A stretch of DNA of 64,000 nt, from assembly GCA_023251835.1 (NCBI GenBank), contig JAHEXZ010000018.1, positions 1,383 through 65,382 on the forward strand. The letters run 5' to 3'. The notes beneath the pieces are model-generated. The model did no database searches, was not told the DNA's origin, and worked only from the letters and a program-made list of their open reading frames with translations. Each line of letters begins with the position of its first letter. Positions within the stretch are counted from its first letter, which is position 1. The translations under genes and the position numbers were made by a program. Positions 1 to 64,000 of the stretch are shown here, piece by piece. The stretch comes from Bacteroidota bacterium. Its GTDB lineage: Bacteria > Bacteroidota > Bacteroidia > 2-12-FULL-35-15.

Positions 1-1347
1 GTATAAGTAGGATGAGCATGGCATATACGTGCTATGTCTTCAGCGCTGGCACGGTATTCCATTGCTACTACCGCTTCAGCAATAATGTCGGCAGCACGCG
101 GGCCTATCATGTGTACACCTAATATCTCATCTGTTGTTTCATCAGCAAGCACTTTTATAAAGCCTTCTGTATCCATGGAAGCACGGGCTCTTCCACTTGC
201 TTTAAAAGGAAAACTGCCGGCCCTGTATTTTCTACCTTGCTCTTTTAATTGTTCTTCAGTAAAACCAACAGCAGCTACCTCCGGCCAGGTATACACCACT
301 CCCGGGATTAAATTATAACTGATGTGGGGTTTTTGTCCGGCAATTGTTTCAGCAACAAATATTCCTTCTTCTTCTGCTTTGTGTGCCAGCATTGCTCCTT
401 TGGTTACATCTCCAATTGCATATATACCAGCGATATTGGTTTGCAAGTGTTCATCCGTTTCAATTCTACCACGGTTATCTGTTTTTACTCCTGCTTTATC
501 AAGTCCTAAATTATTGGTGTATGGTCTGCGGCCAACAGCCACAAGGCAGTAGTCGCCTTTCAATTCTACTTTTTCTCCTTTTGCATTATCTGCAATTACG
601 ATAACTTCTTTTCCTTTTGAAATAGCCTCTGTAACTTTGTGATTCAGATAAAACTCAAAGCCTAATTTTTTCAGACTTTTCTGAAGTTCCTTACCAAGCC
701 CGGCATCCATCGTACTTATAATTTCTGAAGTAAATTCTATGACTGATACCTTTGCTCCCAACCGCGCATATACCGAACCCAGTTCAAGCCCGATAACACC
801 GCCTCCAATAACAATAAGGTGTTTGGGGACTTCTGTTAGCCGCAATGCCTCAGTTGAAGTAATAATGCGTTTTTTATCTAGTTGAATGCCCGGTAATGAG
901 GATGGCTTAGAGCCTGTTGCAATAATGGTTTTAGCAGTTTCTATTTGTATTTTTTTCCCGTCTTCAGAAAGAATCTCAATTGTATTTTTGCTTACAAACG
1001 AACCATGCCCTGTAAAAACGGTAATTTTATTTTTTTTCATCAAAAAGTTAATCCCGTCACAAGTTTGCTTCACCACTTCATCTTTCCGTTTTATCATTTG
1101 TTTGAGATCCACCTTTAAATCTTTCAAATCGATACCATGCTCGCTAAACGTATGGCCAGCATTATAAAAATGTTCTGAGGAATCCAGCAAGGCCTTGGAA
1201 GGAATACATCCTACATTCAAACAAGTACCGCCAAGCGTATTGTAACGCTCAACAATTGCAGTTCTCATTCCCAACTGGGCACAACGAATTGCAGCCACGT
1301 AGCCCCCCGGGCCGGAACCGATAATTGTAACGTCAAATTTTTCCATT
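1..1347 (-). CDS. lpdA: dihydrolipoyl dehydrogenase (E3 component); 3' end cut by window edge
   Basis: Minus-strand translation from the ATG at 1347 reads MEKFDVTIIGSGPGGYVAAIRCAQLG (FAD GxGxxG). It has the redox-active CLNVGCIPSK motif and a HAHPT(Y) dimer-interface motif near the window edge. The plus-strand ORFs in the track here are antisense artefacts. Confidence 0.9.
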
Positions 1348-1370
1348 GTATTTAAATCCCTTCAAAGTTA

Positions 1371-2975
1371 CTACTTTCTAATAATCTTAAAACGCAAAAG
1401 CCAGGAATATATAATCAAAACAAAAGAGAGGTACATGGCGAAACGGGCAATAAAATCACCATATCGGGTATAAAAGGTTAACTTATTATTGATGTTAATT
1501 TTTGTTTTTATAACAGCGGGAGTCCACCATGTTGTAGCTTGTTGTATTTCTCCTGTATCAGTTATAAGGCAGGAAATGCCCGTATTTGCCGACCGTGCTA
1601 TGTATCTTCTTGTTTCAATAGCTCTTAACCTGCCATATTTAAGATGCTGACGGTAACCTGGAGTATCGCCCCACCAACCGTCATTGGTAATAATTGCAAT
1701 AAAAGAGGCTCCTTTTTTTACATAATCAGAAACATATTCGCCATAAACACTTTCATAACATATTACGGGGGCTGCTTTTATCTTTTCATCTTCCGAAACA
1801 AACACCGTACGTTCATCCTGGGTTCCCAGACTTCCTGTTGTACCTCCCATATCAATTGCTAAATTCTCTATATACTTAAAAATAAAAGGGAAGGGCATTT
1901 TTTCAACACCGGGAACCAATTTTGATTTATGATAAACCTGTATTTTATTAGTGCTATCCAATTGAAGTGCTGTATTATAGGCATCGTAATAGGCATCCTG
2001 ATGCTTGAATTTACGGGCGGTTGATGACAATGGCTCATTGGGTTGATATATTCTGGCAGTAGATGCCCCTGCAATAATTTTTAGCCGGGGATATGATTTT
2101 AAAAATTGTTTTAAAATATGAATACTGCTGCTTTGCTCTATTTGTCCTTCCCAAATATCTTCTGTTAAAGCAGTTTCAGGAAATATCAGATAGTCTGTTG
2201 CGGAATCTGTTTTTTCAGAAGCCAGTTTCAACATTTTTTGCAGTTGTTCTTCATAATCTGCTACAAATTTTTCGTTATATGGGTCGATGTTGGGCTGAAC
2301 AATAACTGCATTAACAGATTCCTTTAAGTTATCAGGAAAGGCCAGGATACAGTAGGAAACTATAATAGGAAGTGTTAGTAATGCTGCCAACCCTGCTATT
2401 TTATTTCTATTAATTTTTCCAAAATTTTCTTTCTGACTAAAATCATACTTCGAAATTATATTAAAAAAAAATCCATTTACAACCAGTATCCACAGGCTGC
2501 CGGCAAAAACACCGGTGTATTCATACCATTGAATCCAGTTGGGCACCTCAGCAAAAGCATTTCCAAGAGTAAGCCAGGTCCAGGTCAAATCCCAATCGTG
2601 GTGTAAAAATTCAAATGTTATCCAAAAACTAATAAATAACAGTACACCCCATTTTTCGCCAATTCTTTTTTTTACGTTATGAAACAATAAAAAAGTAATG
2701 GTCATCAATAAAGCATTGCATGTAATAGCCATAACAGCACCACCAAGAGAAGCATTTTTTATCCACCAGGTAGTTAAAATGTTCCATAAAAGAAATACGA
2801 AATAAGTACAGGTGAAAAGAGTTAACGATTTGTATTTATGAGGGTTTTGAAATATAATATGTTCCACCATCAGTAATGGTACAAATGCAATAAAGAGTAA
2901 AGGAGTAAAACCATTGGGAAACCAACCAAAAGCCAGTAATAATGCGCTTAGGAGAGAGAGTAAAATTAGTTGCAT
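1371..2975 (-). CDS. lnt: apolipoprotein N-acyltransferase
   Basis: 534 aa with multi-TM N-terminal half (MQLILLSLLSALLLAFGW...) followed by a CN-hydrolase (nitrilase-like) domain; architecture and length are typical of Lnt. Confidence 0.8.
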   Translation of the reverse strand: MQLILLSLLSALLLAFGWFPNGFTPLLFIAFVPLLMVEHIIFQNPHKYKSLTLFTCTYFVFLLWNILTTWWIKNASLGGAVMAITCNALLMTITFLLFHNVKKRIGEKWGVLLFISFWITFEFLHHDWDLTWTWLTLGNAFAEVPNWIQWYEYTGVFAGSLWILVVNGFFFNIISKYDFSQKENFGKINRNKIAGLAALLTLPIIVSYCILAFPDNLKESVNAVIVQPNIDPYNEKFVADYEEQLQKMLKLASEKTDSATDYLIFPETALTEDIWEGQIEQSSSIHILKQFLKSYPRLKIIAGASTARIYQPNEPLSSTARKFKHQDAYYDAYNTALQLDSTNKIQVYHKSKLVPGVEKMPFPFIFKYIENLAIDMGGTTGSLGTQDERTVFVSEDEKIKAAPVICYESVYGEYVSDYVKKGASFIAIITNDGWWGDTPGYRQHLKYGRLRAIETRRYIARSANTGISCLITDTGEIQQATTWWTPAVIKTKININNKLTFYTRYGDFIARFAMYLSFVLIIYSWLLRFKIIRK

Positions 2976-3077
2976 CTACTACGAATTACGAATCTGCGAA
3001 TTTCCGCGAATAGCGAACCAAAACCAGACTGGTTCAACGATCTATGTTTAAAATTTAAAATTCCTTATTCTTTGAAT

Positions 3078-4151
3078 TTATTTTTTATTTATATCAACTT
3101 TAACAGAGAATATGTTTGAATAAAGAGCTGCCGACTGGTCGCCAATATCCGTTAATGCATAATCAATGGTGATTGATTTTATTTTCACACCTATACCGAT
3201 GTTTGGCTGAAAAGTTTTGATTTTTTTACCTATAGCATCTGTATAAGACTGATAGTTCCCCACTCCTGCTCTTAGAAACACCAGGTTCATGTAGGAGCCT
3301 TCAAGGCCAAAATGAGGATCCATGCTTAAAACATTGCTTTTAATCAGCACATTACGTTCCCCATCAAAAGTTGCATCTATATTAAACTCTGTAAGCAGCG
3401 ATATATTACGAGGAAACTCGAATTTACGTGCGCCTCCTACTAATAGTTTAGGCAAGGTGATTTCAACGGAGTTCTCAGGTATCTCATTGCCAGTAGCAGT
3501 AAATACGGCTTTGGTTTCATCAGAAAGGTTGAATGTCCATGCATTAAAGGTAGAGGTAACATCACGCGCCATTGCAGCAAATTTCCATTTTTTATAACTA
3601 TATAGTGCTCCCGCATCTAAGCCAAATCCCCATGCTCCGGCAAAGTTGCCTATTTTTCTACGAATAATTTTAGCACTGGCCCCAAGCTGCAAACCCGGAA
3701 TTTTGAGTGTTTTTACATAGGAAAGTATAAATGCATAATCAACTGCGGAAAACGTGGTAATCCTGCTATAATCTACATTACCATTTGCATTTATCAATTC
3801 TGTAGTATTGGGGATATCATCTACTCCAAAACGTATTATTGTGGCAGCCACCACACTTGAGCTATCTAAACGTGTTGCGTAAGCCCCATAGTCGTATTTG
3901 GCAATACCTGCAAAATATTCACTGTGCATTAATGCCACCTGATGCTGGTTACCAATGCCAGATAAGCCTGCCGGGTTCCAGTAACCTGCAGTAACATCAT
4001 TTGCTGAAGTGATGTAGGAATTAGACATTCCCAAAGCCCTTGCTCCCACCCCAACATTCAGAAATTCATTGCTGTATTTGGGAGCCTGTGCATAGCCATA
4101 CAGGTAAATGTTTACTATAAATGCGATTAATACAGATAATTTTTTAATCAT
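3078..4151 (-). CDS. FadL/PorV-like outer-membrane beta-barrel protein
   Basis: Signal peptide MIKKLSVLIAFIVNIYLYGYAQA. The N-terminal NEFLNVGVGARALGMSNSYITSANDVTAGYWNPAGL resembles the FadL-family hatch motif (NEF..G.GRA..G...A.D.....NPA). Ends in a C-terminal aromatic-rich beta-barrel. The track ORF extends to 4232, but the likely start is the internal MIKK. Confidence 0.55.
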   Translation of the reverse strand: MIKKLSVLIAFIVNIYLYGYAQAPKYSNEFLNVGVGARALGMSNSYITSANDVTAGYWNPAGLSGIGNQHQVALMHSEYFAGIAKYDYGAYATRLDSSSVVAATIIRFGVDDIPNTTELINANGNVDYSRITTFSAVDYAFILSYVKTLKIPGLQLGASAKIIRRKIGNFAGAWGFGLDAGALYSYKKWKFAAMARDVTSTFNAWTFNLSDETKAVFTATGNEIPENSVEITLPKLLVGGARKFEFPRNISLLTEFNIDATFDGERNVLIKSNVLSMDPHFGLEGSYMNLVFLRAGVGNYQSYTDAIGKKIKTFQPNIGIGVKIKSITIDYALTDIGDQSAALYSNIFSVKVDINKK

Positions 4152-4478
4152 AACGGACGATAAAAATAAGCTAAAATTCTCACATCTTTTCAAATTATGA
4201 GCTTTGCTCCAAGCCAGTGTCAAAAAACGCATTTTTATATTTTTTATTGCCTGATTCCTTTAAAACAGTATTTTCGTATTGTTTATTTGAAACAAGAAAA
4301 TCGTACTTTCGAAATTTGCAAGAAGACCTCACCTAAATCATCTCCAAAGGAGAGGACTTAAAGGGAGGCAAAACAAATTTATTGAAACCAAAGCCTTGCA
4401 CTGTATGGAGGAGCCCCTCTTAGAGAAAGTGTTAATCTATATGCCAGTAAGCAAGGTTTCGAAATTAATGGATGAACA

Positions 4479-5201
4479 ATGAACATTAAAAAACATATAC
4501 CAAACAGCATTACCTGCGGTAATTTATTATGTGGCTGTTTAGCCATTGTTGCTGCTTTTCAGGGAGATTTGCTTTGGAGCGCTTATTTAGTGGGTATTGC
4601 TGCTGTTCTTGATTTTTTTGATGGTTTTACAGCCCGGCTTTTAAATGTGCACTCGGAAATTGGGAAACAACTAGATTCACTGGCAGATGTGGTTACGTTT
4701 GGTGTTGTTCCGGGAGTGGTAATGTATCACTTGCTACTGTTGGCATTTGCGGGTGAGGCAATAAATAGTATTACAATTTGCAGCGTTTATACAGCCTTTT
4801 TGATTCCTATATTTTCTGCCCTGAGATTGGCTAAATTTAATATTGATACCCGTCAAAGCACCTCATTTATAGGAGTCCCTACTCCTGCAAATGCGATTTT
4901 AATCTGTTCTCTGCCCTTGATACAGTTTTTTCAACCAACAATAGGGAGTTTTAGTACCGCCACAATAATCGAAAATAAATATTTTTTATTAGGGTTAACA
5001 TTACTTATGTCCTTTCTAATGGTAGCTGAATTGCCACTATTTGCGCTCAAATTCAAAAATTTTGGCTGGACTGATAATAAAATCCGTTATACGTTTATAC
5101 TTGTTGCATTGATATTATTATTTATCTTTCACTTTATAGCAATTCCCATTATTGTATTTTTGTATATCATTTTATCGGTGGTAAATCGAGAGAAAAGTTA
5201 A
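4479..5201 (+). CDS. pssA: CDP-diacylglycerol--serine O-phosphatidyltransferase (CDP-alcohol phosphatidyltransferase family)
   Basis: 240 aa multi-TM; CDP-OH_P_transf motif DFFDGFTARLLNVHSEIGKQLDSLADVVTFGV (D-G-x2-A-R-x8-G-x3-D-x3-D). Confidence 0.8.
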   Translation: MNIKKHIPNSITCGNLLCGCLAIVAAFQGDLLWSAYLVGIAAVLDFFDGFTARLLNVHSEIGKQLDSLADVVTFGVVPGVVMYHLLLLAFAGEAINSITICSVYTAFLIPIFSALRLAKFNIDTRQSTSFIGVPTPANAILICSLPLIQFFQPTIGSFSTATIIENKYFLLGLTLLMSFLMVAELPLFALKFKNFGWTDNKIRYTFILVALILLFIFHFIAIPIIVFLYIILSVVNREKS

Positions 5202-5213
5202 TGGGTTAGTTGT

Positions 5214-5266
5214 TATACTTCATCTGAATGAATTTGCAAAAAGCAGCAAACTCATTCGCTCAGTAT
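5214..5266. repeat. 53-nt palindromic intergenic repeat, copy 1
   Basis: TATACTTCATCTGAATGAATTTGCAAAAAGCAGCAAACTCATTCGCTCAGTAT; 12-bp stem GAATGAATTTGC/GCAAACTCATTC with 8-nt loop, outer ATACT/AGTAT arms; 13 nt after pssA stop. Confidence 0.8.
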
Positions 5267-5347
5267 TGCTGAATCTAACCGCCTTTGCTATCGCAAATTC
5301 AGTAAAATTCAGTATAATAGTAATTAGGAACAAATAATTAAATATCT

Positions 5348-5599
5348 ATGAAATACAGAGCAGAAATAGATGTAATGCCTTTAAAAGCATTGTTAGATCC
5401 TCAGGGTAAAGCGGTTACAGGAAGCATGAAAAATCTTGGTTTACCAGGAATTGAGAATGTACGTATTGGTAAACATATAACGCTGGAAATTGAAGCAGCA
5501 TCAAAAGATATTGCAGCAACAAAAGTGGATGAAGCATGTAAAAAACTACTTGCCAACCAGATTATGGAATCGTATGAATTTGAGCTTTTTGAGAATTAA
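5348..5599 (+). CDS. purS: phosphoribosylformylglycinamidine synthase subunit PurS
   Basis: 83 aa, [54 protein letters not shown] is a typical PurS sequence. Confidence 0.85.
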
Positions 5600-6339
5600 C
5601 TGTTAATCTCCGACTTTTTACGCAGCTCAAAATTTTTACCCAGATACACTCTTCGTACCTGTTCATCATTAGCTAATTCTTCGGCAGTTCCGGCTTTGAG
5701 GATACTGCCTTCAAAAAGCAGGTAGGCTCTATCTGTTATTTGGAGCGTTTCCTGCACATTATGGTCTGTTATAAGGATACCAATATTTCGTTTTTTTAAT
5801 TCAGCAACAATAGTTTGGATATCTTCAACGGCAATAGGGTCAACACCGGCAAAAGGTTCATCGAGGAGAATAAATTTAGGGTCTGCCGCCAGACAACGTG
5901 CTATTTCGGTACGTCTGCGTTCACCACCAGAAAGTCTGTCGCCTGAGTTTTTACGTATATGCTGTAGGTGAAATTCGCCCAACAGTGTTTCCAGTTTTTC
6001 ATTTTGTTCCTGTTTGCTCAATTTGGTCATTTCGAGGATAGCACGAATATTATCTTCAACACTCAATTTTCTGAAAACCGATGCTTCCTGGGCCAGATAG
6101 CCAATACCCAGCTGGGCACGTTTGTACATAGGCAGATCGGTAATGTCTTTATCTTCCAGAAATATTTTACCCGAATTGGGTTGTATCATTCCAACGATCA
6201 TATAGAATGAAGTAGTTTTTCCAGCGCCATTTGGGCCTAAGAGGCCAACAATTTCACCTTGTTTTACTTCAACACTGACATTCTTAGCAACAGTGCGGTT
6301 TTTGTATTTTTTAATTAGGTTTTCGGTTCGCAGAATCAT
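5596..6339 (-). CDS. lptB: LPS export ABC transporter ATP-binding protein LptB
   Basis: 247 aa; Walker [10 protein letters not shown], signature LSGGERRR, Walker [13 protein letters not shown]; near-colinear with E. coli LptB including the C-terminal RVYLG. Confidence 0.9.
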
Positions 6340-6395
6340 TGATTAAGTCAAAAAGTTAAAAGTTAAAAGGAGCCATGGCAATTGGCTCCCGGCTG

Positions 6396-8900
6396 TTAAA
6401 AATTAAACTGCATTGTTCCTTTAATAGTAAACGGAAGCGCTTTGGGATTATCTAAGTATGATAAACGCCATACAGCATCCAGCCGAAAAATTTTAAAAAT
6501 ATTCTCAACTCCAGCAGAAGCTTCCATATAAGGTCCTTTATTTAGTGTATGCAGGAAGTCAGGGAAAATAAGTACATTTTTGTTTTTGTCACTTACTCTT
6601 CCAACCAAAGCTTTTCCTCCAACAACTTCACGCCATTTCAGTTTTCTCATCAATGGTATCCTGTCAAGAAAAAAACCATCAAAATGATGTGAAATGGTTA
6701 AGGAGGCATATTCATCGCTGACAAATTCATAGTAATTCATGGCATTAAAAGCATATATATCATAAATATAGGTTTCATTTCCGCCATGTATAGTCATAAG
6801 CGGATAGGGCAATTTGCCCCAGGTTTTCCCATATTCGACTACATAATCAAAATAGCCTATTGGATTAATGCGGATACGATCATCAATATTGAAAGTTAAT
6901 TTTTGATAGTTATAATCACTAAAGAATAAATCTTTAATGCCCAATGTATACTGCACCTGAAGTATTGGATATTTTGTTCCCAGGCTTGCTCTGGAAAATG
7001 TTCCGTCAACATATTTTTCATTGTATGCAAATCTTGTAAGAAAACGTATTTCAGAAGTAACAATATTTTCTTTAAATGCAATTGTATTGGGTGTTTTTTC
7101 ATATTCATAATGAAAATCTGCCAAAGGCTGCATGCGTCTGTTATAGAAGCTTACCCGTGAAGTAAATCCTGTGAACCACTGACGTTCAATATAAGCATGT
7201 ACCTGACGTACATTGGTTAGGTTCCGTAAAGGAGTTATTCTGAAAAGTGAAGCAAGGATATTGTCTGTAGTAAATCCGTTCTGACTTTGGCCTAATATCT
7301 CATTATCGTTTCTATAATACATACCCACCATTGTACGTGATTTCTTTTCTATAAAGGAGCGCATACCAAAGCTGTATTTGAATTTTTCATCGCGCACACC
7401 AAAAGCTACATATCCACTTAATTCATACCATTTGCTGAATTTATCGCTTGTACGTCCACCAATACGAAAACGATTGCCTTCAATAACATTATAGCTGAAT
7501 ATATTATAGTACGGTCCGTATTCAAAATTGCCAATTGTTTTGTATCCGGTAACAAAAAGCTGGATAACATCAATCCATGTGCGGTATATGGGCAATGATT
7601 GGAGCGTATCCACCATGTGATAAATTTCTTTTTCTGCTTTAGACAGCGTATCATGACGATTTTTCTTCCAAAATTCATCTGTTTTGTTAAAGGCATCATC
7701 TTTGACTTTTAAATTATCAGTAATTGAATAAAAATCGTTTTCTCTGGGTTGATTGGTTTTAAAATTTGTATAAGATGCTGTTCTTCGTCCGTATATACCA
7801 AGCATTTTCTTTTTCTTCTGGTCGATGGGGTAAGGGTTAAAATCAATCACCAGCTTTTCTTTTTTCACCATCCATCCGCCATTCACAGGGGTAAATGTTT
7901 GAACCAATGAAGTAGCATTTATAAAATTGATATTAGCATCAGGGGTAATACTCATTTCTATCTGTTTAATGGCAAATGAAGAATCTGCAGCCCACAGGTT
8001 TCCAACAAACGCAAGCTCCTGTTTACGTTTGGGTTTAAACTGCAACTGATAGCATTTATATCCATCAATTTCCATGCTGTCAATAAGGTAAAACTTATAA
8101 TAGAACAAAGCATTATCAGAGATAGGGCTGGGAAAGTTTTTTCCAAATACAATTAATGTATTATCATAAATATTTATTTTCTGGTACATATCTCCCATGA
8201 ACTGGGAAACACTGGCATTTTCAATACCTGCTACTTTGCTTGCTTTAATAACTTCGTTATGTACTTTAGGAGCTTTGCGGTAATAATAATCTGAAATTGT
8301 TTCTGTCATAAACACGGGAAGATAAGGTTTTTCCTGGGCATTACTGCTATCAATATTATCAAAAACAAAAGAGAAAGGCTGTAGTAGTTTTTTGTTTTTA
8401 TAATCATCAGTGATGTTATTGATATCAAACTCAATTTTATTGTATACTTCATATTCATAAGCGGTGAAGCGTTCCACATCATTTTTTTCTTTATTTGCAA
8501 TAATTTTTCTCAGAATCCTGTGGGCTGGATTTTCGCCTGGGGTTACTTCTACTGTCATTAATTCAACACCTTGGGTAAGTCCTATATTTACCTGTTGTTC
8601 AATACCGTATTTAATTGCCCTGGAAACACGATTATAACCGATATAAGAGATAACAAGGGAATCAGGTTTTTCTGTAGTTATAACAGAATAATGGCCATCT
8701 ATATCAGTTGTAGCACCAGAGCGTGTACCTTTTAAGATTATATTAACAAAAGGCAGGGGTTCACGTGTATTGGCATCAACCACTTTACCAGTAACTTTAG
8801 TGGTTTGAGCAAAAGCCCCTCCCCATCCCTCTCCAAAGGGGAGAGCGAAAAATAAAAGAAGAAGGTAAATACCAATGAATGAACTACAATTTTTTGTCAA
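6396..8900 (-). CDS. carboxypeptidase-regulatory-like domain / DUF5686-type large secreted protein
   Basis: 834 aa, signal peptide, N-terminal CarbopepD_reg-like segment TGKVVDANTREPLPFVNIILKGTRSGATTDIDGHYSV, long beta-rich remainder. Confidence 0.55.
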   Translation of the reverse strand: MTKNCSSFIGIYLLLLFFALPFGEGWGGAFAQTTKVTGKVVDANTREPLPFVNIILKGTRSGATTDIDGHYSVITTEKPDSLVISYIGYNRVSRAIKYGIEQQVNIGLTQGVELMTVEVTPGENPAHRILRKIIANKEKNDVERFTAYEYEVYNKIEFDINNITDDYKNKKLLQPFSFVFDNIDSSNAQEKPYLPVFMTETISDYYYRKAPKVHNEVIKASKVAGIENASVSQFMGDMYQKINIYDNTLIVFGKNFPSPISDNALFYYKFYLIDSMEIDGYKCYQLQFKPKRKQELAFVGNLWAADSSFAIKQIEMSITPDANINFINATSLVQTFTPVNGGWMVKKEKLVIDFNPYPIDQKKKKMLGIYGRRTASYTNFKTNQPRENDFYSITDNLKVKDDAFNKTDEFWKKNRHDTLSKAEKEIYHMVDTLQSLPIYRTWIDVIQLFVTGYKTIGNFEYGPYYNIFSYNVIEGNRFRIGGRTSDKFSKWYELSGYVAFGVRDEKFKYSFGMRSFIEKKSRTMVGMYYRNDNEILGQSQNGFTTDNILASLFRITPLRNLTNVRQVHAYIERQWFTGFTSRVSFYNRRMQPLADFHYEYEKTPNTIAFKENIVTSEIRFLTRFAYNEKYVDGTFSRASLGTKYPILQVQYTLGIKDLFFSDYNYQKLTFNIDDRIRINPIGYFDYVVEYGKTWGKLPYPLMTIHGGNETYIYDIYAFNAMNYYEFVSDEYASLTISHHFDGFFLDRIPLMRKLKWREVVGGKALVGRVSDKNKNVLIFPDFLHTLNKGPYMEASAGVENIFKIFRLDAVWRLSYLDNPKALPFTIKGTMQFNF

Positions 8901-8961
8901 AACTGATTCTTTTTATTTTTCGAGGCAAAAACAACAATGATGCCACCAATGATTATACAAT

Positions 8962-9759
8962 TTACTTAGATGCCAATTTTAATTGCTGTTTAATAACATA
9001 AGCAGAAACAAATATACTTGCTTCATATAAAAAATACAATGGAAAAGCCACCAGCAGTTGCGAGGTAATATCCGGAGATGGAGTAATTACGGCTGCTACA
9101 ATAAGTATCACAACAACGGCATGTTTTCGGTATTTACGCATAAACTGCGGTGTGACTATTCCGAATTTGGTTAAGAAATAAACAATAACCGGCAGTTCAA
9201 ATACCAAACCGGAAGCGAGGGTAAGAGTAGTAACGGTAGATATATAAGAATCCATTGTAAAATTATTTTCTACCATAGCGCTTACCTGGTAATTTCCCAG
9301 GAAGTTGATTGTTAACGGAACAATAATATAATAGCTAAAAAGCACCCCTATAATAAAAAGTGCGGAAGAAGCTGCGATGAAGCCTGTAGAAGCTTTTTTT
9401 TCTTTTTCGTGTAATGCCGGCCTGATGAAACGCCACAATTCCCATAGTAAATAAGGCGAACCTAGTATAAGTCCACCCAGAAAGGCAATCCACATTTGTG
9501 ATGTGAACTGGTCAGCCAGACCAAGGCTTTGGAGTTTAAATGTATAGTGACCAAAGCAGAGTTGGTCTTCTAATTCAAGCAAGTGAGAAAGTTTACAAAA
9601 CCCCCGATAAGTAAGAAAATTGTTATTCAAGGGGCCAAAAATAATTGTATCAAACAAAAACTCCGGGAAACAAAATAGCACCACAGTAAGTATCGCTACT
9701 ACAATTACAGAGCGTATAATATGTTTCCTAAGGGTTTCAATATGTCCCCAAAAGGACAT
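8962..9759 (-). CDS. tatC: twin-arginine translocase subunit TatC
   Basis: MSFWGHIETLRKHIIRSVIVVAILTVVLFCF... plus 6 TM segments typical of TatC. The track ORF starts upstream at 9855, but the TatC consensus begins at MSFWGH. Confidence 0.85.
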   Translation of the reverse strand: MSFWGHIETLRKHIIRSVIVVAILTVVLFCFPEFLFDTIIFGPLNNNFLTYRGFCKLSHLLELEDQLCFGHYTFKLQSLGLADQFTSQMWIAFLGGLILGSPYLLWELWRFIRPALHEKEKKASTGFIAASSALFIIGVLFSYYIIVPLTINFLGNYQVSAMVENNFTMDSYISTVTTLTLASGLVFELPVIVYFLTKFGIVTPQFMRKYRKHAVVVILIVAAVITPSPDITSQLLVAFPLYFLYEASIFVSAYVIKQQLKLASK

Positions 9760-9833
9760 TTCACCTATGTTATTAGTTGATTTATTAAAAAGTCCGAAAA
9801 GTGCCATAAATTGGGGTGTAAAGTTAACAGAAT

Positions 9834-11303
9834 TTGGTTCAATATGAAGGAGCAAATTACAAACTAAAAAATTACTTACCTTTGAAACTTATGAAAGAGA
9901 ATATTACCCGTTATCTGCCTTTTGCGACTATTGCAACTGTTGCAATAATGCTACTATCCCTGCATTTTGGATGGTTAAATATGTTTTCATTTGACTCCGA
10001 ATATGCAAATGTTCAGGGCATCGACTATTTTGCCGTGCCTAAATCATTTATAAATTTACTGGAAGGAAGGAGTATTTTCGATACCTGGGGAGGTACACCT
10101 TATGGCCCTCGTGCCACCTGGTACTTGGCACATCCGGCATTCAGCCTGTTTGTGGCTTCCTGGTTTTCATTTTTTCCGCCCTGGATAAGTTACTGGTTGT
10201 TTATTCTTTTTTCAGTTGCTATAATGGCTTATTGTGGACATATAATTTCAAAAACTACAACTTCTACCTTAAACAAACATCTTGCTTATTTTTTGATGCT
10301 ATGTGCTTTTCCGGTTTACTGGATGTTGTATGTAGGAAACATGCAGGCTCCATTGGTATTGGCACTTGCTTTAATAGTAGTTGCTGTGTATGAATTAACA
10401 TATTCAGAAAAGGAGTCGGATATGAAAGCAGCCAATCAAAAGCTATTGGCGGGATTACTTATTTCCTTCTTTAGCAAACCTATCGTATTACTCATGCTCC
10501 CTCTGCTACTTTTTACAAAAGAAACGCGCAGAATAACAATTATAAGTTTATTTATTTATGTTATTGTTTCATTCATTTTTATTATAGTTCCTGTACTAAA
10601 CCCCGAAGGTATTGGCTGGAATAAGCTGATGAGCATTGTGTTTGATTTTGATTTTATAAAAGAAAACATGAATATTTATAAAAATCAGTACAAACTAAAC
10701 GAGTATATGAAGGATAACAGTATCCATTGGTTAAACCTGATAGCACAATCGGAATATAAGTTTATGCACATTGATGTTTTTTCATTACCGGTTTTTATTG
10801 ACACTATCGTTGGGAAGAGCATATCTGCAGGAATATATAAAATACCAATATACATCAGTTTGTTTTTATCCGTGGGAGTTGCAGTAATAAAGGATGTAAA
10901 GATCCGCCTTGAAAGTACATTACTGCTGATTATGGCTATTTCGCTTTCTTTCTTTTTAAGTTATAATACTATATGGGAATACCAATTTACTTCTGTATTG
11001 CCCATTATTGCATTGATGCCGATGTTAAAAGAGAGGGGTGTTTTTTACAGAAAATATATATCACTAATGTGTTGGATAGGAGCACTTATTTACCTTCCCA
11101 GCTTTTATTTTTTAGTACGAGGTGGTGATTTTAGCGGCAATGCTTTAACAATAATCCGTCTTGATAGAATTATACCTGTTCTTTTATTGTTTTTAATAAT
11201 GATATTACAAGTAGGTATAGCTGTTAAAAAGCACGCTCATTTCAAGCAAATGAGCAGGTTTCGTATTCCTGAGAATTTTCCTGAAAAATTATTTTTTGAG
11301 TGA
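9834..11303 (+). CDS. multi-pass integral membrane protein, possible GT-C-fold glycosyltransferase
   Basis: 489 aa, >10 predicted TM helices, first loop FDSEYANVQGIDYF with acidic residues; first gene of the plus-strand membrane-protein block; start could be the internal MKEN at 9891. Confidence 0.45.
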   Translation: MVQYEGANYKLKNYLPLKLMKENITRYLPFATIATVAIMLLSLHFGWLNMFSFDSEYANVQGIDYFAVPKSFINLLEGRSIFDTWGGTPYGPRATWYLAHPAFSLFVASWFSFFPPWISYWLFILFSVAIMAYCGHIISKTTTSTLNKHLAYFLMLCAFPVYWMLYVGNMQAPLVLALALIVVAVYELTYSEKESDMKAANQKLLAGLLISFFSKPIVLLMLPLLLFTKETRRITIISLFIYVIVSFIFIIVPVLNPEGIGWNKLMSIVFDFDFIKENMNIYKNQYKLNEYMKDNSIHWLNLIAQSEYKFMHIDVFSLPVFIDTIVGKSISAGIYKIPIYISLFLSVGVAVIKDVKIRLESTLLLIMAISLSFFLSYNTIWEYQFTSVLPIIALMPMLKERGVFYRKYISLMCWIGALIYLPSFYFLVRGGDFSGNALTIIRLDRIIPVLLLFLIMILQVGIAVKKHAHFKQMSRFRIPENFPEKLFFE

Positions 11304-11311
11304 GCTTATAA

Positions 11312-12793
11312 ATGGTTATCAGCCGGCAACAGTTTAATAAAATTGAAACTTACCTGCTAAGTATTCTGCTGTATGGTATTGTGCTGGTGTATACATATCA
11401 ATATTTTCAATTTGCCGATAAATACGAACCATGGACTACAGATGAGCTTTTCTATTATATTGAAGCCAAAGCTATAGCAGCTCATAATATTTATCAAACA
11501 CCGGCAAGTTTGGATGGAAATACTTCTTACATAGGAGATTTTGGTTTTCACGCAGTTAGTTATGCGATAAAAGACGGGTGGTTAGCTAAACTGTTTTTTC
11601 ACACACAGGATCCTCCGCTATTATTGATCAACTTTATCACTTGTATCGGAGTATTGGTGCTTATTCTTTTGTTTAAGCAGTTTAGTTTTAATATCCGATT
11701 AAAAATAGCTCTGGTAGTAGCCACGCATTATATTTTGTACAGCTATACACTTTCTTATATGCAGGAAACCATTCAATATTTTTTTGCGGTACTTGCGTTG
11801 GAAGCCTTGTATTTATTATATCTTAGCCCTTTAAACAGAACAACCAAATATCTCGTTTATTTTCTTGTAGTTATTACAGTTGCTATTACTTTCCGTTATG
11901 GATGGTTTATGTGGGGGGCAGGCTTATTGCCTCTTTCTACCAACCTAAAGAGCTTTATTAAATGGTGTTTGGTAGCAATTGGACTATTGGTTTTTGGGGT
12001 GTTTGTAAGCCGTTATATTGTAGCTCCGTATCCCTATTATGATATGACTGGTGATAGTATTATTAACGCAGGGAATTTTTCATTGATAAATTCACTTACA
12101 ACGGCCTGGCAAAAATTCAGAAACAACTTACAATTATTCCTGATACCAGATCCAAAGCTTACCACCACGTGTATGCGTTACTTGTTGCTTATGCTATTAC
12201 TGATTAGTTCCTGGTATGCCATTTTTAAGCGGAATAAGTTTACAATAGCCTGTACTTTGGTTAGCTGGGCATATTTTGTTGCATGCTTAACTTTTTATGA
12301 AGTATATTGGTCTTATGATGAGCGTGCATTAGCCGTGCTTAACCCGATCTTAGGATTTTCATTGGTAGGAAATGCGAACTCCTTCATTTTTTATCCTGTA
12401 ATTATTTTGCAATTATGGCTTTTCCCGGATGTCGTTCGGGAGACGAAGGAGAGAAATATGGCTTCGATCCTGGTCAATGCAAATACACCGGAGCGGGTTG
12501 CAAGAAAAAACTCCTATTCAAAAATTAAAGATTTGGTCAATGACAATGAAAATACAGTAGTGGGAATTAGTATTGGGCTTGTGCGGCATGGTACCGAGGA
12601 TTACTTTATTAGTTTTCCATTAATAAATAATAAAGGGTATCCGATACACTACAGAATATACAGGAATGGCAGGGATTTGAGGAACGTTCACAAACTTCGC
12701 TATTTTTTGGATCCTTCTCCTGCCGCACTTCCTGCAAACAACCAACTCATCTATTCGGATTCATGGATGAATTTGTATAGATTTTTTAATTAA
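11312..12793 (+). CDS. GT-C-like (ArnT/PMT-like) membrane glycosyltransferase candidate with C-terminal soluble domain
   Basis: 493 aa; first extracytoplasmic loop TTDELFYYIEAKAIAAHNIY resembles the DE..Y..A motif of GT39/GT83 enzymes; ~10 TM then ~120 aa hydrophilic tail. Confidence 0.5.
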   Translation: MVISRQQFNKIETYLLSILLYGIVLVYTYQYFQFADKYEPWTTDELFYYIEAKAIAAHNIYQTPASLDGNTSYIGDFGFHAVSYAIKDGWLAKLFFHTQDPPLLLINFITCIGVLVLILLFKQFSFNIRLKIALVVATHYILYSYTLSYMQETIQYFFAVLALEALYLLYLSPLNRTTKYLVYFLVVITVAITFRYGWFMWGAGLLPLSTNLKSFIKWCLVAIGLLVFGVFVSRYIVAPYPYYDMTGDSIINAGNFSLINSLTTAWQKFRNNLQLFLIPDPKLTTTCMRYLLLMLLLISSWYAIFKRNKFTIACTLVSWAYFVACLTFYEVYWSYDERALAVLNPILGFSLVGNANSFIFYPVIILQLWLFPDVVRETKERNMASILVNANTPERVARKNSYSKIKDLVNDNENTVVGISIGLVRHGTEDYFISFPLINNKGYPIHYRIYRNGRDLRNVHKLRYFLDPSPAALPANNQLIYSDSWMNLYRFFN

Positions 12794-12800
12794 ATTATAA

Positions 12801-13247
12801 ATGAAAAACAAGGTGCTTTCAGTTACAGAATGTGTATTAACATTGGCCTTACTTGCTGTTATAGTATCGCAGCTATATGTGATGTTTAGTATTTATGAAG
12901 AGACGTTTGAAAGTCCAGTAAGATATTTTAAACAAAATTATGGGACAGATTATATAACCCAATATGGGAACCGCTATACCGAGATCAGAGAATGGCTTCC
13001 CCCGTCAACAATACTATCTTATATTGGAGAACCTAATGAGAGCTTTTCTATGGGCTGCTTTAATTATGTACTTACACAATATTATTTATCCCCCAATTTA
13101 ATCTATAGAAACAATAACGACTTTGATACTATCATTTACAATCTTTATAACTCGAAACGTGTTAGTGATGCCACTAATTTTCATTTAAATAATGGGTGGC
13201 ATATTGTTAAAGATTTTAATAACGGCTTAATTCTACTTGCCAAATGA
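12801..13247 (+). CDS. small N-terminally TM-anchored protein, cassette partner (family S4, copy A)
   Basis: 148 aa with one N-terminal TM. Its C-terminus NNGWHIVKDFNNGLILLAK is shared with the 18203 and 21704 proteins. It overlaps the downstream gene by 4 nt. Confidence 0.65.
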   Translation: MKNKVLSVTECVLTLALLAVIVSQLYVMFSIYEETFESPVRYFKQNYGTDYITQYGNRYTEIREWLPPSTILSYIGEPNESFSMGCFNYVLTQYYLSPNLIYRNNNDFDTIIYNLYNSKRVSDATNFHLNNGWHIVKDFNNGLILLAK

Positions 13248-14638
13248 TATTATTTTTTTTAATACTTGTTTCCTTCATTTTGGGATTCTCATTTTGTTTC
13301 GCACTGTTCAGGAACACAGCTTTTTATAATTTACGTATACTATTCAATCTTTCTATTCCAATAGGAATAGGTGTTTCATCTATTGTTTTTGTCTTATTAA
13401 GTATAATGGACTTCACGCCATTATTAATTTTATTCGTACAAATCATACTCATACTTTTTCTGTTCTATAACAATCTTAAATCTAAACCTTATTCTAATTA
13501 TACTATTATCAATGGGGGAATATCTAATCTAAAAAAACAGGTTCAGGAACCTATATTTTTGCTATTGATTATAATATACATATATGCCTGGATCACAAAT
13601 GCAGGGATATTCTTCTTTGATAGCGTCAAAGAACCCCATGGGTTATGGGATGCTTTTAATTACTGGAATCTGAAAGCAAAGATAATAAACCGCTCCCCCA
13701 ATAATTGGCCAGCACTATTTCATCAAATGGTTTCAGAAGATTTCCATCCGGATTATCCATTATTACAAACCGGATATATCGCATATTGCTGGACATTCCT
13801 GAAAAATGAAAGTGTTTGGGTGCCAATTACCATTTCCTTCATTTTCACTTTTTGTACAATAGGGCTATTATCAGCATCTGTTAGTTTTTTCACAAACAGA
13901 ATACGAGGCCTGATTGCAGGGTTAACGCTACTATGTACTCCGTTTTATATGACGATGGGCGACTCTCAGTATGCTGATATCACTGTTGGTTTTTTTTATC
14001 TTGCAACAGTAGTGCTGCTAACCTTGGCCCGTGATGAACCAATTATAAAACTACAATTGTTAATTGCAGCTGGCATTACAGCAAGTTTGTGTGGATGGAG
14101 TAAAAATGAAGGGCTATTATTTATTGCCTGTTTAATTATTTCACAACTAACGTTATTTCCTGTAAAGAATACCCGCGAATTAATGAATGAAATAAAATAT
14201 TTAATACTTGGGATACTTCCCGTACTGCTAATAATACTATACTACAAGATGAGAATTGCTCCCTCCAATGACATTCTGAAAGCTCAAGGTGAAAAAACGC
14301 TGACTAAACTTACTGACTGTTCCCGATATGCAACTATAGCCAAGTGGTATATCAGCACAATAGCTTCATTCGGGAAATGGATGGTTAACCCGTGGTGGTT
14401 CTTCCTTTTTGGGGTTTTATACAAGGGGATAAATATAAAGAAAATGTTTCCTGGCATGATTGCGAACTATACACTATTGGTATTGATGTTAGTTGGCTTT
14501 TTCTTTATTTATATTGTCACACCGTTAAATTTAGAATTTCATCTTTCTACCTCTTTGCACAGATTATTTTTTCAATTATTTCCAACATTTATATTTTTGT
14601 ATTTTCTTTCAATCGGAAATAGAACTTCAATAACTTAA
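13244..14638 (+). CDS. multi-pass membrane protein family M3 (copy A), putative lipid-linked-sugar glycosyltransferase/polymerase
   Basis: 464 aa. Conserved blocks DSVKEPHGLWDA, DYPLLQ, FIFTFCTIGLL, MGDSQYAD, WSKNEGLLFIACL and SLHRLFFQLFPTFIF are shared with 18757..20214 and 20226..21707. Confidence 0.7.
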   Translation: MILFFLILVSFILGFSFCFALFRNTAFYNLRILFNLSIPIGIGVSSIVFVLLSIMDFTPLLILFVQIILILFLFYNNLKSKPYSNYTIINGGISNLKKQVQEPIFLLLIIIYIYAWITNAGIFFFDSVKEPHGLWDAFNYWNLKAKIINRSPNNWPALFHQMVSEDFHPDYPLLQTGYIAYCWTFLKNESVWVPITISFIFTFCTIGLLSASVSFFTNRIRGLIAGLTLLCTPFYMTMGDSQYADITVGFFYLATVVLLTLARDEPIIKLQLLIAAGITASLCGWSKNEGLLFIACLIISQLTLFPVKNTRELMNEIKYLILGILPVLLIILYYKMRIAPSNDILKAQGEKTLTKLTDCSRYATIAKWYISTIASFGKWMVNPWWFFLFGVLYKGINIKKMFPGMIANYTLLVLMLVGFFFIYIVTPLNLEFHLSTSLHRLFFQLFPTFIFLYFLSIGNRTSIT

Positions 14639-14654
14639 TTTCTCTTTTATAGAT

Positions 14655-16163
14655 ATGAATAAACTAAAAACTATTGTAAGCAGCAACTACTTTTTTGTGG
14701 CTATTGTCCTTTATTATAGTTTATTTTATGTTTTATTTGGAGAGCAATATCCTTTTAAAGCCGGGTTTAGTACTGACGGACGAGTATATGAAAGTATTGT
14801 CTTCAGTTTTTCACAAAGCTATTATTTTGATTCCTATTATATACACCGGATACTTCCCTCACTCATTATCCGCATCTCATTTAATTTATTTTCAATAGAC
14901 ATGACTGAGGCAAATATTCTTTTTGCATTTCAGATTTTAAATATTGTCAGTCTGGTTATATCAAGCTATTTCTTAAAAAAAATATTTCTTATTTTAAAGA
15001 TTTCTCTAAAAAGTCAATTGCTTTTTTTTATAATGTTCTTATTCAACTTTGGCGTTATTAAATATCAATTCTATTTCCCTTCAATGACAGATCAACTTGC
15101 TTTAATGCTGAGCACTCTTTTGCTATATTTTTATCTGAGAAACAATGTTGCAGGTTTGGTAATTTCAACAATTGCATTAGCATTCACCTGGCCAATGGCC
15201 TATTATCTTGGTCTGATATTAATTGCCCTTCCATTTGCGGTACTACCCTATTCACAAGCCAGCAAGCTGCAAAAGAAAGCTGTCTATAGTATCTCTGTTT
15301 TATACATTCTGATACTATCAACAATAATTGTATTTATTTTGAATCTGGATATTAAAGTAGCTTTTGTCGCAAAAATCGATCGTGGGTGGCTCGCTTTACC
15401 CTTAAGCATCGCAGGAATAGCAACTATCTACTTTTTTTTCGGAAAACTATTTCTTAATAAAGCACTATTTAATGTTTTATTATTTATAAAAAAAATTGAT
15501 TATAAACGATTAGCTATATCGGGCATAGTTTTTATTACTGTTTATTTAATTATCGGAGCCCTTCATCCCAAACCTACATTTTTATATTCTATTTCACAAA
15601 CCCTTATCGATCCTGTTCTTTATTCTTTTATTAAACCTCTCATTACGATAGTTGCTGATGTCAGTTATTTTGGTGTATTAATATGCCTCCTCATATTATT
15701 CTGGAACAGCTTTTGTAAAATTGCTTCGCAAATGGGGTGGGGTATTGTAATAGCCATGGGGCTGAATTTGTTTTTATTTGGGCTGGCACCCCAAAGCAGA
15801 CATTTAATAAATTTACTCCCCTGGTTAATAGTCATACTGGCAAAAGCATTGGACAAATATTCATTTCCAAATCATTTTTATATTATTGTTGGCATATTAA
15901 GTATCATCGCATCAAAAGTATGGTTACCATTAAATATTTATGATTACTATAAAACAATGGCTCCCACGGATGAAAATGGCAATATAGGCTTTCCTGACCA
16001 GATATTATGGATGAATATCGGGCCATGGATGGATACACAGATGTATTACGTACAAGGCATAGCGGCTTTAGTAATCATGGCAATATTTTTTCTTATGCTT
16101 TATAAAATAGAAATAAACAAATCAAATCGGATACGGTTAATGAGAAAATTTCATGTAAAATAG
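14655..16163 (+). CDS. multi-pass integral membrane protein (possible GT-C / polymerase-like)
   Basis: 502 aa, ~12 TM, first loop STDGRVYESIVFSF; unique family in window. Confidence 0.5.
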   Translation: MNKLKTIVSSNYFFVAIVLYYSLFYVLFGEQYPFKAGFSTDGRVYESIVFSFSQSYYFDSYYIHRILPSLIIRISFNLFSIDMTEANILFAFQILNIVSLVISSYFLKKIFLILKISLKSQLLFFIMFLFNFGVIKYQFYFPSMTDQLALMLSTLLLYFYLRNNVAGLVISTIALAFTWPMAYYLGLILIALPFAVLPYSQASKLQKKAVYSISVLYILILSTIIVFILNLDIKVAFVAKIDRGWLALPLSIAGIATIYFFFGKLFLNKALFNVLLFIKKIDYKRLAISGIVFITVYLIIGALHPKPTFLYSISQTLIDPVLYSFIKPLITIVADVSYFGVLICLLILFWNSFCKIASQMGWGIVIAMGLNLFLFGLAPQSRHLINLLPWLIVILAKALDKYSFPNHFYIIVGILSIIASKVWLPLNIYDYYKTMAPTDENGNIGFPDQILWMNIGPWMDTQMYYVQGIAALVIMAIFFLMLYKIEINKSNRIRLMRKFHVK

Positions 16164-16189
16164 TGCATATTGTTATATACCAATCTTTG

Positions 16190-16924
16190 CTATTTCGCCT
16201 TGACGTAATATTGCGCTCCCCAAGGGCACCATTTTAAATATTTTTCTATAGCACCCAAAAAAGAAAATGCCTTAGGGAAAAATAAAACATATTTTTTATT
16301 CACTAAACTATAACCAGCCTCACTACACATTTGCATAAACAAAGAAGGTTTAATCATTTTACATCCCACATCAAATTCACAGGTTTTAAACACTTTTCTT
16401 GTTAAAGGATTCTTAGGATTATGTTCAAAAACATACAAATATCCTTTTGAAGAAAGCAACATTCTCAATTGTTTTAAAGTTTTGATATGTAGTTCCTCGG
16501 GGATATGATGAAATACATTTGCAACAAATATTATATCAAACCTTTGGTTTAATGATGCCAGTTCCTGAACATCATGAAATGTTATAAATTGAATATTGGT
16601 AAACTGCTTATTTTTTTCTTTAGCTACAGTAATTGATTTCTCTGAGATATCTACAGAACAAATTGAACAATCCGGGAAATAGCAATTAATAAACCTCTCA
16701 CTTTTTCCAACACCACAACCAAAATTCATTATTTGTATATTTTTAGTTTTGATTGTTTGGTCAGCTACATAATCATCAAATACCGTTCTTATCTTATGTT
16801 CATCAAAATATGATGCTTCGTATCCGGATGCACTTATACTTTTTTGAAGCAACTCATTATAATCATCAGCAAAGTTATCGAACTCAACTTCATTCTTTTT
16901 TCTTTCATTAGTATTTACAGCCAT
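16190..16924 (-). CDS. class I SAM-dependent methyltransferase
   Basis: 244 aa; motif I MNFGCGVGKSE, methyltransf_11/12-like spacing. Confidence 0.7.
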   Translation of the reverse strand: MAVNTNERKKNEVEFDNFADDYNELLQKSISASGYEASYFDEHKIRTVFDDYVADQTIKTKNIQIMNFGCGVGKSERFINCYFPDCSICSVDISEKSITVAKEKNKQFTNIQFITFHDVQELASLNQRFDIIFVANVFHHIPEELHIKTLKQLRMLLSSKGYLYVFEHNPKNPLTRKVFKTCEFDVGCKMIKPSLFMQMCSEAGYSLVNKKYVLFFPKAFSFLGAIEKYLKWCPWGAQYYVKAK

Positions 16925-16975
16925 AGCATTTCCTTAACAGGGTTTATATCGAATAAACTCTTAGGGTGGATTTTA

Positions 16976-18067
16976 TTATACTTTATGTTTTGTTTCTTTT
17001 TTATCAATTATTTTTTTACCTAATTTCTGAAATGGTAATTCAATGTATCTGTATGTAAATGACGAAATCAACATTGTTAAAAGGATAACGATATAAAAGC
17101 GTATTATATAATTAGCAATGTCGCTACTAAAATAGTCTGTAAAATTAAAATATAACAGCCAGTGCAATACTGCAAAATGAACAAGGTACATACTAAAGCT
17201 GATTTTACCAATGTATATGATAACCGGGTTAACAAGTAATATTGGAGAATATCGGCTTAAGGCAAGAGCAACTATAAAAAAAGCTATTGCCCAAAATAAG
17301 TAGGAGGGAAATAAATAGTCAATACCGGTAGCCAATTGAATCCAAAGTAGAAGCCCCAAAAAAAGTAAGAATTTACCGGACAGTCTGTAGTCCTGTTCAT
17401 TATTCATCACATAAAAATACAGAAGTACTCCTAATGCAAATACGGGAAGCTGGCTTGGGAAATACATAAACAGGTATTCTTCCCATAGCCTTTTGTCAGT
17501 AACAAGAGGAAAATTAGATAAAAACACATAGAGTAGTGTTTTAATAACAATGGATATTATAAAAAATAATAATGCATCATTTTTATTTTTTATTCTCAAA
17601 AATAAAAATGGCAAAATCATATAAAATGTCATTTCTACGGCAATAGACCATCCTCCCGGCACAAGACTATTGATCCAATAAGGATAAAACCCATGCATAA
17701 AAAAGAGATTGGATACTATATTAGCAACAGAAATATGATCGGCATCTCCAAGCCAATACCTTTGCCCTAATCCATCCTGAATAATATAATAGATAATTCC
17801 CAAATAGTACATCGGTGCTATCCTAAAAAAACGTCTAATAAAAAAATTTTTCACAGAACTATGTTCCTGGTTAATACGTGTTTTAAAGGACAAGAATAAG
17901 GTAAATGCACTTGCAATATAAAACAGTTGAACTCCTCTGGCACCTTGTTCAACAATATTACGTATCATAGCCGGCACATTAAAATGACCATACTGGCCGG
18001 TATGTACCATAAGAATACCCAGAACGGCAAATCCTCTTATTGCATCAATGTAATTGAGTTTTTTCAT
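16976..18067 (-). CDS. acyltransferase family 3 (OafA/YrhL-like) membrane O-acyltransferase
   Basis: 363 aa, 10 TM, N-terminal MKKLNYIDAIRGFAVLGILMVH characteristic of Acyl_transf_3. Confidence 0.75.
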   Translation of the reverse strand: MKKLNYIDAIRGFAVLGILMVHTGQYGHFNVPAMIRNIVEQGARGVQLFYIASAFTLFLSFKTRINQEHSSVKNFFIRRFFRIAPMYYLGIIYYIIQDGLGQRYWLGDADHISVANIVSNLFFMHGFYPYWINSLVPGGWSIAVEMTFYMILPFLFLRIKNKNDALLFFIISIVIKTLLYVFLSNFPLVTDKRLWEEYLFMYFPSQLPVFALGVLLYFYVMNNEQDYRLSGKFLLFLGLLLWIQLATGIDYLFPSYLFWAIAFFIVALALSRYSPILLVNPVIIYIGKISFSMYLVHFAVLHWLLYFNFTDYFSSDIANYIIRFYIVILLTMLISSFTYRYIELPFQKLGKKIIDKKETKHKV

Positions 18068-18202
18068 TAAATAAAAGCACTTAAACTATTCTAATCCACG
18101 AAACTCTGCCAGTCTGTCTGAAGGTTCCCTTTCGGAAGTTTGTCAAAAACTTTAGATTAAATGGCAAAATATTTCGACAAATTTAAGCAGTTTCTATGAC
18201 TA

Positions 18203-18760
18203 ATGTGTATATTTGATTGTTTACATTCTGACTTACATTATTTTGTAATGCATCATATCTCATATTCTTCTACAATTATAAAAAGCTCTCTTTGTTTTTT
18301 ACTTTTATGTATAATGGGATGGCAGCAATGGGTTACTTTTACAAAATATATAGATAAATTTTCTGCGCCAATCCAATATATAAGGAATACTTATGGCAAC
18401 GATGATATTTCACAATACAGTAGCAGGTTTGAAGAAGTAAAAAGAATATTTCCAGGGGAAACCCGCCTGACTTATGTTTCAGAAAGCATTGTACCAAATG
18501 CCGGTACCAGGGAAATGCACTTTGCTATTGGTCAATATAATTTAGCTCCGAATTTACTTTTCAGAAATAATCATGTCAGTGATAGTATGGTATACAATAG
18601 TGGTGCTAGCCCTGTAACTTTTTCATCAGCAATTTATGACACTGTTATTTATAACCTTTATAGCTCAGTTCATCTTGATGCTAATAATAATTATTACCTG
18701 AATAATGGCTGGCATGTAGTAAAAGATTTTAATAACGGGATAATTATACTGGCTAAATGA
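18203..18760 (+). CDS. small TM-anchored cassette partner (family S4, copy B)
   Basis: C-terminus NNGWHVVKDFNNGIIILAK; TM segment LCFLLLCIMGWQQW as in copy C; true start may be downstream of 18203; 4-nt overlap with next gene. Confidence 0.6.
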   Translation: MCIFDCLHSDLHYFVMHHISYSSTIIKSSLCFLLLCIMGWQQWVTFTKYIDKFSAPIQYIRNTYGNDDISQYSSRFEEVKRIFPGETRLTYVSESIVPNAGTREMHFAIGQYNLAPNLLFRNNHVSDSMVYNSGASPVTFSSAIYDTVIYNLYSSVHLDANNNYYLNNGWHVVKDFNNGIIILAK

Positions 18761-20214
18761 TGTTTTTTTTATCAATAATCACCTCTCTTTTACTTGGGTT
18801 TACTTTTTGCCATTTTTTTTTTAAGAAAATAAAAAGTATTAACCTGCGTTTCTTCATCAATCTTTCTATTCCTATAGGAATAGGTATTTCATCAATTGTT
18901 TTTATTTTTTTTAATCTGATTGGATTTTCTTCCTCAATAATATTTTTGATTGAAATTGTATCAATAATTTTTCTATACTTAAAATTCAGAAATTATCGTA
19001 TAAAAACCTCTCAAGAAAAATTACTATATCAATACGAGTGGTTTAATCTCAACAAACTTCTCTTAAATCCAGTTTTGCTCATTGCAACCTTAATGTATTT
19101 ATATTCATGGATAATGGATAGTGGAATTTTCTTTTTTGATAGCATTCAAAATCCTCATGGTTTATGGGATGCCTGGTCATGTTGGAATTTAATTTCACGA
19201 TTTATAAGCCGTGCGCCACATGATTGGCCGACTTTACTTCATCAAATGAATGCTATAGATTTTCACCCTGATTATCCCCTGTTACAGCGAGGATTTATTG
19301 CCAGGTGCTGGCTGCTTATTGGGGATGAAAGTGTATGGATACCCATTCTCTCCGCTTTTATTTTTACTTTTTGCACAATTGGTCTTTTATCAAGCTCCGT
19401 CAGCGTATTTACCAATAATAAAACCGAAGGGTTTATTGCTGGTTTAGTGCTTCTTTGCACACCTTTTTTTATGGTTATGGGAGATTCACAGTATGCAGAC
19501 AATACGGTGGGCTATTTTTTTCTTGCGACCATTGTATTATTAACCTTAGCCAGAAGAGGGCATTCTGTAAAACCAAATTTGTTAATTGCTGCCGGAATTT
19601 CAGCAGGATTTGCAGCCTGGAGTAAAAATGAAGGACTGCTATTTATTGCATGTTTATTTGTTTCCCAATTAACACTTTTGTTCTTTCATAAAAATCATCG
19701 TGAATTATTCACCGAATTCAAGTATTTATTTATAGGTATGCTTCCTGCCTTAATATTGGTAGCTTATTTAAAAATTTTTATTGCACCGCCTAACCAGATA
19801 ATGTCTGATCAAGGTTTTAAGACTTTTTCCAAATTAACTGATTCCAGCCGATATGCCATGGTATGGCATTGGTTTGTATATCAATTTAGTTCGTTTGGCA
19901 AGTGGGCATTTAATCCCTGGTGGTTATTCCTCCTGGGTATTCTATTTAAGGGGGGGATAAATATTAAAAACAATAATTATTCTTTTGTTTCCAACTTTAC
20001 CTGTTTTTTATTAATGTTGGTTGGATTCTTTTTTATCGAGGTAATAACGCCTCTTGGTCTGCGTTATTATCTTGCAACATCCTTGCACCGGTTGTTTTTC
20101 CAACTGTTTCCTACATTTATCTTCATGTATTTCCTTGCCATTAATGGTACTTCTTCAGACAGCAGAAAAAATAATATTGCAAGCTTAATTGGCAACCTAT
20201 TTAAGAAAAGATAA
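18757..20214 (+). CDS. multi-pass membrane protein family M3 (copy B)
   Basis: 485 aa; ~65-70% identical by eye to copies A and C across the DSIQNPHGLWDAW...MGDSQYADNTVGYFFLATIVLLTLAR...WSKNEGLLFIACL blocks. Confidence 0.7.
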   Translation: MMFFLSIITSLLLGFTFCHFFFKKIKSINLRFFINLSIPIGIGISSIVFIFFNLIGFSSSIIFLIEIVSIIFLYLKFRNYRIKTSQEKLLYQYEWFNLNKLLLNPVLLIATLMYLYSWIMDSGIFFFDSIQNPHGLWDAWSCWNLISRFISRAPHDWPTLLHQMNAIDFHPDYPLLQRGFIARCWLLIGDESVWIPILSAFIFTFCTIGLLSSSVSVFTNNKTEGFIAGLVLLCTPFFMVMGDSQYADNTVGYFFLATIVLLTLARRGHSVKPNLLIAAGISAGFAAWSKNEGLLFIACLFVSQLTLLFFHKNHRELFTEFKYLFIGMLPALILVAYLKIFIAPPNQIMSDQGFKTFSKLTDSSRYAMVWHWFVYQFSSFGKWAFNPWWLFLLGILFKGGINIKNNNYSFVSNFTCFLLMLVGFFFIEVITPLGLRYYLATSLHRLFFQLFPTFIFMYFLAINGTSSDSRKNNIASLIGNLFKKR

Positions 20215-20225
20215 TTAACCCCACA

Positions 20226-21707
20226 TTAGTCCGTTCTTTTAAAAATTTTTGAAAGTTTAAAATTTTTGAGAGTCCGCCCATTCTGTTTTCGTGTTCTCCC
20301 ATTAGGGATACTTATTACTGTAGAATTATTTTTGAGAGCAACAAAGTATATAAAAATAAAAGAAGGGAATAGCTGTGCGAAAAGCCTGTGTAAGGATGTT
20401 GAAAGATAAAACACTAAATCTAATGGTGTAATAATTTCAACTATAAAAAAACCGACCAGCATTAGTATCAACCATGTGACGTTAGCTATAAAAGAATAGC
20501 TGTACTTTTTTATACTTATTCCTCCTTTAAACAAGATGCCTAATAAAAATAACCACCAGGGGTTAAAAGCCCATTGCCCGAAGATTACAAATTGCTCCTT
20601 ATACCACGACCAGATTATTTCATACCTGGAAAAATCTTTTATTTTTATTAATGTTTGCGGGCCCTGGCCTACCACAATCTGATTAGGAGGAGATATGGCA
20701 ATTTTTTGGTAGATAATCAAAGCTAAAATTGGTAACATACCAATTATTAAATATTTAACTTCTGTAAATAATTCTTTAGGATTTTTAAAAAATAACAGAG
20801 TTAGCTGTGAAGTCAACAAACATACAATAAATAGCAGTCCTTCATTTTTACTCCAGGCTGCGAGTCCCGCGGTGAGTCCTGACGCAATTAATAAACCAGG
20901 CTTTGTAGCAGAATCCTTGCGGGCAAGGGTTAATAGCACGATGCTCGCAAGAAAAAAATAGCCCACTGTATTGTCGGCATATTGAGAGTCGCCAAGGAGC
21001 ATAAAAAAAGGTGTACAAAGTAATATCAGGCCAGCAATCAGTCCTTGTATTTTATTTGTAAAGTAACTAACTGCTGCTGACAGAAGACCTATTGCACAAA
21101 ACGTAAATATAAATGAAAAAGCTATAGGTATCCATACTGTTTCATTTTTCAGGAGTATCCAGCATCTGGCAATGTAGCCTTTTTGTAGCAGAGGGTAATC
21201 CGTATGGAAATCTTCGGAAACCAATTGATGAAAGGAATCTGGCCAATTTACAGGGTCTCGGCCTATCATTTTTGCACCCAGGTTCCAATCCGCCCATGCA
21301 TCCCATAAGCCATGCGGTTCCTTTACGCTGTCAAAATAATAAACACCAATATCTAATAGCAATGAATAAAAATAAACGATTACCAGGAGAAGCAAGAGCG
21401 GATTTTTAGCAAGAGTATTTATAGAAAAAATTTTATTTTCTAGTGTGTTCTTTATGATGCTTTTAAATGGGTTACCGTATTTATAAAACAGAAAAAGTAT
21501 AAATACTATTTCAATAAGGATTACAAATAGTGTTGAAACGCCCAGCAAATTGAAAACAATAAAAATAATTGATGAAACTCCTATGCCGATGGGGATTGAG
21601 GAGTTAACCAGAAAACGAGGAGCATAATTGGCAAATTCTTTAAAAAGAATTTTGCATAACAAAATGCCCAGCAAAAAAGAAGTTAATATGGAAATCAAAA
21701 ATATCAT
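20226..21707 (-). CDS. multi-pass membrane protein family M3 (copy C)
   Basis: 493 aa; same conserved blocks; convergent with copy B (stops 11 nt apart). Confidence 0.7.
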   Translation of the reverse strand: MIFLISILTSFLLGILLCKILFKEFANYAPRFLVNSSIPIGIGVSSIIFIVFNLLGVSTLFVILIEIVFILFLFYKYGNPFKSIIKNTLENKIFSINTLAKNPLLLLLVIVYFYSLLLDIGVYYFDSVKEPHGLWDAWADWNLGAKMIGRDPVNWPDSFHQLVSEDFHTDYPLLQKGYIARCWILLKNETVWIPIAFSFIFTFCAIGLLSAAVSYFTNKIQGLIAGLILLCTPFFMLLGDSQYADNTVGYFFLASIVLLTLARKDSATKPGLLIASGLTAGLAAWSKNEGLLFIVCLLTSQLTLLFFKNPKELFTEVKYLIIGMLPILALIIYQKIAISPPNQIVVGQGPQTLIKIKDFSRYEIIWSWYKEQFVIFGQWAFNPWWLFLLGILFKGGISIKKYSYSFIANVTWLILMLVGFFIVEIITPLDLVFYLSTSLHRLFAQLFPSFIFIYFVALKNNSTVISIPNGRTRKQNGRTLKNFKLSKIFKRTD

Positions 21708-22186
21708 CTTGCAAGCACAATTAATCCATTGTTAAAGTCCTTTACAATATGCCAGCCATTATTCAAATGATAGTTGTTTTTTGTATTTATATGTATAGAC
21801 CAGTGAAGATTATATACTATGGTATCACAATCTATTTTATCCTTAATAAATACACTTGGAGAAGCAAGGTATTGAGTAAATGAATAATTTGCAGACCATG
21901 TAGGGAAATCGTCTCCTGGTTCTCCTATGTAGCAAATATGTGAAGTGTGAGGAAACATTTTTCTAAGCCCTTCATATCTTGTAGCAAGAACAGTAGTCAT
22001 ATAATCTTTTTCATAGTATTTCTTTGTATATGCTACAGGATTGTGAAAACCTTCTTTGTATTTTTGAAAGGTTTTCCATTGTTGCCAGGCCATAAAACTA
22101 ATCAATAGCAACAACAGACCATTTTGTAAATATTTAAGGAGATGAGAATACATCGGAATCTTCAGTAAAGCAAATAATCTACTCAC
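21704..22186 (-). CDS. small TM-anchored cassette partner (family S4, copy C)
   Basis: 160 aa, C-terminus NNGWHIVKDFNNGLIVLAR; 4-nt overlap with M3 copy C. Confidence 0.65.
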   Translation of the reverse strand: MSRLFALLKIPMYSHLLKYLQNGLLLLLISFMAWQQWKTFQKYKEGFHNPVAYTKKYYEKDYMTTVLATRYEGLRKMFPHTSHICYIGEPGDDFPTWSANYSFTQYLASPSVFIKDKIDCDTIVYNLHWSIHINTKNNYHLNNGWHIVKDFNNGLIVLAR

Positions 22187-22217
22187 TGCAAATATACTAC
22201 AAACTATCTTTTGAAAT

Positions 22218-23450
22218 TTATGTTACCCTTCCATTTTGTATTCTTAGTTCTTTTACAATGTAATTAATAACCAAAGAATAAAGGAACACCCATAATGGCA
22301 GGCTAGGTAATACAAGCCTATCCCCTTCCCAAAGGGAAATTGGAATAGTAATAAATATATAATAGGTCAGAGCTACTGGGAAAACAATCAGTACCAGACG
22401 ATTGGTGTCTCTTTTTCTATATATCAAGTATAAACAAATAAGTATTAAAACACCAAATACAATATGAGTATAATAATATATACCATTTACTATTATCATA
22501 TAGTTTGCAACTTCGGGATGGGGGATTTTTTTTGGGAAAAGCATAAAACAGGGAACAGCTTTTATATTTTCTTTCATATCATGAGTATATAAATCAAAAT
22601 ATAATGCTTTGTTTTTAAAGATATAAGATAATTCCTCCGAAGTTGAGAAAACCATAGTTCTTGCTCTGGCAGTTTCCCAGCTAATATTCTCATTTTGTTG
22701 CATCCCCTGGGCAAGGAAATACCATCTAAACGTATTAGAGCTAATTTTGGAAAAGGAAAAGGTATTATATTTTATTTTCACAATAGCTATTTGAAATACT
22801 ATTGGTGTAATAACCAAAATAAGCCAACCTATTTTTTTAGGTTTTTTAATATATTTTTTAAAATAAAAAACGGGTAAAATAATACATAACATAAAAAGTA
22901 GTGGTAAGTAAAAAAGTGGTTTGACAACAGCAAGTAAAACAAGGATGAGTAAACAGCGATGAAAAAAATTTAATGTATTTACTTTGGTAAAATTGAAGGA
23001 GATAAAGCAGATGAGAACGGATATAAGAAAAATGGTTGTAGTTTCTGTCAGGGCATGAAAAGTTAATACTATATAAGTTATATTTGAAGCTATAATTATT
23101 CCTCCAGCAAAAGCCAAAATTTTACTATTAGTTATTTTTTTTATAGAAAGAAACACTAAATTAATAGAAACTATCCAGAAAAGAAATTGCATTATCCAAA
23201 GGCCATAAGAGCCAAATATATTATGAATAATTACAATAATTAATGGGTATAAAAATGGCCTGATTTCAGAATAGCCCTTTAAAGAAAGGTGATAGAATTC
23301 ATGTCCCGTTAACCAATATGTAACAGAGTCGACTGTGGAGAAAAGCTGTTTGTCGGTAATTTCAATTTTTAATGTAATAAAAATTATACAATAGGTCGCC
23401 AGTAATAAATAATTGAGTATGAAAATATCTATATACTTCTTATAGTTCAT
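22218..23450 (-). CDS. multi-pass membrane protein family M2 (copy 1), putative glycosyltransferase/ligase-like
   Basis: 410 aa; clear paralog of 37277..38515 (MNYKKYIDIFILNYLLL / MGHFKKYIDIYLLNYLLL, IRPFLYPLII, LWEGDRLVLPSLPLWVFLY / FGEGDRLIITALPVWVFLY). Confidence 0.65.
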   Translation of the reverse strand: MNYKKYIDIFILNYLLLATYCIIFITLKIEITDKQLFSTVDSVTYWLTGHEFYHLSLKGYSEIRPFLYPLIIVIIHNIFGSYGLWIMQFLFWIVSINLVFLSIKKITNSKILAFAGGIIIASNITYIVLTFHALTETTTIFLISVLICFISFNFTKVNTLNFFHRCLLILVLLAVVKPLFYLPLLFMLCIILPVFYFKKYIKKPKKIGWLILVITPIVFQIAIVKIKYNTFSFSKISSNTFRWYFLAQGMQQNENISWETARARTMVFSTSEELSYIFKNKALYFDLYTHDMKENIKAVPCFMLFPKKIPHPEVANYMIIVNGIYYYTHIVFGVLILICLYLIYRKRDTNRLVLIVFPVALTYYIFITIPISLWEGDRLVLPSLPLWVFLYSLVINYIVKELRIQNGRVT

Positions 23451-23537
23451 TATTTATTGCTGTGCGTTACTATCGCCAATCATACTAAAGCTGGAAAATC
23501 TTTATAATTAACGTTAAAACTTATAAAGTATAAAATT

Positions 23538-25874
23538 TTAATTCGGGTATTTTCTTTGAAAATCATTTGCGTTAAACCAATATCCATAATCTTTATCAAA
23601 TTTTGAGCGCCACAATGGAAATTCTGTATAAGGGAAATTGTCTGTTATTTCTTTGGCGTTTTCAACATTTTTCCGTAGTTGTTCTGAATCCATAATTTTT
23701 AAATCTAACAAATTAGCTGACGATTTAAAAAGCACCCCCCATTCGTTTAAATCATTCATAACCCTTGGAGTTTGGTCGGCTGCAGCAAAACGGTTCATAT
23801 CAATAGTAATATCATTAGGGCCGCCTATCATAAAGAATCCCGGATAGCTTGGCCCTGCATAAACAGTTGTATTAGGGAATACAACATAATATGATTTCAT
23901 AATCATTTTCACATCTGTCATCGATTCAGGTGGAATCCACATGCACATTATTCCATTTGTATTTAAGTGTTGTTTACATAATTTAAAAAAATCTGAAGTA
24001 TATAAATTTACAGTTCCCGCACTCCATAATGGTGGAGCGGGATCTATTACAATAATATCATATTTCTTTTTCTGCATTAACAAAAAATTCCTGCCATCAT
24101 CCGTATATGTATGAACACGCTTATTAGTGAGCACTTGTTCAGCATCATTGTGAAAATATTTGAAAGTTTCATACTCTTCTCCCACCAATTCAACAACATC
24201 ACAATTTATTTCTTCATGTGATATTGCAGACCTTAACGCAGTTCCCATTCCAAAGCAAATAATCAACATCTCATGCGGATCTTTGTGCATCAAAATCGGA
24301 AGATGAGACATTATTTTTGTTTCCGGAACCAAGGCGGTCATTCCTATTCCATTTATTAGAATCTGTTTATCCAAAGGATTAGTTTTAGAGCCATAAGCCG
24401 TTGCTGTTGCAACAACACCTTCTTTATGATAATAAATTTCATAATCAGGGTTTGTTGTAATTACTCTTTTAATAACAGTATAGAAAGGATCTGGTGCAGT
24501 GAAACTAAAAAAAGCTGTTAATAGAGTCAGCGACATCGCTGCAACTATTGCTGCATTTTTTACAGTTCGGCCATAACCAGTAAGTAAAACAATTAAGCCC
24601 ACACTGGAATTAATAATAGCAAGCAGAATAATTGTTCCCTGAGTTCCTAAAAACTGAATTAAAACATATCCGGAAATCAGCGATCCCAAAATACATCCCA
24701 AAGTATTTACTGAATAAAGTCTGCCAATTCCTCCTCCTATTGTTGAAGTTTTCTCGACATAAATATTTGTAACAATTGGAAATATAAATCCTAATGCAAA
24801 AGTTATGGGAAATACTACTAAAGCTGGTACTATTACTTTAGAGAAACCATAGGACACTTCATTATGCTGGGGTGTATACTGGCAGAAGATATAAATTCCA
24901 ATAATACTATATAAACCAATAAATGTTAACGCTACCCCCAGTATACCCATAGGATTTACAAGTCTTTCAAAATATTTTCCTGATAGAATGCTACCGAGCG
25001 CAGACCCCAACAGATAAATTCCGAGTACCATACTGAAGGCATATATAGATGTTCCCAATTGAAGCTGAAATAACCTGGTCCACACTATTTCAATTGCAAA
25101 TGAAGTGAAGCCTATCATAAAATATGCAAACAAAATAATCTTTCTCTCCTTAGGTATATATGTCGAAATTTTTTGCACTTTGATAGAGTTATTATCTTCC
25201 GTTTTTAATAATGATGAAATACTCAACTTCAAGTCGCTTCGTTCACCGATTACAAAAATAGCAATAGCGCCAACTATTAAATTGATACTAATACCAAGAA
25301 TAATTGTGTTCAGTTCACCAATAGATCCAATTGTAATAAAACCGCTTGCCAACACTCCCACTACAGCTCCAAGTGTATTTAATCCGTATAAGTTGCCCAT
25401 TCCTTCTGCAAAACTTGAATTGCGTTTTTTTGCCTCAGCACTTAATAAGGGTAACGTGCCTCCCATTAGGAAGGTTGGAACAACAAGTAAGATAAATACT
25501 GTAATAGATTGTAAAAATGTGTATAAAAGGGTACTATTCCCAGACAACCCATGAAAGAATTGATATACCGGTATCAGGCCATTAAACAGAAAGAATACAA
25601 CCAATGCCGTAATAGCAATTCCTATTTCCAAGAAAGCATACAACCGTATTAAATTTTTAATTTTATCGATACGCTTTCCTAAAAAGTAGCTGCCTAATGT
25701 CAGCCCTAACATAAATGCAGATAAAACTATAGAGGTTGCATAAACGGTGCTGCCAAGAATCCTTGAAAGCATCCTGAGCCATACGGTTTCATATATTAAA
25801 CCACTTATTCCTGAAAGAAAAAAAATAAAATATATAACACTATTAATACTCTGACCTTTTTTATTATTATTCAT
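23538..25874 (-). CDS. fused MFS-type membrane domain / spermidine-synthase-like (aminopropyltransferase fold) protein
   Basis: 778 aa; N-terminal 12+ TM (FFLSGISGLIYETVWLRML) and C-terminal class-I MTase-like SpeE-type domain (DIIVIDPAPPLWSAGTVNLYTSDFF); a widespread fusion architecture. Confidence 0.65.
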   Translation of the reverse strand: MNNNKKGQSINSVIYFIFFLSGISGLIYETVWLRMLSRILGSTVYATSIVLSAFMLGLTLGSYFLGKRIDKIKNLIRLYAFLEIGIAITALVVFFLFNGLIPVYQFFHGLSGNSTLLYTFLQSITVFILLVVPTFLMGGTLPLLSAEAKKRNSSFAEGMGNLYGLNTLGAVVGVLASGFITIGSIGELNTIILGISINLIVGAIAIFVIGERSDLKLSISSLLKTEDNNSIKVQKISTYIPKERKIILFAYFMIGFTSFAIEIVWTRLFQLQLGTSIYAFSMVLGIYLLGSALGSILSGKYFERLVNPMGILGVALTFIGLYSIIGIYIFCQYTPQHNEVSYGFSKVIVPALVVFPITFALGFIFPIVTNIYVEKTSTIGGGIGRLYSVNTLGCILGSLISGYVLIQFLGTQGTIILLAIINSSVGLIVLLTGYGRTVKNAAIVAAMSLTLLTAFFSFTAPDPFYTVIKRVITTNPDYEIYYHKEGVVATATAYGSKTNPLDKQILINGIGMTALVPETKIMSHLPILMHKDPHEMLIICFGMGTALRSAISHEEINCDVVELVGEEYETFKYFHNDAEQVLTNKRVHTYTDDGRNFLLMQKKKYDIIVIDPAPPLWSAGTVNLYTSDFFKLCKQHLNTNGIMCMWIPPESMTDVKMIMKSYYVVFPNTTVYAGPSYPGFFMIGGPNDITIDMNRFAAADQTPRVMNDLNEWGVLFKSSANLLDLKIMDSEQLRKNVENAKEITDNFPYTEFPLWRSKFDKDYGYWFNANDFQRKYPN

Positions 25875-26085
25875 TTACCTATATTTTTATGTTTAATTTA
25901 TAAATACAATAATTACTGCAATTAAGCAATTAATTTATACATCTTTTTAGAACAAATATGTGTTTTTGATTTTAATTTTAAGGTTTTTACACATCATTAT
26001 ATTTAGTAATGAGATATCAAATTTATTATTGTTTCTAATATCTTTAAAAATAATATTCTTATTTGATATAAAACTGTTCAGGAAT

Positions 26086-27189
26086 TTATTTTCTTAGCTT
26101 TAATAATTGTTCACATATATACCCAATATCTTCATTGGTTAATGTAGAAAACGTAGGCACACTAATAACATTTTTACTTATATCTTCACATACCGGCAAT
26201 GAATGGGGTTCATAAATTTCCAAGATACTAGAAGCATAGAAACCCGGACGAGTTTCGATTCCTACACTTTTTAACTGTTCTATAAGTTTATCACGTCCTT
26301 GCGGAAATACTTTGCTGTCAAGTTTGAGGGCGATTGCCCATATTACCGCATCAACATCACTATTGACTTTTTGCATGGTAATACCATCTTTGTCTAAAAG
26401 GTACTTTTTATATTCTTCATTTACCCTGTAACGTTCAGTCAATATAGCATCTTTTTGTTCCAACTGAGCTACTCCGATAGCTGCCTGGAAATTAGTAAGC
26501 CGAAAGTTGTGTCCCGGTAATTCGTGCCAATAAAATTTTTTACCCCTGTCCATACCATGGCTGCGATACAGCATCATTCTCTTTTTTAGTTCATCAGAGC
26601 TTGTAACCACCAAACCGCCTTCGCCAGTTGTAATCATTTTTGTAGCTTGTAAACTAAAAGTACTCAGTTCTCCAATTGTTCCGCTTTCCCGCCCTTTATA
26701 TTTTGAAAAGAGTGATTCGGCACAATCTTCAATTACGGCAATTTTATGTACTTCTGCAATTTCCATAATTTCATCCATTGCACATACATTTCCATAGGTA
26801 TGAATAGGGATAATTGCTTTCGTCTTTGTTGAAATATATTTTGGAAGTTCCTCTGCAGATAAACACCATGTGTCCGGATCTATTTCAGCAAAGACTGGCC
26901 TTAACCCCATGTGTATGGCTATATTGGCCGCAGCCATAAAGGCAAATCCCGGCACTATTACTTCATCTCCAGGTTTTAGTCCTAATCCAAGATAAGCCAG
27001 ATGAATGGCTGTAGTTCCGTTAGACACAGCAAGAACATGTTTCTGTTCAAGTAGTTTACTAAAACCGGACTCCATCCTTTCGAGATATTCGCCTCCTGAA
27101 ATCCAAGTAGATTTTAGGGCATCGGTAACATATTCTATTTCATTCCCCCAGAAGTTGGGTTTTGTCCAGGGAATAAATTTATCTTTCAT
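26086..27189 (-). CDS. DegT/DnrJ/EryC1/StrS-family PLP-dependent sugar aminotransferase
   Basis: 367 aa; VSNGTTAIHLA, DEVIVPGFAF and the lysine region SFSLQATKMIT are typical. Confidence 0.8.
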   Translation of the reverse strand: MKDKFIPWTKPNFWGNEIEYVTDALKSTWISGGEYLERMESGFSKLLEQKHVLAVSNGTTAIHLAYLGLGLKPGDEVIVPGFAFMAAANIAIHMGLRPVFAEIDPDTWCLSAEELPKYISTKTKAIIPIHTYGNVCAMDEIMEIAEVHKIAVIEDCAESLFSKYKGRESGTIGELSTFSLQATKMITTGEGGLVVTSSDELKKRMMLYRSHGMDRGKKFYWHELPGHNFRLTNFQAAIGVAQLEQKDAILTERYRVNEEYKKYLLDKDGITMQKVNSDVDAVIWAIALKLDSKVFPQGRDKLIEQLKSVGIETRPGFYASSILEIYEPHSLPVCEDISKNVISVPTFSTLTNEDIGYICEQLLKLRK

Positions 27190-27806
27190 CCGTTTAATTT
27201 GTTAATGTACATGTTCCATTTTAAATTATACATATTAAAGCTGGTACTATATTTAAAACTGTTTTTTACATAAAAGCTATTTGCTTTTTGCTTCACATCA
27301 TGTACCGTGACTTTGTATAGACAAATCCCTCTTTTTAGAAATTCTTTATTTAAGACTTCAACTATTTGTGTTCCCATACCTTTGGCTCTATAGTTGCCGT
27401 CTGTAATAATAGCAACCAACTCTGCTTTTATACCAGTATTCTGCTTTTTAACATAAAACAAAGTTTCAAAAAGTTTAGGAACTATTTGTATTGGATTAAG
27501 AAAAACCCTTGGCAGAATAATTTTAAAATATTTGAGAAATTTTCTGGTAATGATCTTAAATATCTGTTCACTGTCCACAGAAGCAAGAGCAAATCCACAA
27601 ACGGCATTATCTTTTAGAGCAAAAATAAAGAAACCCAGCTTTTCTCTTAAAATATCTGTAAATAACTCCTGTATAAAACGTCTCCCGAATAATGATAAAA
27701 AACCATTGTCCGAAAGGTGTTCCATATATAACCGGGCAGATGAATTTATTAATTCGGAATTAGAACTATCTGTAACAATAAAATCAATGTTACTTTCACA
27801 AACCAT
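27186..27806 (-). CDS. GNAT-family N-acetyltransferase (putative sugar N-acetyltransferase)
   Basis: 206 aa; acetyl-CoA motif A-like ELVAIITDGNYRAKGMGTQIVEVL; 4-nt overlap with aminotransferase. Confidence 0.5.
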   Translation of the reverse strand: MVCESNIDFIVTDSSNSELINSSARLYMEHLSDNGFLSLFGRRFIQELFTDILREKLGFFIFALKDNAVCGFALASVDSEQIFKIITRKFLKYFKIILPRVFLNPIQIVPKLFETLFYVKKQNTGIKAELVAIITDGNYRAKGMGTQIVEVLNKEFLKRGICLYKVTVHDVKQKANSFYVKNSFKYSTSFNMYNLKWNMYINKLNG

Positions 27807-27835
27807 ATTATTTAATTCTGTTGATACTATTTTTT

Positions 27836-28795
27836 TTAATTATATATTTTGTTTGTTGTCTCCCTGCTTGTTTCACTTTCTAATGCATCTTTCACAAAAT
27901 CATTTAATGGCATTTTAAGCCATTCCGAGGCTGTTTTCCAGCTATATTCTTCGCTTTGCTCATCTAATATCACACGCTGTTCTGCATCGTCAACAGTGAC
28001 TTCAAACAGAGTGACAATGTTGTGATATTTTTTGTTTGCGGGTTTTTCAAAAATGAACTCAAAGCATGCTATCTGTTTGCAGTTTTCTCCTGTTAATAAG
28101 CACTCTTCATATAATTTTCTTTTTGCTGCATCTTCTCTTCTTTCTCCATATAGAACACGCCCACCCGGAACCCACCATTCATCCTTTTGGGGTTCATTTT
28201 TTCTTTTTATAAGAAGTATTTCTCCCTTTTTATTTTTTACAAGCAGGTCAATACATGGAATAGGCAAGGATTCTAAAATAACATTATATAACTCTTTCCT
28301 GATAAAACCTTTTTCAAATGTCAAATTTTCTGCAAAAAAAAAATCAGGGTTATTAGCCTTGAAATTACCATTAAATAACTGTTTCAAAAAATCGTGTCCT
28401 ACCAATCTAATCCATTCATCAGGATGTTTCCAGGAAAAATCGCTACTCTGAGAATCCGTTCTAACGCTATCATTATCAACTTGTACCCTATAAACTGTTG
28501 TTATTGTATGCTGATAATAATTCTCCAGTTCATTCTTAATCATGTAATCGTATATACCTTGCACTGAAATCGTATCAGATACAATACCGCACTCTTCAAG
28601 AAGCAATCGTTTTACTGCATTTAGTCTACTTTCAGCAAATCTTACACGCCCACCAGGAATCCACCACTGGCCCTTTGCCGGCTCATTTGTTCTTTTAACT
28701 AATAATACCTTATTGTTTTTATTACAAACAAGCAACTCAACCGCACTTAGGGGAAAGGATCGTTTTATTTCAGTATACAGCTCCTGCGGAATCAT
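27836..28795 (-). CDS. tandem double NUDIX protein, GDP-mannose mannosyl hydrolase (Gmm/WcaH)-like x2
   Basis: 319 aa with two repeats: LLVKRTNEPAKGQWWIPGGRVRFAESRLNAVKRLLLEECG and LLIKRKNEPQKDEWWVPGGRVLYGERREDAAKRKLYEECL; each matches the Gmm-type modified Nudix box (KRTN.PA.G.W..PGGRV). Confidence 0.7.
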   Translation of the reverse strand: MIPQELYTEIKRSFPLSAVELLVCNKNNKVLLVKRTNEPAKGQWWIPGGRVRFAESRLNAVKRLLLEECGIVSDTISVQGIYDYMIKNELENYYQHTITTVYRVQVDNDSVRTDSQSSDFSWKHPDEWIRLVGHDFLKQLFNGNFKANNPDFFFAENLTFEKGFIRKELYNVILESLPIPCIDLLVKNKKGEILLIKRKNEPQKDEWWVPGGRVLYGERREDAAKRKLYEECLLTGENCKQIACFEFIFEKPANKKYHNIVTLFEVTVDDAEQRVILDEQSEEYSWKTASEWLKMPLNDFVKDALESETSRETTNKIYN

Positions 28796-28992
28796 TTTTG
28801 TTCATTCAAAATATGAAATCCAAATTCAGAATGTTTCCTCTGCATCTCAAAAAAACAGAGACCATCGTCATTAAGTTCTCCGATGAAGTTTGTAATTTTA
28901 TTTTGTACTTTTAATTCTGACAAAATGCAGAAAAAAGTGTTTTTGTGCCCTTGCATAATTACGATAGGAATTTTAAGGTATAACTTCCACAT
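28792..28992 (-). CDS. small ORF (66 aa) filling the gap between C-methyltransferase and NUDIX genes
   Basis: Only evidence is the tight fit: 4-nt overlap with NUDIX start and 20-nt overlap with upstream stop in an otherwise translationally coupled operon; no recognisable domain. Confidence 0.25.
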   Translation of the reverse strand: MWKLYLKIPIVIMQGHKNTFFCILSELKVQNKITNFIGELNDDGLCFFEMQRKHSEFGFHILNEQK

Positions 28993-30223
28993 CAGGGAGC
29001 GGTCTGATAAATTTAGTTCCGTTATTGACCAGGTTCTGCTCCCGTTTCATAAACCCATCCATAAAACTATAAGGCAGAGCCAGTAAATAATCCGGCTTTA
29101 CTGCCCGCATTTCATCTTCATTTTTGATCGGAATATCAGCACCAATAATATATTTCCCGAATTTAAACGGGTTGGAATCTGCAGCAGCTTCAATCAGATT
29201 ACTACCAATACCACAATATTGGAGAATTGTATTGCCTTTTGTTGAAGCTCCGTATATCCAAATCTTTTTTCCTTCTGCTTTTATTTTTTCACATAATTCG
29301 ATTAAGTCAGTCCTTGTTTTTTCAACACGTTTCATAAAATCGAAGTACGTGTTCGGATTATAAATTCCCATTTCCATTTCATCTTCTAAAACTTGCTGGT
29401 ACCGTTGCGTTTGAGGATACTTAGCGCATCCTTTTTTCTTGATAAATAACCTGAAGCTGCCGCCATACACATCATTCAATGTTACATCAAAAATTTCGAG
29501 ACCTGCTTTTTCCATAATCCATCGCATATGGTCAGTAGCATAATAGCCGACATGCTCGTGCACAATGTTATCGTACATATTTGTTTTAACCATTGCCGGC
29601 AGATAAGCCATCTGTATTACCCAGATACCATCATCAGCCATACATGCAGCTACGTCTTTTGAGAACTGAATCGGGTCATATAAATGATAAAACATGGCGA
29701 TACTAAATACCAATTTTGCTTTTTTTCCGGTAGCAGACTCAAATGTTTTTTGGTCAAAATAGGTATTGACGATTTTAAATTTATCCGATTTAAAAACAGG
29801 CTTAACATTTTGTGCAGCATCAATACACAATAAATCGCAATTTCTATTCTGAAGGTAAGACAGGAGTGTTCCGTCATTACCACCAATATCCAGCACTAAA
29901 TCATCTTTTGTAACATCCTTATATGCTAAAGCACTGTCTAACACATCCTTTAAAATTTTAGGCATGGAGGAGTTTGTAGAGCTGGTAAATGGGTACTCCT
30001 GATACATTTGTGTCATATCAAAAGAGTGCCCAAGCTGTAAAACACCACAGCTATTCTCATTTTTTTCACACAAAACCAAATCCAGTGCCTGCTTTGATAA
30101 ATTGCTCCTGTAATTTAAGTTTTGTGGAAATATGGAAGATAAATACTGGTTGCCCAAATCTATACAAGGAATTAAAGATGGATTACCGCAAAACCGGCAA
30201 GAGTGAATTTTTACACTATTCAT
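28973..30223 (-). CDS. NDP-hexose C-methyltransferase (TylC3/NovU-like; Zn-ribbon + class I MTase + C-terminal C-MT domain)
   Basis: 416 aa; N-terminal CRFCGN...C zinc-binding pair, MTase motif LVLDIGGNDGTLLSYL, long C-terminal domain typical of sugar C3-methyltransferases. Confidence 0.7.
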   Translation of the reverse strand: MNSVKIHSCRFCGNPSLIPCIDLGNQYLSSIFPQNLNYRSNLSKQALDLVLCEKNENSCGVLQLGHSFDMTQMYQEYPFTSSTNSSMPKILKDVLDSALAYKDVTKDDLVLDIGGNDGTLLSYLQNRNCDLLCIDAAQNVKPVFKSDKFKIVNTYFDQKTFESATGKKAKLVFSIAMFYHLYDPIQFSKDVAACMADDGIWVIQMAYLPAMVKTNMYDNIVHEHVGYYATDHMRWIMEKAGLEIFDVTLNDVYGGSFRLFIKKKGCAKYPQTQRYQQVLEDEMEMGIYNPNTYFDFMKRVEKTRTDLIELCEKIKAEGKKIWIYGASTKGNTILQYCGIGSNLIEAAADSNPFKFGKYIIGADIPIKNEDEMRAVKPDYLLALPYSFMDGFMKREQNLVNNGTKFIRPLPDVEVIP

Positions 30224-30934
30224 TTATTGAAGCAGATTAAGTTTAGTTTTCATTGAATCAAGGTATTTAAATACCTCTCTTGAATCGGGAAAAGATATAT
30301 CCGGGTTTTCAATTTCCTGCACATCAAATGGTCCGTCAAATATAACATCCGCATTCAAATGTTCTGCAATATCTTTCAAACGAAGTGCGTTTGAAGCACC
30401 TACTTCAATTACACCTGTTTTATCAAAATTAGAGGTAATATATCCGGCAACAAAATCAACACTGCAAAAGCTATAGCGACTTTCGGCATCAAGAAATATT
30501 TTATTCCCCATAAGCATATCTATTAGCACACCTTTTTTTAAGCCTTCTCCAAACATGCTGCTTAAACGCACAACCAAATGGTTGCCAAAATTGCATATAC
30601 TTTCTGCTGCAAGTTTATGACGGCCATAAACAGTATCAAGCTGGCAACGCGCTGAAACTGTACTTATCTGAATAAATTTGTCAAAAGTACAACCGTAAAA
30701 AATGTCAGCTGTTTTTTGTACCGTTTCTACGAAATCTTTTTCCGGATTATTTTTCGCCCAAAATCTTGCAGCAGGAGCTGCTGCATTTATAACAATGTTA
30801 TAGTTTTTTCCGATGTGAACAGAGTTGTTATCCCTGGTAACGGGTATGACACAGAAATTTTCTTTTGATGCTAAAGAAGAGCATACACTTTTACCTACAA
30901 AACCATTAGCACCAAATACGGCAACAGTGATCAT
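30224..30934 (-). CDS. short SDR-type NAD(P)-dependent sugar epimerase/ketoreductase
   Basis: 236 aa; Rossmann VFGANGFVGKSV; catalytic YGRHK (YxxxK). Confidence 0.6.
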   Translation of the reverse strand: MITVAVFGANGFVGKSVCSSLASKENFCVIPVTRDNNSVHIGKNYNIVINAAAPAARFWAKNNPEKDFVETVQKTADIFYGCTFDKFIQISTVSARCQLDTVYGRHKLAAESICNFGNHLVVRLSSMFGEGLKKGVLIDMLMGNKIFLDAESRYSFCSVDFVAGYITSNFDKTGVIEVGASNALRLKDIAEHLNADVIFDGPFDVQEIENPDISFPDSREVFKYLDSMKTKLNLLQ

Positions 30935-31335
30935 TTTACAAATATATCTTCTCTTATTATTGGTGTTTTACAATCATCCCAAGGCTTTGTAAGCATTGCT
31001 ACAGCTGTCAGAGGAGTAATTGCATAAACGGTATGACGCACTCCGATAGGAGTTCTGAGACAAGATCCCTTACTGACGTGGATTATCCTTTGTTTCATTT
31101 CAGGAGCATCAAGTGTAACAGCAATTCCGGAACCTTCCACAATTAAAAAATATTCGATAAACTCCGGATGGTAATGATTCCCCCGGGTTGTGCCAGGAGT
31201 AAAATAAAGCAGGTTAAACTCTTTAATAACATCCTGAGGCACCCAGGTAAATATCCCGCCACGGCCATCTTTAACAGTTTCTACATTGCAAGTAGGAAAG
31301 AATACTTCCATTCTTTCATCTGACAATTTACTCAT
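30931..31335 (-). CDS. cupin-fold sugar isomerase/epimerase (FdtA/WxcM-like)
   Basis: 134 aa; RGNHYH and GVRH histidine motifs of small cupins that sit in deoxy-aminosugar clusters; size fits 3,4-ketoisomerases. Confidence 0.5.
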   Translation of the reverse strand: MSKLSDERMEVFFPTCNVETVKDGRGGIFTWVPQDVIKEFNLLYFTPGTTRGNHYHPEFIEYFLIVEGSGIAVTLDAPEMKQRIIHVSKGSCLRTPIGVRHTVYAITPLTAVAMLTKPWDDCKTPIIREDIFVK

Positions 31336-31353
31336 AAGAATATCGATTTGTTG

Positions 31354-32055
31354 TTATAAATTTTTTAATCTTAAAATAAACGTTTCTTTTGTATATCTAA
31401 TGATTCTGAGCAAAAGTGCTTTATTTCCAACCCCTATATTCCTTTCCCCAAATATAGCAGGAATTTGCAATATTGTATAATTTTTTTTCTGCAAATAAAA
31501 CATTAACCGTATAAAATAATCACCAAACCCCCAAAAGATATCATCAAAGTTTAGCTGCTGAATAACTGTTTTCTTTATTGCATAAAAGCCAAATAAATTC
31601 TCCGTAACTTTTGAGAACAGAATTATTCGAATAAACAGGTTAAAAAACCAACTGGATACAATTCGCGAAATGCTCTCATGTTTTTCGAGAGGCAAATACA
31701 AGAACCTGGAAGCAATCACACAGTCATAATATTTTAAGTTATCTATTAGTATTGGTATATACTTTGGCATATGATTAAAATCGGAATCCATTACCACTAT
31801 TATATCACCTGAGGCCTTTTCGATACCACATCGGATAGACTTAGCGAACCCTCTGTCTGTAGTTCTTAAAACAGGTACAACGTAATCATAATTTTTTTCT
31901 TTAATTGAGTTGTATGTTCCATCAGGGCTGTTGTCATCTACCACCAAAATTTCATGTTCGTAATCCTTTAAAACATCATGGATAAAGGGAACTAATGCCT
32001 GTATATTTTCTTTTTCATTGTAACAGGGGAGTATCACGGATATTCTATTAGCCAT
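31354..32055 (-). CDS. GT2 polyprenyl-phosphate sugar synthase (ArnC/DPM1/GtrB-like)
   Basis: 233 aa; ISVILPCYNE, VVDDNSPDGT, VVMDSDFNH (DxD) characteristic of GT2 dolichyl/undecaprenyl-P glycosyltransferases. Confidence 0.75.
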   Translation of the reverse strand: MANRISVILPCYNEKENIQALVPFIHDVLKDYEHEILVVDDNSPDGTYNSIKEKNYDYVVPVLRTTDRGFAKSIRCGIEKASGDIIVVMDSDFNHMPKYIPILIDNLKYYDCVIASRFLYLPLEKHESISRIVSSWFFNLFIRIILFSKVTENLFGFYAIKKTVIQQLNFDDIFWGFGDYFIRLMFYLQKKNYTILQIPAIFGERNIGVGNKALLLRIIRYTKETFILRLKNL

Positions 32056-32163
32056 AATTAATTAGTTATCTTAATCAAAGCGTAATGTACAAAAAAATGT
32101 AAAACTAAGGAGTGATTTTAGATAATTGAGAAAAGAATTATGAATGCAATCATAAGATTATTT

Positions 32164-33678
32164 TTATTTCAATTTAAAGACTTCCATAATCTTTTCACCA
32201 TTAACATCAATTTTATGTACAGGTGTGCCGATATTATAATCTTTAGGGTGCCATCTGAAATTGGTTATAAAGTAATTAGCAGATTTAATGTCAAAAGTAT
32301 ATTCTAACCGACCTCTTTCTTTAACAGGCATTATACTGAAATTTAACATGGGGGTTAAATCCATATCATTATGATCTGAAGTAATAAATATTTTCGGGGA
32401 CGAATCGTTCGTCAAAATGTATTCTAATCCTTGTTTGTAGGATAATCCCCAATAATCAAGATCGTATTTCTCCCGGATATTGCTTCCCGCCAACAGATTG
32501 AAATATACATTCTGATGCGGGTGGTTCCTAACCATAAAAAATACAGTGAAAATAATGGAAAGGAAAGTTAAAGTGAGGGTAGAATTAATTATAATAACCT
32601 TTTTAATTGTTTGAAGCAATTGAATAAAACCATACACAGCAATAAGTACGAAAAAAGGATACACAAAATAAACATGTCTCCATGAATCATATACTGTGGA
32701 ATGTAGTACAATAACTGCTATAATTGGAGAGGCAAATACGAATAAAAATAGCTGGACAGGGATAGTGCTTCTAAAATTTTTCAATGTGTTTTTCACTATG
32801 TAGGCTATTCCCATAACAAAAATAAATATATAATATAGGGGAGTGGTTATACAAATCCATACGGGCAGATAATGCCATGGAACATTTTGTATCGGAACAA
32901 AATTGCCCATATATAGTGTAGTGCCATTACCGGGGTATTTGCTCATCTGCTTAAGTGCTTCCATAAAATGATACCAAGGGGCTAACCAAAATACAGGCCA
33001 GAAAACAATAACAAACACCACCAGATAAATCAAGAACATAATAAGAGGAATTGTTCTTTTTTTTTTTTGAAAAAAATAAAAATAAATGGTTGCGATTGGT
33101 ATCAATATACCCATAACTCTTATATCTATTGTAAATCCACAGAATATTGAGTGAATAAGAGCGGATAAAACAGTTTGCCTCTCAACAAATAAAAACATGG
33201 TGTAGGTAGAAATAATGCAGAAACAAAGCATCATCAAATCCTTCGAATTATAAAAACCTTCAGCAAATATTCTGGGAGAAACAACCAGCATAACCACACA
33301 GAGTAAAGCTGCAAAATGATATTTAAAAATTTTCAACGCGAGAAAATAAAAAAACAGGGAAGCGATAAAGAATGTTAAAAAAGTAAGTAAATGACGTAAT
33401 AAATAAACGCTCCTTTCATCTGTTACATTGAACATCTTTTCTGCCCCATACAATAAAAGTTCAAACGCTGGTCCATGGTATTTCCCGTCATTTGCAAGCA
33501 AAGCCCGAGAGTTATGGTTCTTTATAAAATTATAGTTAGCCTCTCCAATAACATATCTCTGCACTTCTTCATCTGTCGATATTCCATAATCCGAATAAAT
33601 AAAACAGCCCGTCAGAAAAAAAGTTATAAAAAACACATAAGCAATTTTTTTAAATATGCTGTTGTTTGTATAAATCAT
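32164..33678 (-). CDS. GT-C (ArnT/PMT-like, GT39/83-type) membrane glycosyltransferase family GTC-1 (copy 1)
   Basis: 504 aa; first-loop motif SDYGISTDEEVQRY; 11-12 TM then C-terminal soluble domain; paralog of 38560..40065 (LLRHLLTFLTFFIA / MLRHGICFLTFFIA, YNSKDLMMLCFCIIS / YNSKDLSMLCFCIIS). Confidence 0.7.
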   Translation of the reverse strand: MIYTNNSIFKKIAYVFFITFFLTGCFIYSDYGISTDEEVQRYVIGEANYNFIKNHNSRALLANDGKYHGPAFELLLYGAEKMFNVTDERSVYLLRHLLTFLTFFIASLFFYFLALKIFKYHFAALLCVVMLVVSPRIFAEGFYNSKDLMMLCFCIISTYTMFLFVERQTVLSALIHSIFCGFTIDIRVMGILIPIATIYFYFFQKKKRTIPLIMFLIYLVVFVIVFWPVFWLAPWYHFMEALKQMSKYPGNGTTLYMGNFVPIQNVPWHYLPVWICITTPLYYIFIFVMGIAYIVKNTLKNFRSTIPVQLFLFVFASPIIAVIVLHSTVYDSWRHVYFVYPFFVLIAVYGFIQLLQTIKKVIIINSTLTLTFLSIIFTVFFMVRNHPHQNVYFNLLAGSNIREKYDLDYWGLSYKQGLEYILTNDSSPKIFITSDHNDMDLTPMLNFSIMPVKERGRLEYTFDIKSANYFITNFRWHPKDYNIGTPVHKIDVNGEKIMEVFKLK

Positions 33679-33685
33679 GAAACCT

Positions 33686-34786
33686 CTAATAATTATTTAA
33701 AACCTCTATGACTTTATTCACTTCCTCATCGGTAAGTTCTGCATACATAGGCAAACTCAAACAATGTTCTGCAAGGTATTCCGCATTGGGACAATCTCCT
33801 TTTTTGTAACCCAAATTCTGATATGCTTTTTGCAAATGGCAAGGCACAGGGTAATGCAAAGCCGGATATATGTTATTCTGATTTAAATAACTCATTAGCT
33901 CCTGCCGTTTTTCAGCGGTGATTACAAACAAGTGATAAATAGAATCTGCCCACTCAGGCTGTGCCTGCATTTTAATTTTAGGATTGACTATTTCATTTTG
34001 ATATTGTCTGGCAATATCTTTCCTGCGCTGGTTCCAGCCTTCAAGATATTTCAGCTTAATTTTAAGTGAGGCGCCTTCCAAACCACCCATACGGTAATTA
34101 TAACCAATTTCATCATGAAAATACCTTACCTGAGAGCCGTGATTCCTCAGGCTTTGCAGGTGTTTATAATATTCTTCGTTATTGGTTGTAACTCCTCCCG
34201 CCTCTCCACACGCCCCCAGGTTTTTCCCCGGATAAAAGCTAAAGCAGGCCATTTCGCCAAAACCTCCAACCATACCCCCTTTATATCTTGTTCCCTGGGC
34301 TTGTGCAGCATCTTCTATTAAATACAAACCATTCTTTTTAGCTATGGCTACAACTCCGTCAATATCAAAGGGCTGTCCGTAAAGATGAACTCCTATTATT
34401 GCTTTTGTTCTGGAAGTAATTTCCCGCTCTATTTTAGCAATATCTATCTGCCAGGTATCAGGAGTACAATCCACAAAAACAGGGGTTGCACGGGTGTATG
34501 AAACACCCCATGCCGTGGCAATAAATGTATTAGCAGGCAGTATCACCTCGTCTCCTGCTCCAATTTCTAAAGCCAGCATCGCTATATGAAGGGCGCTTGT
34601 GCCATTGTTTAAGCCTACCGCATATTTTGTTCCGCAAAACGCAGCAAAATCCTTCTCAAACATTTCCACAAAAGGCCCTCCTGAAAAAGCTGTATTTTCA
34701 TACACTTTTTCAAATGCTTCAAAAATCTCTTTCTTGACTTGTTGATGCTGCCCTTTTAAATCCAGACAGTTAATTTTTTCAGACAT
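33686..34786 (-). CDS. DegT-family aminotransferase, WbpE/WlbC-like (UDP-3-keto sugar aminotransferase)
   Basis: 366 aa; LNNGTSALHIAMLAL, DEVILPANTF, FYPGKNLGACGEAG lysine region. Confidence 0.8.
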   Translation of the reverse strand: MSEKINCLDLKGQHQQVKKEIFEAFEKVYENTAFSGGPFVEMFEKDFAAFCGTKYAVGLNNGTSALHIAMLALEIGAGDEVILPANTFIATAWGVSYTRATPVFVDCTPDTWQIDIAKIEREITSRTKAIIGVHLYGQPFDIDGVVAIAKKNGLYLIEDAAQAQGTRYKGGMVGGFGEMACFSFYPGKNLGACGEAGGVTTNNEEYYKHLQSLRNHGSQVRYFHDEIGYNYRMGGLEGASLKIKLKYLEGWNQRRKDIARQYQNEIVNPKIKMQAQPEWADSIYHLFVITAEKRQELMSYLNQNNIYPALHYPVPCHLQKAYQNLGYKKGDCPNAEYLAEHCLSLPMYAELTDEEVNKVIEVLNNY

Positions 34787-34794
34787 TTAATTTT

Positions 34795-35280
34795 TTATTT
34801 TTTTATCGCCCTCGCAGGGTTACCGGCAACAATTGAATTTGCAGGCACATCCTTTGTTACTACTGCCCCGGCACCTACCAATGAATTTTCACCAATAGTA
34901 ATCCCGCATAGTATGGTAGCATTGCTGCCAATAGATGATCCTTTTTTCACATACGTTTCTATCAGTTTCCAGTCTGCATCTGTTTGAACAGAGCCATCCG
35001 GATTAGTGGCTCTCGGGAACAAATCATTTGTGAACATTACACCGTGTCCAATAAAACAGTTATCCTCTATATGTACACCTTCACAAATAAACGTATGGCT
35101 GGAAATCTTACAATTTTTTCCAATTGATGCACCTTTTTGTATCTCAACGAAAGCCCCCACCTTTGAGTTATCGTCAATAGAACAACCATAAGCATTCACA
35201 AAGTTGAAAATTTTTACATTGTTTCCAATCTTTACATTGTTTAATGACTGTTTATCATTTGTTACAGTAATTACTTCCAT
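34795..35280 (-). CDS. left-handed beta-helix (hexapeptide) N-acetyltransferase, WbpD/WlbB-like
   Basis: 161 aa; hexapeptide repeats [31 protein letters not shown] ... [25 protein letters not shown]. Confidence 0.75.
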
Positions 35281-35288
35281 GATCAGAG

Positions 35289-36290
35289 CTACAATAGAAT
35301 TTCTTTTCCTTTTTGTTTAATTGATTGTTGTGCACCTTCCAGAATTTTAACAACCTCGAGTCCCAGGTTAAAATCGGATACTGGCTTTGTGTTTTTGGTA
35401 ACAGCGCAGATAAAGTCTGAAGCCATATACGACAGTGCCTCATTATTCTGTATTTTAGGAATATATATATCTCCCACACGATAATCAACTAGTATACGAT
35501 GTTTCTCTTCATCTGTTTTCACCATATAACCAGTATCGTATACTTTTAGTTTTTCCGTAGGTTCCATATCATTAAATACGATCATCTTTTTATCACCACC
35601 AACTAAAGTCATACGTATTTTCACCGGAGAAGCCCAAGAACAGTTAAAATGCGCAATCATACCGGATTCGAAGTTAACTGTCATGTATGCTATATTTTCT
35701 ATCCCATTATTGGTATGCGATATTCCTGTAGCATTTATACTGTATGGTTTTTCAGGAATCAAATGGGCGAGTATGGAAATATCGTGCGGGGCTAAATCCC
35801 ACAGCACATTTACATCCTGCTGAAAAAGGCCAAGATTGATACGTGTAGAATCAAAGTAGTTTACTTTTCCTATATCTCCATTACTTACAAGTTGCTTCAT
35901 CTTTTGAATAGCACCTGTATAAAGGAAAGTATGGTCTACCATTAATACTTTATTTTTAGCATTTGCTATTTCAATTAATTTTTCAGCTTCAGCACCCGAA
36001 GCGGTCATAGGTTTTTCAATTAACACATGCTTATTACTGACAAGTGCTTTATAGGCAAGCTCGTAATGTGAAAATACAGGTGTAGCAATAACAACGGCAC
36101 TAATAGTGGCATCATTAAAAATATCATCTGCATTGGTTGTGGTTTTTACAAATGAATAATTTTTTTTAATACTATTCAACCGTTCTGGTCTATAATCGGC
36201 CACAACTTCCACTTTACAGTTATCAAAAGCCGAAAAATTTCTCAGAAGATTAGGTCCCCAGTAACCAAAGCCAACTATGCCAATTTTCAT
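35289..36290 (-). CDS. Gfo/Idh/MocA-family NAD-dependent oxidoreductase, WbpB-like (UDP-sugar 3-dehydrogenase)
   Basis: 333 aa; [14 protein letters not shown] Rossmann start, family-typical EKP motif (LIEKPMT). Confidence 0.75.
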
Positions 36291-36428
36291 TTCAAAAATA
36301 AAATATCAAAAACGTACAAAAATAAGCAAATAACCTCCTTCTCAAAATATTATTTTAAGGCAACCCGTTATGTTTTATTTTAAAGAGTTGTCGGTTAAAT
36401 ACTGTTCTGATATCTGTATCCTGTAGTT

Positions 36429-36481
36429 TATACTTCGGCTGAATGAGTTTGCAAAAACCAGCAAACTCGTTCGCTCAGTAT
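36429..36481. repeat. 53-nt palindromic intergenic repeat, copy 2
   Basis: TATACTTCGGCTGAATGAGTTTGCAAAAACCAGCAAACTCGTTCGCTCAGTAT in the divergent region between the WbpB-like operon and the plus-strand GT2 gene. Confidence 0.8.
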
Positions 36482-36553
36482 ATAAATTGTTTTGACTTTA
36501 TATTGTTATAAAATAATGAAACTTCAATATTGAATTTTCTTTATATTTAGCAT

Positions 36554-37273
36554 ATGCAAAGCTGGTCGATTATTATCTTTTGTTATAATGAAAAGGGGAA
36601 TGTGGCTCATGTGATACGTGATTGTGTATCCGTTATACGGGCTATTGGAAGCAAGGAAAGGGAAATCATAATTGTTGATGACGGAAGTACCGATGGTTCA
36701 GTTAATGAGATAGAGAATGAAATCATAAAATTTCCCGGGGAAGCTTTTAAGCTGATAAAACATTCTACGAACCTTGGTATAGGTATGGCACTGCGCAGTG
36801 GGTATCAAAATGCGGTATATGAGAATGTGTGTGCAGTTCCTGCCGATAGGCAATTTAATGTTACGGAGTTGCTCCCTTTTTCTGAAATTGAGCAGGAAAC
36901 TTTTGTTTGTTTCTATAGAAAAGAAAACCAAAGTTATTCCCTGCTGCGTAATATCCTTTCTTTATTTAACAAACAATTCAATAAGTTGCTGCTTGGAATA
37001 TCCTTTAAGGATATAAACTGGGTAAAGATATATAAATCTGCTTCTTTGAAAAAACTTGATTTAAAACTGGAAAGTTCACTTATTGAAACTGAGATATGTG
37101 CCAAACTTGTTGCCATTGGAAACAGATTTATGGAGATGCCGTCTATCTATTTACCCCGGAATAATGGAGTTAGTAAAGGTGCTTCCTGGAAAATCGTAAG
37201 AAAAGCGATAACAGAAATGCTTAAAGTATACTTTGCGGTCAGAGTATTTAAATCAAAAATTAAAAAACACTAA
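36554..37273 (+). CDS. second GT2 polyprenyl-phosphate sugar synthase (ArnC/DPM1-like)
   Basis: 239 aa; IIIFCYNEKGN, IIVDDGSTDGS, and an Asp in AVPADRQFN in place of the canonical DxD; divergent from the long minus operon. Confidence 0.7.
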   Translation: MQSWSIIIFCYNEKGNVAHVIRDCVSVIRAIGSKEREIIIVDDGSTDGSVNEIENEIIKFPGEAFKLIKHSTNLGIGMALRSGYQNAVYENVCAVPADRQFNVTELLPFSEIEQETFVCFYRKENQSYSLLRNILSLFNKQFNKLLLGISFKDINWVKIYKSASLKKLDLKLESSLIETEICAKLVAIGNRFMEMPSIYLPRNNGVSKGASWKIVRKAITEMLKVYFAVRVFKSKIKKH

Positions 37274-37276
37274 AAT

Positions 37277-38515
37277 TTATATTACTTCCCTGCCGGTTTT
37301 GACCTTAAAATAATTCAGAAAATAACTAAAGGTTAATGCATACAGAAACACCCACACAGGAAGAGCTGTAATAATCAGTCTGTCACCTTCACCAAAAGAA
37401 ACTGGACTTGTAAGAAAGATATAATAAGCCAGTATGTAGCAGAAAATAGTCAATATAAAGTAAGACATTTCTCTTTGCTTGTAAAGCAGAAACAATATGA
37501 CTATAAGTGGTAAAATAAAAATAAGATGCAGCCAATAATAAAACGTGTTAAGAATATCCATATAACGAACATATTGAGGATATATAAATTGCCTTGTTCC
37601 AAGTAGAAAACCTGGAAAAGCATTCATATTTGTTTTTAAATTCTGCAGGTAAATATCAATATACACAGACTTGTTTGCAATCAGGTATTCCCTCACTTCC
37701 GAGGTGGAAAAATTAATTGTTTTTTTTCTTGCTTCCTCCAGGCTGCTATTTTCAATTTGTATTACTCCCTGTGCAAGGATATAATTTCTATATGTTTCCG
37801 TACTAATGCTGGATATGGAAAAAGTATTGTATTTAATTTTCATTAATGTTATTTGGAATAGTAGGGGAATTATAACAAACACAAGTATTACAATACTTTT
37901 GGGAGTTTGAAAATATTTCTTCAGATAAAAAAAAGGTAATATAATAAAGAGCATCAATATAAGAGGAAGTATGAATACCGGCTTTAGAACAGTTAATAAT
38001 ACCAAGATAAACAAAGAGCCATGAAAAAATTTTAGCCCCGATGCATCTTTGAAATTATGTGTTATAAAATAAACAAGAACTGACATAAATAACAGTGCTG
38101 TAACTTCAGTAAGGCATTGCATGGTCAACCCAAAGTATGAAAAGTTAAGCGCCATCAGTAGCCCGGAAACATAACTTAGTGCCCTATTCCGGGTTACCCG
38201 TTTTACCGAAAAAAAAATCAGGTTGATAGAAATAAGCCAAAAGAGTAGTTGCATCATCCATAGGGCAGTAGCACCAAAAGATTTATAAACCAACAGAATA
38301 ATCAAAGGGTATAAGAAAGGACGTATATACGAATAGCCTGTTTCGGAAAATTTGTAAAACTCATCACTGGTATTCAGATATGTAATAGAATCTATTGTAG
38401 TGAATAGTATTCCTCCGTTAATATTAATATGAAGGCTGGAGAAAAAAACAAAATAGATAATAAGCAATAAATAATTGAGCAGATAAATATCAATGTATTT
38501 TTTAAAATGCCCCAT
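37277..38515 (-). CDS. multi-pass membrane protein family M2 (copy 2)
   Basis: 412 aa; paralog of 22218..23450 along the full length. Confidence 0.65.
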   Translation of the reverse strand: MGHFKKYIDIYLLNYLLLIIYFVFFSSLHININGGILFTTIDSITYLNTSDEFYKFSETGYSYIRPFLYPLIILLVYKSFGATALWMMQLLFWLISINLIFFSVKRVTRNRALSYVSGLLMALNFSYFGLTMQCLTEVTALLFMSVLVYFITHNFKDASGLKFFHGSLFILVLLTVLKPVFILPLILMLFIILPFFYLKKYFQTPKSIVILVFVIIPLLFQITLMKIKYNTFSISSISTETYRNYILAQGVIQIENSSLEEARKKTINFSTSEVREYLIANKSVYIDIYLQNLKTNMNAFPGFLLGTRQFIYPQYVRYMDILNTFYYWLHLIFILPLIVILFLLYKQREMSYFILTIFCYILAYYIFLTSPVSFGEGDRLIITALPVWVFLYALTFSYFLNYFKVKTGREVI

Positions 38516-38559
38516 AAATATTCAATTGCTGCTTTTATTCCTATAAGTTTAAAATTAAC

Positions 38560-40065
38560 TTATCGTAGTTTAAATGCTTCCATGATTTTTTCTCCCCTTA
38601 CTTGTATCTGAAATACCGAATTTGGAATATCGTAATCCTGGGGATGGTTCCTGAAATTTGTAATAAAATAGTTGCCCGAATTAATGTCTTTATCTTTTAC
38701 CAGACGCATCCTGTCTTCTGCCGGTATACAATAAAAATTCAGATAACCAGGCAGATTTGCAGCCGTTATGTGTATCTGGTCAGATTTATCATGCGCTAAT
38801 ATATATTCCAGTGCCTGTTTATAAGATAGTCCCCAATATTCCATTTCAAATCTTTGCCGGAGATTATTTCCGGCAAGAACGTTAAAATAGACATTCTGAA
38901 ATGGATGTATGCCAATCATTACTATTATGGTATATGCCATTGATAATACTGTTATTACAACAATAAGTTTTTTAATCATCATGTTTTTTATAATCTGAAA
39001 AACCTGACTAAAGCCATATACAGCAATAATTAGAAAAAAAGGATAAATAAAAAACACATGCCGCCATCCATCATAAAGAGAAGAATTTAAAACTATTATG
39101 GCAACAACGGGAGTAAAAAGCATAAATAAAACAGAATGGAGCATAAAGGTGCTTTTAAAACTTGCAAAAGAATTTTTTATAACAAAAAACAAACCTGTTA
39201 TAAATAGCACAGAGTATACCACAGGCGTTGTTATGCCAATCCATGCCGGTATATAATGCCAGGGCAAATCTGCTGCAGGGACACTTTGTCCAAAATATAA
39301 ATTTGTAGAGCCTTTCACCGGATAGTTGCTCATTTGTTTAAAGGCTTCAATAAAATTTTGTACCGGGTCGAGCCAAAGTACTGGCCAGAAAGCCATGATA
39401 AAAAACAGCGAGTAAGCAATAAACACCAACAACGGAATTATTTTTCTCTCTTTTTGTAAAAAGAAAAAATATACAGTTGCGATCGGCAATAAAATAGCCA
39501 TTATTCTTATATCAACTGCAAAACCACAAAGCAAAGCATGGATAAAAGCACTGAAGATGGTTTGTTTTTCAATAAATAAATACATAGTATATGCTGAAAT
39601 AATACAAAAGCACAGCATAGATAAGTCTTTTGAATTATAAAAGCTGTCAGCAAATATTCGCGGTGATAAAACAAGCATCAGGCAGCCTAATAAGGAAAGA
39701 GCATGCCTCTTAAAAATTTTTAAACATAAAAAATAAAAACACAGAACGGCTATAAAGAAGGTTAAAAAGCATATTCCATGACGCAGCATAAAAATATGCC
39801 GGGCATCTGTTAAATCAAAAAGTTTTTCAGCAGCAAATAAAACAATTTCATAAGAGGGGCCATAATATCTGTGAAAATTTGAAAGTAACTCGGCTGAGTT
39901 TCCTGTTCTTATATAATTATAATTTAAGGCTCCTATTTGTGTCCATTGCACCCCTTCATCCCAATAGATTCCATAATCTGTAAAAATAAAACAAGCAACA
40001 GTAAACAAACAAATGAAAAAAATGAGAGCAGCGCGCTTAAAAAAAAGTTCTTCTTTGTTAAACAT
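38560..40065 (-). CDS. GT-C (ArnT/PMT-like) membrane glycosyltransferase family GTC-1 (copy 2)
   Basis: 501 aa; TDYGIYWDEGVQW first-loop motif; paralog of 32164..33678 including C-terminal domain (EKIMEAFKLR / EKIMEVFKLK). Confidence 0.7.
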   Translation of the reverse strand: MFNKEELFFKRAALIFFICLFTVACFIFTDYGIYWDEGVQWTQIGALNYNYIRTGNSAELLSNFHRYYGPSYEIVLFAAEKLFDLTDARHIFMLRHGICFLTFFIAVLCFYFLCLKIFKRHALSLLGCLMLVLSPRIFADSFYNSKDLSMLCFCIISAYTMYLFIEKQTIFSAFIHALLCGFAVDIRIMAILLPIATVYFFFLQKERKIIPLLVFIAYSLFFIMAFWPVLWLDPVQNFIEAFKQMSNYPVKGSTNLYFGQSVPAADLPWHYIPAWIGITTPVVYSVLFITGLFFVIKNSFASFKSTFMLHSVLFMLFTPVVAIIVLNSSLYDGWRHVFFIYPFFLIIAVYGFSQVFQIIKNMMIKKLIVVITVLSMAYTIIVMIGIHPFQNVYFNVLAGNNLRQRFEMEYWGLSYKQALEYILAHDKSDQIHITAANLPGYLNFYCIPAEDRMRLVKDKDINSGNYFITNFRNHPQDYDIPNSVFQIQVRGEKIMEAFKLR

Positions 40066-40236
40066 TATTTCATTTACATTATCTTAAAGACTAACCATCC
40101 CCAAAATTGATTATTTATACGACCAAGGGTACAAAAATATTTAATTTGATTGCAGGGCTAAAGTCCAATGTTTTTTTCGCTTTTAATTCAACCCAGAGTT
40201 CTCATTATTTACCGAAACAATTTCTATTGAAAAATT

Positions 40237-40262
40237 AAATCCCGAAGGTTTCTTCGGGATTT
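40237..40262 (-). terminator. intrinsic terminator-like hairpin (11-bp perfect stem, 4-nt loop) followed by TTTTT on the minus strand
   Basis: AAATCCCGAAG-GTTT-CTTCGGGATTT. The minus-strand downstream sequence is AATTTTTCAATA. It sits between the TPR gene stop (40387) and the start of the GTC-1 gene (40065). Confidence 0.55.
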
Positions 40263-40386
40263 AACAGTACAGCCAGACTAAACAGGCTTACATACAAATG
40301 AGTTCATTGGCTTAGCGTCTTTACTTTGGCAAATCTGCCAAAATTTAAGATAATATCTTTTATACTTGTTGAAAACTGAAACAAAG

Positions 40387-41337
40387 TTATTTCTTTTCCG
40401 GTTTGGCAATCTTTTCAGATGCACTTTTCTGAGCCATTTCATCAGCCTTTTTCTTTTCTCCTTCCGCCCAAGCTAAATTATTTTTTGCCAACTGATCATT
40501 TGGATTATTATCTACTGCTTTTTTAAAAGCATCAATTGCTTTGTCATAATCTGGCATAGACATATAGGTAACTCCTTTATTAATCAAAGCTACTGCATTT
40601 TTAGGTTCCATCGTTAACATTTTATTCCAAACCTCAATGCTTTTATCATACTCCTGAAGTTTTAAAAACTGAAGCCCATAAAGTGTATAAAAAGCAATAT
40701 CTTTTTTATCTTCAGGAGTTTTTTCCATTTGTTCTAAAGCTGTAAGTAGTTTTTTCTGCTCACTTTTAGCCCAATTCAAATTATTTTTAGCTAACTGGAA
40801 AGTGCTGTCAAGTTCAACAGCCTTTTCGCCATAAGCAATTCCTTCTTTATATTGTTGAATTATGGTATAAGCAAAACCAAGGTTACTATAAGCCGCAGCA
40901 TTATTAGGACTAAGTTCAATCGCCTTTTTTAAAGGTTCAATAGCCTTCCCAGCCATTCCTGAATTAATATATGCGTTTGAAAGGTTAAGCAAATTAGAAA
41001 AATTCGGATTTGCCCTTGCTGTATTTTCATACGCAGCAACATCTATCTGTTGCGCCTGATTAACGACTTGCTCCTGCTCTGTTTTACTACCCATAGTTTT
41101 ATAAATAATATAAACTACAGGAAGCAACAATAAGGCAACAATAATGATTGTTTTAATATTTAATCCTGGTTTTCCTCCACCAGATGCCGTATTTTCATTT
41201 TTATCTTCCTGCCCGATATCAATATCCAAGCGTTCTTCTCCATTAAATGGCTCTTTTTCATTCTTCTCCTGAGTAACATCAGCATTTTGATTTGTATCTA
41301 CTGTTATACTTTCGTTTTTTTCTTCTGGATTGATCAT
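40387..41337 (-). CDS. tetratricopeptide-repeat protein with acidic N-terminus and one TM helix
   Basis: 316 aa; repeated TPR-like units (AIEPLKKAIELSPNNAAAYSNLGFAY ..., AIDAFKKAVDNNPNDQLAKNNLAWA); IIIVALLLLPVVYIIY TM. Confidence 0.7.
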   Translation of the reverse strand: MINPEEKNESITVDTNQNADVTQEKNEKEPFNGEERLDIDIGQEDKNENTASGGGKPGLNIKTIIIVALLLLPVVYIIYKTMGSKTEQEQVVNQAQQIDVAAYENTARANPNFSNLLNLSNAYINSGMAGKAIEPLKKAIELSPNNAAAYSNLGFAYTIIQQYKEGIAYGEKAVELDSTFQLAKNNLNWAKSEQKKLLTALEQMEKTPEDKKDIAFYTLYGLQFLKLQEYDKSIEVWNKMLTMEPKNAVALINKGVTYMSMPDYDKAIDAFKKAVDNNPNDQLAKNNLAWAEGEKKKADEMAQKSASEKIAKPEKK

Positions 41338-41809
41338 AACCTGTTTAAATGTTAAATTTCAATGTTATTCTACTATCGACTATCGATAAACCTGTTTTTT
41401 TGTGGCACAAAAATATACAAAATTAATCAATTGAACAAAAGATATTTCAAACACAAGATTTGTTATCAAAATACTTTTGTTAATTTCCCCAAACTTTAGT
41501 CACTTCGGTATAATTATTATATCACGGTATTTTTGACGACTAAATATATCTACCCATTCAACCACCTGTAATGTTATAAAGTGTAGTTTATCTTGTTCTT
41601 TAATTTGGTAATCGGTTGGCATTCTTATTCAAATATACAACTATTTTATAGTTGACTTTATCATATACTAAAATCTGAAGTGCTGTATGTCAGGCCGAAG
41701 GCCTTGTTAAAGAAGGCGTAGCCGAAGACGCTACGCCCAACTGTGTTGTTTTTATTTTTCTGACATGCTACGCTTAACGGGGGGCTTACATCATTTTTTG
41801 TATTGTAGT

Positions 41810-42913
41810 TTAAAATTTAACAGGCAAGTTATATTGAACGGAAACTGAGCGTCCGTTTTGTTTTCCGGCACTCCATTTAGGCATTGCTTTTACTACCTGC
41901 AATGCAACTTTATCATAGCCAGGTCCTCCGGAAACACTTCTTAATACTTTTGAATCAGTTACATTTCCTTCTTTATCAATCACAAAAGTTACGTAACATG
42001 TACCCGAAATCCCAGCTTCTTTTTCCATCTGTGGATAACCAATAGATTCAATTTTATCCTTGATCCATTCCATCATTGCGGCTGCCCCGCCCGGAAACTC
42101 AGGCATTTCTTCTACAATTGTATATACTTCGCCTGTTGATTCATTCAATGAGTTGTTTGGCTTAGTTGATTCTTCGGTGTTCTCTTTGTATAAATCCAAC
42201 TCTTCATTATATGTGTTTTCTGGAATATAAGTTAATGTACTTAATTCTATATGGAACCAGTCAGAATATTTTGCTGCACATAATTCATTTGAACTGTTTT
42301 TAAGTTTTACAACAAGGACTTCTATATTTTCATCGTAAACTATTTGAAATATAGTCCATATATCTTTTTGATTAATAATTTCTTTATGTTGAATAAGATT
42401 ATATAGGATAAAAAAGTTATTGGTTAAATAACATTTTTTGTTTAGCAAATTTTTCTTAATCTTTTCGAAATAGCCAATTGTAATTACCTCTTCTGGAAAT
42501 TGATTGTTTTGCCAATAAAGGATGTCACCATTGTCTTTTCTTTTTAATTCCAAAAAAGATTTCTCGCGTAAAATATCACCTTTGTTTATTACTTTATAAC
42601 CAATTATTTCAAGTGTCCTTCCTACGAGGGATTCCTTTGGCGTGTCTTGGTATTCACTTTGCGTTAAGTAATGCTTTTTTCCATCCGGTTTTGTATAAAA
42701 ACTACGATAACCTGCATTTGCTTCTAATGTTTTTAAAGGTAATACAAAGAACGATTGTCCTATTAAATTCTGAAGAGCCGGGATGTTTAAAGTGCTGTCA
42801 TATTCAATTTTGAATGGTTTTTCAGTTGAAACTGACTCTATTTCAATTTGTGCTTTCAAGGTGTTTGTCAAGAAAGTTATTAATAATGTTTGTAAAATGT
42901 ATTTGTACTTCAT
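41810..42913 (-). CDS. TonB C-terminal-domain protein with signal peptide and unknown N-terminal domain
   Basis: 367 aa; C-terminal ~90 aa (PEFPGG...GISGTCYVTFVIDKEGNV...VQYNLPVKF) matches the TonB_C fold. The N-terminal ~250 aa is unassigned. Confidence 0.6.
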   Translation of the reverse strand: MKYKYILQTLLITFLTNTLKAQIEIESVSTEKPFKIEYDSTLNIPALQNLIGQSFFVLPLKTLEANAGYRSFYTKPDGKKHYLTQSEYQDTPKESLVGRTLEIIGYKVINKGDILREKSFLELKRKDNGDILYWQNNQFPEEVITIGYFEKIKKNLLNKKCYLTNNFFILYNLIQHKEIINQKDIWTIFQIVYDENIEVLVVKLKNSSNELCAAKYSDWFHIELSTLTYIPENTYNEELDLYKENTEESTKPNNSLNESTGEVYTIVEEMPEFPGGAAAMMEWIKDKIESIGYPQMEKEAGISGTCYVTFVIDKEGNVTDSKVLRSVSGGPGYDKVALQVVKAMPKWSAGKQNGRSVSVQYNLPVKF

Positions 42914-42954
42914 TTTTTAAGCTTTTACCATTAAATAGGCTCTTTTCGCATTGG

Positions 42955-44151
42955 CTATATGTTAGTAGTTAGCCATAATGGTTCTAAATTTAGGATTTCA
43001 CCAATGGTTTGCCCTGTCTGTTTTGTTATTTGTCCTGCTTTAACAGAATAATGCGTCAAATTAAATAATTCAAAATTCGCTGCATTGTCAGAAAAAGGAT
43101 GTTTCGCAAACCAATACGATGCTGTGGGTATATTATACTCCCTAACTTTTGTCACAAGAACCCCGCTAACATTTTTGCACCTTGGTCCATTTTTTCCTAA
43201 AAATATTCCATCGTTACCTCTTCCCCATCTTTCATTTCTATTATTTGGGTTTGTTGACCAAGTCCATGCCAGTGAACCCCAAATTGCATTTTCCACATCA
43301 AAGTCTCCATCTCCTAGTATTCCAATGGCGTTAATGCAGATGAAATAAGGTTTATCAAGTTCCCCGTATTTTTTAGCCTTCTTTGTGAATGAATCTTTAA
43401 TAGATTCTTCCATCCCTCCCCAAAATGATTCCATTGGAAACATTCCAATTGCTCTTCCTTTATCAATTGTTCTTGCCGAAGGAATCTTAGGAATTAGTGA
43501 AACAATTAATTTTAAGTTGTCATCATCGTGAATGATTTTTGTAACATTTTCTAAACCGATTTTATTTAGTTCCGCAGCTATTTTATCGGGGTCGTATTTT
43601 GAAGCTTCTCTTTCAATTTTATCTATTGCTTTTTTTATTGACGGTTGGTTTGTTGATTTTATTATTAACTCATCTATTTTTAGTAAAAAATTGGGAGATT
43701 TAATTTTGTCAAGTGAATCATAGAGTTGATTAGTTCTTTTTTCGAACGCTTCTTCTGCTTCTGTTTTGGCTCTTGCTTCTTTAGCTTCTACATAAAACTC
43801 ATAATTATTTTTTTTTAACAGGAAGTCAGGTCGTTTATTACTATTTGGAATTTCAGGATGTATTGTTATTTCAAATCCCTGATGTTTAAATAATGTATAA
43901 ATAAAAAGTTCATAAAATGCACTTGAGAATGTTTTTTTGAATCTCTTCTTTAACTCTAATTGTTCAGATTTGGGATAGTTTAAAAGCCATTCATTCAGTA
44001 GTTGCCGGATTTTAGAAACGTCTTCCCTTGCTGAACGGTCGTAATAATCAAAAATATTCTCATTGTGATGAGACGGATCTAAATCAATTCTATTCTTGTG
44101 ATCAAAAAGGGTTATTCCTGCTTTGATTGTCATTCCAGTCGTATATGTCAT
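42955..44151 (-). CDS. hypothetical protein with N-terminal PD-(D/E)xK nuclease-like motif
   Basis: 398 aa; FYELFIYTLF...RPDFLLKKNNYEFYVEAKEA fits E...PD...(D/E)xK spacing of restriction-endonuclease-fold proteins; rest unassigned. Confidence 0.45.
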   Translation of the reverse strand: MTYTTGMTIKAGITLFDHKNRIDLDPSHHNENIFDYYDRSAREDVSKIRQLLNEWLLNYPKSEQLELKKRFKKTFSSAFYELFIYTLFKHQGFEITIHPEIPNSNKRPDFLLKKNNYEFYVEAKEARAKTEAEEAFEKRTNQLYDSLDKIKSPNFLLKIDELIIKSTNQPSIKKAIDKIEREASKYDPDKIAAELNKIGLENVTKIIHDDDNLKLIVSLIPKIPSARTIDKGRAIGMFPMESFWGGMEESIKDSFTKKAKKYGELDKPYFICINAIGILGDGDFDVENAIWGSLAWTWSTNPNNRNERWGRGNDGIFLGKNGPRCKNVSGVLVTKVREYNIPTASYWFAKHPFSDNAANFELFNLTHYSVKAGQITKQTGQTIGEILNLEPLWLTTNI

Positions 44152-44280
44152 TTTTTAAATGAGGGTCAAATTGTCGATAAGCGCAGAAAATAAAGTACGA
44201 TTCCTTCCCTAAACCTGCCACCAACGAATAAACAAACTCCACCAACTCCATCAATCGCTCCCATTTATAACTACCCTAAA

Positions 44281-45837
44281 CTATATCGTAAAATTAATCC
44301 CCTGTGCCAATGGCAATGAAGAACCATAATTAATGGTATTCGTTTGTCTGCGCATATATCCTTTCCAGGCATCTGAACCCGACTCACGGCCACCGCCTGT
44401 TTCTTTTTCCCCTCCAAAAGCACCGCCAATTTCAGCACCGGATGTACCAATATTTATATTTGCAATACCACAATCAGAACCGGCATGAGAAAGGAACAAT
44501 TCCATTTCACGCATATTGTTCGTAAATATAGATGATGATAAACCCTGAGGAACAGCATTCTGCATAGCAATAGCTTCTTCAACGGTTGAATATTTCATTA
44601 CATAAAGTATTGGAGCAAATGTTTCTTCCTGAACAATGTGATATTCGTTTTTTGCTTCAATAATACAAGGCTTTACATAACACCCGCTTTCATAGCCTTC
44701 ACCGGACAGTATTCCTCCTTCCACAATTATCTTAGCCCCTTCCTGCTTTGCCTTTTCAATGGCATTCAGATAATCTTTGGTAGCATTTTTATCAATCAAT
44801 GGCCCCACATGGTTGTTAGGGTCTAAAGGGTTGCCAATGTGTAACTGTTCGTATGCTTTTTGTAAAACACGTATAGTTTTTTCATACACACTCTCATGTA
44901 CAATTAACCTGCGTGTAGAAGTACAACGCTGCCCGGCTGTTCCAACAGCACCAAACACAGCACCCACCAATACCATTCCCAAATCAGCGTGTTCGGAAAC
45001 AATAATAGCATTATTACCGCCTAACTCTAATATTGTTTTTCCAAAGCGTTCGGCAACAGTTTTAGATACATGGCGACCAATACGTGTTGAACCTGTAAAA
45101 GATACCAACGGTATTCGTTTATCATTATTAATCAAATCTCCTGCTTCATTACCAATAACCAAGCAGCTCACACCTTCCGGAACGTTATTCCGTTTTAAAA
45201 CATCCCCGATAATATTCTGACAAGCTATTGCACACAATGGCGTTTTTGAGCTCGGCTTCCACACACACACATCCCCACAAACCCATGCTAAAGCAGCATT
45301 CCAGCTCCATACAGCTACAGGGAAATTAAATGCTGAAATAATTCCTACAATTCCAAGCGGATGCCATTGCTCATACATACGGTGCATCGGGCGCTCGCTA
45401 TGCATGGTTAAACCATATAATTGGCGGGACAAACCTACTGCAAAATCACAGATATCAATCATTTCCTGTACTTCACCCAAGCCTTCCTGCAAGCTTTTTC
45501 CCATTTCATAGGAAACAAGTTTCCCCAATGGCTCCTTGTATTTGCGAAACTGTTCACCTATCTGACGTATAATCTCACCGCGTTTGGGGGCAGGTATCAA
45601 ACGCCAGGTTTTAAAAGCATTTTCGGCTGTTTGTATAATAGTTTGATAATCTCCGGCTGTTGCAGCATTCACACTCCCAATTAGCTGCCCATCAACAGGC
45701 GAAAAAGAATCTATCTTTTTCCCTTTTGTGGTAATATGTTCAAGTCCGGTAGAAGCACCATAATTGCTTCCCTGAAGTCCTAAATCTTTTAGAATATTTT
45801 CTATTCCGAAACTTTTTGCTGTTAATAGTTCTGACAT
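44281..45837 (-). CDS. aldehyde dehydrogenase family 7 (alpha-aminoadipic/piperideine-6-carboxylate semialdehyde dehydrogenase-like)
   Basis: 518 aa; ALDH glutamate/cysteine active-site regions (LELGGNNA, catalytic Cys in GTAGQRCTSTRR), overall similarity to antiquitin-type ALDH7. Confidence 0.8.
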   Translation of the reverse strand: MSELLTAKSFGIENILKDLGLQGSNYGASTGLEHITTKGKKIDSFSPVDGQLIGSVNAATAGDYQTIIQTAENAFKTWRLIPAPKRGEIIRQIGEQFRKYKEPLGKLVSYEMGKSLQEGLGEVQEMIDICDFAVGLSRQLYGLTMHSERPMHRMYEQWHPLGIVGIISAFNFPVAVWSWNAALAWVCGDVCVWKPSSKTPLCAIACQNIIGDVLKRNNVPEGVSCLVIGNEAGDLINNDKRIPLVSFTGSTRIGRHVSKTVAERFGKTILELGGNNAIIVSEHADLGMVLVGAVFGAVGTAGQRCTSTRRLIVHESVYEKTIRVLQKAYEQLHIGNPLDPNNHVGPLIDKNATKDYLNAIEKAKQEGAKIIVEGGILSGEGYESGCYVKPCIIEAKNEYHIVQEETFAPILYVMKYSTVEEAIAMQNAVPQGLSSSIFTNNMREMELFLSHAGSDCGIANINIGTSGAEIGGAFGGEKETGGGRESGSDAWKGYMRRQTNTINYGSSLPLAQGINFTI

Positions 45838-46254
45838 GTTTTCTCGTTTTTTTGTTGATAAACAAAGTTAATCAAAAAATAGAATTCAGAGAAGAGCATT
45901 TATTGAGGCACAATAAAAGTTTTTTAAGTCCTTTAAAAACGATAATATCAAAAAATGGGTGCGGCTGACGTCCACGAAAAGTGCGAACTGCAAGTTGCTC
46001 AGCATTGACGCGTTGGCTGGTGCGAAAGAGCAAGCTTGCGGTTGGTTGGAGTTCATCCTGAGCGAAGTCGAAGGATGGTGTCTTTTTCTTTGTTTCTTTC
46101 TGGAGCCTGCCCTGAGTTTTGACGAAGGGGACAAGCAAAAGAAAGAAAAATGCTCAATTACAAAAAATCACTTTCTATAAATGGTATGCAGTTTGCTTAA
46201 AGCATACTATTCTAAAATAAAAAATACTATTTTTACCTCAATAAATTTTTTTTT

Positions 46255-47451
46255 ATGAAAACCCACTCTATCTTTTTCATGCAAAGATTAATTGCTTGTA
46301 TTATTACAATAAGTTTCATCACAGCTTGCTCAAACTCAGCTAAACTTATGCGCAGCGGAAATTACGATGCCGCAATCCAAAAATCTGTTCGGAAATTAAC
46401 GCGTAAAAAACAAAACGATAAAGAGATAATTACCTTAGAACAGGCCTACCAGAAAGCGAATGACCGGGATAAAGAAAGAATACTTTTCTTAAAGAAAGAA
46501 GGAAAGCCGGAAAACTGGGACCAGATATTCAGCACCTATGCCTGGATAAGCCAGCGTCAGCAGAATATAAAACCATTGCTACCATTGCATATTAGCAGCC
46601 AGGGTCGTGATGCACATTTTGAATTTATAAATTATGATGAAGAAATTATACAAGCGAAAAAAAATGCTACAGAATACTTTTACGCTCATGCCCTGTCTCT
46701 GCTTGACAGAAATAACCAGTCTGATGCAAGACAAGCATACAATGAGCTGTTAAAAGTGAAAAGTTTTACGAATAACTACAAAGACTTAGATAAGGAACTT
46801 AACCGTGCCAAAGACATTGGAACCAGCTATGTTCTTTTTAAAATGAAAAACACAACCGGAGTTCCCTTACCGCCAACATTTGAAGATGAATTAACAAAAA
46901 TAAGTTTAACGGAACTAAATGGTGAATGGATAAAGTATTACACCCATGAAGTAAAAGGGATGAACTATGATTACACTATCCTTGTTAACATGAAAAATAT
47001 TAATGTGTCGCCTGAAGGGGTCAAGGAAACAGCTTTTACCGAATCAAAAACAATCCCCGATGGCTTTGATTATGTTTTGGATTCCAAGGGTAATGTGAAA
47101 AAAGATTCCCTTGGAAATGATATTAAAATACCAAAAACAAAAACCATTACCTGCAATATAATTGAGACCTACCAAACCAAAAAAGCCATTATTGCAGGCA
47201 GCCTGGATTATATTAATAACACTACAGGACAGCTTATAAAAACTGACCCCATTGCGAGTGAGAATTTTTTTGAAAACCGTTCTTATGCTGCTATCGGAGA
47301 CCTCAATGCCTTAAAACCGGAAACCAAGGCCAAACTCGGAAATCGACCTGTTCCTTTTCCTCCCAATTTTGATATGCTTTTACAGGCAGGTGTTGTATTA
47401 AAGGATATGGTAAAAAATATAATTAACAGCAATAAGGGGCTTATTTATTAG
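46255..47451 (+). CDS. hypothetical lipoprotein
   Basis: 398 aa; lipobox ISFITAC-S after signal peptide; no recognisable domain. Confidence 0.6.
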   Translation: MKTHSIFFMQRLIACIITISFITACSNSAKLMRSGNYDAAIQKSVRKLTRKKQNDKEIITLEQAYQKANDRDKERILFLKKEGKPENWDQIFSTYAWISQRQQNIKPLLPLHISSQGRDAHFEFINYDEEIIQAKKNATEYFYAHALSLLDRNNQSDARQAYNELLKVKSFTNNYKDLDKELNRAKDIGTSYVLFKMKNTTGVPLPPTFEDELTKISLTELNGEWIKYYTHEVKGMNYDYTILVNMKNINVSPEGVKETAFTESKTIPDGFDYVLDSKGNVKKDSLGNDIKIPKTKTITCNIIETYQTKKAIIAGSLDYINNTTGQLIKTDPIASENFFENRSYAAIGDLNALKPETKAKLGNRPVPFPPNFDMLLQAGVVLKDMVKNIINSNKGLIY

Positions 47452-47482
47452 AGCAGTAACACATTATCTCTAATTTTAAAAA

Positions 47483-49414
47483 ATGCTACAACCAATAGAA
47501 CGCCTGCAACTGCTTCAAAAATTACTGAAGATTGAGCGTGACGAGGATTTTAATCAATACAAAGAATATTTTTCACGAAACAATATCAATTACCGCAAAC
47601 AAAATGGTGTTACCTGGTATCCTGTAATTATTACCAATACAGAGATTGGCCTGGGCGAATACCTTACCCTTGATATAGAACGAACAACCAATCACAATGA
47701 GCCACACCAGTTCACAGGCGGTAAGAATGCAGCTCTCTTTTCCAACACACATGAAGACGCACAACCTGTTAATGGAATTATTAAAGTAATTAATCCCAAT
47801 AAAATAAGGCTGTCACTAAACATAGATGAATTACCCGACTGGTGCGATGATGGCAAACTGGGAATCAATTTATTGTTTGATGAAAACAGCTACCGCGAAA
47901 TGAATATTGCTCTGGAAAAGGTAATAAATGCTTCGAATAACCGTTTAGCAACGCTTCGTGATATAATGTATGGTATAATTCCGCCAACGTTTAACCGGAT
48001 TGATAATCCTGTATTTATTGACAGATTGAATAAATCGCAAAACGAAGCAGTGCAAAAAATAATTGCAGCCCAAGCCATTGCCATTATCCATGGCCCACCT
48101 GGTACTGGAAAAACAACCACATTAGTACAGGCCATACGCCAAACTTTAAAAACTGAAAAACAGATATTAGTTTGCAGTTCCAGTAACACTGCTGTTGACC
48201 TGTTAACAGAAAAGTTGCATCGCGAAGGGATTAATGTTTTGCGTTTAGGGAATCCGGCACGTATTTCGGAAGAAGTATTGATGAATACTTTGGATGCTAA
48301 AATGGCTGCACATGAATCATATAAAGAATTAAAAAAATACCGTAAAACGGCCGAAGAATACTTCCGCATGGCCGGTAAATACAAACGTACATTTGGCCGT
48401 GAAGAACGCGAACAACGGCAGCTATTGTATGCTGAAGGACGTAAAATACTTAATGACGCACGCGCATTGGAAGATTACATTTTCGATGATCAGTTTGACA
48501 AAGCACAGGTAATTGCCTGCACTCCGGTAGTATCGGCCGGCAAAATGATGCGTAACAAACATTTTAGCACTGTATTTATAGATGAAGCGGCACAGGCATT
48601 AGAGCCAATGTGCTGGATACCCGTTACAAGAAGCGACCGTGTGATATTTGCCGGAGATCATTTTCAGCTACCACCTACTGTTAAATCCAGACAGGCAGAA
48701 ACAGAGGGGTTAAGCATTACACTGTTTGAGCAATGTATGCGGCTTCAAAACATTTCAATAATGCTGAATATACAGTACAGAATGAATGAATTGATTATGA
48801 ACTTTTCCAATAAAAAGTTTTACAAAAATGAACTGATTGCTGATATTTCTGTAAAAGATCATGTTTTAAGCTATAATGCCGATGAATACATTTTGAATGC
48901 CCCTATTGATTTTATTGACACTGCTGGCTGCGGATACAATGAAATAACAAATCCGGAAAGTCTTAGTATTGCCAATCCTGAAGAAGCGCAACTACTAATC
49001 AAACATTTAAAACTACTGCTGGAACAATATGTTCAGGGCAATAAAACAGGACATGAAATCACAATAGGCATTATTTCTCCATATAAAGAACAGGTACAAT
49101 ACATTACCACAAAAATTGATGAAGATGAAGAACTAAAAAGATTCCGCTCATGTATCGCTATAAAAACAGTTGACGGATTTCAGGGGCAGGAAAGAGATGT
49201 AATATATATCAGCCTTGTAAGAAGTAATGATTTAAGAGAAATTGGTTTTTTAAATGATATACGCAGAATGAATGTGGCCCTTACACGTGCAAGAAAAAAG
49301 CTGGTTGTAATTGGCGACAGTGCAACACTTGCGAATCACCCTTTTTATAAGGATTTTCTTGATTATATTGAAAGCATTAATGCCTATAAATCTGCCTGGG
49401 AGTTTATGGGTTAA
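47483..49414 (+). CDS. SF1 helicase, Upf1/DNA2-like (AAA_11/AAA_12)
   Basis: 643 aa; Walker A GPPGTGKTTT, Walker B FIDEAAQ, motif VDGFQGQERDVIYISLVRSN. Confidence 0.75.
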   Translation: MLQPIERLQLLQKLLKIERDEDFNQYKEYFSRNNINYRKQNGVTWYPVIITNTEIGLGEYLTLDIERTTNHNEPHQFTGGKNAALFSNTHEDAQPVNGIIKVINPNKIRLSLNIDELPDWCDDGKLGINLLFDENSYREMNIALEKVINASNNRLATLRDIMYGIIPPTFNRIDNPVFIDRLNKSQNEAVQKIIAAQAIAIIHGPPGTGKTTTLVQAIRQTLKTEKQILVCSSSNTAVDLLTEKLHREGINVLRLGNPARISEEVLMNTLDAKMAAHESYKELKKYRKTAEEYFRMAGKYKRTFGREEREQRQLLYAEGRKILNDARALEDYIFDDQFDKAQVIACTPVVSAGKMMRNKHFSTVFIDEAAQALEPMCWIPVTRSDRVIFAGDHFQLPPTVKSRQAETEGLSITLFEQCMRLQNISIMLNIQYRMNELIMNFSNKKFYKNELIADISVKDHVLSYNADEYILNAPIDFIDTAGCGYNEITNPESLSIANPEEAQLLIKHLKLLLEQYVQGNKTGHEITIGIISPYKEQVQYITTKIDEDEELKRFRSCIAIKTVDGFQGQERDVIYISLVRSNDLREIGFLNDIRRMNVALTRARKKLVVIGDSATLANHPFYKDFLDYIESINAYKSAWEFMG

Positions 49415-49682
49415 AAAATTTAAACGCAATTGGTATTATTAACAGATGGTCTAACTCAATCAAACTCATCAAAAAATTCATAACCACTCAGGAATAACCA
49501 TCAGGAAAAATCTGTGAATCTCTGGCCAACAATTTTTAAATAGATATAAACACACCCCAACAGTAAAACGTTTTTTTTATATTTTAGCCCACCTTATAGT
49601 AAACGCTATTTTTCTTAAAAAGATTTATACCCAAACCCTTTTGCAGGTCGTGATTTTGTTGTCCTATAAAATTATTTAGTTA

Positions 49683-51917
49683 ATGGCTAAGAAAAAATTT
49701 CCTCACATACGCCAGCTCGATTTTATGGATTGCGGTCCTACAACATTAAGGATGATTGCAAAATACTATGGCAAAAACATACCCATAGAATTTTTGAGGG
49801 AAAGCTGTTTCATTGGTAAAGAGGGTTCATCACTTGCAGGAATAGGGTCGGCAGCAGAACGGATCGGATTAAGGAGTACCGCTGTAGAAGCACATTATAA
49901 AGCGCTCTGTGAAGAGGCTCCCTTACCCGTTATTGCATTTTGGAGACAAAATCACTTTGTCGTTGTCTATCAGATAATCAAAGGTAAAAAAGGGAAAAAA
50001 GATACTATAGTTGTCGGAGACCCTGCTCATGATGAATTAATAAAATATGACGAGGACGAATTCAAAAAATTCTGGATTTCAGGTAAAAGTGATGGAGAAG
50101 ATGTTGGAATACTTATGTTGCTGGAACCTACACCTGCATTTTATGAGTTCGATGAATACAGCAGCGAAGTTAATCCAAAAGGAAAATTAAATCGTGTAAG
50201 CTTACGATATCTCTTCAAATATTTAATCCCTTACAAACGTTATATTATTCAGCTTGTCCTGGGCTTAATAGCAGGTAGTGCTATTTCTCTTATACTTCCA
50301 TTTCTTACACAATCACTGGTAGATTTTGGAGTTAATAACCAGGATATTGGCTTTGTATATGCTATTCTTTTTGCACAACTGAGTCTTTTTGTTGGAACAG
50401 CATTTATTGAAGTTATCCGAAGGTGGATTTTACTTTTGCTTTCTATACGAATCAATATCACACTGGTTTCCGATTACCTTGCTAAACTCATGCGCCTGCC
50501 GCTTGGATATTTTGATTCCAAAAATACAGGAGACATCATTCAGCGTATCCGTGACCATGACCGGATTGAAGAATTCCTGACTTCATCGTCATTTGACGTG
50601 TTATTTTCCATGTTTAATATTATAATTTTCGGACTGGTTTTAGCCATTTATGATATACGTATCATGCTGGTATTTCTGTTTGGCACTTTTGTATATGTAC
50701 TATGGATATTATTTTTCCTTAAAAAACGCAGACAAGTTGATTTTAAGCTGTTCAATCAGACCTCTAATAATAAAACAACAGAAATTGAGCTTGTGCAGGG
50801 GATGCAGGAGATTAAACTCAATAATTGTGAGCAGGAAAAACGCTGGCAATGGGAAAGTGTTCAGGCAGAAATGTTCAAGGTAAAACAGCAAAGCCTCGCA
50901 CTTGAAACGTATCAAACTACCGGAGCTTCGCTGATCAATCAGTTGAAAAATATTGTTATTACTTTTCTTGCTGCCAAAAGTGTTATAGATGGAGATATTA
51001 CACTGGGTATGATGCTATCTATCTCTTTCATCACCGGGCAGTTAAATGCTCCTATCCTCAATCTGATTGAAATTATAAAAAAAGCCCAGAATGCATCATT
51101 GAGCCTGGAACGTATTGGTGAAGTACATAATGCATCTGATGAAAATGAAGGTTTGAATGAATCATTCGTAATTTCTGAAAACGATAATATCGAAATAAAA
51201 AACCTGAGTTTCAGATATGGTAACCCGCATAAACCATGGGTGCTTGAAAACCTTAGTCTTATTATTCCCCGTGGAAAAACAACAGCCATAGTGGGCCCCA
51301 GTGGCAGTGGAAAAACCACATTGGTTAAATTGTTACTAAAATTTTACAAACCTGAAAACGGCAGTATACAAATCGGCAACACTCCCCTGGACACTATCAA
51401 CGGGATGGTGTGGCGCAACCGCTGTGGAGCAGTAATGCAGGATGGCTATATTTTTGCAGATACCATTGCACGCAATATAGCTGTAGCCGGCCACATTGAT
51501 AAAAAACGTATGGTAAATGCAGCCCAAATGGCATGTATACGTGATTTTATTGAATACCTGCCCATGAACTATAATACAACGATAGGGATGAAGGGCATAG
51601 GCATGAGCGGTGGTCAAAGACAACGTATCCTTATAGCCAGAGCTATTTATAAAAATCCTGATTTTATATTTTTTGATGAAGCTACCAGTGCCCTGGATGC
51701 TGAAAATGAAATGACTATTACAAGGAACCTTTCTGAATTTAATAAAGACAGAACTACCGTGGTTATAGCACACCGGCTAAGTACTGTTAAAAATGCAGAT
51801 CAGATAATTGTGCTCGATAGAGGTAAAATTATTGAAAAAGGCACCCATACTGAGCTGACTGCAAAAAGAGGAATGTATTATCAGCTTGTTAAAAACCAAC
51901 TTGAACTGGGAGAATAA
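49683..51917 (+). CDS. peptidase C39-domain ABC transporter (bacteriocin/peptide-processing exporter, PCAT)
   Basis: 744 aa; N-terminal C39 domain with catalytic Cys in QLDFMDCGPTTLRMIAKYYG, 6-TM ABC domain, NBD with GPSGSGKTT / LSGGQRQR / IFFDEATSALD. Confidence 0.85.
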   Translation: MAKKKFPHIRQLDFMDCGPTTLRMIAKYYGKNIPIEFLRESCFIGKEGSSLAGIGSAAERIGLRSTAVEAHYKALCEEAPLPVIAFWRQNHFVVVYQIIKGKKGKKDTIVVGDPAHDELIKYDEDEFKKFWISGKSDGEDVGILMLLEPTPAFYEFDEYSSEVNPKGKLNRVSLRYLFKYLIPYKRYIIQLVLGLIAGSAISLILPFLTQSLVDFGVNNQDIGFVYAILFAQLSLFVGTAFIEVIRRWILLLLSIRINITLVSDYLAKLMRLPLGYFDSKNTGDIIQRIRDHDRIEEFLTSSSFDVLFSMFNIIIFGLVLAIYDIRIMLVFLFGTFVYVLWILFFLKKRRQVDFKLFNQTSNNKTTEIELVQGMQEIKLNNCEQEKRWQWESVQAEMFKVKQQSLALETYQTTGASLINQLKNIVITFLAAKSVIDGDITLGMMLSISFITGQLNAPILNLIEIIKKAQNASLSLERIGEVHNASDENEGLNESFVISENDNIEIKNLSFRYGNPHKPWVLENLSLIIPRGKTTAIVGPSGSGKTTLVKLLLKFYKPENGSIQIGNTPLDTINGMVWRNRCGAVMQDGYIFADTIARNIAVAGHIDKKRMVNAAQMACIRDFIEYLPMNYNTTIGMKGIGMSGGQRQRILIARAIYKNPDFIFFDEATSALDAENEMTITRNLSEFNKDRTTVVIAHRLSTVKNADQIIVLDRGKIIEKGTHTELTAKRGMYYQLVKNQLELGE

Positions 51918-51926
51918 GAATAAGTA

Positions 51927-53234
51927 ATGAAATTAGAACCAGAAAATATAGATTTAAGAAGTGACCGGGTAAACGAACTTCTTGGACAGGTGCCACATTG
52001 GATTATTCGCTTTGGGAACGTCATCTTACTTTTTGTTGTTTTGTTATTACTCTCAATCGCTTATTTTATTAAATATCCTGATGTTGTTGTGGCTCGTATT
52101 ACAGTTACAAACAGCTCTCTTCCTCATGAAATTAAAATTAACCCTCAAAGTTACAGCAGCGAATTATCTTACTTAATGGTAAACGATAAACAATTGGTAA
52201 AAAAAGGAGAGGTACTGGCTGTAGCCAAAAATTTAGCGGTATATGAAGATATATTATGTGCACATGAAGAGTTAAAAAATACCCAAAAAGCATTTGCCGA
52301 AGGTCGATTTGATACTCTAAGCCAGTTGTTTTCAAATGGCTTGCAATTGGGAGAATTTCAGCCAGCTTATTCACTTTTGCTTAATGCTATTGAAGATTAC
52401 CGAATCTATAACGACTATAAGTTTCACAAATTTAGCATGGAAGAAATTACCAAACAGATTGACACCTATAAAAAGTTAAAATCTGCACTTCTTAAAGAAC
52501 TAACAATTGCCAACGAACAATTTGCATTAAGCCGGAACAATTATTTAAGAGATTCAACACTTTTTGTACAACAAGTTATCCCTGCTTCTGAGTTTGAAAT
52601 ACTTAAAAAGAAATACCTCGAAGAAAAACTCAAAATTGAAAATATAAAAATTCAAGTTATTGGCTACGACCTCAATATCCAACAAAAAGAAGAAGCCATG
52701 CTGCTTATTTCACAAGATTCCATTAAAGCATTGACGAATCTTTATAGTGGTCTTAATAATGCCATTATGGAATTTGACAGCAAATTACGAAGCTGGGAAG
52801 AAACCTATTTACTCTACTCCCCCATCGATGGTCGTATATCCTTCAACCAACCTCTTAAAGCAGGTAAATATTTGCAAGCTGATAAAACATTAATGATGGT
52901 TTTACCTGATGATACTGCACTTTTTGCATATACTTATTTACCATCAGCAGGAAGCGGCAAAGTGGCTGTTGGACAGGAAACAAAGATTCGTTTTGATGGA
53001 TTTCCGTTTCAGGAGTATGGTGTTGTTAAAGGCAAGGTGCATTCCATTTCAAAGGCAGCAACAGAAGGCCTTTATTATGTGCAAATTAAAATTCCGGCTG
53101 CACTTGAAACAAATTTTCATAAAAAACTGGAGTTTTCATCAAATATGCAGGGAGATGTGCATATTATTACAGAAGACCTGCGGTATATCGAGCGGATATT
53201 TTATCAGTTCAAGAGTGCTTTTACAAAGGATTAG
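51927..53234 (+). CDS. HlyD-family membrane fusion/secretion protein
   Basis: 435 aa; N-terminal TM, long coiled-coil, C-terminal beta domain; immediately downstream of the PCAT. Confidence 0.75.
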   Translation: MKLEPENIDLRSDRVNELLGQVPHWIIRFGNVILLFVVLLLLSIAYFIKYPDVVVARITVTNSSLPHEIKINPQSYSSELSYLMVNDKQLVKKGEVLAVAKNLAVYEDILCAHEELKNTQKAFAEGRFDTLSQLFSNGLQLGEFQPAYSLLLNAIEDYRIYNDYKFHKFSMEEITKQIDTYKKLKSALLKELTIANEQFALSRNNYLRDSTLFVQQVIPASEFEILKKKYLEEKLKIENIKIQVIGYDLNIQQKEEAMLLISQDSIKALTNLYSGLNNAIMEFDSKLRSWEETYLLYSPIDGRISFNQPLKAGKYLQADKTLMMVLPDDTALFAYTYLPSAGSGKVAVGQETKIRFDGFPFQEYGVVKGKVHSISKAATEGLYYVQIKIPAALETNFHKKLEFSSNMQGDVHIITEDLRYIERIFYQFKSAFTKD

Positions 53235-53254
53235 TGGTAAAATAGAAATAAGAA

Positions 53255-53298
53255 AAGGCTGGCAAAAACCAATATTGCCAACCTTTTTCTTGTTTTAT
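53255..53298. terminator. probable bidirectional intrinsic terminator between HlyD and the convergent peptide gene
   Basis: AAGGCTGGCAA-(9 nt)-TTGCCAACCTT (one mismatch) followed by TTTCTTGTTTT on the plus strand and TTTTCTTATTTCTATTTT on the minus strand. Confidence 0.5.
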
Positions 53299-53360
53299 AA
53301 TATCCCGATCCTTATGATGGAACAAAGGATCTGAGCTTGCCCAGGGATTCATACCTGTGA

Positions 53361-53504
53361 TTACATCCAACAGCCATATGGATATTCATTGTCATAATGT
53401 GTTAACCAGTATGCAAAACCGCCACCAGTTATTGTTTTTGAGTTGTCTGTAGTTAATGTTTTCATGGCCTTATTAGTTTTAAGTTTTATTTGTTCTCTGT
53501 TCAT
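53361..53504 (-). CDS. double-glycine-leader peptide (bacteriocin-like / PCAT substrate precursor)
   Basis: Minus-strand peptide M-NREQIKLKTNKAMKTLTTDNSKTIT-GG | GFAYWLTHYDNEYPYGCWM. The leader ends I-T-G-G with I at -4 and L at -12. The core is Trp/Tyr-rich with one Cys. The gene is convergent with, and directly adjacent to, the C39 exporter and HlyD genes. An alternative start is at 53465 (MKTL), and the track ORF extends to 53549. Confidence 0.55.
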   Translation of the reverse strand: MNREQIKLKTNKAMKTLTTDNSKTITGGGFAYWLTHYDNEYPYGCWM

Positions 53505-53730
53505 TTCCGGAACAGACTCGGATTTATGGTTACAAAGATATATCTGCAAAAAAGTGAAAAAGCGGTAAACTAAAATCCGGTAAGAGTCAACTTAAATTTG
53601 GTAGCTTATGAGATAAGTTTGGTATTAATTATGACAACAGTTCATTTTATAGGCTTCATCCGCAATATTATAAACGAGGCTTTTAATTGTTTTTATTTCT
53701 ATTTTTACAAATAGATACTCTTCTGATAAT

Positions 53731-54564
53731 ATGCAAAATGGCAAAAAACCAATAGGAATATTTGATTCCGGTTATGGAGGACTTACGGTTTTAAGAGAAA
53801 TTGTAAAAGAATTGCCTCAATATGATTATATATATCTGGGAGATAATGCCCGTGCTCCTTATGGTACACGCTCGTTTGAAACAGTGTATGAGTATGCCCT
53901 GGAATGTGTAGAACAGTTGTTTTCAATGGGGTGTGAACTTATAATATTGGCATGCAATACCGCTTCAGCAAAAGCATTGCGAACTATACAACAAAAAGAC
54001 CTGCCTCGAATTGCCCCGGAGAAAAGAGTTTTGGGCGTAATTCGACCCACCACAGAAATAATAGGAAAATATACCAAAACTAAACATGTAGGGGTATTGG
54101 GGACTACCGGAACAATTAGCTCTGATTCTTATCCGATTGAAATTAAAAAATTATATCCCGAATTTGTAATACAACAGGAAGCCTGCCCTATGTGGGTTCC
54201 ATTGGTAGAAAACAATGAATTTGAAAGTGCAGGTGCTGATTTTTTTATTCAGAAAAATTTAAACTCACTTTTGTCAAAAGATAACCAGATTGATACTATT
54301 ATTCTTGGATGTACACATTACCCTTTATTATTAAATAAAATAAAAAAACATGTACCTCCGTATATTACACTTATATCACAAGGAGAAATAGTGGCTAAAA
54401 GTCTCGCAGATTATCTGAAACGGCATACTGAAATAGAACAAAAATGCAGCAAGGGTAGTAATATCGGGTTTTATACAACGGACTCTCCTGATAATTTTAA
54501 TAAAGCAGCAAGCATTTTCTTTGGAGGAGCCGTAAAATCGAAACATCTGGATATGAATCATTAG
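53731..54564 (+). CDS. murI: glutamate racemase
   Basis: 277 aa; IGIFDSGYGGLTV, ACNTAS, GCTHYP catalytic-cysteine motifs. Confidence 0.85.
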   Translation: MQNGKKPIGIFDSGYGGLTVLREIVKELPQYDYIYLGDNARAPYGTRSFETVYEYALECVEQLFSMGCELIILACNTASAKALRTIQQKDLPRIAPEKRVLGVIRPTTEIIGKYTKTKHVGVLGTTGTISSDSYPIEIKKLYPEFVIQQEACPMWVPLVENNEFESAGADFFIQKNLNSLLSKDNQIDTIILGCTHYPLLLNKIKKHVPPYITLISQGEIVAKSLADYLKRHTEIEQKCSKGSNIGFYTTDSPDNFNKAASIFFGGAVKSKHLDMNH

Positions 54565-54651
54565 ATAAAAACTCATCAATAATCTTCTACAAGTATTTTA
54601 TTTCTAACTTTGGAAAGGATACTCAAAAATTTATCATTTAATATCTTATAC

Positions 54652-56322
54652 ATGAAAAAAACTCTGTCAGCACTATTCATACTAACTAATAGTATTCTTA
54701 GCTTTAGCCAAATAGCTGAACTTACACAGGAAGTGAGTTCACCCGTTCAATCGGCTATTGTTTATCTATATGGTGCAGAAGTTTCACACACGAAACAGGT
54801 TAATTTAAATGCCGGTAAAAATAAAATAGTCTTCACCGGCTTATCACCAAAGCTCACTGCTAAAAGTATTCAGGTTAATGTTGCTGGCGATATAACCATT
54901 TTGGCTATTTCAGATGCCATTAATTATATGGAAAATCAAAAAGAAAATGACCGGATTAAACTGTTAAAAGATTCTGTTACTATTTTAAATGATGCAATTG
55001 TTAACATAAACAACGATAAAGATGCCTATACAACTGAAAAAAATATGCTGCTGAAAAATATTTCTATTGGCGGTAATGAGAAAGGTGTAGCAATTGCTGA
55101 ACTTAAATTAGCTGCTGATTTTTACAGAAGCAGGATAAAAGAAATCAATGGCGAAATATTTAAATTAGACCAAAAACTCAGCCAGTTAAATACATCAGTT
55201 AATAAAATAAATCAACAGTTAACGGAATTAAACGCTAAAAACAATCAACCCTCAGCTGAAATAACCATTTTACTTTCTTCTCCGGCAAAGATTACTACCA
55301 CAATCAGTTTAAAATATATTGTTACCGATGCTGGATGGGCACCAAGCTATGATTTGAGAGCTGAAGATATTAACCAGCCTATAGAATTGAAATATCGTGC
55401 TAAAGTATTTAACAATACCGGAGTAGACTGGAACGATATTAAAATTAAACTTTCTACTGCCGACCCTTCGCAAAGTGCTTCCAAACCAATCTTATCAACC
55501 TGGAACCTGGATTACAATCCTGGGATTATATACAAAAAGGGAGGTTACGGTTATTCTAATTCTCCTGTCTCTCAATCGGCAGAAGGATATGTTCAAAATG
55601 CTGTTTCAACAATGGAACAATCTATTATGCCTGCACAAAAAAATGCCATACTTCCAATTAAATTTGAAGAAATACAGGTATCAGAGTTGAGCGCAGAATT
55701 TGACATTAAAAATAGTTATTCTATTCCATCCGATTCTAAACCCTATATAGTAGATGTTACTGAATACAAACTGCCCGCAACATTTCAACATTTTAGTGCT
55801 CCTAAAGTAGTTCGTGATGCATTTTTACTTGCACGTATTACCGGATGGGAAGATTTAGACCTGGTAGAAGGCCCTGCCAATGTCTATTATGGTGGAACAT
55901 ACGTTGGACAATCCTACATATACACACGGAGTGCCGATGACACCTTAGACTTGTCGCTTGGAAGAGATAACAAAGTACTGGTAACACGCAGTAAAATAAA
56001 AGAATATTGCAGTAAAAAAATGTTTGGTGGTGCTGTAAAAGAAACATTTGCTTACGAGATGGTGCTAAAAAATAACAGGAAAACCCCTGTTCAGATGGAG
56101 CTTCAAGACCAGTTACCTCTTTCCACGCAAAGTGATATACTTGTTGAAGCTATTGAAACATCAAAAGCCGAATATGATCCCAAAACCGGTAAATTAACCT
56201 GGTCATGCGTATTGCAACCGGGAGAAGTAAAAAAGATCGGCCTTTCTTTTTCAGTAAAATACCCTAAAAATACAAATCTTAATATACAAAAAACGGAAAC
56301 CCGCATGCGTGCAACTTTTTAG
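54652..56322 (+). CDS. DUF4139/DUF4140-family protein (mucoidy-inhibitor-like beta-rich secreted protein)
   Basis: Signal peptide MKKTLSALFILTNSILSFSQ, central coiled-coil, C-terminal beta-rich domain; track ORF begins at 54610 but MKKT at 54652 is the likely start. Confidence 0.55.
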   Translation: MKKTLSALFILTNSILSFSQIAELTQEVSSPVQSAIVYLYGAEVSHTKQVNLNAGKNKIVFTGLSPKLTAKSIQVNVAGDITILAISDAINYMENQKENDRIKLLKDSVTILNDAIVNINNDKDAYTTEKNMLLKNISIGGNEKGVAIAELKLAADFYRSRIKEINGEIFKLDQKLSQLNTSVNKINQQLTELNAKNNQPSAEITILLSSPAKITTTISLKYIVTDAGWAPSYDLRAEDINQPIELKYRAKVFNNTGVDWNDIKIKLSTADPSQSASKPILSTWNLDYNPGIIYKKGGYGYSNSPVSQSAEGYVQNAVSTMEQSIMPAQKNAILPIKFEEIQVSELSAEFDIKNSYSIPSDSKPYIVDVTEYKLPATFQHFSAPKVVRDAFLLARITGWEDLDLVEGPANVYYGGTYVGQSYIYTRSADDTLDLSLGRDNKVLVTRSKIKEYCSKKMFGGAVKETFAYEMVLKNNRKTPVQMELQDQLPLSTQSDILVEAIETSKAEYDPKTGKLTWSCVLQPGEVKKIGLSFSVKYPKNTNLNIQKTETRMRATF

Positions 56323-56359
56323 CCGGAAAATGGTTCTTATTTGTGAAACAGGGTGCTAA

Positions 56360-57325
56360 ATGCAACAAAAAAATTATTACATATTGCTCGGAGTAAACAG
56401 TACTGTTAGTTATGAAGAACTGAAAATAGCATATCGCAATCTGGCTAAGAAATACCACCCCGATAAAAACCCCGGAAATAAAATTGCAGAAGAGTATTTT
56501 AAAGACATACAACAGGCTTACACCATTTTATCTGATCCGGAAAAACGCAGAGTGTACGATTTAAAATTATCAAGTACCGGAACAAATACACAAAAAACTT
56601 ATACTCAATACGGTGGAAATGCATACCAATATGCTCAACAACAAGCTCAGCAAAAAAATCAATTCCATAAAAGAAAACAGCAAACAAAAAAAAACGATAA
56701 AGTTGAAAGCTATCAGATTCTTATCAGTGTTGCAGTTGCTTTTATTTTACTTTATTTTATAATTTCTTATTCTACCAACAATAAATCTGCAGATTCTATT
56801 CATCAGACAATAGAGAGCTCTTATTCCGAAGCAGCTAAAAAAGCAGAAATTAAGCAGGCCTCAAAATCTCCAATGATCAGTCCTTATGCATCACCTTATA
56901 CTGTTTTTTTTGGTGAAGAAGTTATTGATGAAAACAACAAAAACAGCATTTTAATCCATAACAGCAATGAGTCTGAAGTAGTAGTATGCCTCGTTGAAAA
57001 CAGAAAACAAGGTAAAACAATTCGTAACCAGTATATGAATATGGGTACGTCATTTAAAATGAACAATATTCCTGACGGAGAATATTTCTTAAAAATATAT
57101 TATGGTACCAATTGGGATACAGTAAAAACGTTTGTAAATAATACTGTAAAAGGTGGCTTTATAAATGAAATTGGCTTTGTTCAACTAAATACAGGAAAAA
57201 ATATTTTAAAAATGCAACAAAATCAAACTACTACAAGTATATCATACTCCTCTTACGAAATAGGTATAAACCCCTACCAGAAAAAAGACGTAACAATAAT
57301 CACTGCAGAACAATTTTTTAAATAA
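56360..57325 (+). CDS. DnaJ (J-domain) protein with TM segment and C-terminal domain
   Basis: J-domain [35 protein letters not shown]...; Q-rich linker; [20 protein letters not shown]. Confidence 0.7.
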
Positions 57326-57345
57326 TCTTTTCCATCCTTCGTTTT

Positions 57346-57397
57346 ATACTGAGCGAATGGGTTTGCTGGTTTTTGCAAATTCATTCGGCCGAAGTAT
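57346..57397. repeat. 53-nt palindromic intergenic repeat, copy 3 (inverted orientation)
   Basis: Reverse complement reads ATACTTCGGCCGAATGAATTTGCAAAAACCAGCAAACCCATTCGCTCAGTAT; starts 21 nt after the DnaJ-domain gene stop. Confidence 0.8.
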
Positions 57398-57593
57398 CTC
57401 TTCTAAAGAAATGTTAAAAATGTTTAAATCCATTTTTTAATCTTATAAAAATTAAACCTTTTAACCCAGCCCATCGTATACAATATAGGAAAATGGCATA
57501 GGATTTGGGAATCAAAGGGTGTAAAAAGTGTTGTAGTATTCATAAAATAAAATAGTTGGTTGAGAGCTCTAACCATTAAAAAACTTATATACG

Positions 57594-58424
57594 ATGAAAA
57601 AGATTGTGATAATAGGAACAGCAGCAGTTATGGCTGGTATCGCTTGTTTATCGTTTCGAAGTAATAGCGAAGAACTGCTTCAAATAGAAAAAGATACTCC
57701 TGTAAAAGAATTACCCGTAATCAAAAATGAAGCCTTTAAGCGCGGTGAACTATTGACATTTCGTATGCACTATGGTATTGTTGATGCTGGAATAGCAACA
57801 CTTGCAGTAACAGATGAAGCAAAGGATTTAGCAGGAAGAAAAACTTTTCACATCGTAGGTTTGGGCAGAAGTCAGGGTGCATTTGACTGGTTTTTTAAGG
57901 TGCGCGACCGTTATGAAACCTATATTGATGAACAGGCGCTTGTTCCATGGTTATTTGTAAGACGCGTGAAGGAGGGTGGATATACTTGTAGTCAGGATTA
58001 TGTATTCAATCATTTTAGTGAAAAAGTAAATGTAGGTGAAAATGAATTATATGACATAGGTCCAAATATGCAGGATATGCTTTCCGCTTTTTATCATGCC
58101 CGTACAATGGACCTTTCAGAGGCCAAACCTGGAGATGTCTATTCGATGGAGACCTTTGTGGACAAAGAAATATTTCCGGTAAAAATAAAATTTATCGCCC
58201 GAGAAACAATTACTACTGATTTGGGAACTTTTAAGTGTTTAAAATTTCGTCCGATTATTCAAAAAGGGCGGGTATTCAAAAACGAAGAAGACCTAAACAT
58301 ATGGATTACTGATGATAAAAATCATATCCCTATATTGGGTCAAGCGGATGTATTAGTCGGTTCCATTAAGGCAGAATTGATTAGTTATGCAGGTCTTGCA
58401 AATCCTGTTGCAAAAATTGATTAG
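57594..58424 (+). CDS. DUF3108-family protein
   Basis: 276 aa, signal peptide, GELLTFRMHYGIVDAGIATLAV typical of DUF3108. Confidence 0.55.
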   Translation: MKKIVIIGTAAVMAGIACLSFRSNSEELLQIEKDTPVKELPVIKNEAFKRGELLTFRMHYGIVDAGIATLAVTDEAKDLAGRKTFHIVGLGRSQGAFDWFFKVRDRYETYIDEQALVPWLFVRRVKEGGYTCSQDYVFNHFSEKVNVGENELYDIGPNMQDMLSAFYHARTMDLSEAKPGDVYSMETFVDKEIFPVKIKFIARETITTDLGTFKCLKFRPIIQKGRVFKNEEDLNIWITDDKNHIPILGQADVLVGSIKAELISYAGLANPVAKID

Positions 58425-58498
58425 TATAAAAACTGAAAATTAAAAAATGGCTGCCGATAAAAGTATATTGTACAGCCCTTTTTCCTGGCAGAAAAACT

Positions 58499-59860
58499 CT
58501 AATGTTTATTTTTTACATAACTTAAAACACCCTGAAAATAAGCTTCGGCAACCTGCTGAACACGCTCGTTTTTTGTCTTATCTAATTCCTTATTTAAACG
58601 AACACATTCGCCAATATTATCCTGATATAATGTTTCCCCATAAACTAAAGGGCCATGAATATACCGTGTTAACTGAAGGTTTCGGCAATACACCCCCGGC
58701 TCATCTGTGAGTAAACAGCCCTCCATCAGATACAAAGCATCCTTAACAGTAGCCGTTTTAACATTCAGTTTTTTTTCAAAGTTCTTGATTACAGCAGAAC
58801 TAAGCTCAATTGATTCTTCTATATCATCACTAATTAATAACCGAAAAAATTCAAATCGTTTTTCAGGAGATGATAAATCATTTTTCATAAAAGCTCCACC
58901 AACAAATGCCATATTAAAATTTTTACCAGCAGGCTTAGTCCATCCTGTATTATTTTCATCTACATTATAATGAATAATAATTGTAAAGTCTGGTTTATAA
59001 TTGTTAATGAGTTCGGCACGCTTTGCCAGCTCAATATCTTTAAAAATTACTCTAAACTTGTCGCGTTTACTGGCCTTAGAGCTCAGGAAAAATTGTTTCT
59101 GACTTAATGACAATTTCCCTGTTTTGTACAAACTATCTACCGTTTTTATATAATCCGTTTTTAACCACTCATCAAAAGTTATCCCAAATGCACTGCTATT
59201 ATTGAATGTTCTGGTCATAAACACTTCCGCCCCTTCCCTTTCCAATTTCTCCTTTAAAAGTTGTGCCGTAGCAAACGTAATCATTCCCTCAGCAATAGCT
59301 ATAGAGTCTACTGTTCCATCAGGCCCAAAACATTTGAAAGTCAAACATTTCTTTTCGATATTCCCCATTTCCATATTGCCGGCAATGTGTCCGGGATCTA
59401 TAGCTATTCGTAATCCCTGTAAATTTTTTATAGTATTTGCTTTGGAGTTGTTAGGTATCGAAACTGAAATTTTGGAGTCGTTAATCTTTTCTTGTACAGA
59501 ATTATCATAACTTCCTCTTTTATACATATCTGCCTGTTGGGCAAAAGAAGAATTTCGTAAAAACAATTTAAACTCCTCAATTTTATTCACATTAACATAA
59601 AATTCATGCATTCCCTTTATCTTGTGTTCCGGAGATTCATATATACTGATTCCATTGTTGTCAATAGTATAGTAAGAAGATAATGATTTTTCCTTGAGAA
59701 GAAAGTTCTCCGCTTTTTCATTAAGTGCTTTAATTTTAGAGATTGTGACAGAGTCCTGAGCAAAACAATCTGCCAAAATAGATAACATGAAAATAAGGAT
59801 TGCTTTAAAAGGAAAAATCATGCAAAAGTGGGATATTGTTCTATTTGTAAATATACGCAA
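58499..59860 (-). CDS. N-acetylmuramoyl-L-alanine amidase (Amidase_3-like) with N-terminal extra domain
   Basis: 453 aa; GLRIAIDPGHIAG and DFTIIIHYN resemble Amidase_3 zinc-ligand motifs; signal peptide. Confidence 0.5.
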   Translation of the reverse strand: MRIFTNRTISHFCMIFPFKAILIFMLSILADCFAQDSVTISKIKALNEKAENFLLKEKSLSSYYTIDNNGISIYESPEHKIKGMHEFYVNVNKIEEFKLFLRNSSFAQQADMYKRGSYDNSVQEKINDSKISVSIPNNSKANTIKNLQGLRIAIDPGHIAGNMEMGNIEKKCLTFKCFGPDGTVDSIAIAEGMITFATAQLLKEKLEREGAEVFMTRTFNNSSAFGITFDEWLKTDYIKTVDSLYKTGKLSLSQKQFFLSSKASKRDKFRVIFKDIELAKRAELINNYKPDFTIIIHYNVDENNTGWTKPAGKNFNMAFVGGAFMKNDLSSPEKRFEFFRLLISDDIEESIELSSAVIKNFEKKLNVKTATVKDALYLMEGCLLTDEPGVYCRNLQLTRYIHGPLVYGETLYQDNIGECVRLNKELDKTKNERVQQVAEAYFQGVLSYVKNKH

Positions 59861-59908
59861 ATGCTTATTAATAAGGAATTATAAGTAATTTTACATTAAA
59901 CGAAACAA

Positions 59909-60313
59909 ATGAATATTAAAGAAATAAATTTTGCATCTGAACTTCATTTCAAAACCAGTCGCAGCGGTGGGGCTGGTGGGCAAAATGTAAATAAAGTTTC
60001 TACAAAAGTAGAACTTGATTTCGATATTGTAAATTCCATACTACTTTCCGAAGAACAAAAATCTGTTCTTTTGACAAAATTAAAAAACAGGATTACTAAG
60101 GAAGGTGTACTCCAAATTATAGTTCAGACGGAACGTTCACAACTGGAAAATAAAGAAATCGCGATTAAAAAACTTTATGAACTTTTTGTCAAAAGTTTTG
60201 TAAAGCCTAAGAAACGTAGGCCAACCAACCCTTCTAAATCATCGAAAGAAAAAAGACTAAAAGCCAAGAAAATGAAGTCGGATATTAAAAAAATACGTAG
60301 AGCAGACTGGTAG
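59909..60313 (+). CDS. arfB: alternative ribosome-rescue factor ArfB (peptidyl-tRNA hydrolase, GGQ class)
   Basis: 134 aa; SRSGGAGGQNVNKVSTKVEL GGQ motif; basic C-terminal tail KPKKRRPTNPSKSSKEKRLKAKK. Confidence 0.8.
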   Translation: MNIKEINFASELHFKTSRSGGAGGQNVNKVSTKVELDFDIVNSILLSEEQKSVLLTKLKNRITKEGVLQIIVQTERSQLENKEIAIKKLYELFVKSFVKPKKRRPTNPSKSSKEKRLKAKKMKSDIKKIRRADW

Positions 60314-60338
60314 GGTCTGGTTAATTTTTATGGTTATT

Positions 60339-61028
60339 CTAACCACTAATCATTTTTAAAAATTCATTCCAAAGCACCTCATTAGGTGGTGGGGCAATAA
60401 TAATAACAGGCTCTTTTTTTACGGGATGTATAAATTCTACTTTTCTGGCATGAAGATGTATCGAAGCATCTTTATTACTCCTGTTGAAACCATATTTTAA
60501 ATCTCCTTTTATTGGGCAACCAATTTTCGAAAGCTGTACCCTTATCTGGTGATGACGCCCTGTATGAGGTTTTATTTCCAATAAATAATAATTGTCAGAA
60601 CTGGCAATTAATTTATAATCCAATTCTGCACGAAGCGCACCTTTCATTTCCTTATCAAACGCTTTTGATATGTTTTTTGCCTCATTCTTTATTAGGTAGT
60701 GAATTAGTTTACCACTCGAAGATTGAGGTTTGTTTTTAACAACCGCCCAATACGTTTTTTGGATTTCCTTCCCCTGGAACATCTGATTGAGACGCGTCAA
60801 TGCTTTACTGGTTTTTGCAAAAAGCACTATTCCGCTTACAGGTCTGTCAATACGATGAACAGTGCCTATAAATACATCTCCGGGCTTTTTGTATTTCTGT
60901 TTTATATACTGCTTTACAAAATCACTTAAAGGAGTATCGCCAGTTTTGTCTCCCTGAACAATATCAGATGGCTTTTTATTGATAGCTATTATGTGATTGT
61001 CTTCGTAAAGAATTTCCAATTTATTCAT
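60339..61028 (-). CDS. RluA-family pseudouridine synthase
   Basis: 229 aa; catalytic Asp motif HRIDRPVSGIVLFAKT. Confidence 0.8.
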   Translation of the reverse strand: MNKLEILYEDNHIIAINKKPSDIVQGDKTGDTPLSDFVKQYIKQKYKKPGDVFIGTVHRIDRPVSGIVLFAKTSKALTRLNQMFQGKEIQKTYWAVVKNKPQSSSGKLIHYLIKNEAKNISKAFDKEMKGALRAELDYKLIASSDNYYLLEIKPHTGRHHQIRVQLSKIGCPIKGDLKYGFNRSNKDASIHLHARKVEFIHPVKKEPVIIIAPPPNEVLWNEFLKMISG

Positions 61029-61149
61029 AGTTGTTTTGTAAAGTTTACTAATAGAGCAAGTTTCAAATTGCTTATCAGTAAATAGTTTAACACCTTTCCG
61101 GCATAATCAGTAATTCGTATCTTTCGTAAAAGATTCGTAATTAGTTGGA

Positions 61150-61992
61150 TTAATACTGCTCATTTGCATTCGGAAAATCTCTCGATTTTACATCTTTGAT
61201 ATACTGCCCTACGGCACTTTTTATATCATCATATAAACTCAAATAACGCCTAAGAAAACGAGGGCTGAATTCATGAGTTAACCCCACCATATCATGGAAA
61301 ACAAGTACTTGTCCATCTACTCCACCACCAGCTCCAATGCCGATTACCGGTATAGTCAACTCTTTTGCAACGTTTTCAGCTAATTTGGCCGGAATTTTCT
61401 CTAACACCAATGCAAAACATCCTACCTTTTCTAATATTTTAGCATCTTCTATTAAACATTTTGCTTCATCTTCTTCTTTGGCTCTTACACTATACGTTCC
61501 AAATTTATAAATACTTTGAGGAGTAAGTCCCAAATGCCCCATCACAGGAATACCAGCTGTTAAAATACGCTCTATAGATTCTTTCACTTCACTGCCCCCT
61601 TCTAATTTAACAGCATGGGCGCCACTCTCTTTCATTATTCTTATAGCAGAATTTAATGCCTCTTTTGAATTTCCCTGGTAGGAACCAAAAGGCAGGTCTA
61701 CTACTATTAAAGCACGATCCACGGCACGTACCACAGAGGATGCATGGTAAATCATTTGATCAAGTGTAATAGGTAAAGTAGTTTCATGGCCAGCCATCAC
61801 ATTTGATGCAGAGTCCCCTACAAGTATAACATCAATACCCGCATGGTCAACAATTTTTGCCATGGTATAATCATAAGCTGTTAGCATAGATATTTTTTCA
61901 CCGTGGTGTTTCATCTCCAACAATACATGGGTAGTGACTTTTTTAACTTCCTTATGAACTGACATTTTGTACCTGTTTTTAAATTTCGACAA
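61150..61992 (-). CDS. panB: 3-methyl-2-oxobutanoate hydroxymethyltransferase
   Basis: [40 protein letters not shown] is a PanB hallmark; start may be the internal MSVHK (61962). Confidence 0.85.
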
Positions 61993-62187
61993 ATCTACAA
62001 ATTGTTTTCTAATGGCTTTTTGTTTAACTCATTCTTTGAAAAGATTATCACGGCTTTCTTATAAAAACTACCAACAATAAGATGTTGATTTAAAGAATGT
62101 TATTAAAGTAATTGAGCTGCTTTAGCATATTAGTTTTGTTTTGGACCCAAAAACTATACATAGCATGAGTACCTCAATTACAGCACA

Positions 62188-62496
62188 ATGTACAACTTTT
62201 TACGAACTAATAAAGGATATAGTCCTTTAAAAAAGGACTACAAAAATTTAGAACAACAGTCTTCCGAAAAGGGTAAAGCATTTAAAGATGTTCATGTTCA
62301 CATTATGAATTTAAAAGGATGGCTTAGAGGGATACATCATCATTCGAGTAAAGAAAGATTGCAAGGGTATTTTGATGAATACCATTTTAGGTATAACAGA
62401 TGAAATAATATGGGGACAATATTCAATATACTCCTTAGACGAATGGTTATGAATGAACCAAAGCGAATATTAGCAAACAGTTCAAAAGAGACTTAA
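62188..62496 (+). pseudogene. IS1595-family transposase remnant (C-terminal fragment, frameshifted)
   Basis: The 71-aa ORF ends GWLRGIHHHSSKERLQGYFDEYHFRYNR, the conserved C-terminus of IS1595/ISXO2-like DDE transposases. The next segment (MGTIFNILLRRMV...) continues in another frame. No N-terminal DDE region lies upstream, where panB is located. Confidence 0.5.
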
Positions 62497-62597
62497 ACGA
62501 TTATAGCTATAAATCAAATTTAATCAAAAGAAGTAAGCCGGTTTATCAGCGAGTCAAAGTTAAAAGTGATCAGTATTTGCTTTTTAGGATATGAGTC

Positions 62598-63107
62598 TTA
62601 GTTTGCGTGGAATGCTTGTAAATTCTTTTTACGCAGTATTGCACTGGCAGCTAATGACATCAGCAAACCGATAATTAATGTTGACATAAACACGCGAAAT
62701 GAACCAAAATAACTGATAACAAGCTCTATATTTTTAGGAATATCCCCCTCCTTTACTTTACTTTCAATCATTGACTTTTTAGCTTCACTCACAAAAAAAC
62801 TAATTGCATCAGGAACAATAAATTTGTAATAAGTATAGCTAAAAAGAGCAATGCTAAATGAAAGCACAATGGAGTATAATACTCCACATTTTAGTGCATC
62901 TTTAAATTCAATAAAACCATTGTTGTGTTTACGTTCATAAAAGATAGAAACAGGGATACCAATCAACAATAATAATAAGGTTACATAGTAACGATATTGC
63001 TCCACATTAAATGAGTAATAATTCAATGAGCGTGCAATAATATACCAGGCAATACAATTAATTAATCCTGCTGCTATTGCTAATTTTACGTTTATGCCAA
63101 TTTTCAT
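62598..63107 (-). CDS. DUF4199-family small membrane protein
   Basis: 169 aa, 4 TM, common Bacteroidota family located upstream of rho. Confidence 0.55.
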   Translation of the reverse strand: MKIGINVKLAIAAGLINCIAWYIIARSLNYYSFNVEQYRYYVTLLLLLIGIPVSIFYERKHNNGFIEFKDALKCGVLYSIVLSFSIALFSYTYYKFIVPDAISFFVSEAKKSMIESKVKEGDIPKNIELVISYFGSFRVFMSTLIIGLLMSLAASAILRKKNLQAFHAN

Positions 63108-63158
63108 TCTATGAATTATCCCTTCAACTGCGCTCAGGGTGACTTTGAGTTTACTGAA

Positions 63159-64000
63159 CTATCCGTTCATCGAAATCAGAAACTCTTCATTTGTTTGGGT
63201 GTTTTTCATACGGTCTTTCATAAACTCCATTGCTTCTACAGGGTTCATGTCCGACAGGTGTTTACGTAAAATCCAAACACGTTGTAATGTTTCTTTATCT
63301 ACCAATAAGTCATCTCTTCGAGTACTTGAGGCAACAATGTCAATAGCAGGATAAACCCGTTTATTAGACAGTTTTCGGTCGAGCTGAATTTCAGAGTTGC
63401 CGGTTCCTTTGAACTCTTCAAAGATTACTTCATCCATTTTAGAGCCTGTTTCAGTTAATGCAGTAGCAATGATGGTAAGTGATCCGCCACCTTCAATTTT
63501 ACGGGCTGCACCAAAGAAACGTTTTGGTTTGTGTAATGCGTTAGCATCAACACCACCACTCAATACCTTGCCTGATGCCGGTTGTACGGTGTTATAAGCA
63601 CGTGCCAGACGTGTAATGGAATCCAGTAAAATACATACATCATGTCCACATTCCACCATACGTTTTGCTTTTTCCAGTACAATATTTGCAATTTTAACAT
63701 GGCGTTCTGCAGGTTCATCAAATGTAGATGCAATTACTTCTGCTTTTACGCTTCGTGCCATATCAGTTACCTCTTCCGGGCGTTCATCAATCAACAGAAT
63801 AATAAGATATGTTTCAGGATGGTTGGCAGCAATAGCATTTGCAATGTCTTTTAGTAAAACTGTTTTACCGGTTTTAGGCTGAGCAACAATCAGTGCACGT
63901 TGCCCTTTACCAATAGGAGTAATCAGGTCAACAATACGTGATGATAAGTTTTGTTGTGGATGGCCTGTTAAATGAAATTTTTCATATGGGAAAAGCGGTG
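63159..64000 (-). CDS. rho: transcription termination factor Rho; 5' end beyond window
   Basis: Minus-strand translation reads ...[60 protein letters not shown]...[14 protein letters not shown] and continues to the window edge. The track ORF at 63159..63794 is only the part after an internal Met. Confidence 0.9.

Follow-up and report, generated by a model that had tools for sequence, protein, structure and literature searches.

The window analysed here is a 64,000-nt stretch from an uncultured Bacteroidota bacterium of the class Bacteroidia (GCA_023251835.1, contig JAHEXZ010000018.1). Within it, a 30-kb locus extends from tatC (8962-9855, minus strand; Pfam TatC, E 5e-69) to a gene encoding a membrane-anchored TPR protein (40387-41337, minus strand; Pfam TPR families, one TM segment at residues 61-79), and these two conserved borders enclose 27 tightly packed genes with a largest intergenic gap of at most 322 bp. 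Ten of the 27 genes encode GT-C-type candidates, nine of them firm and one (11312) probable. The initial annotation had described a GT-C-rich island of about 30 kb, which was borne out by the ORF check (all of its ORF coordinates were correct), by blastp paralogy and by Pfam matches. It had also counted at least ten multi-pass proteins, which holds, and 13 in total, which does not, as we found 12 (the ten GT-C candidates, an acyltransferase-3 and an MFS fusion), the remaining three membrane proteins of the locus each being single-pass. Its description of the GT-C density as unusual is fair for a Gram-negative bacterium; the mycobacterial arabinogalactan region has about six GT-C genes over a similar span.

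Three assemblies share one gene order (79.9 kb at NCBI, 41 kb at ENA, and Logan contigs), and misassembly of the contig was ruled out by the recurrence of this order in the genome of a relative and in two more assemblies made independently. Given that the source organism is uncultured and known solely via metagenome assemblies, a chimeric contig or an array of functionless duplicated pseudogenes had to be considered. Such an artefact or decay is extremely unlikely in view of the agreement of the three assemblies, the presence of the locus between the same flanking genes in another species, the intact, tightly packed ORFs conserved over their full length, and the retention of invariant motifs in the paralogs.

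Six of the GT-C candidates reached Pfam cut-offs, one for GT87 and five for PMT_2 (13244, 18757, 20226, 32164 and 38560; 27-37 bits against a cut-off of 26.1), and a GT-C fold or domain was obtained for nine proteins. The paralogous membrane-protein families proposed earlier were recovered by blastp: M3 with three members (13244, 18757 and 20226; 55-58% identity), GTC-1 with two (32164 and 38560; 54%) and M2 with two (22218 and 37277; 48%), at E-values from 1e-133 to 0, so that the paralogy is not due to chance. The locus includes several undescribed GT-C sequence families. At its left end lies a GT87-type transferase of the PimE-like family (9834-11303, plus strand; 36.4 bits against a cut-off of 25) with 10-11 TM segments and an 81% identical ortholog. 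The gene itself was correctly called, but its TTG start was not upheld, since that ORF overlaps tatC; translation probably begins instead at the ATG at position 9891, which matches the 470-aa product of an independent gene call. The undescribed 14655 family is represented by one gene (14655-16163, plus strand). M2, also undescribed, has an accessory copy (22218-23450, minus strand) and a core copy (37277-38515, minus strand), and the Foldseek matches of its structure model have weak E-values (0.01-0.5) but probabilities near 1. GTC-1 likewise has an accessory copy (32164-33678, minus strand; PMT_2, 36.6 bits) and a core copy (38560-40065, minus strand; PMT_2, 34.9 bits). The TM segments of the former stop at about residue 379 of 504, leaving a soluble C-terminal domain of about 120 aa, a layout similar to that of ArnT.

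The first-loop motifs quoted in the initial annotation were present, namely SDYGISTDEE and TDYGIYWDEG in GTC-1 and TTDELFYYIEAKA in 11312. An invariant acidic residue follows soon after TM1 in M2 (D41), in 14655 (D41), in 11312 (D44) and in GTC-1, where D30, D36 and E37 of loop 1 are all invariant. In M3, the acidic residues D126 and D136 are located after TM4, and the layout of copy 1 includes three extra N-terminal TM segments ahead of the PMT_2 domain. The acidic loops are predicted to be periplasmic from hydropathy and the positive-inside rule.

The three M3 genes (copy 1, 13244-14638, plus strand, 27.3 bits against 26.1 for PMT_2; copy 2, 18757-20214, plus strand, 36.7 bits; copy 3, 20226-21707, minus strand, 31.1 bits) are each accompanied by a gene for a small partner protein, and this obligate pairing of a single-pass small protein with a GT-C enzyme, seen three times in the locus, had been overlooked. 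The first partner (12801-13247, plus strand) has one N-terminal TM segment, overlaps 13244 by 4 bp and is translationally coupled to it; the second (18203-18760, plus strand) and the third (21704-22186, minus strand) share 4-bp overlaps with 18757 and with 20226-21707, respectively. The first shares 37-44% identity with the second and third, and in 10 of 10 loci a small partner lies directly upstream of an M3 gene. Copy 1 of M3 shares 56-57% identity with its two paralogs, and copy 2 has an ortholog of 67% identity in the relative. As M3 orthologs are closer between genomes (61-67%) than the paralogs are within one genome (55-58%), the paralogs are old, and their functions probably differ.

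The tenth candidate (11312-12793, plus strand) constitutes an undescribed family of its own and had no match in Pfam, NCBIfam or PDB searches. Among 57 relatives, which are 16-31% identical, D44 never varies and the conservation of E45 reaches at least 90%. In hhalign, the family matched M2 over 292 columns (probability 48%, E 1.9e-4), pairing D44 with D41 and R338 with R378. We rate 11312 as a probable GT-C transferase because of the invariant first-loop DE motif in combination with the weak collinear profile matches.

Two short GT2 proteins of 230 aa (both Pfam GT2, lacking TM segments), which the initial annotation had likened to ArnC and DPM1, did resemble these enzymes, with DPMS, ArnC and GtrB as their nearest solved counterparts. 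For 31354-32055 (minus strand), the best solved relative was the dolichol-P-mannose synthase of P. furiosus (5mlz, E 4e-28, residues 4-210), followed by ArnC and GtrB, and the top NCBIfam matches were ArnC and PgfS. For 36554-37273 (plus strand), the best solved relatives were ArnC (9hwj, E 1e-5) and GtrB; it has a counterpart at the same place in the relative (71% identity), and in a distant genome its homolog adjoins an M2 homolog, the two forming an isolated pair there. The NCBIfam matches of both proteins lie far under the equivalog cut-offs, and a GT2 lacking TM segments could instead be an ordinary Leloir enzyme. By sequence comparison, polyprenyl-phosphate-sugar synthases are nonetheless the solved enzymes that both appear to resemble most. 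The relative has two extra GT2s with TM segments at the C-terminus, and these align over their whole length with PgfS and ArnC, which suggests that every GT2 found in these loci is of the lipid-sugar synthase type.

Each synthase is associated with a sugar-tailoring module. Module 1 comprises a DegT sugar aminotransferase (26086-27189, minus strand; Pfam DegT, E 1e-105; best NCBIfam matches LegC, PseC and Per-type, all under cut-offs), a GNAT N-acetyltransferase (27186-27806, minus strand; Acetyltransf_1), a protein with two NUDIX stretches related to GDP-mannose mannosyl hydrolase (27836-28795, minus strand), a TylC3/NovU-type sugar C-methyltransferase (28973-30223, minus strand; Methyltransf_13, _23 and _14, C-terminal domain E 7e-47), a short SDR that may be a sugar ketoreductase (30224-30934, minus strand; weak Epimerase and RmlD_sub_bind matches) and a cupin of the putative sugar isomerase/epimerase type (30931-31335, minus strand; Cupin_2, Cupin_1 and Polysacc_synt_C). 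The enzymes of the previously listed tailoring set were all found, and the labels Gmm and FdtA hold at the family level only (27836 scores 120.9 bits in the NCBIfam Gmm subfamily, whose cut-off is 146, and the cupin matches FdtA at E 0.007). Module 2 consists of a WbpE-like DegT aminotransferase (33686-34786, minus strand; Pfam DegT, E 5e-119; 81% identity in relatives), a WbpD-like hexapeptide N-acetyltransferase (34795-35280, minus strand; Hexapep; 86-89%) and a WbpB-like GFO/IDH/MocA sugar 3-dehydrogenase (35289-36290, minus strand; Pfam), whose best NCBIfam match, UDP-GlcNAc 3-dehydrogenase, reached 138 bits, under its cut-off. No 4,6-dehydratase or nucleotidyltransferase that could start module 1 was found within the 64-kb window, so the sugar identities proposed below are guesses. 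The GTC-1, GT2 and tailoring genes lie close together in a single minus-strand operon, spaced 0-211 bp apart. In comparison with the Arn pathway, the locus holds two units, each with a tailoring set, a lipid-sugar synthase and a GT-C, and this gene order lends support to the ArnC/ArnT-style logic suggested at the outset. Decorating enzymes are represented by an acyltransferase-3 membrane O-acyltransferase (16976-18067, minus strand; Acyl_transf_3, E 2e-26) and by a soluble SAM-dependent methyltransferase (16190-16924, minus strand; Methyltransf_31/12/25; ortholog at the same place, 70% identity), which may act on a glycan or a sugar.

Screening the ORFs of the 64-kb window down to a length of 100-110 aa, we detected no Wzx, Wzy, WaaL, Wzz or initiating transferase, and likewise no ABC-2 exporter, GT1/GT4 or chain-extending Leloir transferase. 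The claim that the island is devoid of Wzx, Wzy, WaaL and an initiating PGT accordingly stands for this window, and the profile searches on which the initial annotation had staked its interpretation assigned no membrane protein to Wzx, Wzy or WaaL and only 23538 to a transporter family; that interpretation is supported. Profile models often miss Wzy and WaaL proteins, and 11312 is assigned to no family or fold, so a conventional O-antigen or capsule cluster might hide Wzx, Wzy, WaaL or an initiating transferase as 11312, 14655 or M2, which we regard as very unlikely. The protein 23538 (23538-25874, minus strand; MFS_1 and Spermine_synth), a fusion of a 13-TM MFS domain with a spermidine-synthase-like domain, matches the corresponding NCBIfam family with 125 bits, over the cut-off of 40. 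It is the sole transporter-like protein in the locus, and its counterpart is absent from the locus of the relative. This fusion had been overlooked and was not among the proteins previously listed as GT-C.

In the metagenome-derived genomes of relatives, the locus is found at the same place on the chromosome; its arms are conserved and its centre varies. In the relative, tatC holds the same position (85% identity), and the flanking genes are 81-85% identical against 48-70% for locus genes. The order TPR, GTC-1, M2, (GT2), WbpB, WbpD, WbpE is kept in loci L002, L005 and L008, in which orthologs of the M2 core copy (59-65% identity) adjoin GTC-1, and orthologs of the GTC-1 core copy (64-65%) adjoin the TPR gene in these three loci and in L003. 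In five related loci the neighbour of the TPR gene is GTC-1 or M2, and the TPR protein is a possible acceptor-binding partner. Between genomes, copy numbers differ and the locus centre is replaced; together with the lower identity of the locus genes, this is how a surface-glycan locus behaves.

Taken as a whole, we consider it moderately likely that this is a surface-glycan locus in which sugars are transferred on the periplasmic face of the inner membrane, the established framework being that of lipid-linked donors used by GT-C enzymes (PMC11127046). Cytoplasmic enzymes would tailor two nucleotide sugars, with module 1 (26086-31335) yielding a C-methylated, aminated and N-acetylated deoxy-sugar and module 2 (33686-36290) a 2,3-diacetamido sugar via the WbpB/E/D route. 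The short GT2 of each module (31354 and 36554) would then move its sugar onto polyprenyl phosphate, and the lipid-linked monosaccharide would be flipped, a step for which the locus offers a single candidate, the MFS domain of 23538. The GT-Cs (two GTC-1, two M2, three M3 with their small partners, the 14655 family, GT87 and probably 11312) would add single sugars, one linkage per enzyme, to an acceptor made elsewhere, those lacking an in-locus donor using common polyprenyl-P-hexoses from elsewhere, and the acyltransferase-3 and the methyltransferase would decorate the product. Several observations count against this proposal: there are only two donor synthases for ten transferases, no GtrA, SMR or MATE flippase was found in the locus, the window has no enzyme to start module 1, and the NCBIfam scores of the GT2s and the Foldseek E-values of the M2 model are weak.

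The small number of in-locus donors, along with the lack of an initiating transferase or polymerase and the presence of an acyltransferase-3 and a methyltransferase, both typical decorating enzymes, would also fit an island that does not build the backbone. Its Gtr-like side-chain transferases would instead modify, after polymerisation, a polymer supplied from elsewhere by Wzx/Wzy or ABC systems and cause serotype conversion. Known three-component systems decorate polymers in this Gtr-like way (PMC11127046). Against this stand the number of GT-C genes, ten distinct ones of ancient divergence gathered at a single fixed site on the chromosome, the absence of GtrA, and a core set that is conserved across species, not phage- or island-borne. 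Known decoration systems have one to a few GT-C genes each, far below ten, and we hold this reading as a tentative possibility.

A further reading differs from our preferred one solely in the acceptor: protein O-glycosylation of the PMT/TMTC or Pgf kind, in which envelope or secreted proteins, such as T9SS cargo, would be glycosylated after being brought in by the small partners and the membrane-anchored TPR protein. PMT_2 covers ArnT-type lipid A transferases too, the lipid- or glycan-acting ArnT, ALG and Aft enzymes score as high as PMTs, and an MIR domain and a fused TPR are absent from all proteins of the window. LPS or capsule antigens are the more typical setting for such exotic amino-sugar modules, and an LptB gene nearby indicates that LPS is made. 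We therefore judge protein acceptors rather unlikely, and would place envelope proteins second, behind LPS core or another lipid-anchored glycan.

Under the preferred reading, transfer of lipid-linked sugars in the periplasm, this is a surface-glycan locus conserved in site and variable in content, and the periplasm is where this lineage probably assembles a variable surface glycan or decorates it heavily.

The locus at 9834-40065 comprises 27 ORFs of at least 134 aa and hardly any non-coding DNA, the largest internal gap measuring 263 bp, with a further 322 bp ahead of the TPR gene. It is bordered by tatC (Pfam E 5e-69) and by a gene for a membrane-anchored TPR protein, and its GC content (30-35%) lies a little under that of the flanks (35-40%). 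By hydropathy, 12 membrane proteins are multi-pass and three are single-pass. On the minus strand, the WbpB-D-E genes, GTC-1, a GT2 synthase, a first sugar-tailoring module, an MFS fusion, M2 and an M3 gene with its small partner form a single tight block running from 36290 to 20226, and the locus may be read as two units of tailoring enzymes, synthase and GT-C transferase following an Arn-like logic. The same gene order was found in independent assemblies of the same organism, and an assembly artefact is essentially excluded as the source of this arrangement. The flanks carry housekeeping genes, including LptB (383 bits), PorV2 (505 bits) and PssA (112.7 bits against a cut-off of 107) at 3078-6339 of the window; given LptB and PorV2, the organism therefore makes and exports LPS and has a type IX secretion system. 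A phosphatidylinositol-anchored PIM-like glycolipid, considered because of the nearby CDP-alcohol phosphatidyltransferase gene, was dropped, since that gene is PssA and is not a neighbour of the locus in the related genome GCA_049276555.1. On the other side of the locus (49683-53234, plus strand), the gene for a C39-peptidase ABC exporter precedes one for an HlyD-family protein; the two resemble a bacteriocin or peptide export pair and are unrelated to the glycan locus. The regions 42955-44151 (minus strand) and 46255-49414 (plus strand) each encode a 398-aa protein with no Pfam or NCBIfam match; the two proteins are unrelated to each other, which ruled them out as paralogs, and the one at 46255 is followed by a 643-aa AAA_11/AAA_12 superfamily-1 helicase.

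The concentration of paralogous GT-C-like transferases described in the initial annotation is real, and the interpretation attached to it is supported. All-against-all blastp upheld the proposed paralog groups M3 (genes 13244, 18757 and 20226; 55-58% identity), GTC-1 (32164 and 38560; 54%) and M2 (22218 and 37277; 48%). As to the membrane proteins being GT-C enzymes, nine were established as such by Pfam or fold evidence, and one, 11312, is only probable, by profile comparison. Pfam gathering scores were reached by six of them, namely 9834 with GT87 and the three M3 and two GTC-1 proteins with PMT_2 (27-37 bits against 26.1). Among the features of PMT/TMTC enzymes (GT39/GT105), these last five proteins carry PMT_2 just above the cut-off at 27-37 bits, and no MIR or fused TPR domain was detected in the PMT_2 proteins of the window; a TPR protein encoded by its own gene is conserved next to GTC-1 or M2. 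No sequence match was detected between the PMT_2 proteins and solved PMTs, nor between GTC-1 and solved ArnT. The match of 9834 to GT87 (36.4 bits against 25) covers just positions 3-142 of the 237 in the profile, and its ortholog was likewise flagged as GT87 in an independent annotation; the membership is a profile match, and the use of mannose is putative. With a TTG start, the 9834 ORF shares 22 bp with tatC. Since the length is 470-471 aa in an independent gene call and in the ortholog, translation probably begins with the ATG at 9891.

The genes 11312 and 14655 and both M2 copies produced no Pfam match even at E 5, at which only noise was returned, and none in NCBIfam, and comparison of M2, 14655, 11312, GTC-1 and M3 with all PDB chains, both as single sequences and as profiles, yielded nothing useful. 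A homolog search of 5.8 billion proteins recovered 67 relatives of M2, and homolog searches gave 55 for the 14655 family and 56 for the 11312 family, the superfamily of which reached 313 cluster representatives in a full-database profile search. All members of these three families are without name or Pfam domain and are hosted by uncultured Bacteroidota/Bacteroidia metagenome genomes; many of the matches apparently derive from the same assemblies, indicating that the families travel together. A profile search of GTDB genomes found M2 in only six species-level genomes. From the family alignments, high-confidence AlphaFold models were obtained for M2 (pLDDT 92.5, pTM 0.92) and 14655 (pLDDT 89.1, pTM 0.91), and Foldseek aligned the M2 model with ArnT, STT3 and AftB at a TM of ~0.5. 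Two characteristics of the GT-C_A superfamily were observed, namely a multi-pass fold superposable on ArnT, PMT, STT3 or ALG enzymes and an acidic residue conserved in the first loop outside the cytoplasm. Shortly after TM1, such a residue is invariant in M2 (D41, 36-sequence alignment), in the 14655 family (D41, 27 sequences), in the 11312 superfamily and in GTC-1 (D30, D36 and E37). The invariant D126 and D136 of M3 lie after TM4 because this group has three extra N-terminal TM segments. Hydropathy and the Lys/Arg-rich N-termini would place these acidic loops in the periplasm, and lipid-phosphate-linked sugars are the putative GT-C donors, the adjacency of the DPMS-/ArnC-like GT2 genes being circumstantial only.

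For 11312, the deepest alignment comprised 57 of the 313 cluster representatives, 16-31% identical to it, in which D44 was the sole invariant residue and E45 was at least 90% conserved, together forming the loop-1 DE motif; none of these 57 distant members matched a Pfam GT family, and one bears a C-terminal TPR fusion. When family profiles built from shallow alignments were compared by hhalign, all probabilities stayed below 5%, and weakly positive values emerged only with the deep 11312 alignment. Against the M2 profile this gave a probability of 48% (E 1.9e-4) over 292 collinear columns, with D44 placed on M2 D41 and R338 on M2 R378, each invariant in its own family, and against 14655 a probability of 28%, D44 again falling on D41. 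These correspondences suggest that 11312 is a probable GT-C enzyme. Tandem growth of its family was seen in one related MAG, in which three members are consecutive (WBM13_02510, WBM13_02515 and WBM13_02520; P0155, P0167 and P0165).

The blastp comparison also brought out a group that the initial annotation had left undescribed: each M3 gene is coupled to a small gene encoding a protein with one N-terminal TM segment. The three small paralogs (12801-13247 and 18203-18760 on the plus strand, 21704-22186 on the minus strand) are 33-44% identical, have no family match and share the conserved C-terminal motif LNNGWH(I/V)VKDFNNG, and each overlaps the start of its M3 gene by 4 bp. The partner was directly upstream of M3 in all ten loci seen in genomes and metagenomes, and was found in just four JGI metagenome contigs. 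For partner and M3 alike, orthologous pairs were closer than paralogs within a genome, which suggests specific, co-diverging pairs. The partner is thus likely an obligate accessory subunit of the M3 transferase, as judged from sequence, and the gene coupling and co-divergence would be consistent with a physical complex of the two. A comparable arrangement is that of GPI mannosyltransferase I, composed of PIG-M/Gpi14 and the single-pass subunit PIG-X/Pbn1, for which sequence similarity between PIG-X and the partner is not expected. The partner proved not to resemble the soluble domain at the C-terminus of 11312-family proteins (probability 0.3%).

The donors of these transferases would be supplied by two GT2 proteins, 31354 and 36554, both of ~235 aa and without TM segments. 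They had been proposed to be ArnC/DPM1-like, which was borne out at family level only, their best solved relatives being DPMS and ArnC/GtrB, respectively. The archaeal dolichol-phosphate-mannose synthase 5mlz aligned with 31354 at E 4e-28 over residues 4-210, corresponding to the whole catalytic domain, and was followed by ArnC and GtrB; for 36554, ArnC and GtrB were the closest (E 1e-5 to 1e-3). In the NCBIfam ranking, ArnC and PgfS were at the top for 31354, with PpgS and AglJ lower, and PgaC and a generic glycosyltransferase headed the list for 36554, with ArnC third, all far under the equivalog cut-offs. Both proteins accordingly resemble, at family level only, the GT2 polyprenyl-phosphate-sugar synthase type (GtrB, ArnC, DPMS), and are predicted members of the lipid-sugar synthase class that are orthologs of none of these enzymes.

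Each synthase is accompanied by a tailoring module. Module 2 (33686-36290) is a WbpB/D/E-type triad of a 3-dehydrogenase (35289), a hexapeptide acetyltransferase (34795) and a DegT aminotransferase (33686), and module 1 (26086-31335) encodes a DegT aminotransferase, a GNAT protein, a double NUDIX relative of GDP-mannose mannosyl hydrolase, a TylC3-type C-methyltransferase, a cupin and a short SDR. With neither a 4,6-dehydratase nor a nucleotidyltransferase in the window, the exact identities of the sugar products are tentative. In a Kiruna MAG (L002; CAINDA010000045.1, 14148-15842), the WbpB/D/E triad is succeeded by genes for an ArnA-like formyltransferase (E 1.5e-54) and for a polysaccharide deacetylase resembling WbmS (E 6e-59), which points to N-formylation of the module 2 sugar there and to a closer parallel with Arn.

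The conventional machinery of surface-polysaccharide assembly was sought with Pfam and NCBIfam throughout the 64-kb window, in ORFs no shorter than 100-110 aa. Consistent with the initial annotation, no Wzx, Wzy, WaaL, chain-length regulator or initiating transferase was found in this window; more precisely, Wzx/MOP flippases, EpsG, Wzz, Bac_transf/WecA-type initiating transferases, ABC-2 exporters and GT1/GT4 proteins were all missing, and no Wzx/Wzy- or ABC-dependent O-antigen or capsule cluster was recognised in it. The possibility that a membrane protein of the locus is a hidden Wzy within a conventional cluster is essentially excluded; the M2 model, for its part, gave a TM of 0.14 and a probability of 0.02 against WaaL in Foldseek. 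No dedicated small flippase (GtrA, SMR or MATE) was matched by Pfam either, and no gap exceeds 322 bp, leaving no room for a hidden GtrA or ArnE/F gene. The sole transporter-like domain of the locus is the 13-TM MFS part of a 778-aa protein (23538-25874, minus strand) encoded inside the glycan operon and assigned by NCBIfam to 'fused MFS/spermidine synthase'. This fusion is missing from the locus of GCA_049276555.1; it could act as the lipid-sugar flippase of the system or as a glycan-modifying enzyme. No relevant literature on fused MFS/spermidine-synthase proteins came up in a search, and a second one, on GT-C oligosaccharyltransferases in Bacteroidota, gave no candidate paper by title or abstract.

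Comparison across genomes revealed conserved arms around a variable centre. In GCA_049276555.1, the locus lies between the same tatC and TPR genes, with a left arm (GT87, 11312-like, partner-M3, 14655-like, methyltransferase and a second partner-M3) and a right arm (WbpE/D/B, GT2, M2, GTC-1 and TPR) that are conserved, whereas the centre differs and the copy numbers are two for 14655-like, two for M3 and one each for GTC-1 and M2. Identity to the window amounts to 81-85% in the flanks and 48-70% in the genes of the locus. The two additional GT2 proteins of this relative are again of the synthase type: they carry TM segments at the C-terminus and can be aligned with PgfS and ArnC over their full length. 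Its variable centre (L008 16565-19535; L010 14774-15925) also holds a FemAB-like protein, two family-less soluble proteins and a 383-aa family-less multi-pass protein that may be a further GT-C-like protein, all of which are absent from the window. The order TPR, GTC-1, M2 recurs in L002, L005 and L008, with variants in L003 and L004. In the MAG GWF2_29_10 (MEOD01000047.1, L007 9995-12150), the gene for an M2 homolog (36% identical) stands alone with that for a TM-less GT2 of 238 aa beside uvrA and other housekeeping genes, and the two look like a minimal pairing of GT-C and synthase.

Three further known systems invite comparison. In the three-component principle (PMC11127046), polyprenyl phosphate receives a single sugar from a GT2 synthase, and a GT-C enzyme then passes this sugar on at the extracytoplasmic side. 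Both enzyme types of such systems (GtrA/GtrB/Gtr*; Citrobacter ORF15/14/12, GT136; CsbB/GtcA/YfhO) occur in the locus, the acceptor-specific transferase being represented by nine confirmed and one probable GT-C protein. However, the locus is without GtrA, SMR or MATE flippase, has ten GT-C proteins to two synthases where the known systems have a ratio of 1:1, shows no backbone pathway in or beside it, and encodes synthases that, unlike GtrB and ArnC, have no TM segments at the C-terminus. Against the Arn system (ArnB, ArnA, ArnC, ArnD, ArnE/F, ArnT), the ArnC model scored 49.9 and 35.4 bits with a cut-off of 529 and the ArnB model 218-230 bits with a cut-off of 631, and ArnT, ArnA, ArnD and ArnE/F had no matches. 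The locus differs from Arn in lacking the ArnA decarboxylase and ArnE/F and in its predicted sugars, one made by WbpB/E/D and the other a C-methylated amino sugar. The ArnC/ArnT- or mycobacterial-style scheme put forward earlier is thus matched in logic and not in orthology to Arn: the locus works like Arn and is not an Arn operon. It fits both the three-component concept (PMC11127046) and Arn in logic, and departs from them in flippase and orthology.

In its ratio of GT-C enzymes to donors, the locus is closest to mycobacterial cell-envelope assembly. Lipoglycan and arabinogalactan synthesis (PimE/GT87, Emb, Aft; polyprenyl-P-mannose and -arabinose) likewise combines many GT-C enzymes with few lipid-monophosphate donors into a stepwise glycan outside the cytoplasm; the two have in common a GT87 member and a DPMS-like synthase, and AftB, AftA, AftD and PimE are among the structural matches of the GT-C proteins of the locus. 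The host, by contrast, is a Gram-negative Bacteroidia with LPS export and T9SS, the locus is without phosphatidylinositol mannoside, DprE or PRPP genes, its enzymes are small (410-504 aa) and devoid of the large domains with which Emb and AftD bind carbohydrates, and the M2, 14655 and 11312 families are unrelated in sequence to mycobacterial GT-C enzymes.

Taken together, the locus is best supported as a multi-module extracytoplasmic glycosylation system. The two GT2 synthases would charge polyprenyl phosphate with sugars from the tailored nucleotide sugars, and the products would be flipped; the GT-C set, each member with its own linkage specificity, would transfer the sugars singly onto an acceptor made elsewhere, with O-acylation and methylation coming last. 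Candidate acceptors are LPS, another lipoglycan or a protein, and the role may be the building of a whole glycan or its decoration. We consider it rather doubtful, if conceivable, that this uncultured Gram-negative Bacteroidia lineage assembles a whole surface glycan, variable between strains, step by step in the periplasm, with polyprenyl-monophosphate sugars as building blocks in the manner of mycobacteria instead of a Wzx/Wzy or ABC route, using at least three GT-C families new to databases and one GT-C type in need of a dedicated single-pass subunit.

The principle of pairing a lipid-linked monosaccharide with a GT-C enzyme is known; to our knowledge, in Gram-negatives it has been seen as a one- or few-gene add-on to a conventional pathway. 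What is new here is not the mechanism itself but three undescribed GT-C families (M2, 14655 and 11312), with no relative in Pfam, in NCBIfam or among solved structures, together with a GT-C accessory protein not described before, all in an uncultured lineage. The two compact tailoring/synthase/transferase modules have potential use in glycoengineering with unusual amino sugars. In this organism, all of the glycosyl-transfer machinery of a conserved locus seems to consist of the lipid-linked donor and GT-C pairing, so that mycobacterium-like assembly of glycans in the periplasm becomes conceivable for a diderm.

Follow-up and report, generated by a model that had tools for sequence, protein, structure and literature searches.

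The window, i.e., the whole stretch of 64,000 nucleotides of Bacteroidota DNA analysed here, carries three two-gene cassettes, each consisting of an ORF for a small protein followed by an ORF for a large protein of 464-493 aa. We have designated these cassettes A, B and C in the order in which they occur.

12801..13247, + strand: putative small subunit A, an ORF of 148 aa; predicted N-terminal transmembrane (TM) helix and alpha/beta domain, with the NNGWHIVKDFNNGLILLAK beta-hairpin at its end
13244..14638, + strand: putative large subunit A, 464 aa; predicted GT-C glycosyltransferase with a three-helix N-terminal extension; ATGA with the small A stop
18203..18760, + strand: putative small subunit B, 185 aa as the longest ORF; of the "170-aa type", with an insertion ahead of the tail
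18757..20214, + strand: putative large subunit B, 485 aa; predicted GT-C, PMT_2 score 36.7 bits; ATGA with small B
20226..21707, - strand: putative large subunit C, 493 aa; predicted GT-C, PMT_2 score 31.1 bits; ATGA with small C
21704..22186, - strand: putative small subunit C, 160 aa from a GTG

The initial annotation of this DNA had already placed three cassettes at these positions, where the ORFs were indeed found, and had described a 4-nt overlap between the stop of each small gene and the start of its large neighbour, which is seen as ATGA at all three junctions (AAATGA in A and B, AGATGA in C). Cassettes B and C run towards each other and 11 nt separate their stops, again in agreement with that annotation, as is the near-invariant tail of the small proteins, LNNGWH(I/V)VKDFNNG(L/I)I.LA(K/R), which occurs in all three copies and in essentially all of the 120 close homologs listed. 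The window holds exactly three genes of the small family, and no further ORF in it matches either small-protein HMM. Two of the small ORFs are probably shorter than listed: the HMM alignments, which begin at residue 16 of small B and at residue 13 of small C, together with orthologs of 150 aa (L004b, of small C) and 170 aa, point to a start at M16 (nt 18248) and a protein of 170 aa for small B, and to M12 (nt 22153) and 149 aa for small C.

The small proteins are 39-43% identical between A and B and between A and C, and 35% identical between B and C; the corresponding values for the large proteins are 56% for both A comparisons and 60% for B-C. The trees of small and large proteins are congruent, their pairwise identities correlate (r = 0.83), and every window cassette has its own orthologs in other metagenome-assembled genomes (MAGs), i.e., L010b and L012b for B (small proteins, with the large proteins grouping likewise) and L004b for C. 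Because the two trees are congruent, the three copies are, as judged from these sequence comparisons, old paralogs that were duplicated as pairs, which bears out what had been proposed at the outset. A recent inverted duplication of B and C, which their convergent arrangement had also suggested, was rejected: the small proteins of B and C resemble each other no more than either resembles that of A, their large proteins are only marginally closer, and the B and C orthologs occupy separate places in other genomes.

The large and small proteins

The large proteins were initially assigned to an "M3 family", which is not a recognised name; they match Pfam PMT_2 (PF13231) and belong with the GT-C proteins. 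The PMT_2 scores are 27.3 (A), 36.7 (B) and 31.1 (C) bits against a gathering cut-off of 26.1, a margin that is just above threshold and small for copy A. The NCBI label for the large protein, "glycosyltransferase family 39 protein", rests on the PMT_2 domain only, and a profile of 103 homologs matched nothing in the PDB at E <= 1, neither ArnT nor Pmt1/2/4, and revealed no sequence relation to characterised members of CAZy GT39 or GT83 proper. The AF2 model of large A (pLDDT 91, pTM 0.93) has a polytopic GT-C fold. In 62 sequences from loci with GC contents of 35-73%, D136 (of the motif HGLWDAW), D245 and R440 are 100% conserved and K287, E289 and R361 are conserved at >=95%. On the predicted fold and the PMT_2 match, the large protein is a GT-C enzyme of the ArnT/PMT_2 kind. 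The initial annotation had recognised neither protein of the pair, and while this still holds for the small one, which is unannotated, the large one falls within a known class.

Comparison with ArnT (CAZy GT83/GT39; Cupriavidus metallidurans ArnT, PDB 5F15) brings out both the likeness and the peculiarities of the large protein. The two share the PMT_2 match above threshold, and the large protein would likewise be expected to draw on a polyprenyl-phosphate-sugar at the periplasmic face; its invariant acidic residue after TM1 and its conserved basic residues may be a further likeness. The large protein differs in having ~100 extra N-terminal residues that form three helices (residues 2-21, 30-54 and 59-79 in the large A model, ahead of the canonical TM1 at 103-129). 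The PMT_2 match begins at aa 177 in the large protein, whereas in the window's unpaired PMT_2 proteins it begins at 68 and 99. Within this extension G43 is 100% conserved and G14 and G41 are 93-96% conserved across the superfamily, and possession of the extension sets the paired subfamily apart. At its other end, no more than ~8 residues of large A (464 aa) follow its final predicted helix (430-456), so that it lacks the C-terminal periplasmic domain of ArnT, and no solved GT-C is detectably related in sequence to the large protein.

The small protein has no relative in Pfam (no match at E <= 1), NCBIfam or PDB and no catalytic-looking motif. It is predicted to consist of one N-terminal TM helix, in an N-in/C-out topology, and an alpha/beta domain of ~115 aa in the periplasm; in the AF2 model of small A (pLDDT 90.6) the helix spans residues 2-31 and strands lie at 134-138 and 143-147. 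The charge distribution is compatible with a periplasmic C-terminus of the small protein and a periplasmic N-terminus of the large one. The initial annotation had named a lack of homologs as something that would count against it, but the small ORFs are genuine, conserved genes, with 138 close homologs and, by exhaustive HMM search, 273 cluster representatives; small A itself scores E 9e-28 against an HMM built from distant homologs only. The protein is under clear purifying selection, and its best-conserved polar residues are R58, Y74, Q93, Y94 and N114 (91-100%), with D138 at 80%, while Q24 in the TM helix is invariant among 115 aligned close homologs of A3. The conserved Ser and Thr residues sit in predicted helices and strands of the compact, well-folded domain. 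Some members of the family are larger: P0158 and P0260 have extra C-terminal repeat domains, and L107 has an inserted domain. A new protein family of ~270 clusters at 50% identity is thereby defined, and it merits a database entry.

Conservation of the pair

The pair was found in ~90 further loci of very different bacteria, all of them uncultured organisms. All 25 complete pairs from Bacteroidota MAGs have the 4-nt overlap, and each of 66 non-redundant small genes from distant metagenome loci (GC 35-73%, one of them, L023, from Omnitrophota) has a large homolog downstream, with distant partners giving a full-length match to the HMM of the window large protein (E 1e-72 to 1e-81). When sampling began instead from the large gene, a small-family gene lay immediately upstream in three of three cases. 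The expectation that the two genes co-occur, with the small gene conserved beside the large one, thus holds in every readable locus. Of the junctions in the 66 distant loci, 40 have a 4-nt overlap, 14 abut, one has a 1-nt overlap and four have a gap of <=25 nt, while six have gaps of 26-150 nt and one small gene is the first of two tandem small copies. In seven of the 66 loci, then, the genes lie >=26 nt apart, and coupling is not universal.

On another reading, a frameshift or an error of sequencing has broken a single gene in two, or the small ORF is a spurious upstream ORF, and the predicted topology (small C-terminus out, large N-terminus out) would be consistent with a fused protein. We regard this as having next to no likelihood and have rejected it, as the genes are separate in all ~90 independent loci from many assemblies, through several types of junction (4-nt overlap, 1-nt overlap, in-frame stop then ATG, and gaps), and the small protein is under purifying selection. 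The search for fusions that the initial annotation had proposed turned up no protein uniting the two among the homologs listed. This argues against a split gene, but it also deprives a two-subunit reading of the fusion that would prove the pair to be one unit.

A proposed two-subunit glycosyltransferase

Bacterial GT-C enzymes decorate lipid A, O-antigens, teichoic acids and proteins, and to our knowledge those such as ArnT, PglB, the Gtr enzymes and YfhO have been treated as single-polypeptide catalysts. Because the same pair recurs in ~90 loci of very different bacteria, our observations point to an undescribed two-subunit form of this known enzyme class. It seems to us fairly probable that each cassette encodes a heteromeric periplasmic glycosyltransferase that depends on a polyprenyl-phosphate-sugar and whose small subunit is non-catalytic; the physical complex is inferred from the genetics, i.e., strict adjacency, translational coupling and co-divergence, and the donor and acceptor from the relationship of the large protein. 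The large subunit would be catalytic and, by analogy with its class, would work at the outer face of the inner membrane, moving the sugar of a polyprenyl-phosphate-sugar onto a periplasmic acceptor, the lipid-linked donor being made in the cytoplasm by a small GT2 of the ArnC/DPM1/PpgS type. The small subunit would be made by translational coupling with the large one, and the ratio of the two would be fixed because they are so coupled. It would bind the large subunit with its TM helix packed against the family-specific three-helix N-terminal extension, and its alpha/beta domain would lie over the periplasmic face, where it may aid enzyme stability or acceptor selection. The three paralogous pairs may then carry out three different transfers, set within an island of GT-C-like membrane proteins and sugar-nucleotide enzymes that is itself conserved.

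Several observations weigh against this proposal. ArnT, the closest structural relative, functions without a partner protein, whereas the large protein is always preceded by its small bitopic neighbour; the PMT_2 scores barely exceed the threshold, and sequence comparison detects no solved GT-C; seven of the 66 distant loci have separated genes; and there is neither a GT2 gene adjacent to the window cassettes nor an identified flippase. With respect to donor supply, a GT2 of ~230 aa directly flanks the pair in at least 12 distant loci (L020, L023, L030, L031, L034, L041, L043, L047, L048, L058, L045 and L107), its best NCBIfam matches being AglJ, Dol-P-hexose transferase, PpgS and ArnC, but the pair frequently lacks an adjacent GT2, as in L025. 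The GT2 genes of the window lie 9-15 kb away, the nearest ~9 kb from cassette C.

31354..32055, - strand: candidate donor synthase, a 233-aa GT2; PF00535 E 1.5e-25; weakly ArnC/PpgS/Dol-P-hexose-transferase-like
36554..37273, + strand: second candidate donor synthase, a 239-aa GT2; PF00535 E 7e-14; weak NCBIfam ArnC/PpgS-like matches

The first of these shares 29% identity with the GT2 beside the L023 pair, and its best NCBIfam matches are of the ArnC type and PpgS, all below cut-off. Both may serve the cassettes.

A different role for the small protein must be weighed at this point, namely that of a dedicated glycosylated acceptor or a periplasmic handler of the product (glycan-binding protein or chaperone) that is co-transcribed by virtue of a common pathway. 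The PMT_2 family includes protein O-mannosyltransferases, each paralog has its own small partner, the conserved Y, Q, N, R and D residues of the small domain would suit sugar binding, and C-terminal repeats or an inserted domain are what would be expected of a binding module. The conserved Ser and Thr residues, however, belong to a compact folded domain rather than to a disordered S/T-rich stretch, and a TM helix with conserved residues, including an invariant Q24, is unexpected for a mere anchor. Stop/start overlap across genomes is typical of stoichiometric complexes, and it is seen here in most loci over a GC range of 35 to 73%. On balance we consider an acceptor or handler unlikely.

A still less likely proposal assigns the helices another task. 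Counted together, the additional N-terminal helices of the large protein (three) and the TM helix of its small partner make four, as in the four-helix GtrA/SMR-type proteins, and might constitute a flippase or delivery module for the donor that replaces a flippase of the GtrA or ArnE/F type; with the small periplasmic domain selecting the acceptor, the result would be a self-contained machine of two genes, or three with the GT2, a picture to which we likewise give very little weight. The absence of a flippase gene from the GT2-small-GT-C modules would fit it, as would the superfamily-wide conservation of G14, G41 and G43 and of a polar residue in the TM helix of the small protein, and were it true no GtrA or ArnE/F-type flippase would be needed. 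It is speculation without structural support, however: there is no similarity to the GtrA or SMR families (no Pfam match at E <= 1), flippases for polyprenyl-phosphate-sugar donors are frequently encoded elsewhere, and the conserved 115-aa periplasmic domain is left unexplained by the flippase role itself.

Relation to known systems

The nearest parallel to the proposed two-subunit enzyme is GPI mannosyltransferase I, which pairs a catalytic GT-C protein, PIG-M/Gpi14, with a single-pass accessory protein, PIG-X/Pbn1 (PMC9306709; PDB 9WNO), in a heterodimer described as unusual for a glycosyltransferase (PMC9306709). That enzyme is eukaryotic, whereas the complex of the bacterial pair is a proposed one, and the small protein is not homologous to PIG-X/Pbn1. 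If the proposal is correct, a widespread GT-C subfamily with an obligate bitopic partner would be the bacterial counterpart of PIG-M/PIG-X and would offer a handle on acceptor specificity or stability supplied in trans. It also predicts that attempts to express these "family 39" glycosyltransferases heterologously, or to study their structure, will succeed only with co-expression of the small gene upstream.

Mycobacterial GT-C enzymes of the Emb/AftD group bind an acyl carrier protein (ACP), but these partners are cytoplasmic ACPs and not bitopic periplasmic proteins. The mycobacterial PpgS (Rv3631) and GT-C Rv3779 offer a likeness on the donor side, in that the GT2 adjoining the pair aligns with the PpgS model throughout its length (3-205 of 226), although its score of 64 bits is far under the 370-bit PpgS cut-off.

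Phage gtr clusters adjoin integrase genes. Three-component Gtr-type periplasmic glycosylation employs a GtrA-like flippase, a GtrB-like GT2 and a GT-C enzyme (PMC11127046, PMC8035078), and our modules resemble it in placing a GT-C gene beside genes for a small polyprenyl-phosphate-sugar-synthase-like GT2 and a small membrane protein in one operon. They differ in that the small protein does not match PF04138 and, where GtrA has four TM helices, has one, with an extracytoplasmic domain of 115 aa, and in that the module has no flippase and the pair frequently no adjacent GT2. The module of L023 adjoins an integrase gene, as do the phage gtr clusters.

Three old gene pairs

The initial annotation described a two-gene cassette repeated three times in the window, and the ORF listing bears out each copy:

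Gene pairs of cassettes A, B and C (ORF listing)
12801-13247, +, small A
13244-14638, +, large A
18203-18760, +, small B
18757-20214, +, large B
20226-21707, -, large C
21704-22186, -, small C

Also as described, the stop of each small gene overlaps the start of its large partner (ATGA at all three junctions), cassettes B and C are convergent with stops separated by 11 nt, and all three small proteins carry NNGWH(I/V)VKDFNNG..LA(K/R) at the C-terminus. Essentially all of the 120 close homologs listed carry this motif too. An HMM search of the window ORFs detected no small-family member beyond these three. It appears from HMM alignments and from orthologs of 150 and 170 aa that the longest-ORF starts of small B and C lie too far upstream; the true starts are probably M16 (nt 18248) rather than the ATG at 18203 for small B, and M12 (nt 22153) rather than the GTG at 22186 for small C, whose public annotation is inconsistent (called as 129 aa in protein P0003).

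Identity is 35-43% among the small proteins of the window and 56-60% among the large ones. Trees built by neighbour-joining for the small and the large proteins of Bacteroidota loci are congruent, and the pairwise identities of the two proteins are correlated (r = 0.83), indicating that duplication copied whole pairs and preceded the divergence of these MAG lineages, in keeping with the earlier view of old paralogs kept as pairs. In the trees, cassette B groups with the pairs at loci L010b and L012b, C with that at L004b, and A with a clade adjoining tatC. Since B and C show no particular affinity to each other, the inverted duplication first proposed for them is disfavoured as a recent event.

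Distribution of the pair

In a collection of 5.8 billion clustered proteins the small protein has 138 close homologs; none carries a protein name, and for the few that name an organism, it is a Bacteroidota or Bacteroidia MAG. Only 16 loci turned up when 185,579 species genomes were scanned, nearly every one of them in a MAG labelled Bacteroidota, Bacteroidetes or Bacteroidia. Together with the window, these loci contain 25 complete small genes, and each is followed, with a 4-nt overlap, by a large homolog, as the claim of strict pairing would have it; every large homolog there also has a small gene. When 1.84 billion representatives were searched exhaustively by HMM (E <= 1e-3), 273 clusters were recovered, nearly all of 110-180 aa with a common architecture and the motif ..YE.RF..LK..LP..G.VGY..D....Y.LTQYAL.P......GNF......KDFGNGV.LF. 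An HMM built from the distant small proteins alone matches window smalls A, B and C (E 9e-28 to 2e-20). In each distant context that was read individually, a partner of 460-480 aa lies directly downstream, and these partners align with the HMM of the window's large proteins along the entire length (E 1e-72 to 1e-81).

A metagenome scan added 80 loci. Among their non-redundant small genes we took those followed by 300 nt or more of sequence; a large homolog lies downstream on the same strand in 66 of 66. The junction is a 4-nt overlap in 40, abutting in 14, a 1-nt overlap in 1, a gap of up to 25 nt in 4 and a gap of 26-150 nt in 6, while the remaining small gene heads a tandem of two. When large proteins were the starting point (P0382, P0383, P0384), a small-family gene was found just upstream in 3/3. 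No small-large fusion was seen among the homologs found, and one distant member belongs to Candidatus Omnitrophota.

The small protein is a conserved, previously unannotated family and, in its genomic context, the obligate partner of a distinct GT-C subfamily. The partnership is real and non-trivial, with three old copies in the window; the two proteins may form a physical complex. The initial annotation, which did not recognise the family and thought it might be undescribed, holds for the small protein, for which there is no Pfam or NCBIfam match (nor any for its distant relatives) and for which literature searches found no published description; it does not hold for the large protein, a member of the GT-C/PMT_2 superfamily.

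Variants of the small gene also occur: P0158 (261 aa) and P0260 (353 aa) carry one to two C-terminal repeats (YGWAWD..NQP..P..VD.YDG; no Pfam match), a 288-aa product at L107 3175-4041 has a ~130-aa domain inserted after the TM helix, and two tandem small genes precede one large gene at L073 650-1925.

The two proteins and a proposed glycosylation module

The AF2 model of the small protein (115-sequence alignment, pLDDT 90.6) opens with a long helix (2-31) and continues as a compact alpha/beta domain, whose final two strands (134-138, 143-147) are formed by the conserved tail; a predicted N-in/C-out orientation agrees with the lysines at the N-terminus and with the hydrophobic helix. Among 62 sequences, Y74, Y94 and P98 are 100% conserved, followed by R58 (98%), Q93 (96%), G142 (93%), N114 (91%) and F139 (90%), and neither these residues nor the model point to a known catalytic site. 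Q24, in the TM helix, is invariant in the 115-sequence alignment of close homologs (A3).

Two features distinguish the large subfamily, namely three extra N-terminal helices (2-21, 30-54 and 59-79 in the AF2 model) and the absence of a C-terminal periplasmic domain, the chain ending in the membrane region. The helix at 103-129 is regarded as the canonical TM1, and it is because of the extra helices that the PMT_2 match begins only at residue 177, as against 68 or 99 in the window's two unpaired PMT_2 proteins. Across 62 members of the family, whose loci span a GC of 35-73%, the residues G43 (in the extension), G133, D136, A137, W141, N142, P172, D245 and R440 are 100% conserved, and G14, K287, E289 and R361 at least 95%, a pattern that would be expected of a GT-C active site accompanied by a conserved additional module rich in glycine. 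A test for sequence relationship to characterised GT39/GT83 enzymes found none.

The best-supported reading of the cassette products is a periplasmic glycosylation module. A GT2 enzyme would put a sugar on polyprenyl phosphate, a flippase would carry the lipid-linked sugar across the membrane, and the GT-C subunit, its fold borne out by the predicted model and its chemistry presumed, would pass the sugar to a periplasmic acceptor. The small protein would most simply be a stoichiometric, non-catalytic subunit, because translational coupling holds for the majority of loci, in genomes of very different kinds, each paralog has its own co-diverging partner, the small TM helix carries a conserved polar residue, and the paired GT-C proteins carry the conserved glycine-bearing three-helix extension. 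That the small protein is itself the acceptor or a product-binding protein seems unlikely, and that its helix and the large extension form a donor flippase or loading module seems very improbable. The small C-terminus and the large N-terminus are both predicted to be periplasmic, which would make the pair topologically equivalent to a single polypeptide; despite this, it is always split. A split-gene artefact was considered and rejected.

The working scheme proposed for this module resembles that of Gtr-type three-component systems (PMC11127046, PMC8035078), but their small component is the GtrA flippase, which the cassette small protein is not. The proposed subunit architecture is closest to that of the eukaryotic GPI mannosyltransferase I, PIG-M/PIG-X (PMC9306709), although its small subunit has no homology to the cassette small protein.

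Genomic surroundings and candidate donors

The cassettes sit in a 30-kb island (9834-40065) that is unusually dense in polytopic membrane proteins, including the three large subunits, and that may be a periplasmic glycan assembly line.

Other features of the island
9834-11303, GT87-like protein
23538-25874, -, fused MFS/spermidine-synthase-like membrane protein, 778 aa (NF037959, PF01564 + PF07690)
26086-36290, -, sugar-nucleotide tailoring block
32164-33678, unpaired PMT_2 protein
38560-40065, unpaired PMT_2 protein
Also: acyltransferase_3, methyltransferases and two ~235-aa GT2 enzymes

Four polytopic island proteins (493, 502, 410 and 412 aa) have no Pfam or NCBIfam match. The order tatC / GT87-like - 493-aa membrane protein - small - large - 502-aa membrane protein - methyltransferase is conserved next to tatC, recurring in the other Bacteroidota MAGs. 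Two DegT aminotransferases, a GNAT, a double NUDIX protein, a cupin, a sugar C-methyltransferase (PF08421/PF08484), a hexapeptide acyltransferase and a GFO/IDH/MocA oxidoreductase make up the tailoring block, and together they raise the possibility that the donor is an unusual amino or branched sugar.

At distant loci the pair often stands alone amid housekeeping genes. A ~230-aa GT2 directly flanks it in at least 12 of them, with best NCBIfam matches, all under their cut-offs, to AglJ, dolichyl-phosphate hexose transferase, PpgS and ArnC-type undecaprenyl-phosphate sugar transferases. In a Candidatus Omnitrophota MAG (L023 6479-10534), small, GT-C and convergent GT2 genes directly follow a phage-type integrase gene (PF00589), an arrangement that we take to be akin to phage-borne gtr serotype-conversion cassettes.

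Within the window, the MFS/spermidine-synthase fusion directly follows cassette C and the 410-aa membrane protein, inside the glycan island. At 49683-53234 (+), a C39-peptidase ABC transporter (744 aa) and then an HlyD-family protein look like a bacteriocin or peptide export pair unrelated to the cassettes.

Follow-up and report, generated by a model that had tools for sequence, protein, structure and literature searches.

The window, i.e. the whole stretch of 64,000 nt analysed here, carries a minus-strand operon in which a gene for a tandem Nudix protein is flanked by genes annotated as sugar enzymes (Table 1), in agreement with its original placement within a sugar-tailoring operon. The DegT aminotransferase of the operon scored 272 bits against GDP-perosamine synthase, versus at most 175 bits against other classes. 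No gene for Gmd was found by tblastn anywhere in the 64,000 nt. In related cassettes, the slot taken here by the GNAT gene is filled by a methyltransferase or another small protein.

Table 1 Features of the tandem Nudix gene and of its operon (window positions; aa, residues of the tandem protein)
Feature	Position	Strand	Remarks
GT2	31354..32055	-	233 aa; resembles the polyprenyl-phosphate sugar synthases ArnC, PpgS and AglJ
Small cupin, putative keto-sugar epimerase	30931..31335	-	134 aa; weak similarity to the CapF cupin domain
Short SDR, putative ketoreductase	30224..30934	-	236 aa; GxxGxxG and YxxxK motifs; weak RmlD_sub_bind match
Sugar 3-C-methyltransferase (CMeT), upstream partner	28973..30223	-	Methyltransf_13/23/14; best PDB matches MtmC 4RV9, KijD1 5T64 and TcaB9 3NDI
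Tandem Gmm-like Nudix gene	27836..28795	-	Complete ATG-to-TAA ORF; 319 aa plus TAA stop
N-terminal Nudix domain	28370..28795	-	aa 1-142; further derived than the C half: E20, L64 and, at the Gmm-69 position, a variable residue
Variant Nudix box, N half	28583..28651	-	GRVRFAESRLNAVKRLLLEECGI, aa 49-71: G-x5-E55-x7-R63-L-L-L-E-E68-C-G-I; no Glu after Arg
D114-S-Q116-S117 loop, N half	28445..28456	-	Counterpart of Gmm D121-E-Q123-H124; Ser for the catalytic His
Interdomain linker	28307..28369	-	aa 143-163; low pLDDT (58-70); poorly conserved, mean pairwise identity 0.18
C-terminal Nudix domain	27878..28306	-	aa 164-306; keeps the single-domain-clade residues D183, K227 and E230-E231
Variant Nudix box, C half	28094..28162	-	GRVLYGERREDAAKRKLYEECLL, aa 212-234: G-x5-E218-x7-R226-K-L-Y-E-E231-C-L-L
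D278-E-Q280-S281 loop, C half	27953..27964	-	Counterpart of Gmm D121-E-Q123-H124; Ser for the catalytic His
GNAT N-acyltransferase	27186..27806	-	Directly downstream of the tandem gene
DegT-family aminotransferase	26086..27189	-	Closest to GDP-perosamine synthase (3BN1/3DR4, E ~1e-79); best NCBIfam match LegC-family

The Pfam family PF00293 matches the protein in two separate stretches (E=7.6e-29), and the two halves, aligned to each other, are 40% identical across 139 aligned positions (E=1e-37), much more than expected by chance. By sequence, the two domains are paralogs. The tandem arrangement of the original prediction is thus confirmed, and the motifs quoted with it, KRTNEPAKGQWWIPGGR at aa 34-50 and KRKNEPQKDEWWVPGGR at aa 197-213, were verified letter for letter. 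The AF2 model of the full-length protein is compact (pTM 0.86), which implies a defined inter-domain arrangement in the modelled protein. Such a model agrees with a covalent pseudo-dimer, the fused counterpart of the homodimers that are presumably formed by single-domain relatives.

Both domains affiliate with GDP-mannose mannosyl hydrolase (Gmm) rather than with generic Nudix proteins, as had been proposed: Gmm was the best match in NCBIfam, among PDB sequences and in Foldseek. The NCBIfam model NF011963 ranked first for each half, with 66.7 bits for the N half, 59.1 bits for the C half and 120.9 bits for the whole protein (two domains summed); the curated family cutoff of 146 bits was missed by the whole protein and by each half. 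The best PDB sequence matches were the Gmm entries 2I8T, 1RYA and 2GT4, the last of which is titled as the Y103F mutant. Foldseek searches with the full-length and single-domain models returned 2I8T, 1RYA, 2GT2 and 2GT4 at the top, with TM scores between 0.77 and 0.85 relative to the target. The closest PDB entries were thus those of E. coli Gmm (WcaH, NudD; 1RYA, 2GT2, 2GT4) and the O128 enzyme (2I8T), with 28-31% identity per half. The canonical R-E-x-x-E-E box is incomplete in the tandem protein, its first Glu being replaced by Leu (N half) or Lys (C half). This lack of a Glu after the Arg is shared with Gmm, and the Gmm-type variant box claimed for both halves therefore holds. Gmm is likewise encoded by an accessory gene within a GDP-sugar polysaccharide operon. 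It differs from the tandem protein in being a homodimer instead of two domains on one chain, in carrying A-E in its box where both tandem halves have a second Glu (E-E), and in its gene partners, which are gmd-fcl-manC-manB and not a 3-C-methyltransferase and a Per-like aminotransferase.

In E. coli Gmm, we take His124 to be the catalytic base, Arg37, Arg52, Arg65 and Glu70 to form the diphosphate/Mg site, and Tyr103 to contact the leaving group; without His124, kcat reportedly drops by more than 1000-fold, and the H124L mutant is said to be inactive. Counterparts of the GDP- and Mg-binding residues Arg37, Arg52, Glu57, Arg65, Glu70 and Gln123 are present in both halves of the tandem protein. 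Among the 16-17 tandem family members compared, neither half varies at the equivalents of R37, R52, E57, R65, E70, H102, D121 and Q123. His124 is replaced by Ser117 (N half) and Ser281 (C half), and by Ser or Thr in all family members; the position of Tyr103 is occupied by Thr97 and Asn259, respectively. Of the catalytic Glu, Arg and His residues looked for in each half, the Arg and Glu residues are consequently conserved in both, and the His is Ser in both. Gmm-type catalysis has been described as dissociative, with a His general base and multiple leaving-group contacts (PMC7729866), and the Arg36/37 contact is likewise supported (PMC10037897).

The halves of the tandem family are equally constrained, with mean pairwise identities of 0.55 and 0.56, as opposed to 0.18 in the linker. 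Five positions are fixed within each half yet differ between them, among them those corresponding to Gmm Asp22 (E20/D183) and Leu66 (L64/K227), and the two sites are for this reason probably not equivalent. At the Gmm-69 position, the C half has E or Q, and the N half is variable (E, T, N or D). The original suggestion of diverged halves with asymmetric sites is supported by the five fixed differences; its variant with one catalytic and one regulatory site is not, neither half being more degenerate than the other. In another tandem lineage (P0019/P0026), the C half is decayed.

A survey for further instances of the fusion, as suggested at the outset, recovered about 18 proteins of 287-322 aa with the same two-domain architecture and 46-72% identity, and because of this recurrence the fusion is not a sequencing or assembly artefact. 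The tandem sequences that are named or assigned to a genome stem from Bacteroidota MAGs. Double-Nudix architectures arose independently several times, further examples being P0083, P0084, P0145 and P0167. Double MutT/Nudix-domain proteins are also described in the literature (Lin et al. 2009, as cited in PMC5389931); the dataset of that review contains seven examples, which resemble the tandem protein in having two PF00293 domains per chain through duplication or fusion. These proteins differ from it in their canonical R-E-x-x-E-E boxes, which are not Gmm-like, and none is reported from a sugar-tailoring operon.

Judged by sequence, the tandem protein belongs to a large clade of single-domain, Gmm-like proteins, of which it is one of the rare fusions. 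This clade comprises at least 1,500 proteins of about 140-150 aa, all without the catalytic histidine of Gmm, from many bacterial and archaeal phyla and from one phage; JGI commonly labels them WcaH. Its members are marked by the signature K-R-x-N-E-P...WW-x-P-GGR, R-K-x-x-E-E and D-x-Q-S. All residues with which E. coli Gmm binds diphosphate and Mg are retained in the clade, but Ser stands in for the water-activating His124, and Tyr103 is gone. Among the best 118 single-domain matches, D22, R37, R52, E57, R65, K66, E70 and H102 are invariant, and position 124 is Ser and position 121 Asp in 115 each. The tandem protein shares with the D-x-Q-S clade the signature residues and the operon logic (CMeT, Gmd-like SDR, DegT, cupin and GT2). 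Its C half is essentially a typical clade member, whereas its N half has diverged at the five fixed positions. In neighbour-joining trees of the half-domains and about 140 single-domain relatives, N-half monophyly was recovered in 93% of bootstraps and an exclusive clade of N and C halves in 4%; these trees do not discriminate between an internal duplication and a fusion of two paralogs. Fusions of a Nudix domain to a nucleotidyltransferase were observed in P0021, P0093 and P0202.

Genes of the clade are part of operons for the tailoring of GDP-6-deoxyhexoses and typically lie just downstream of CMeT, with Gmd-like SDRs and GDP-perosamine-synthase-like aminotransferases close by. CMeT was found near the Nudix gene in 9 of 26 loci with a His-less protein versus none of 43 loci with a His-bearing one (p=5.5e-5), and a Gmd-like gene within 3 kb in 12 of 26 versus 2 of 43 (p=6e-5). 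All three clade members sampled from long contigs were also accompanied by CMeT, as was the member in the phage module. The SDRs adjoining the single-domain relatives scored 296-407 bits against the Gmd equivalog and 50-105 bits against models of dTDP/CDP dehydratases. In some loci, the Nudix and CMeT genes are tightly coupled in translation through overlapping stop and start codons.

The association is not reciprocal. In an unbiased control scan, a Nudix gene was present in only about 5 of 80 CMeT loci, and it is absent from the closest CMeT relatives (L092, L094-96) and from a Gmd-CMeT-DegT-GT2 locus (L103). Since closely related operons do without it, the Nudix protein is an accessory enzyme. 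A role as obligatory CMeT partner, for which gene overlaps and a seeming fusion of CMeT and Nudix (P0051) had spoken, was rejected on the same count; moreover, P0051 lies on a contig of 2 kb and has a frameshift within the CMeT itself, and the fusion may therefore be an artefact. A precedent for an accessory role is gmm/wcaH, a stable accessory gene of enterobacterial clusters for GDP-mannose-derived polysaccharides. In the literature we found no description of a CMeT-Nudix module or of a module for GDP-linked C-methyl amino sugars beyond an in silico proposal for virenose in Coxiella, which has no Nudix component.

For the window operon, the most likely input would be GDP-4-keto-6-deoxymannose produced elsewhere, and the predicted product a GDP-linked, N-acylated 4-amino-4,6-dideoxy-3-C-methyl-hexose, which the GT2 would transfer to polyprenyl phosphate, to be used by the GT-C (PMT_2) transferases nearby. 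The reading we favour for the tandem protein, at a probability slightly short of even, is that of a pseudo-dimeric GDP-sugar hydrolase that serves in pool control or housecleaning, catalyses differently from Gmm and has two sites with slight differences. The two paralogous Gmm-like domains would be connected into a covalent pseudo-dimer through a flexible, roughly 20-residue linker, and each half would hold a GDP-sugar through its conserved Arg/Glu/Gln-Mg site; the GDP specificity is suggested by the neighbouring genes and by homology. The protein may then cleave surplus, wrong or damaged GDP-sugar, similar to the pool control or housecleaning by Gmm. The base would be one other than His, candidates being Asp114/Asp278, acting via the Ser, and the second Glu that is restored in the box, and cleavage could occur at phosphorus instead of C1. 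The fixed inter-half differences near the sugar-contacting strand suggest that the two sites may prefer different sugars. Both the hydrolysis and its physiological role are inferred from these features. The reading is weakened by the lack of His124 and Tyr103, which is common to the two halves and the entire clade. The near-invariant Ser in this position suggests a new function rather than simple loss, which also counts against a hydrolase, and the coupling with CMeT and the nucleotidyltransferase fusions would equally fit a dedicated biosynthetic step.

Such a step could be non-hydrolytic. The His-less, Gmm-like fold might hold GDP-4-keto-6-deoxyhexose and act on the sugar ring, by a 2,3-dehydration as in EvaA/TylX3 or by epimerisation or isomerisation, and the sugar so formed would be passed on to the methyltransferase, aminotransferase and reductase; we regard this as unlikely. 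In its favour, a protein that has given up the hydrolytic base but kept the nucleotide-binding residues would suit binding without hydrolysis. To our knowledge, all structurally characterised CMeT relatives use 2-deoxy substrates, which speaks for a dehydration, but we know of no GDP-linked pathway to a 2-deoxy sugar, which speaks against it. The 2,3-dehydratases of the EvaA type belong to the Nudix superfamily, with two duplicated domains per subunit and two sugar-nucleotide pockets (PMC8987622), and PF03559 is one of the Pfam families of the Nudix clan. The likeness of EvaA/TylX3/OleV (PF03559, 4J7G) to the tandem protein thus lies in the superfamily, in the duplicated domains of one polypeptide, each with a sugar-nucleotide pocket, and in genes next to those of a 3-C-methyltransferase, a DegT aminotransferase, an epimerase and a ketoreductase. 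The cassette contains the five enzyme classes of EvaA-E (tandem Nudix, DegT, 3-C-methyltransferase, cupin and RmlD-like SDR), and a PF03559 gene was found in none of the cassettes examined, which likewise favours this reading. A ketoreductase-type SDR together with an aminotransferase implies two carbonyls to process, and, in the Gmd-like SDR encoded beside the single-domain Nudix genes, the dehydratase Glu is replaced by Asn, so that this SDR looks like a reductase.

EvaA and its relatives differ, however, in their length (about 470 aa versus 319 aa) and in belonging to dTDP-linked pathways of actinomycetes. PF03559 gave no match among 17 tandem family members, even at E values up to 10, and EvaA (4J7G) was neither among the best 60 PDB profile matches nor among the top 50 Foldseek matches of the full-length or the single-domain model; membership in the EvaA/PF03559 family is ruled out by these Pfam scans, the PDB profile search and the two Foldseek searches. 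Moreover, the cassette aminotransferase is Per-like and hence of the C-4 type, unlike the C-3 type of EvaB, and very similar operons work without a Nudix protein. EvaA keeps one active pocket (PMC8987622), whereas both tandem halves are fully conserved. The catalytic Glu pair of EvaA, E139/E190, lies in a single pocket. By analogy, the D-x-Q-S clade including the tandem form might still not consist of hydrolases at all and instead represent a novel enzyme family that tailors GDP-keto-sugars, for instance a compact GDP-4-keto-6-deoxyhexose 2,3-dehydratase paralleling EvaA, which we consider improbable to the same degree.

Less probable still is a non-catalytic GDP-sugar binder, i.e. a sensor, a carrier or scaffold passing intermediates from CMeT to the downstream enzymes, or a protector of labile keto-sugars, for which the tandem form would merely fix the dimer. 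The lost base beside retained binding residues and the translational coupling with CMeT would agree with such a role, and non-enzymatic proteins of the Nudix fold exist (PMC5389931). The strict conservation of the D-x-Q-S loop and of the metal-binding E57, E69 and E70, with E69 restored relative to Gmm, argues for catalysis instead, and with most CMeT loci devoid of a Nudix gene, the protein is not needed as a scaffold.

Least probable, and quite improbable in our view, is the original prediction of a bona fide Gmm, converting GDP-mannose to GDP and mannose by C1-O cleavage and fused as a pseudo-dimer with catalytic and regulatory sites or with sites for two NDP-sugars: Gmm is itself a dimer and the best sequence and structure match of both halves, which retain the leaving-group-activating Arg residues and the Mg ligands and are separated by fixed differences, but with His124 and Tyr103 replaced in both and scores of 59-67 bits per half, far under the curated NF011963 cutoff, the tandem protein is not an orthodox Gmm, no half is degenerate as a catalytic/regulatory split would have it, and the clade goes with operons for C-methyl sugars instead of genes for GDP-mannose supply, the window being devoid of Gmd.

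Returning to the favoured pseudo-dimeric hydrolase, its confirmation would provide an example of pathway-specific nucleotide-sugar housecleaning. If the protein is not a hydrolase, the sugar chemistry of the Nudix fold would extend beyond Gmm and EvaA; with a tailoring family, a GDP-linked route to amino sugars that are 2-deoxy and branched at C-3 would be defined for the first time in bacteria, archaea and phages, and the two diverged tandem pockets might then act on successive intermediates. The annotation as WcaH or generic NUDIX hydrolase is probably wrong in detail, as at least 1,500 proteins without the catalytic His are concerned and are tied to CMeT operons. This uncharacterised clade is linked to branched-sugar pathways across bacteria, archaea and one phage. 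The tandem chain allows one site to be mutated at a time, and thereby to ask whether both pockets are active and whether their specificities differ. Lastly, the cassette predicts a GDP-linked 3-C-methyl-4-amino-6-deoxyhexose that is passed via polyprenyl phosphate to GT-C transferases in Bacteroidota, and this sugar would be an unusual modification of the envelope.

The Nudix protein of 319 amino acid residues contains two stretches of the NUDIX domain PF00293 (Pfam, E=7.6e-29). Its N half (aa 1-160) and C half (aa 161-319) share 40% identity over 139 residues (E=1e-37), which excludes a chance repeat and identifies them as true paralogs. NF011963 (GDP-mannose mannosyl hydrolase, Gmm) was the top NCBIfam model for each half taken alone, and the top matches of a PDB sequence search were the Gmm entries 2I8T, 1RYA and 2GT4, the last being the structure of mutant Y103F. 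An AlphaFold model calculated with the family alignment (pLDDT 88.5, pTM 0.86) consists of two alpha/beta Nudix domains and a low-confidence linker (~143-166). Foldseek ranked Gmm structures first (TM 0.77-0.85 relative to target), identically with a separate single-domain model (pLDDT 90.8). The original prediction of two Gmm-like Nudix domains in one polypeptide is thus confirmed, and the peptides it quoted are exactly present in the ORF.

Both halves were aligned to E. coli Gmm (residue numbers of 1RYA). Arg37, Asn39, Arg52, Glu57, Arg65, Glu70, His102, Asp121 and Gln123 are kept in both; Asp22 is retained in the C half only, the N half having Glu there. Like Gmm, each half lacks the Glu after the Arg of the canonical R-E-U-x-E-E box (R-L in the N half, R-K in the C half). 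In contrast to Gmm, His124 is replaced by Ser in both halves (S117, S281) and Tyr103 by Thr in one and Asn in the other. His124, the general base, and Tyr103 are important for Gmm catalysis. The roles of the active-site residues were reportedly established by Legler (2002), Gabelli (2004), Xia (2005) and Zou (2007). The mechanism of Gmm is dissociative, with a histidine general base and several leaving-group contacts (PMC7729866); the contact by Arg36/37 is supported by PMC10037897. Of the catalytic Glu/Arg/His residues whose loss would have refuted the original prediction, each half has the Arg and Glu but not the His, so that half of this refutation holds. Together with NF011963 scores of 59-67 bits per half against a curated cutoff of 146, these losses characterize the tandem protein, by its sequence, as Gmm-like in fold and nucleotide site, yet failing two defining catalytic features.

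The tandem architecture is real, rare and conserved. The same fusion recurs elsewhere: a search of 5.8 billion proteins recovered ~18 proteins of this architecture (287-322 aa, 46-72% identity), the few named ones from Bacteroidota MAGs, and about three Bacteroidota MAGs among 185,579 species-representative genomes carry it. When 1.84 billion cluster representatives were searched exhaustively with HMMER, the only tandem Gmm-like forms were the cluster of tandem protein P0001 and P0026; the few other double-Nudix proteins recovered have canonical boxes and are unrelated. Proteins with two Nudix domains had been described before (Lin et al. 2009, cited in PMC5389931).

Across the family, the linker is far less conserved (mean pairwise identity 0.18) than the two domains, which are equally constrained (0.55 and 0.56). 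The suggested split into a catalytic and a regulatory half finds no support in this equal constraint, with neither half decayed. The proposed divergence of the halves holds for five conserved, half-specific positions (N17/P180, A18/C181, E20/D183, L64/K227, Y84/F247), the first three on the strand bearing the Asp22 equivalent, but not for the ligand residues, all of which are among 28 positions conserved and identical between halves. D22, K66 and E/Q69, which characterize single-domain relatives, are kept by the C half, and the N half is the derived one. The tandem may have arisen by internal duplication or by joining of two paralogs; trees fit either. A second, divergent tandem Gmm-like lineage of metagenomic proteins (P0019/P0026, 305-306 aa) has an intact N half with the D-x-Q-S loop and a decayed C half lacking both the box Glu (RRIA-x-GLG) and the loop. 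It represents a natural case of a live pocket beside a decayed one; asymmetric decay can therefore occur, although not in the window protein.

As predicted, the gene lies within a sugar-tailoring operon, flanked by genes for a GT2, cupin, short SDR, 3-C-methyltransferase (CMeT), GNAT and DegT, all on the minus strand. Distant loci that carry a tandem gene are arranged in the same way, some with a methyltransferase in place of the GNAT. No Gmd was found encoded in the window by tblastn. We infer a GDP-linked, N-acylated 4-amino-4,6-dideoxy-3-C-methyl-hexose as product, which would be moved onto polyprenyl phosphate and then used by nearby PMT_2/GT-C enzymes. A GDP-linked TylCIII-type methylation was proposed earlier for Coxiella virenose, in a scheme without a Nudix protein.

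Features of the window and of related loci (L, locus from the genome and metagenome scans; locations without L are in the window)
Feature	Location	Strand	Remark
Three paralogous PMT_2 (ArnT/GT-C-like) membrane glycosyltransferases	20226-21707, 32164-33678, 38560-40065	minus	
Fused MFS/spermidine-synthase-like protein	23538-25874	minus	778 aa; NCBIfam NF037959
DegT	26086-27189	minus	GDP-perosamine synthase closest, 272 bits; next class <=175 bits
GNAT	27186-27806	minus	
Tandem Gmm-like Nudix	27836-28795	minus	ATG-to-TAA, 319 aa
3-C-methyltransferase	28973-30223	minus	best PDB matches MtmC, KijD1, TcaB9
Short SDR	30224-30934	minus	
Cupin	30931-31335	minus	weakly similar to CapF cupin domain
GT2	31354-32055	minus	ArnC/PpgS-type polyprenyl-phosphate sugar synthase-like
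Second DegT	33686-34786	minus	
Hexapeptide acyltransferase	34795-35280	minus	
GFO/IDH/MocA oxidoreductase	35289-36290	minus	
Second GT2	36554-37273	plus	
Glu-to-Asn Gmd-like SDRs	L013:9422-10399, L055:2218-3234, L044:1435-2439, L063:7512-8525, L087:8480-9484, L088:8455-9450, L089:8451-9452		
Phage contig module	L090:8001-11336		terminase and SU10-type adaptor on contig
Apparent CMeT-Nudix fusion P0051	L091:128-1811		2-kb contig

The gap between CMeT and Nudix genes (28796-28972, 177 nt) is covered solely by a dubious 66-aa ORF (28792-28992). At this junction, the related loci L003 and L005 have ~25-30 nt and L001 two extra genes, for a Rieske protein and a 193-aa protein, of which the gap could be a remnant. 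Directly downstream of the cassette DegT lies the MFS/spermidine-synthase-like gene; related cassettes have other large proteins of 586-816 aa in this slot, a Polysacc_synt domain being present in some. Immediately upstream of the cassette, in the same run of minus-strand genes, a second amino-sugar module (33686-36290) resembles the WbpB/WbpD/WbpE logic for 3-acetamido sugars. The PMT_2 paralogs and the second GT2 among these sugar genes suggest several polyprenyl-phosphate-sugar-dependent envelope modifications in one region.

Many proteins of ~150 aa matched one half or the other in the exhaustive search (E down to 1e-45), and a profile search at a threshold of E 1e-15 or better collected no fewer than 1,568 proteins. 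The best 118 of these all share D22, R37, R52, E57, R65, K66, E70 and H102; 109 have E69 and 115 have Ser at position 124. They form a coherent His-less clade with the signature R-K-x-x-E-E ... D-x-Q-S. WcaH is a frequent JGI label for its members. When the residue at position 124 was scored against neighbour genes in the genome-scan loci, a CMeT lay within 3 kb of 9/26 His-less versus 0/43 His-bearing (D-x-H-H) genes (Fisher p=5.5e-5), and a Gmd-like SDR within 3 kb of 12/26 versus 2/43 (p=5.9e-5). Where adjacent, the CMeT stop codon overlaps or almost touches the Nudix start codon. All three clade members sampled from long contigs show the order CMeT, Nudix, Gmd-like SDR, GT2; two (L088, L089) have in addition a small ORF and a DegT upstream, the ORF of L088 weakly matching a WbuC-family cupin model. 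The His-bearing sister clade (many of the loci L014-L078; e.g. L047, L058, L061, L075) occurs in Chloroflexota, Verrucomicrobiota and cyanobacteria, away from sugar-tailoring genes save for those two Gmd-like SDRs, and often beside 6-phosphogluconate dehydrogenase or GH94 phosphorylase genes.

The SDRs neighbouring the clade score far higher with the Gmd equivalog than with models of dTDP- or CDP-glucose dehydratases. In the copy that immediately follows the single-domain Nudix gene, the dehydratase catalytic Glu is Asn (FQP-x-[TS]-S-N-M-FG), with NEADQDHV where HLGAQSHV is expected, whereas true Gmd paralogs, whether from these loci or from others, retain S/T-S-E. Rather than a 4,6-dehydratase, this SDR is therefore probably a reductase, and such proteins look like a distinct, probably non-dehydrating Gmd-like subfamily. 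In the phage module, genes for CMeT, a small cupin and a DegT of the LegC family follow that of a cytidylyltransferase-like-Nudix fusion of D-x-Q-S type (P0202), and a search of the module for SDRs detected none. Further such fusions are P0021 and P0093. The apparent CMeT-Nudix fusion P0051 was rejected as a likely artefact of assembly or sequencing at a junction where the two genes normally overlap, its CMeT itself being frameshift-split.

Scanning metagenomes with a CMeT profile, blind to Nudix, gave 80 loci, 67 of them with at least 600 nt downstream of CMeT. With a Nudix HMM, a D-x-Q-S-type gene was located immediately next to CMeT in one locus (L128) and ~1.9 kb off in L111 and L133, along with weaker matches 1.55 kb off in L132 and L143. 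The nearest relatives of the window CMeT, L092 (71% identity) and L094-L096 (61-63%), have cupin and short SDR upstream as in the window; neither Nudix nor Per-like DegT was found in them. L103 encodes Gmd, CMeT, a DegT 52% identical to that of the window and GT2; Nudix is absent. The Nudix thus needs this kind of operon, whereas the operon can do without the Nudix, an accessory component that accompanies the amination and N-modification genes in the Bacteroidota cassette.

NDP-hexose 2,3-dehydratases such as EvaA and TylX3 belong to the Nudix superfamily, and their subunit comprises two domains from gene duplication with two sugar-nucleotide pockets, one active (PMC8987622). Their family PF03559 appears among the Nudix-clan Pfam families. 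A dehydratase-like role is attractive because all five enzyme classes of EvaA-E are also represented in the window cassette. Membership in this family was ruled out: Pfam scans gave no PF03559 signal in any tandem family member, and EvaA was neither among the best PDB profile matches nor in the Foldseek top 50 of either model. The window aminotransferase, of C-4 (Per) type unlike that of the EvaA pathway, counts against the analogy, and a protein that works like EvaA from outside its family is a minority hypothesis.

The most parsimonious reading, held tentatively and just short of probable, is a pseudo-dimeric GDP-sugar-binding Nudix with a non-Gmm catalytic apparatus, two slightly non-equivalent sites and a Gmm-like accessory role in a C-methyl amino-sugar pathway, which would be pool control or housecleaning. 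Since the clade regained the second box Glu, any hydrolysis could be at C1 or phosphorus; a non-hydrolytic tailoring enzyme is unlikely. A binding protein is more doubtful still, and an orthodox Gmm slightly the least probable. The most useful by-product of the analysis is the large His-less Gmm-like clade tied to sugar CMeTs, now mis- or under-annotated as WcaH.

Follow-up and report, generated by a model that had tools for sequence, protein, structure and literature searches.

Among the systems closest to the locus described here is that of ArnC, an undecaprenyl-phosphate L-Ara4FN transferase, and ArnT, a lipid A L-Ara4N transferase of family GT83. Others are the PMT (GT39) and TMTC O-mannosyltransferases of eukaryotes and actinobacteria; the PMTs bear a DE motif, and in TMTC a TPR component is fused to the enzyme. 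In mycobacteria PpgS (Rv3631), a short GT2 of about 226 residues, makes polyprenyl-P-GalNAc for the GT-C enzyme Rv3779, and the Emb, Aft, PimE and GT87 proteins form a set of many clustered GT-C enzymes for extracytoplasmic glycan. In the GtrA/GtrB/GtrC systems of Salmonella and Shigella, and in the GT136 system of Citrobacter (PMC11127046), the gene for a GT2-type polyprenyl-phosphate sugar synthase neighbours that for a GT-C transferase; these three-component systems also carry a dedicated sugar-tailoring step in the locus. The Pgf pathway of Streptococcus mutans (the GT-A enzyme PgfS, PgfE, and the GT-C enzymes PgfM1 and PgfM2) combines one polyprenyl-P-HexNAc synthase with two GT-C enzymes in an operon and targets Ser/Thr-rich regions of Gram-positive surface proteins (PMC12041528).

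The stretch of DNA analysed here (the window, 64,000 nucleotides) comes from an uncultured Bacteroidota bacterium and holds a large gene island for cell-envelope glycosylation, with about ten GT-C-like genes. Two membrane protein families, GTC-1 and M2, are each present twice, as a-type and b-type copies, among the following features.

20226..21707, minus strand: GTC-2c, a PMT_2 (Pfam) GT-C protein that differs from GTC-1
21704..22186, minus strand: small 160-residue protein, in a cassette with GTC-2c
22218..23450, minus strand: M2a, 410-residue a-type paralog of M2b
26086..31335, minus strand: sugar pathway A (cupin, SDR-like protein, sugar C-methyltransferase, tandem NUDIX, GNAT, DegT aminotransferase; Pfam)
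31354..32055, minus strand: GT2a, 233-residue GT2, predicted DPMS-like polyprenyl-phosphate sugar synthase
32164..33678, minus strand: GTC-1a, 504-residue a-type paralog of GTC-1b
33686..36290, minus strand: sugar pathway B, the next three genes (Pfam)
33686..34786, minus strand: DegT aminotransferase
34795..35280, minus strand: hexapeptide N-acetyltransferase
35289..36290, minus strand: GFO/IDH/MocA oxidoreductase
36554..37273, plus strand: GT2b, 239-residue GT-A (GT2) protein, putative polyprenyl-phosphate sugar synthase
37277..38515, minus strand: M2b, 412-residue polytopic membrane protein of an unannotated family, predicted minimal GT-C fold
38560..40065, minus strand: GTC-1b, 501-residue membrane glycosyltransferase of predicted GT-C fold, Pfam PMT_2
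40132..40139, minus strand: TATTTTTG, candidate promoter −7 box matching TAnnTTTG
40235..40264, minus strand: intrinsic-terminator-like hairpin (13-bp stem, 4-nt loop, T-run)
40387..41337, minus strand: TPR316, membrane-anchored TPR protein with multiple TPR Pfam matches

The best explanation of the locus, to which a probability of about 0.6 is assigned, is that GTC-1 and M2 are periplasmic GT-C transferases that use polyprenyl-phosphate sugars, and that they exist in two anciently diverged, linked types.

All four GTC-1 and M2 reading frames were confirmed at their coordinates on the minus strand, and both paralog pairs proposed in the initial annotation are genuine. By composition-adjusted BLASTP, GTC-1a shares 54% identity and 75% similarity with GTC-1b across 497 residues (E = 0), the alignment spanning the whole length with its loops and soluble C-terminal domain; M2a and M2b are 48% identical over 407 residues without gaps (E = 1e-134) and collinear from end to end, loops included. 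The notion that there are no true paralogs, and that hydrophobic transmembrane segments only look alike through their composition, is ruled out by these E values and is contradicted as well by polar motifs common to dozens of homologs; its chance of being right is negligible. The motifs DYGIxxDE, EKIME(A/V)FKL, (Y/F)KKYIDI..LNYLLL and LP(L/V)WVFLY were recovered as described, and only (W/F)GEGDRL had to be amended, to (W/G)EGDRL, M2a reading WEGDRL and M2b GEGDRL.

GTC-1 is predicted to be a glycosyltransferase of GT-C fold. Both copies match PMT_2 in Pfam (GTC-1b with E = 2.2e-8 and 34.9 bits against a cutoff of 26.1, GTC-1a with E = 6.6e-9). GTC-1b combines a conserved DYGIxxDE first loop with a C-terminal α/β domain of about 100 residues, and a Foldseek search of the PDB with its AF2 model (pLDDT 91.9) returns GT-C enzymes for all of the top 45 matches, including STT3 (1.5e-6) and ArnT (3e-4). 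All of 54 homologs keep G32 and D36, and conservation reaches at least 90% at D30, Y31 and E37. Since the catalytic acidic residues of GT-C enzymes reside in the first loop (PMC11127046), the loop-1 acids of GTC-1 (D30, D36 and E37) and of M2 (D42) support the assignment of both families to this fold.

The M2 family carries no annotation, and its predicted fold is GT-C-like. It has no match in Pfam, NCBIfam or the sequences of the PDB; all homologs seen bear the label “hypothetical protein”, and sequence-profile searches link neither M2 nor GTC-1 to any PDB chain. By profile comparison the two are families unrelated in sequence (hhalign probability 0.6%). The AF2 model of M2b (pLDDT 92.2) finds only GT-C enzymes among its top 22 PDB matches (ArnT, STT3, PMT, AftB, ALG3 and PimE), with weak scores: the best, for ArnT, is E = 6e-3, the TMq for AftB is 0.53, and TM is about 0.5. 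D42, Y46, R65, E137, Q221, D378 and R379 do not vary across 49 divergent homologs, down to 23–25% identity, and Asp42 and Tyr46 sit in the first loop after TM1.

The weak fold matches, the absence of a periplasmic soluble domain from the M2 model, and the lack of any recognised GtrA/SMR/MATE-type flippase among the island genes would also suit a rather improbable alternative, in which M2 is not itself a transferase. Its role might instead be that of a partner to GTC-1, regulatory or non-catalytic, within a heterocomplex of the Pmt1–Pmt2 or EmbA–EmbB kind; or it might be the flippase that the island is missing, a polymerase or a ligase, built on a GT-C-like scaffold. Tight linkage to GTC-1, with gaps of 10–103 bp in six loci (the b pair of the window included), and the congruent trees described below could be expected of such a partner. 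However, the invariant Asp42, R65, E137, D378 and R379 are what one would expect of a catalytic or donor-binding site, and M2-type genes also exist without an adjacent GTC-1 (L005, L006, L009 and L016–L019), so that M2 is not an obligate GTC-1 subunit. The preferred reading remains that M2 is probably a second transferase.

The b module is organized as first described. GTC-1b and M2b are adjacent and co-oriented, 44 bp apart, behind a terminator-like hairpin whose stem is perfect (40235–40247 with 40252–40264) and is followed by a T-run on the minus strand; the hairpin lies between the TPR316 stop (40387) and the GTC-1b start (40065). The −7 promoter box of Bacteroidota has the consensus TAnnTTTG, and a match, TATTTTTG, precedes the ATG of GTC-1b by about 67 nt, with no such box in the gap before M2b. 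As the candidate promoter of a GTC-1b/M2b unit TATTTTTG is only suggestive, the motif being common at 1.5 per kb with both strands counted. M2b and GT2b are convergent, their gene ends 3 bp apart.

The GTC-1–M2 module is real, in that the arrangement recurs in other genomes. At least five further Bacteroidia MAG loci have the order TPR, GTC-1, M2, accompanied by a small GT2 and three genes of an amino-sugar pathway; synteny of these three genes with GT2b and pathway B is seen in L001/L011, L003, L010 (which has the b pair with no adjacent GT2b) and L013, and GTC-1 and M2 are neighbours in L012 as well. TPR316 orthologs (52–65% identity) lie directly upstream of GTC-1 and/or M2 in L001, L003, L005, L010, L014 and L015, and further upstream within the locus in L006 and L013.

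The two GT2 proteins read as polyprenyl-phosphate sugar synthases because of their closest relatives. GT2a (Glycos_transf_2, E = 1.5e-25, Pfam) has as its best PDB match the dolichol-P-mannose synthase of Pyrococcus (5mlz, E = 4e-28, residues 4–210), followed by ArnC and GtrB; GT2b (E = 7e-14 to the same Pfam family) is closest to ArnC (9hwj, 1.3e-5). GT2b orthologs with 70–71% identity occupy the equivalent position in L001, L003 and L011. In L001, L003, L010 and L013 the pathway B proteins have counterparts of 79–89% identity in synteny with the b module. The best NCBIfam match of the oxidoreductase is UDP-GlcNAc 3-dehydrogenase (5e-40, below that model's cutoff), from which a UDP-GlcNAc3NAc-like product, a 3-acetamido sugar nucleotide, may be inferred. 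GT2a starts 108 bp downstream of GTC-1a and is followed by pathway A. Thus the suggestion that the two modules install different sugars is plausible: the GT2s are very different (28% identity over 94 residues), and each has its own sugar-tailoring pathway. The accompanying statement that one copy lies next to each GT2 is correct in that GT2a and GT2b each flank one copy, but M2a adjoins neither.

In the mechanism proposed here, GTC-1 and M2 would act at the periplasmic face of the inner membrane, moving a single sugar from a polyprenyl-phosphate carrier onto a cell-envelope acceptor, much as ArnC/ArnT, GtrB/GtrC and the streptococcal Pgf enzymes do. For the b module, the oxidoreductase, aminotransferase and N-acetyltransferase would tailor a UDP-HexNAc in the cytoplasm, GT2b would place it on undecaprenyl phosphate, and a further component would flip the lipid-linked sugar. 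Co-transcribed GTC-1b and M2b would then each transfer the sugar, to two acceptor positions or in two successive steps, and the conserved, membrane-anchored TPR protein upstream may help to bind the acceptor. For the a-type copies the job would be equivalent but with another donor, GTC-1a with GT2a and the C-methyl amino-sugar pathway, and M2a tied to a separate GT-C cassette.

The nature of the acceptor is hinted at by homologs. One GTC-1 homolog bears a CBM_4_9 domain at its C-terminus, a distant M2 homolog lies within a Wzt-type O-polysaccharide locus, and another adjoins two GT4 genes, all of which suggests a glycan; two further distant homologs (P0035 and P0037) are outside any glycan locus. 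It is possible, but unlikely, that the acceptor is instead a protein, and that GTC-1, perhaps with M2, is a PMT/TMTC-like enzyme that O-glycosylates periplasmic or membrane proteins one sugar per step, the TPR protein supplying in trans the acceptor-binding module that TMTC has in cis. The PMT_2 match, the name “glycosyltransferase family 39 protein” that GTC-1 homologs carry at NCBI, the Asp-Glu pair that GTC-1 conserves in loop 1, much like the DE motif of PMTs, and the constancy of the TPR gene as upstream neighbour all fit this idea. So do the Pgf precedent of one GT2 and two GT-C enzymes that glycosylate proteins (PMC12041528) and the fact that the enzymes attaching the Bacteroidota O-glycan are still undiscovered (PMC12871550). 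However, that O-glycan is believed to be assembled first on Und-P and then moved en bloc rather than sugar by sugar (PMC12871550), GTC-1 has neither a MIR domain nor a fused TPR region, and the fold search ranks OST, ALG and ArnT above PMT. Transcription of the TPR gene is set apart from that of GTC-1b and M2b by the hairpin, and the carbohydrate-binding module and O-polysaccharide locus noted above also argue against a protein.

The a copies are embedded 8.7 kb apart in a minus-strand gene run (36290..20226), and the initial annotation took them for a module that had been duplicated and then split. Simple splitting does not hold, for each a copy is stably linked to its own cassette in other loci. 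The linkage of GTC-1a with GT2a and the C-methyl amino-sugar pathway is kept in two other contigs, where GTC-1a orthologs (77% and 67% identity) retain the order GTC-1a, GT2a, cupin, SDR, C-methyltransferase; in L008 a 79% identical GT2a ortholog adjoins the GTC-1a ortholog, and the next three proteins, in the same order, are 78–89% identical. M2a is followed on the same strand by the small protein and a different PMT_2 GT-C protein; a-type M2 genes usually have this cassette (20226..22186) beside them, and the linkage is stable in four other loci. Because L014, L005 and L007 also have a-type pairs that are broken up or rearranged, separation of the a copies is not specific to the present genome.

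Linked inheritance, on the other hand, is borne out by bootstrapped trees of nine linked GTC-1/M2 pairs. The split into a and b types is identical in the two trees (98–100% support; mirror-tree r = 0.65), and this congruence indicates that GTC-1 and M2 were inherited as linked pairs. M2a groups with the M2 genes of L005, L006, L007, L009, L013 and L014. L013 combines a b-like GTC-1 with an a-type M2. The dN/dS comparison proposed earlier gives dN of 0.35–0.40 with saturated dS, a divergence at which the ratio is uninformative but which indicates an old a/b separation with both copies kept under constraint. The ancestral linked unit would have been TPR, GTC-1, M2, in two anciently diverged types; the present genome holds both, with b intact at what would be the ancestral site and a dispersed among other cassettes.

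Duplication within the genome and lateral acquisition of the second module type are both compatible with these data and cannot be told apart, since a and b had already parted before several of the MAG lineages arose, and dS has reached saturation. That a-type GTC-1 and M2 came from relatives with an a-type module, through lateral transfer or recombination of glycan-island cassettes, already separated and each in its own cassette, has a little less than an even chance of being correct. The occurrence of a- and b-type genes at the equivalent TPR-proximal site in different genomes, like alternative alleles, speaks for it, as do the conservation elsewhere of each a copy's cassette, the between-type recombination evident in L013, and the heavy shuffling of gene order in such islands. 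Yet the island shows no compositional anomaly (GC 0.30–0.39) and no mobile-element genes were seen in it, and several GTC-1 paralogs are found on other contigs, including three on one of 345 kb, so that multiple copies may be old and vertically inherited.

Compared with the described systems, the whole is of an ordinary kind, with one unannotated GT-C-like family, M2. Like the Gtr and GT136 systems it sets GT2 synthases and sugar tailoring beside GT-C genes, and GT136 ORF12 resembles the one GTC-1 homolog in having a CBM fused to the GT-C protein. Unlike them it has two unrelated GT-C genes per module and about ten GT-C-like genes in the island instead of one, and GtrA, SMR or MATE flippases are not recognised; its GT2s are short and DPM1/PpgS-like, without the C-terminal membrane anchor of GtrB and ArnC. 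Of the Arn enzymes, ArnC is the best solved relative of GT2b, ArnT ranks near the top of the structural matches for GTC-1 as well as M2, and ArnB is paralleled by DegT-family aminotransferases that would tailor the sugar nucleotide. However, the NCBIfam ArnT and ArnC equivalogs give no match above cutoff, homologs of ArnA, ArnD, ArnE and ArnF were not found here, and the pathway is of the 3-dehydrogenase/aminotransferase/N-acetyltransferase type; the likeness covers the enzymes and not lipid A as acceptor.

The PgfS model of NCBIfam weakly matches GT2a (3e-13) and GT2b (1.6e-7), but PgfM1 and PgfM2 are YfhO-family paralogs of each other, and the host here is Gram-negative. GTC-1 is like the PMT and TMTC enzymes in its PMT_2 domain and loop-1 acidic pair, with the TPR protein encoded by a separate neighbouring gene; mannose is unlikely as the donor here because amino-sugar pathways adjoin. 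The mycobacterial set differs in phylum and envelope, M2 matches none of its families, and the resemblance to its arabinan and mannan enzymes does not extend to polymer assembly. Both GT2s nonetheless match the PpgS model at about 1e-7 (NCBIfam), and the island, which also encodes a GT87-family protein, likewise clusters many GT-C genes for an extracytoplasmic glycan.

The membrane proteins considered here form two pairs of paralogs. GTC-1a and GTC-1b are PMT_2 membrane glycosyltransferases, and M2a and M2b make up a second membrane family. The b copies are adjacent, while the a copies lie separately in the minus-strand operon. All four ORFs were found where the initial annotation had placed two duplicated membrane families:

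22218..23450, minus strand: M2a, 410 aa
32164..33678, minus strand: GTC-1a, 504 aa
37277..38515, minus strand: M2b, 412 aa
38560..40065, minus strand: GTC-1b, 501 aa

The GTC-1 copies align over 497 residues with 54% identity and 75% similarity, and the M2 copies over 407 residues without gaps with 48% identity (E = 1e-134). Because both alignments are collinear and full length, covering the loops and, in GTC-1, the C-terminal soluble domain, an artefact of low-complexity transmembrane segments, which would have undone the claim of duplication, is excluded. The sequence motifs quoted for the two families are present, except that the C-terminal motif of M2 must be corrected to (W/G)EGDRL. The dN/dS ratio between paralogs, also proposed, was computed, but dS is saturated or undefined (pS 0.73–0.79), so that for both pairs only dN (0.35 and 0.40) and the statement that any ratio would be low can be given. 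All-against-all BLAST of the window proteins revealed no additional members of either family.

Both GTC-1 copies belong to PMT_2 (PF13231; CAZy GT39/GT83-type), scoring 36.6 and 34.9 bits against a gathering cutoff of 26.1. An AF2 model built with 54 homologs (pLDDT 91.9, pTM 0.93) carries an α/β domain of about 100 residues at its C-terminus. A Foldseek search of the PDB gave GT-C enzymes exclusively among its best 45 matches; E is at most 1e-3 for 24 of these, and the structures matched include STT3/PglB/AglB, ALG9/ALG12, ArnT, AftA, PMT, and Emb. The loop that follows TM1 contains two residues, G32 and D36, that never vary among the 54 homologs, and three more, D30, Y31, and E37, whose conservation is at least 90%. 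This acidic loop follows helix 2–30 of the model, and we infer that it faces the periplasm. By predicted structure and by the acidic residues of loop 1, GTC-1 is assigned to the GT-C fold class. Narrower assignments are not borne out. The window proteins have neither an MIR nor a PF02366 match that would place them with PMT proper (GT39), a precomputed PF02366 match being found in some homologs only; identity with ArnT fares no better, as GTC-1a and GTC-1b match no NCBIfam family at E ≤ 0.1. A GTC-1 profile likewise had no matches at E ≤ 1 among PDB sequences. Many of the homologs P0097–P0165 (about 690 aa, 40–44% identity) bear a C-terminal extension of about 190 aa, which in P0144 is a carbohydrate-binding module, CBM_4_9.

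M2 has no comparable family assignment. Neither copy has a significant Pfam or NCBIfam match (M2b reaches a chance-level Thymopoietin match, E = 0.093), and only 1 of 41 family members scanned against Pfam gives a weak match to PMT_2 (E = 0.003). An M2 profile matched nothing among PDB sequences, and hhalign of the M2 and GTC-1 profiles gave a probability of 0.6%, indicating no relation. The AF2 model of M2 is confident (pLDDT 92.2, pTM 0.92), and its best 22 Foldseek matches in the PDB are all GT-C enzymes at probabilities of 0.6–1.0, with weak scores (best E = 6e-3; TMq 0.49–0.53 against GT-C structures). The structures matched include ArnT, STT3, PMT, AftB, ALG3, and PimE. Seven residues, D42, Y46, R65, E137, Q221, D378, and R379, do not vary among 49 homologs whose identity goes down to 23%. 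Of these, D42 and Y46 sit in the first loop after TM1, between helices 8–28 and 68–80, and it is in this first loop that the catalytic acidic residue of GT-C enzymes is located (PMC11127046). Predicted structure and the acidic residue of loop 1 place M2, too, in the GT-C fold class; we conclude that it is probably a minimal protein of GT-C-like type that has no soluble domain and whose family none of the curated libraries queried contains.

A word-index search returned 46 M2 proteins, all from uncultured Bacteroidota and all labelled “hypothetical.” These few matches at first made M2 look like a very rare family, a notion ruled out by an exhaustive profile search that recovered 1343 representative clusters (50% identity) at E ≤ 1e-3 and 281 at E ≤ 1e-30. 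Repeating the word-index search with an alignment of divergent M2 sequences brought no further named or annotated relatives. Two homologs of 703 aa, P0044 and P0045, carry an extension without family match. The protein collection contains exact copies of M2a, GTC-1a, and GTC-1b, encoded on a contig of 79,910 bp. For M2b no 100% match was returned, the closest being 75% identical; gene calling in the source assembly may have missed M2b, or it may not have been retrieved.

The b pair appears to be set apart transcriptionally. The initial annotation had pointed to a terminator-like hairpin ahead of it, and direct inspection indeed shows such a hairpin between GTC-1b and TPR316, the TPR protein gene at 40387..41337 on the minus strand. 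Its perfect 13-bp stem (40235–40247 / 40252–40264) encloses a 4-nt loop and is accompanied by a T-run on the minus strand. The Bacteroidota −7 promoter consensus is TAnnTTTG; a box at 40139, TATTTTTG, fits it, and none was found in the 44-bp gap between GTC-1b and M2b. Because hairpin and box precede GTC-1b and the gap lacks a box, the two genes look like a transcription unit of their own. A consensus promoter and terminator scan of 20000–39999, a range just outside which the hairpin falls, yielded a number of sites below that in shuffled sequence; at the junction of M2b with GT2b, the neighboring short GT2 synthase-like gene, it found no terminator.

Homologous loci bear on whether the adjacent genes form a module. 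Contigs encoding homologs were obtained from an exact-protein look-up and one genome scan, and were mapped against the window proteins. The scan of genome contigs used a tightened M2 alignment and gave six loci; one with M2b alone found no relative. The order around the b pair in the window is TPR316, GTC-1b, M2b, convergent GT2b, then genes for GFO, Hexapep, and DegT proteins. The same order is repeated at 55–89% protein identity in L001/L011 and L003, is kept without GT2b in L010, and is partly kept in L012. In L013 (4971..11251) the GFO, Hexapep, and DegT genes, a GT2b-like gene, GTC-1, and an a-type M2 lie on one strand. Because this order recurs across loci, the succession of GTC-1 and M2 in the vicinity of a TPR gene is a conserved unit, and the proposal that the adjacent pair is a module is upheld.

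The a copies keep different company. Orthologs of GTC-1a (77% and 67% identical) are followed by GT2a, the second short GT2 synthase-like gene, then by cupin, SDR, and C-methyltransferase genes, with M2 absent nearby. The a-type M2 stands beside a cassette of a small protein and GTC-2, a further PMT_2 GT-C enzyme, in L005, L006, L009, L014, and the window. In L014 (923..6734) an inverted copy of this cassette is inserted precisely at the junction of GTC-1 and M2; L005 has 5 kb separating the two genes, and in L007 M2 comes before GTC-1. Separation of the a pair goes hand in hand with cassette insertion and is not confined to the window genome, and L013 and L014 look like snapshots of cassette reshuffling.

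The initial annotation had explained the scattered a copies by duplication of a module that then split. In neighbor-joining trees of each family an a clade and a b clade are resolved, the window copies fall in different clades, and each is closer to orthologs elsewhere than to its paralog in the same genome. GTC-1a and M2a consequently did not come from a tandem duplicate of the b pair that split recently, because other genomes hold closer orthologs of each. Bootstrapped neighbor-joining trees on nine linked GTC-1/M2 pairs separate, for both genes and with 98–100% support, {window-b, L001, L003, (L010)} from {window-a, L005, L007, L014}, and the distance matrices of the two families correlate with r = 0.65. 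These congruent splits indicate that GTC-1 and M2 have been co-inherited as a pair in two ancient types, both of which the window genome possesses. L013 is discordant, its GTC-1 being nearest to L010 and its M2 to L007, which suggests recombination between the types. The second type may have entered the window genome by duplication or by lateral acquisition. As a case of paralogy this is nothing unusual, and it shows the way in which glycan islands gain diversity, through the reshuffling of cassettes that combine GT-C enzyme, synthase, and sugar pathway.

The linked synthases suggest what kind of donor these enzymes might use. GT2a (31354..32055) matches the Pyrococcus dolichol-P-mannose synthase 5mlz over the whole catalytic domain (E = 4e-28), then ArnC, then GtrB. 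The best match of GT2b (36554..37273) is ArnC (E = 1.3e-5), and the two proteins align with each other over 94 residues at 28% identity. Judged by sequence, both resemble polyprenyl-phosphate sugar synthases. The genomic linkage to these DPMS/ArnC-like genes is what supports a putative lipid-phosphate-linked sugar donor for GTC-1 and M2. Sugar-tailoring genes accompany each synthase, and several membrane proteins of the same region could take part in transport:

11312..12793, plus strand: polytopic membrane protein, 493 aa, without Pfam match
14655..16163, plus strand: polytopic membrane protein, 502 aa, without Pfam match
23538..25874, minus strand: fused MFS/spermidine-synthase-like protein, 778 aa, NCBIfam MFS_SpdSyn, directly upstream of M2a in the operon
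26086..31335, minus strand: pathway A, downstream of GT2a; cupin, short SDR-like protein, C-methyltransferase (Methyltransf_13/14), tandem double NUDIX, GNAT, and a second DegT aminotransferase

The contents of pathway A suggest an unusual branched C-methyl N-acyl amino sugar as its product. Pathway B (33686..36290) lies on the strand opposite to GT2b across a divergent intergenic region and encodes a GFO/IDH/MocA oxidoreductase, a hexapeptide acetyltransferase, and a DegT aminotransferase. The best NCBIfam match of the oxidoreductase, below the model cutoff, is UDP-GlcNAc 3-dehydrogenase. The set is of the WbpB/WbpE/WbpD type, from which a 3-acetamido sugar nucleotide, for example UDP-GlcNAc3NAc, can be predicted by analogy. 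Genes for a 4,6-dehydratase or a nucleotidyltransferase were not seen anywhere in the island.

A flippase is not readily recognized. By Pfam, no GtrA, SMR, or MATE family is represented among the ORFs of the 9.8–41 kb stretch that were scanned, and no free ORF of 100–130 aa was seen. The remaining candidates are the 493- and 502-aa membrane proteins and the MFS domain of the fused protein, whose gene may share with M2a an internal promoter at the TAAATTTG box at 26025. The 493- and 502-aa proteins may be flippases or further GT-C-like enzymes. In both, an acidic motif (..TTDELFYY.. and ..STDGRVYE..) closely follows the first transmembrane helix, and their orthologs in L008 and L005 are 54–59% identical.

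These genes belong to a glycosylation island at 9.8–41.3 kb of the window, which encodes one GT87 protein, five PMT_2 proteins, the two M2 proteins, the two membrane proteins of about 500 aa without Pfam match, the fused MFS/spermidine-synthase, an acyltransferase, and a methyltransferase. The GT87 gene stands at its border, and all-against-all BLAST uncovered a unit present in three copies within it:

9834..11303, plus strand: GT87-family protein at the island edge, beside tatC; L006 has a 77% identical ortholog at the corresponding position
12801..14638, plus strand: small protein and PMT_2 GT-C enzyme, one copy of the unit
18203..20214, plus strand: small protein and PMT_2 GT-C enzyme, another copy
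20226..22186, minus strand: small protein and PMT_2 GT-C enzyme, a further copy

In each copy a small protein of 148–185 aa without family match overlaps by 4 bp the start of a GT-C enzyme of about 480 aa. The GT-C enzymes are 55–58% identical to each other and the small proteins 33–44%; it is this unit that adjoins the a-type M2 genes of L005, L006, L009, and L014. A Peptidase_C39/ABC exporter of the bacteriocin or peptide export type (49683..51917, plus strand) is unrelated to the island.

GT87 is best known for mycobacterial polyprenol-P-mannose-dependent mannosyltransferases. One can imagine, though we think it unlikely, that the whole island is a periplasmic glycan assembly line, made up mostly of GT-C enzymes (about ten genes) and fed by two polyprenyl-phosphate monosaccharide donors. 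If this were true, extracytoplasmic assembly in the style of mycobacterial arabinan and mannan would exist in Gram-negative Bacteroidota, M2 would found a new GT-C glycosyltransferase family of 1343 representative clusters at 50% identity, and the TPR/GTC-1/M2 unit could be connected with the periplasmic transferases, yet to be identified, that glycosylate the envelope or proteins of Bacteroidota.

The acceptor may be sought in two directions. The CBM_4_9 fusion of the GTC-1 homolog P0144, the position of a distant M2 homolog (P0046) inside a Wzt-type O-polysaccharide locus, and another M2 homolog adjoining two GT4 genes hint at a glycan. The relationship to PMT_2, the Asp-Glu pair of loop 1, and the constant TPR neighbor hint at a protein. 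The enzymes that attach the Bacteroidota O-glycan are still undiscovered (PMC12871550).

The finding is real but of an ordinary sort, a glycan island with paralogous glycosyltransferase cassettes. What it adds is M2, an unannotated GT-C-like family, and the conserved unit of TPR, GTC-1, and M2 genes in environmental Bacteroidia. Annotators of a “hypothetical protein” family now have a concrete GT-C hypothesis, and the seven invariant residues of M2 are targets for mutagenesis.

In a plausible mechanism, an NDP-sugar would be tailored by cytoplasmic enzymes and placed on undecaprenyl phosphate by the short GT2 protein; the lipid-linked sugar would be flipped by some further component, and the GT-C enzymes would then transfer the sugar at the periplasmic face. 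If each donor serves two different GT-C enzymes, either two acceptor sites or a transfer in two consecutive steps would follow. Periplasmic glycosylation that depends on lipid-linked sugars has been described mainly for systems with one GT-C enzyme in Proteobacteria, Firmicutes, and Actinobacteria. The locus described here is a conserved unit of environmental Bacteroidia that combines two unrelated GT-C-type enzymes with one short synthase and a TPR partner. By analogy, we propose that the modules operate like three-component, ArnC/ArnT-type, or Pgf-type periplasmic glycosylation systems. With three-component (Gtr-like) systems they share a putative GT2 synthase encoded beside a GT-C enzyme, an adjacency that is conserved; the flippase families of such systems were not recognized among the ORFs scanned at 9.8–41 kb, where the membrane proteins named above are candidates. 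The nearest precedent for two GT-C enzymes per donor is the Pgf operon of S. mutans, which encodes one GT-A and two GT-C enzymes (PMC12041528).
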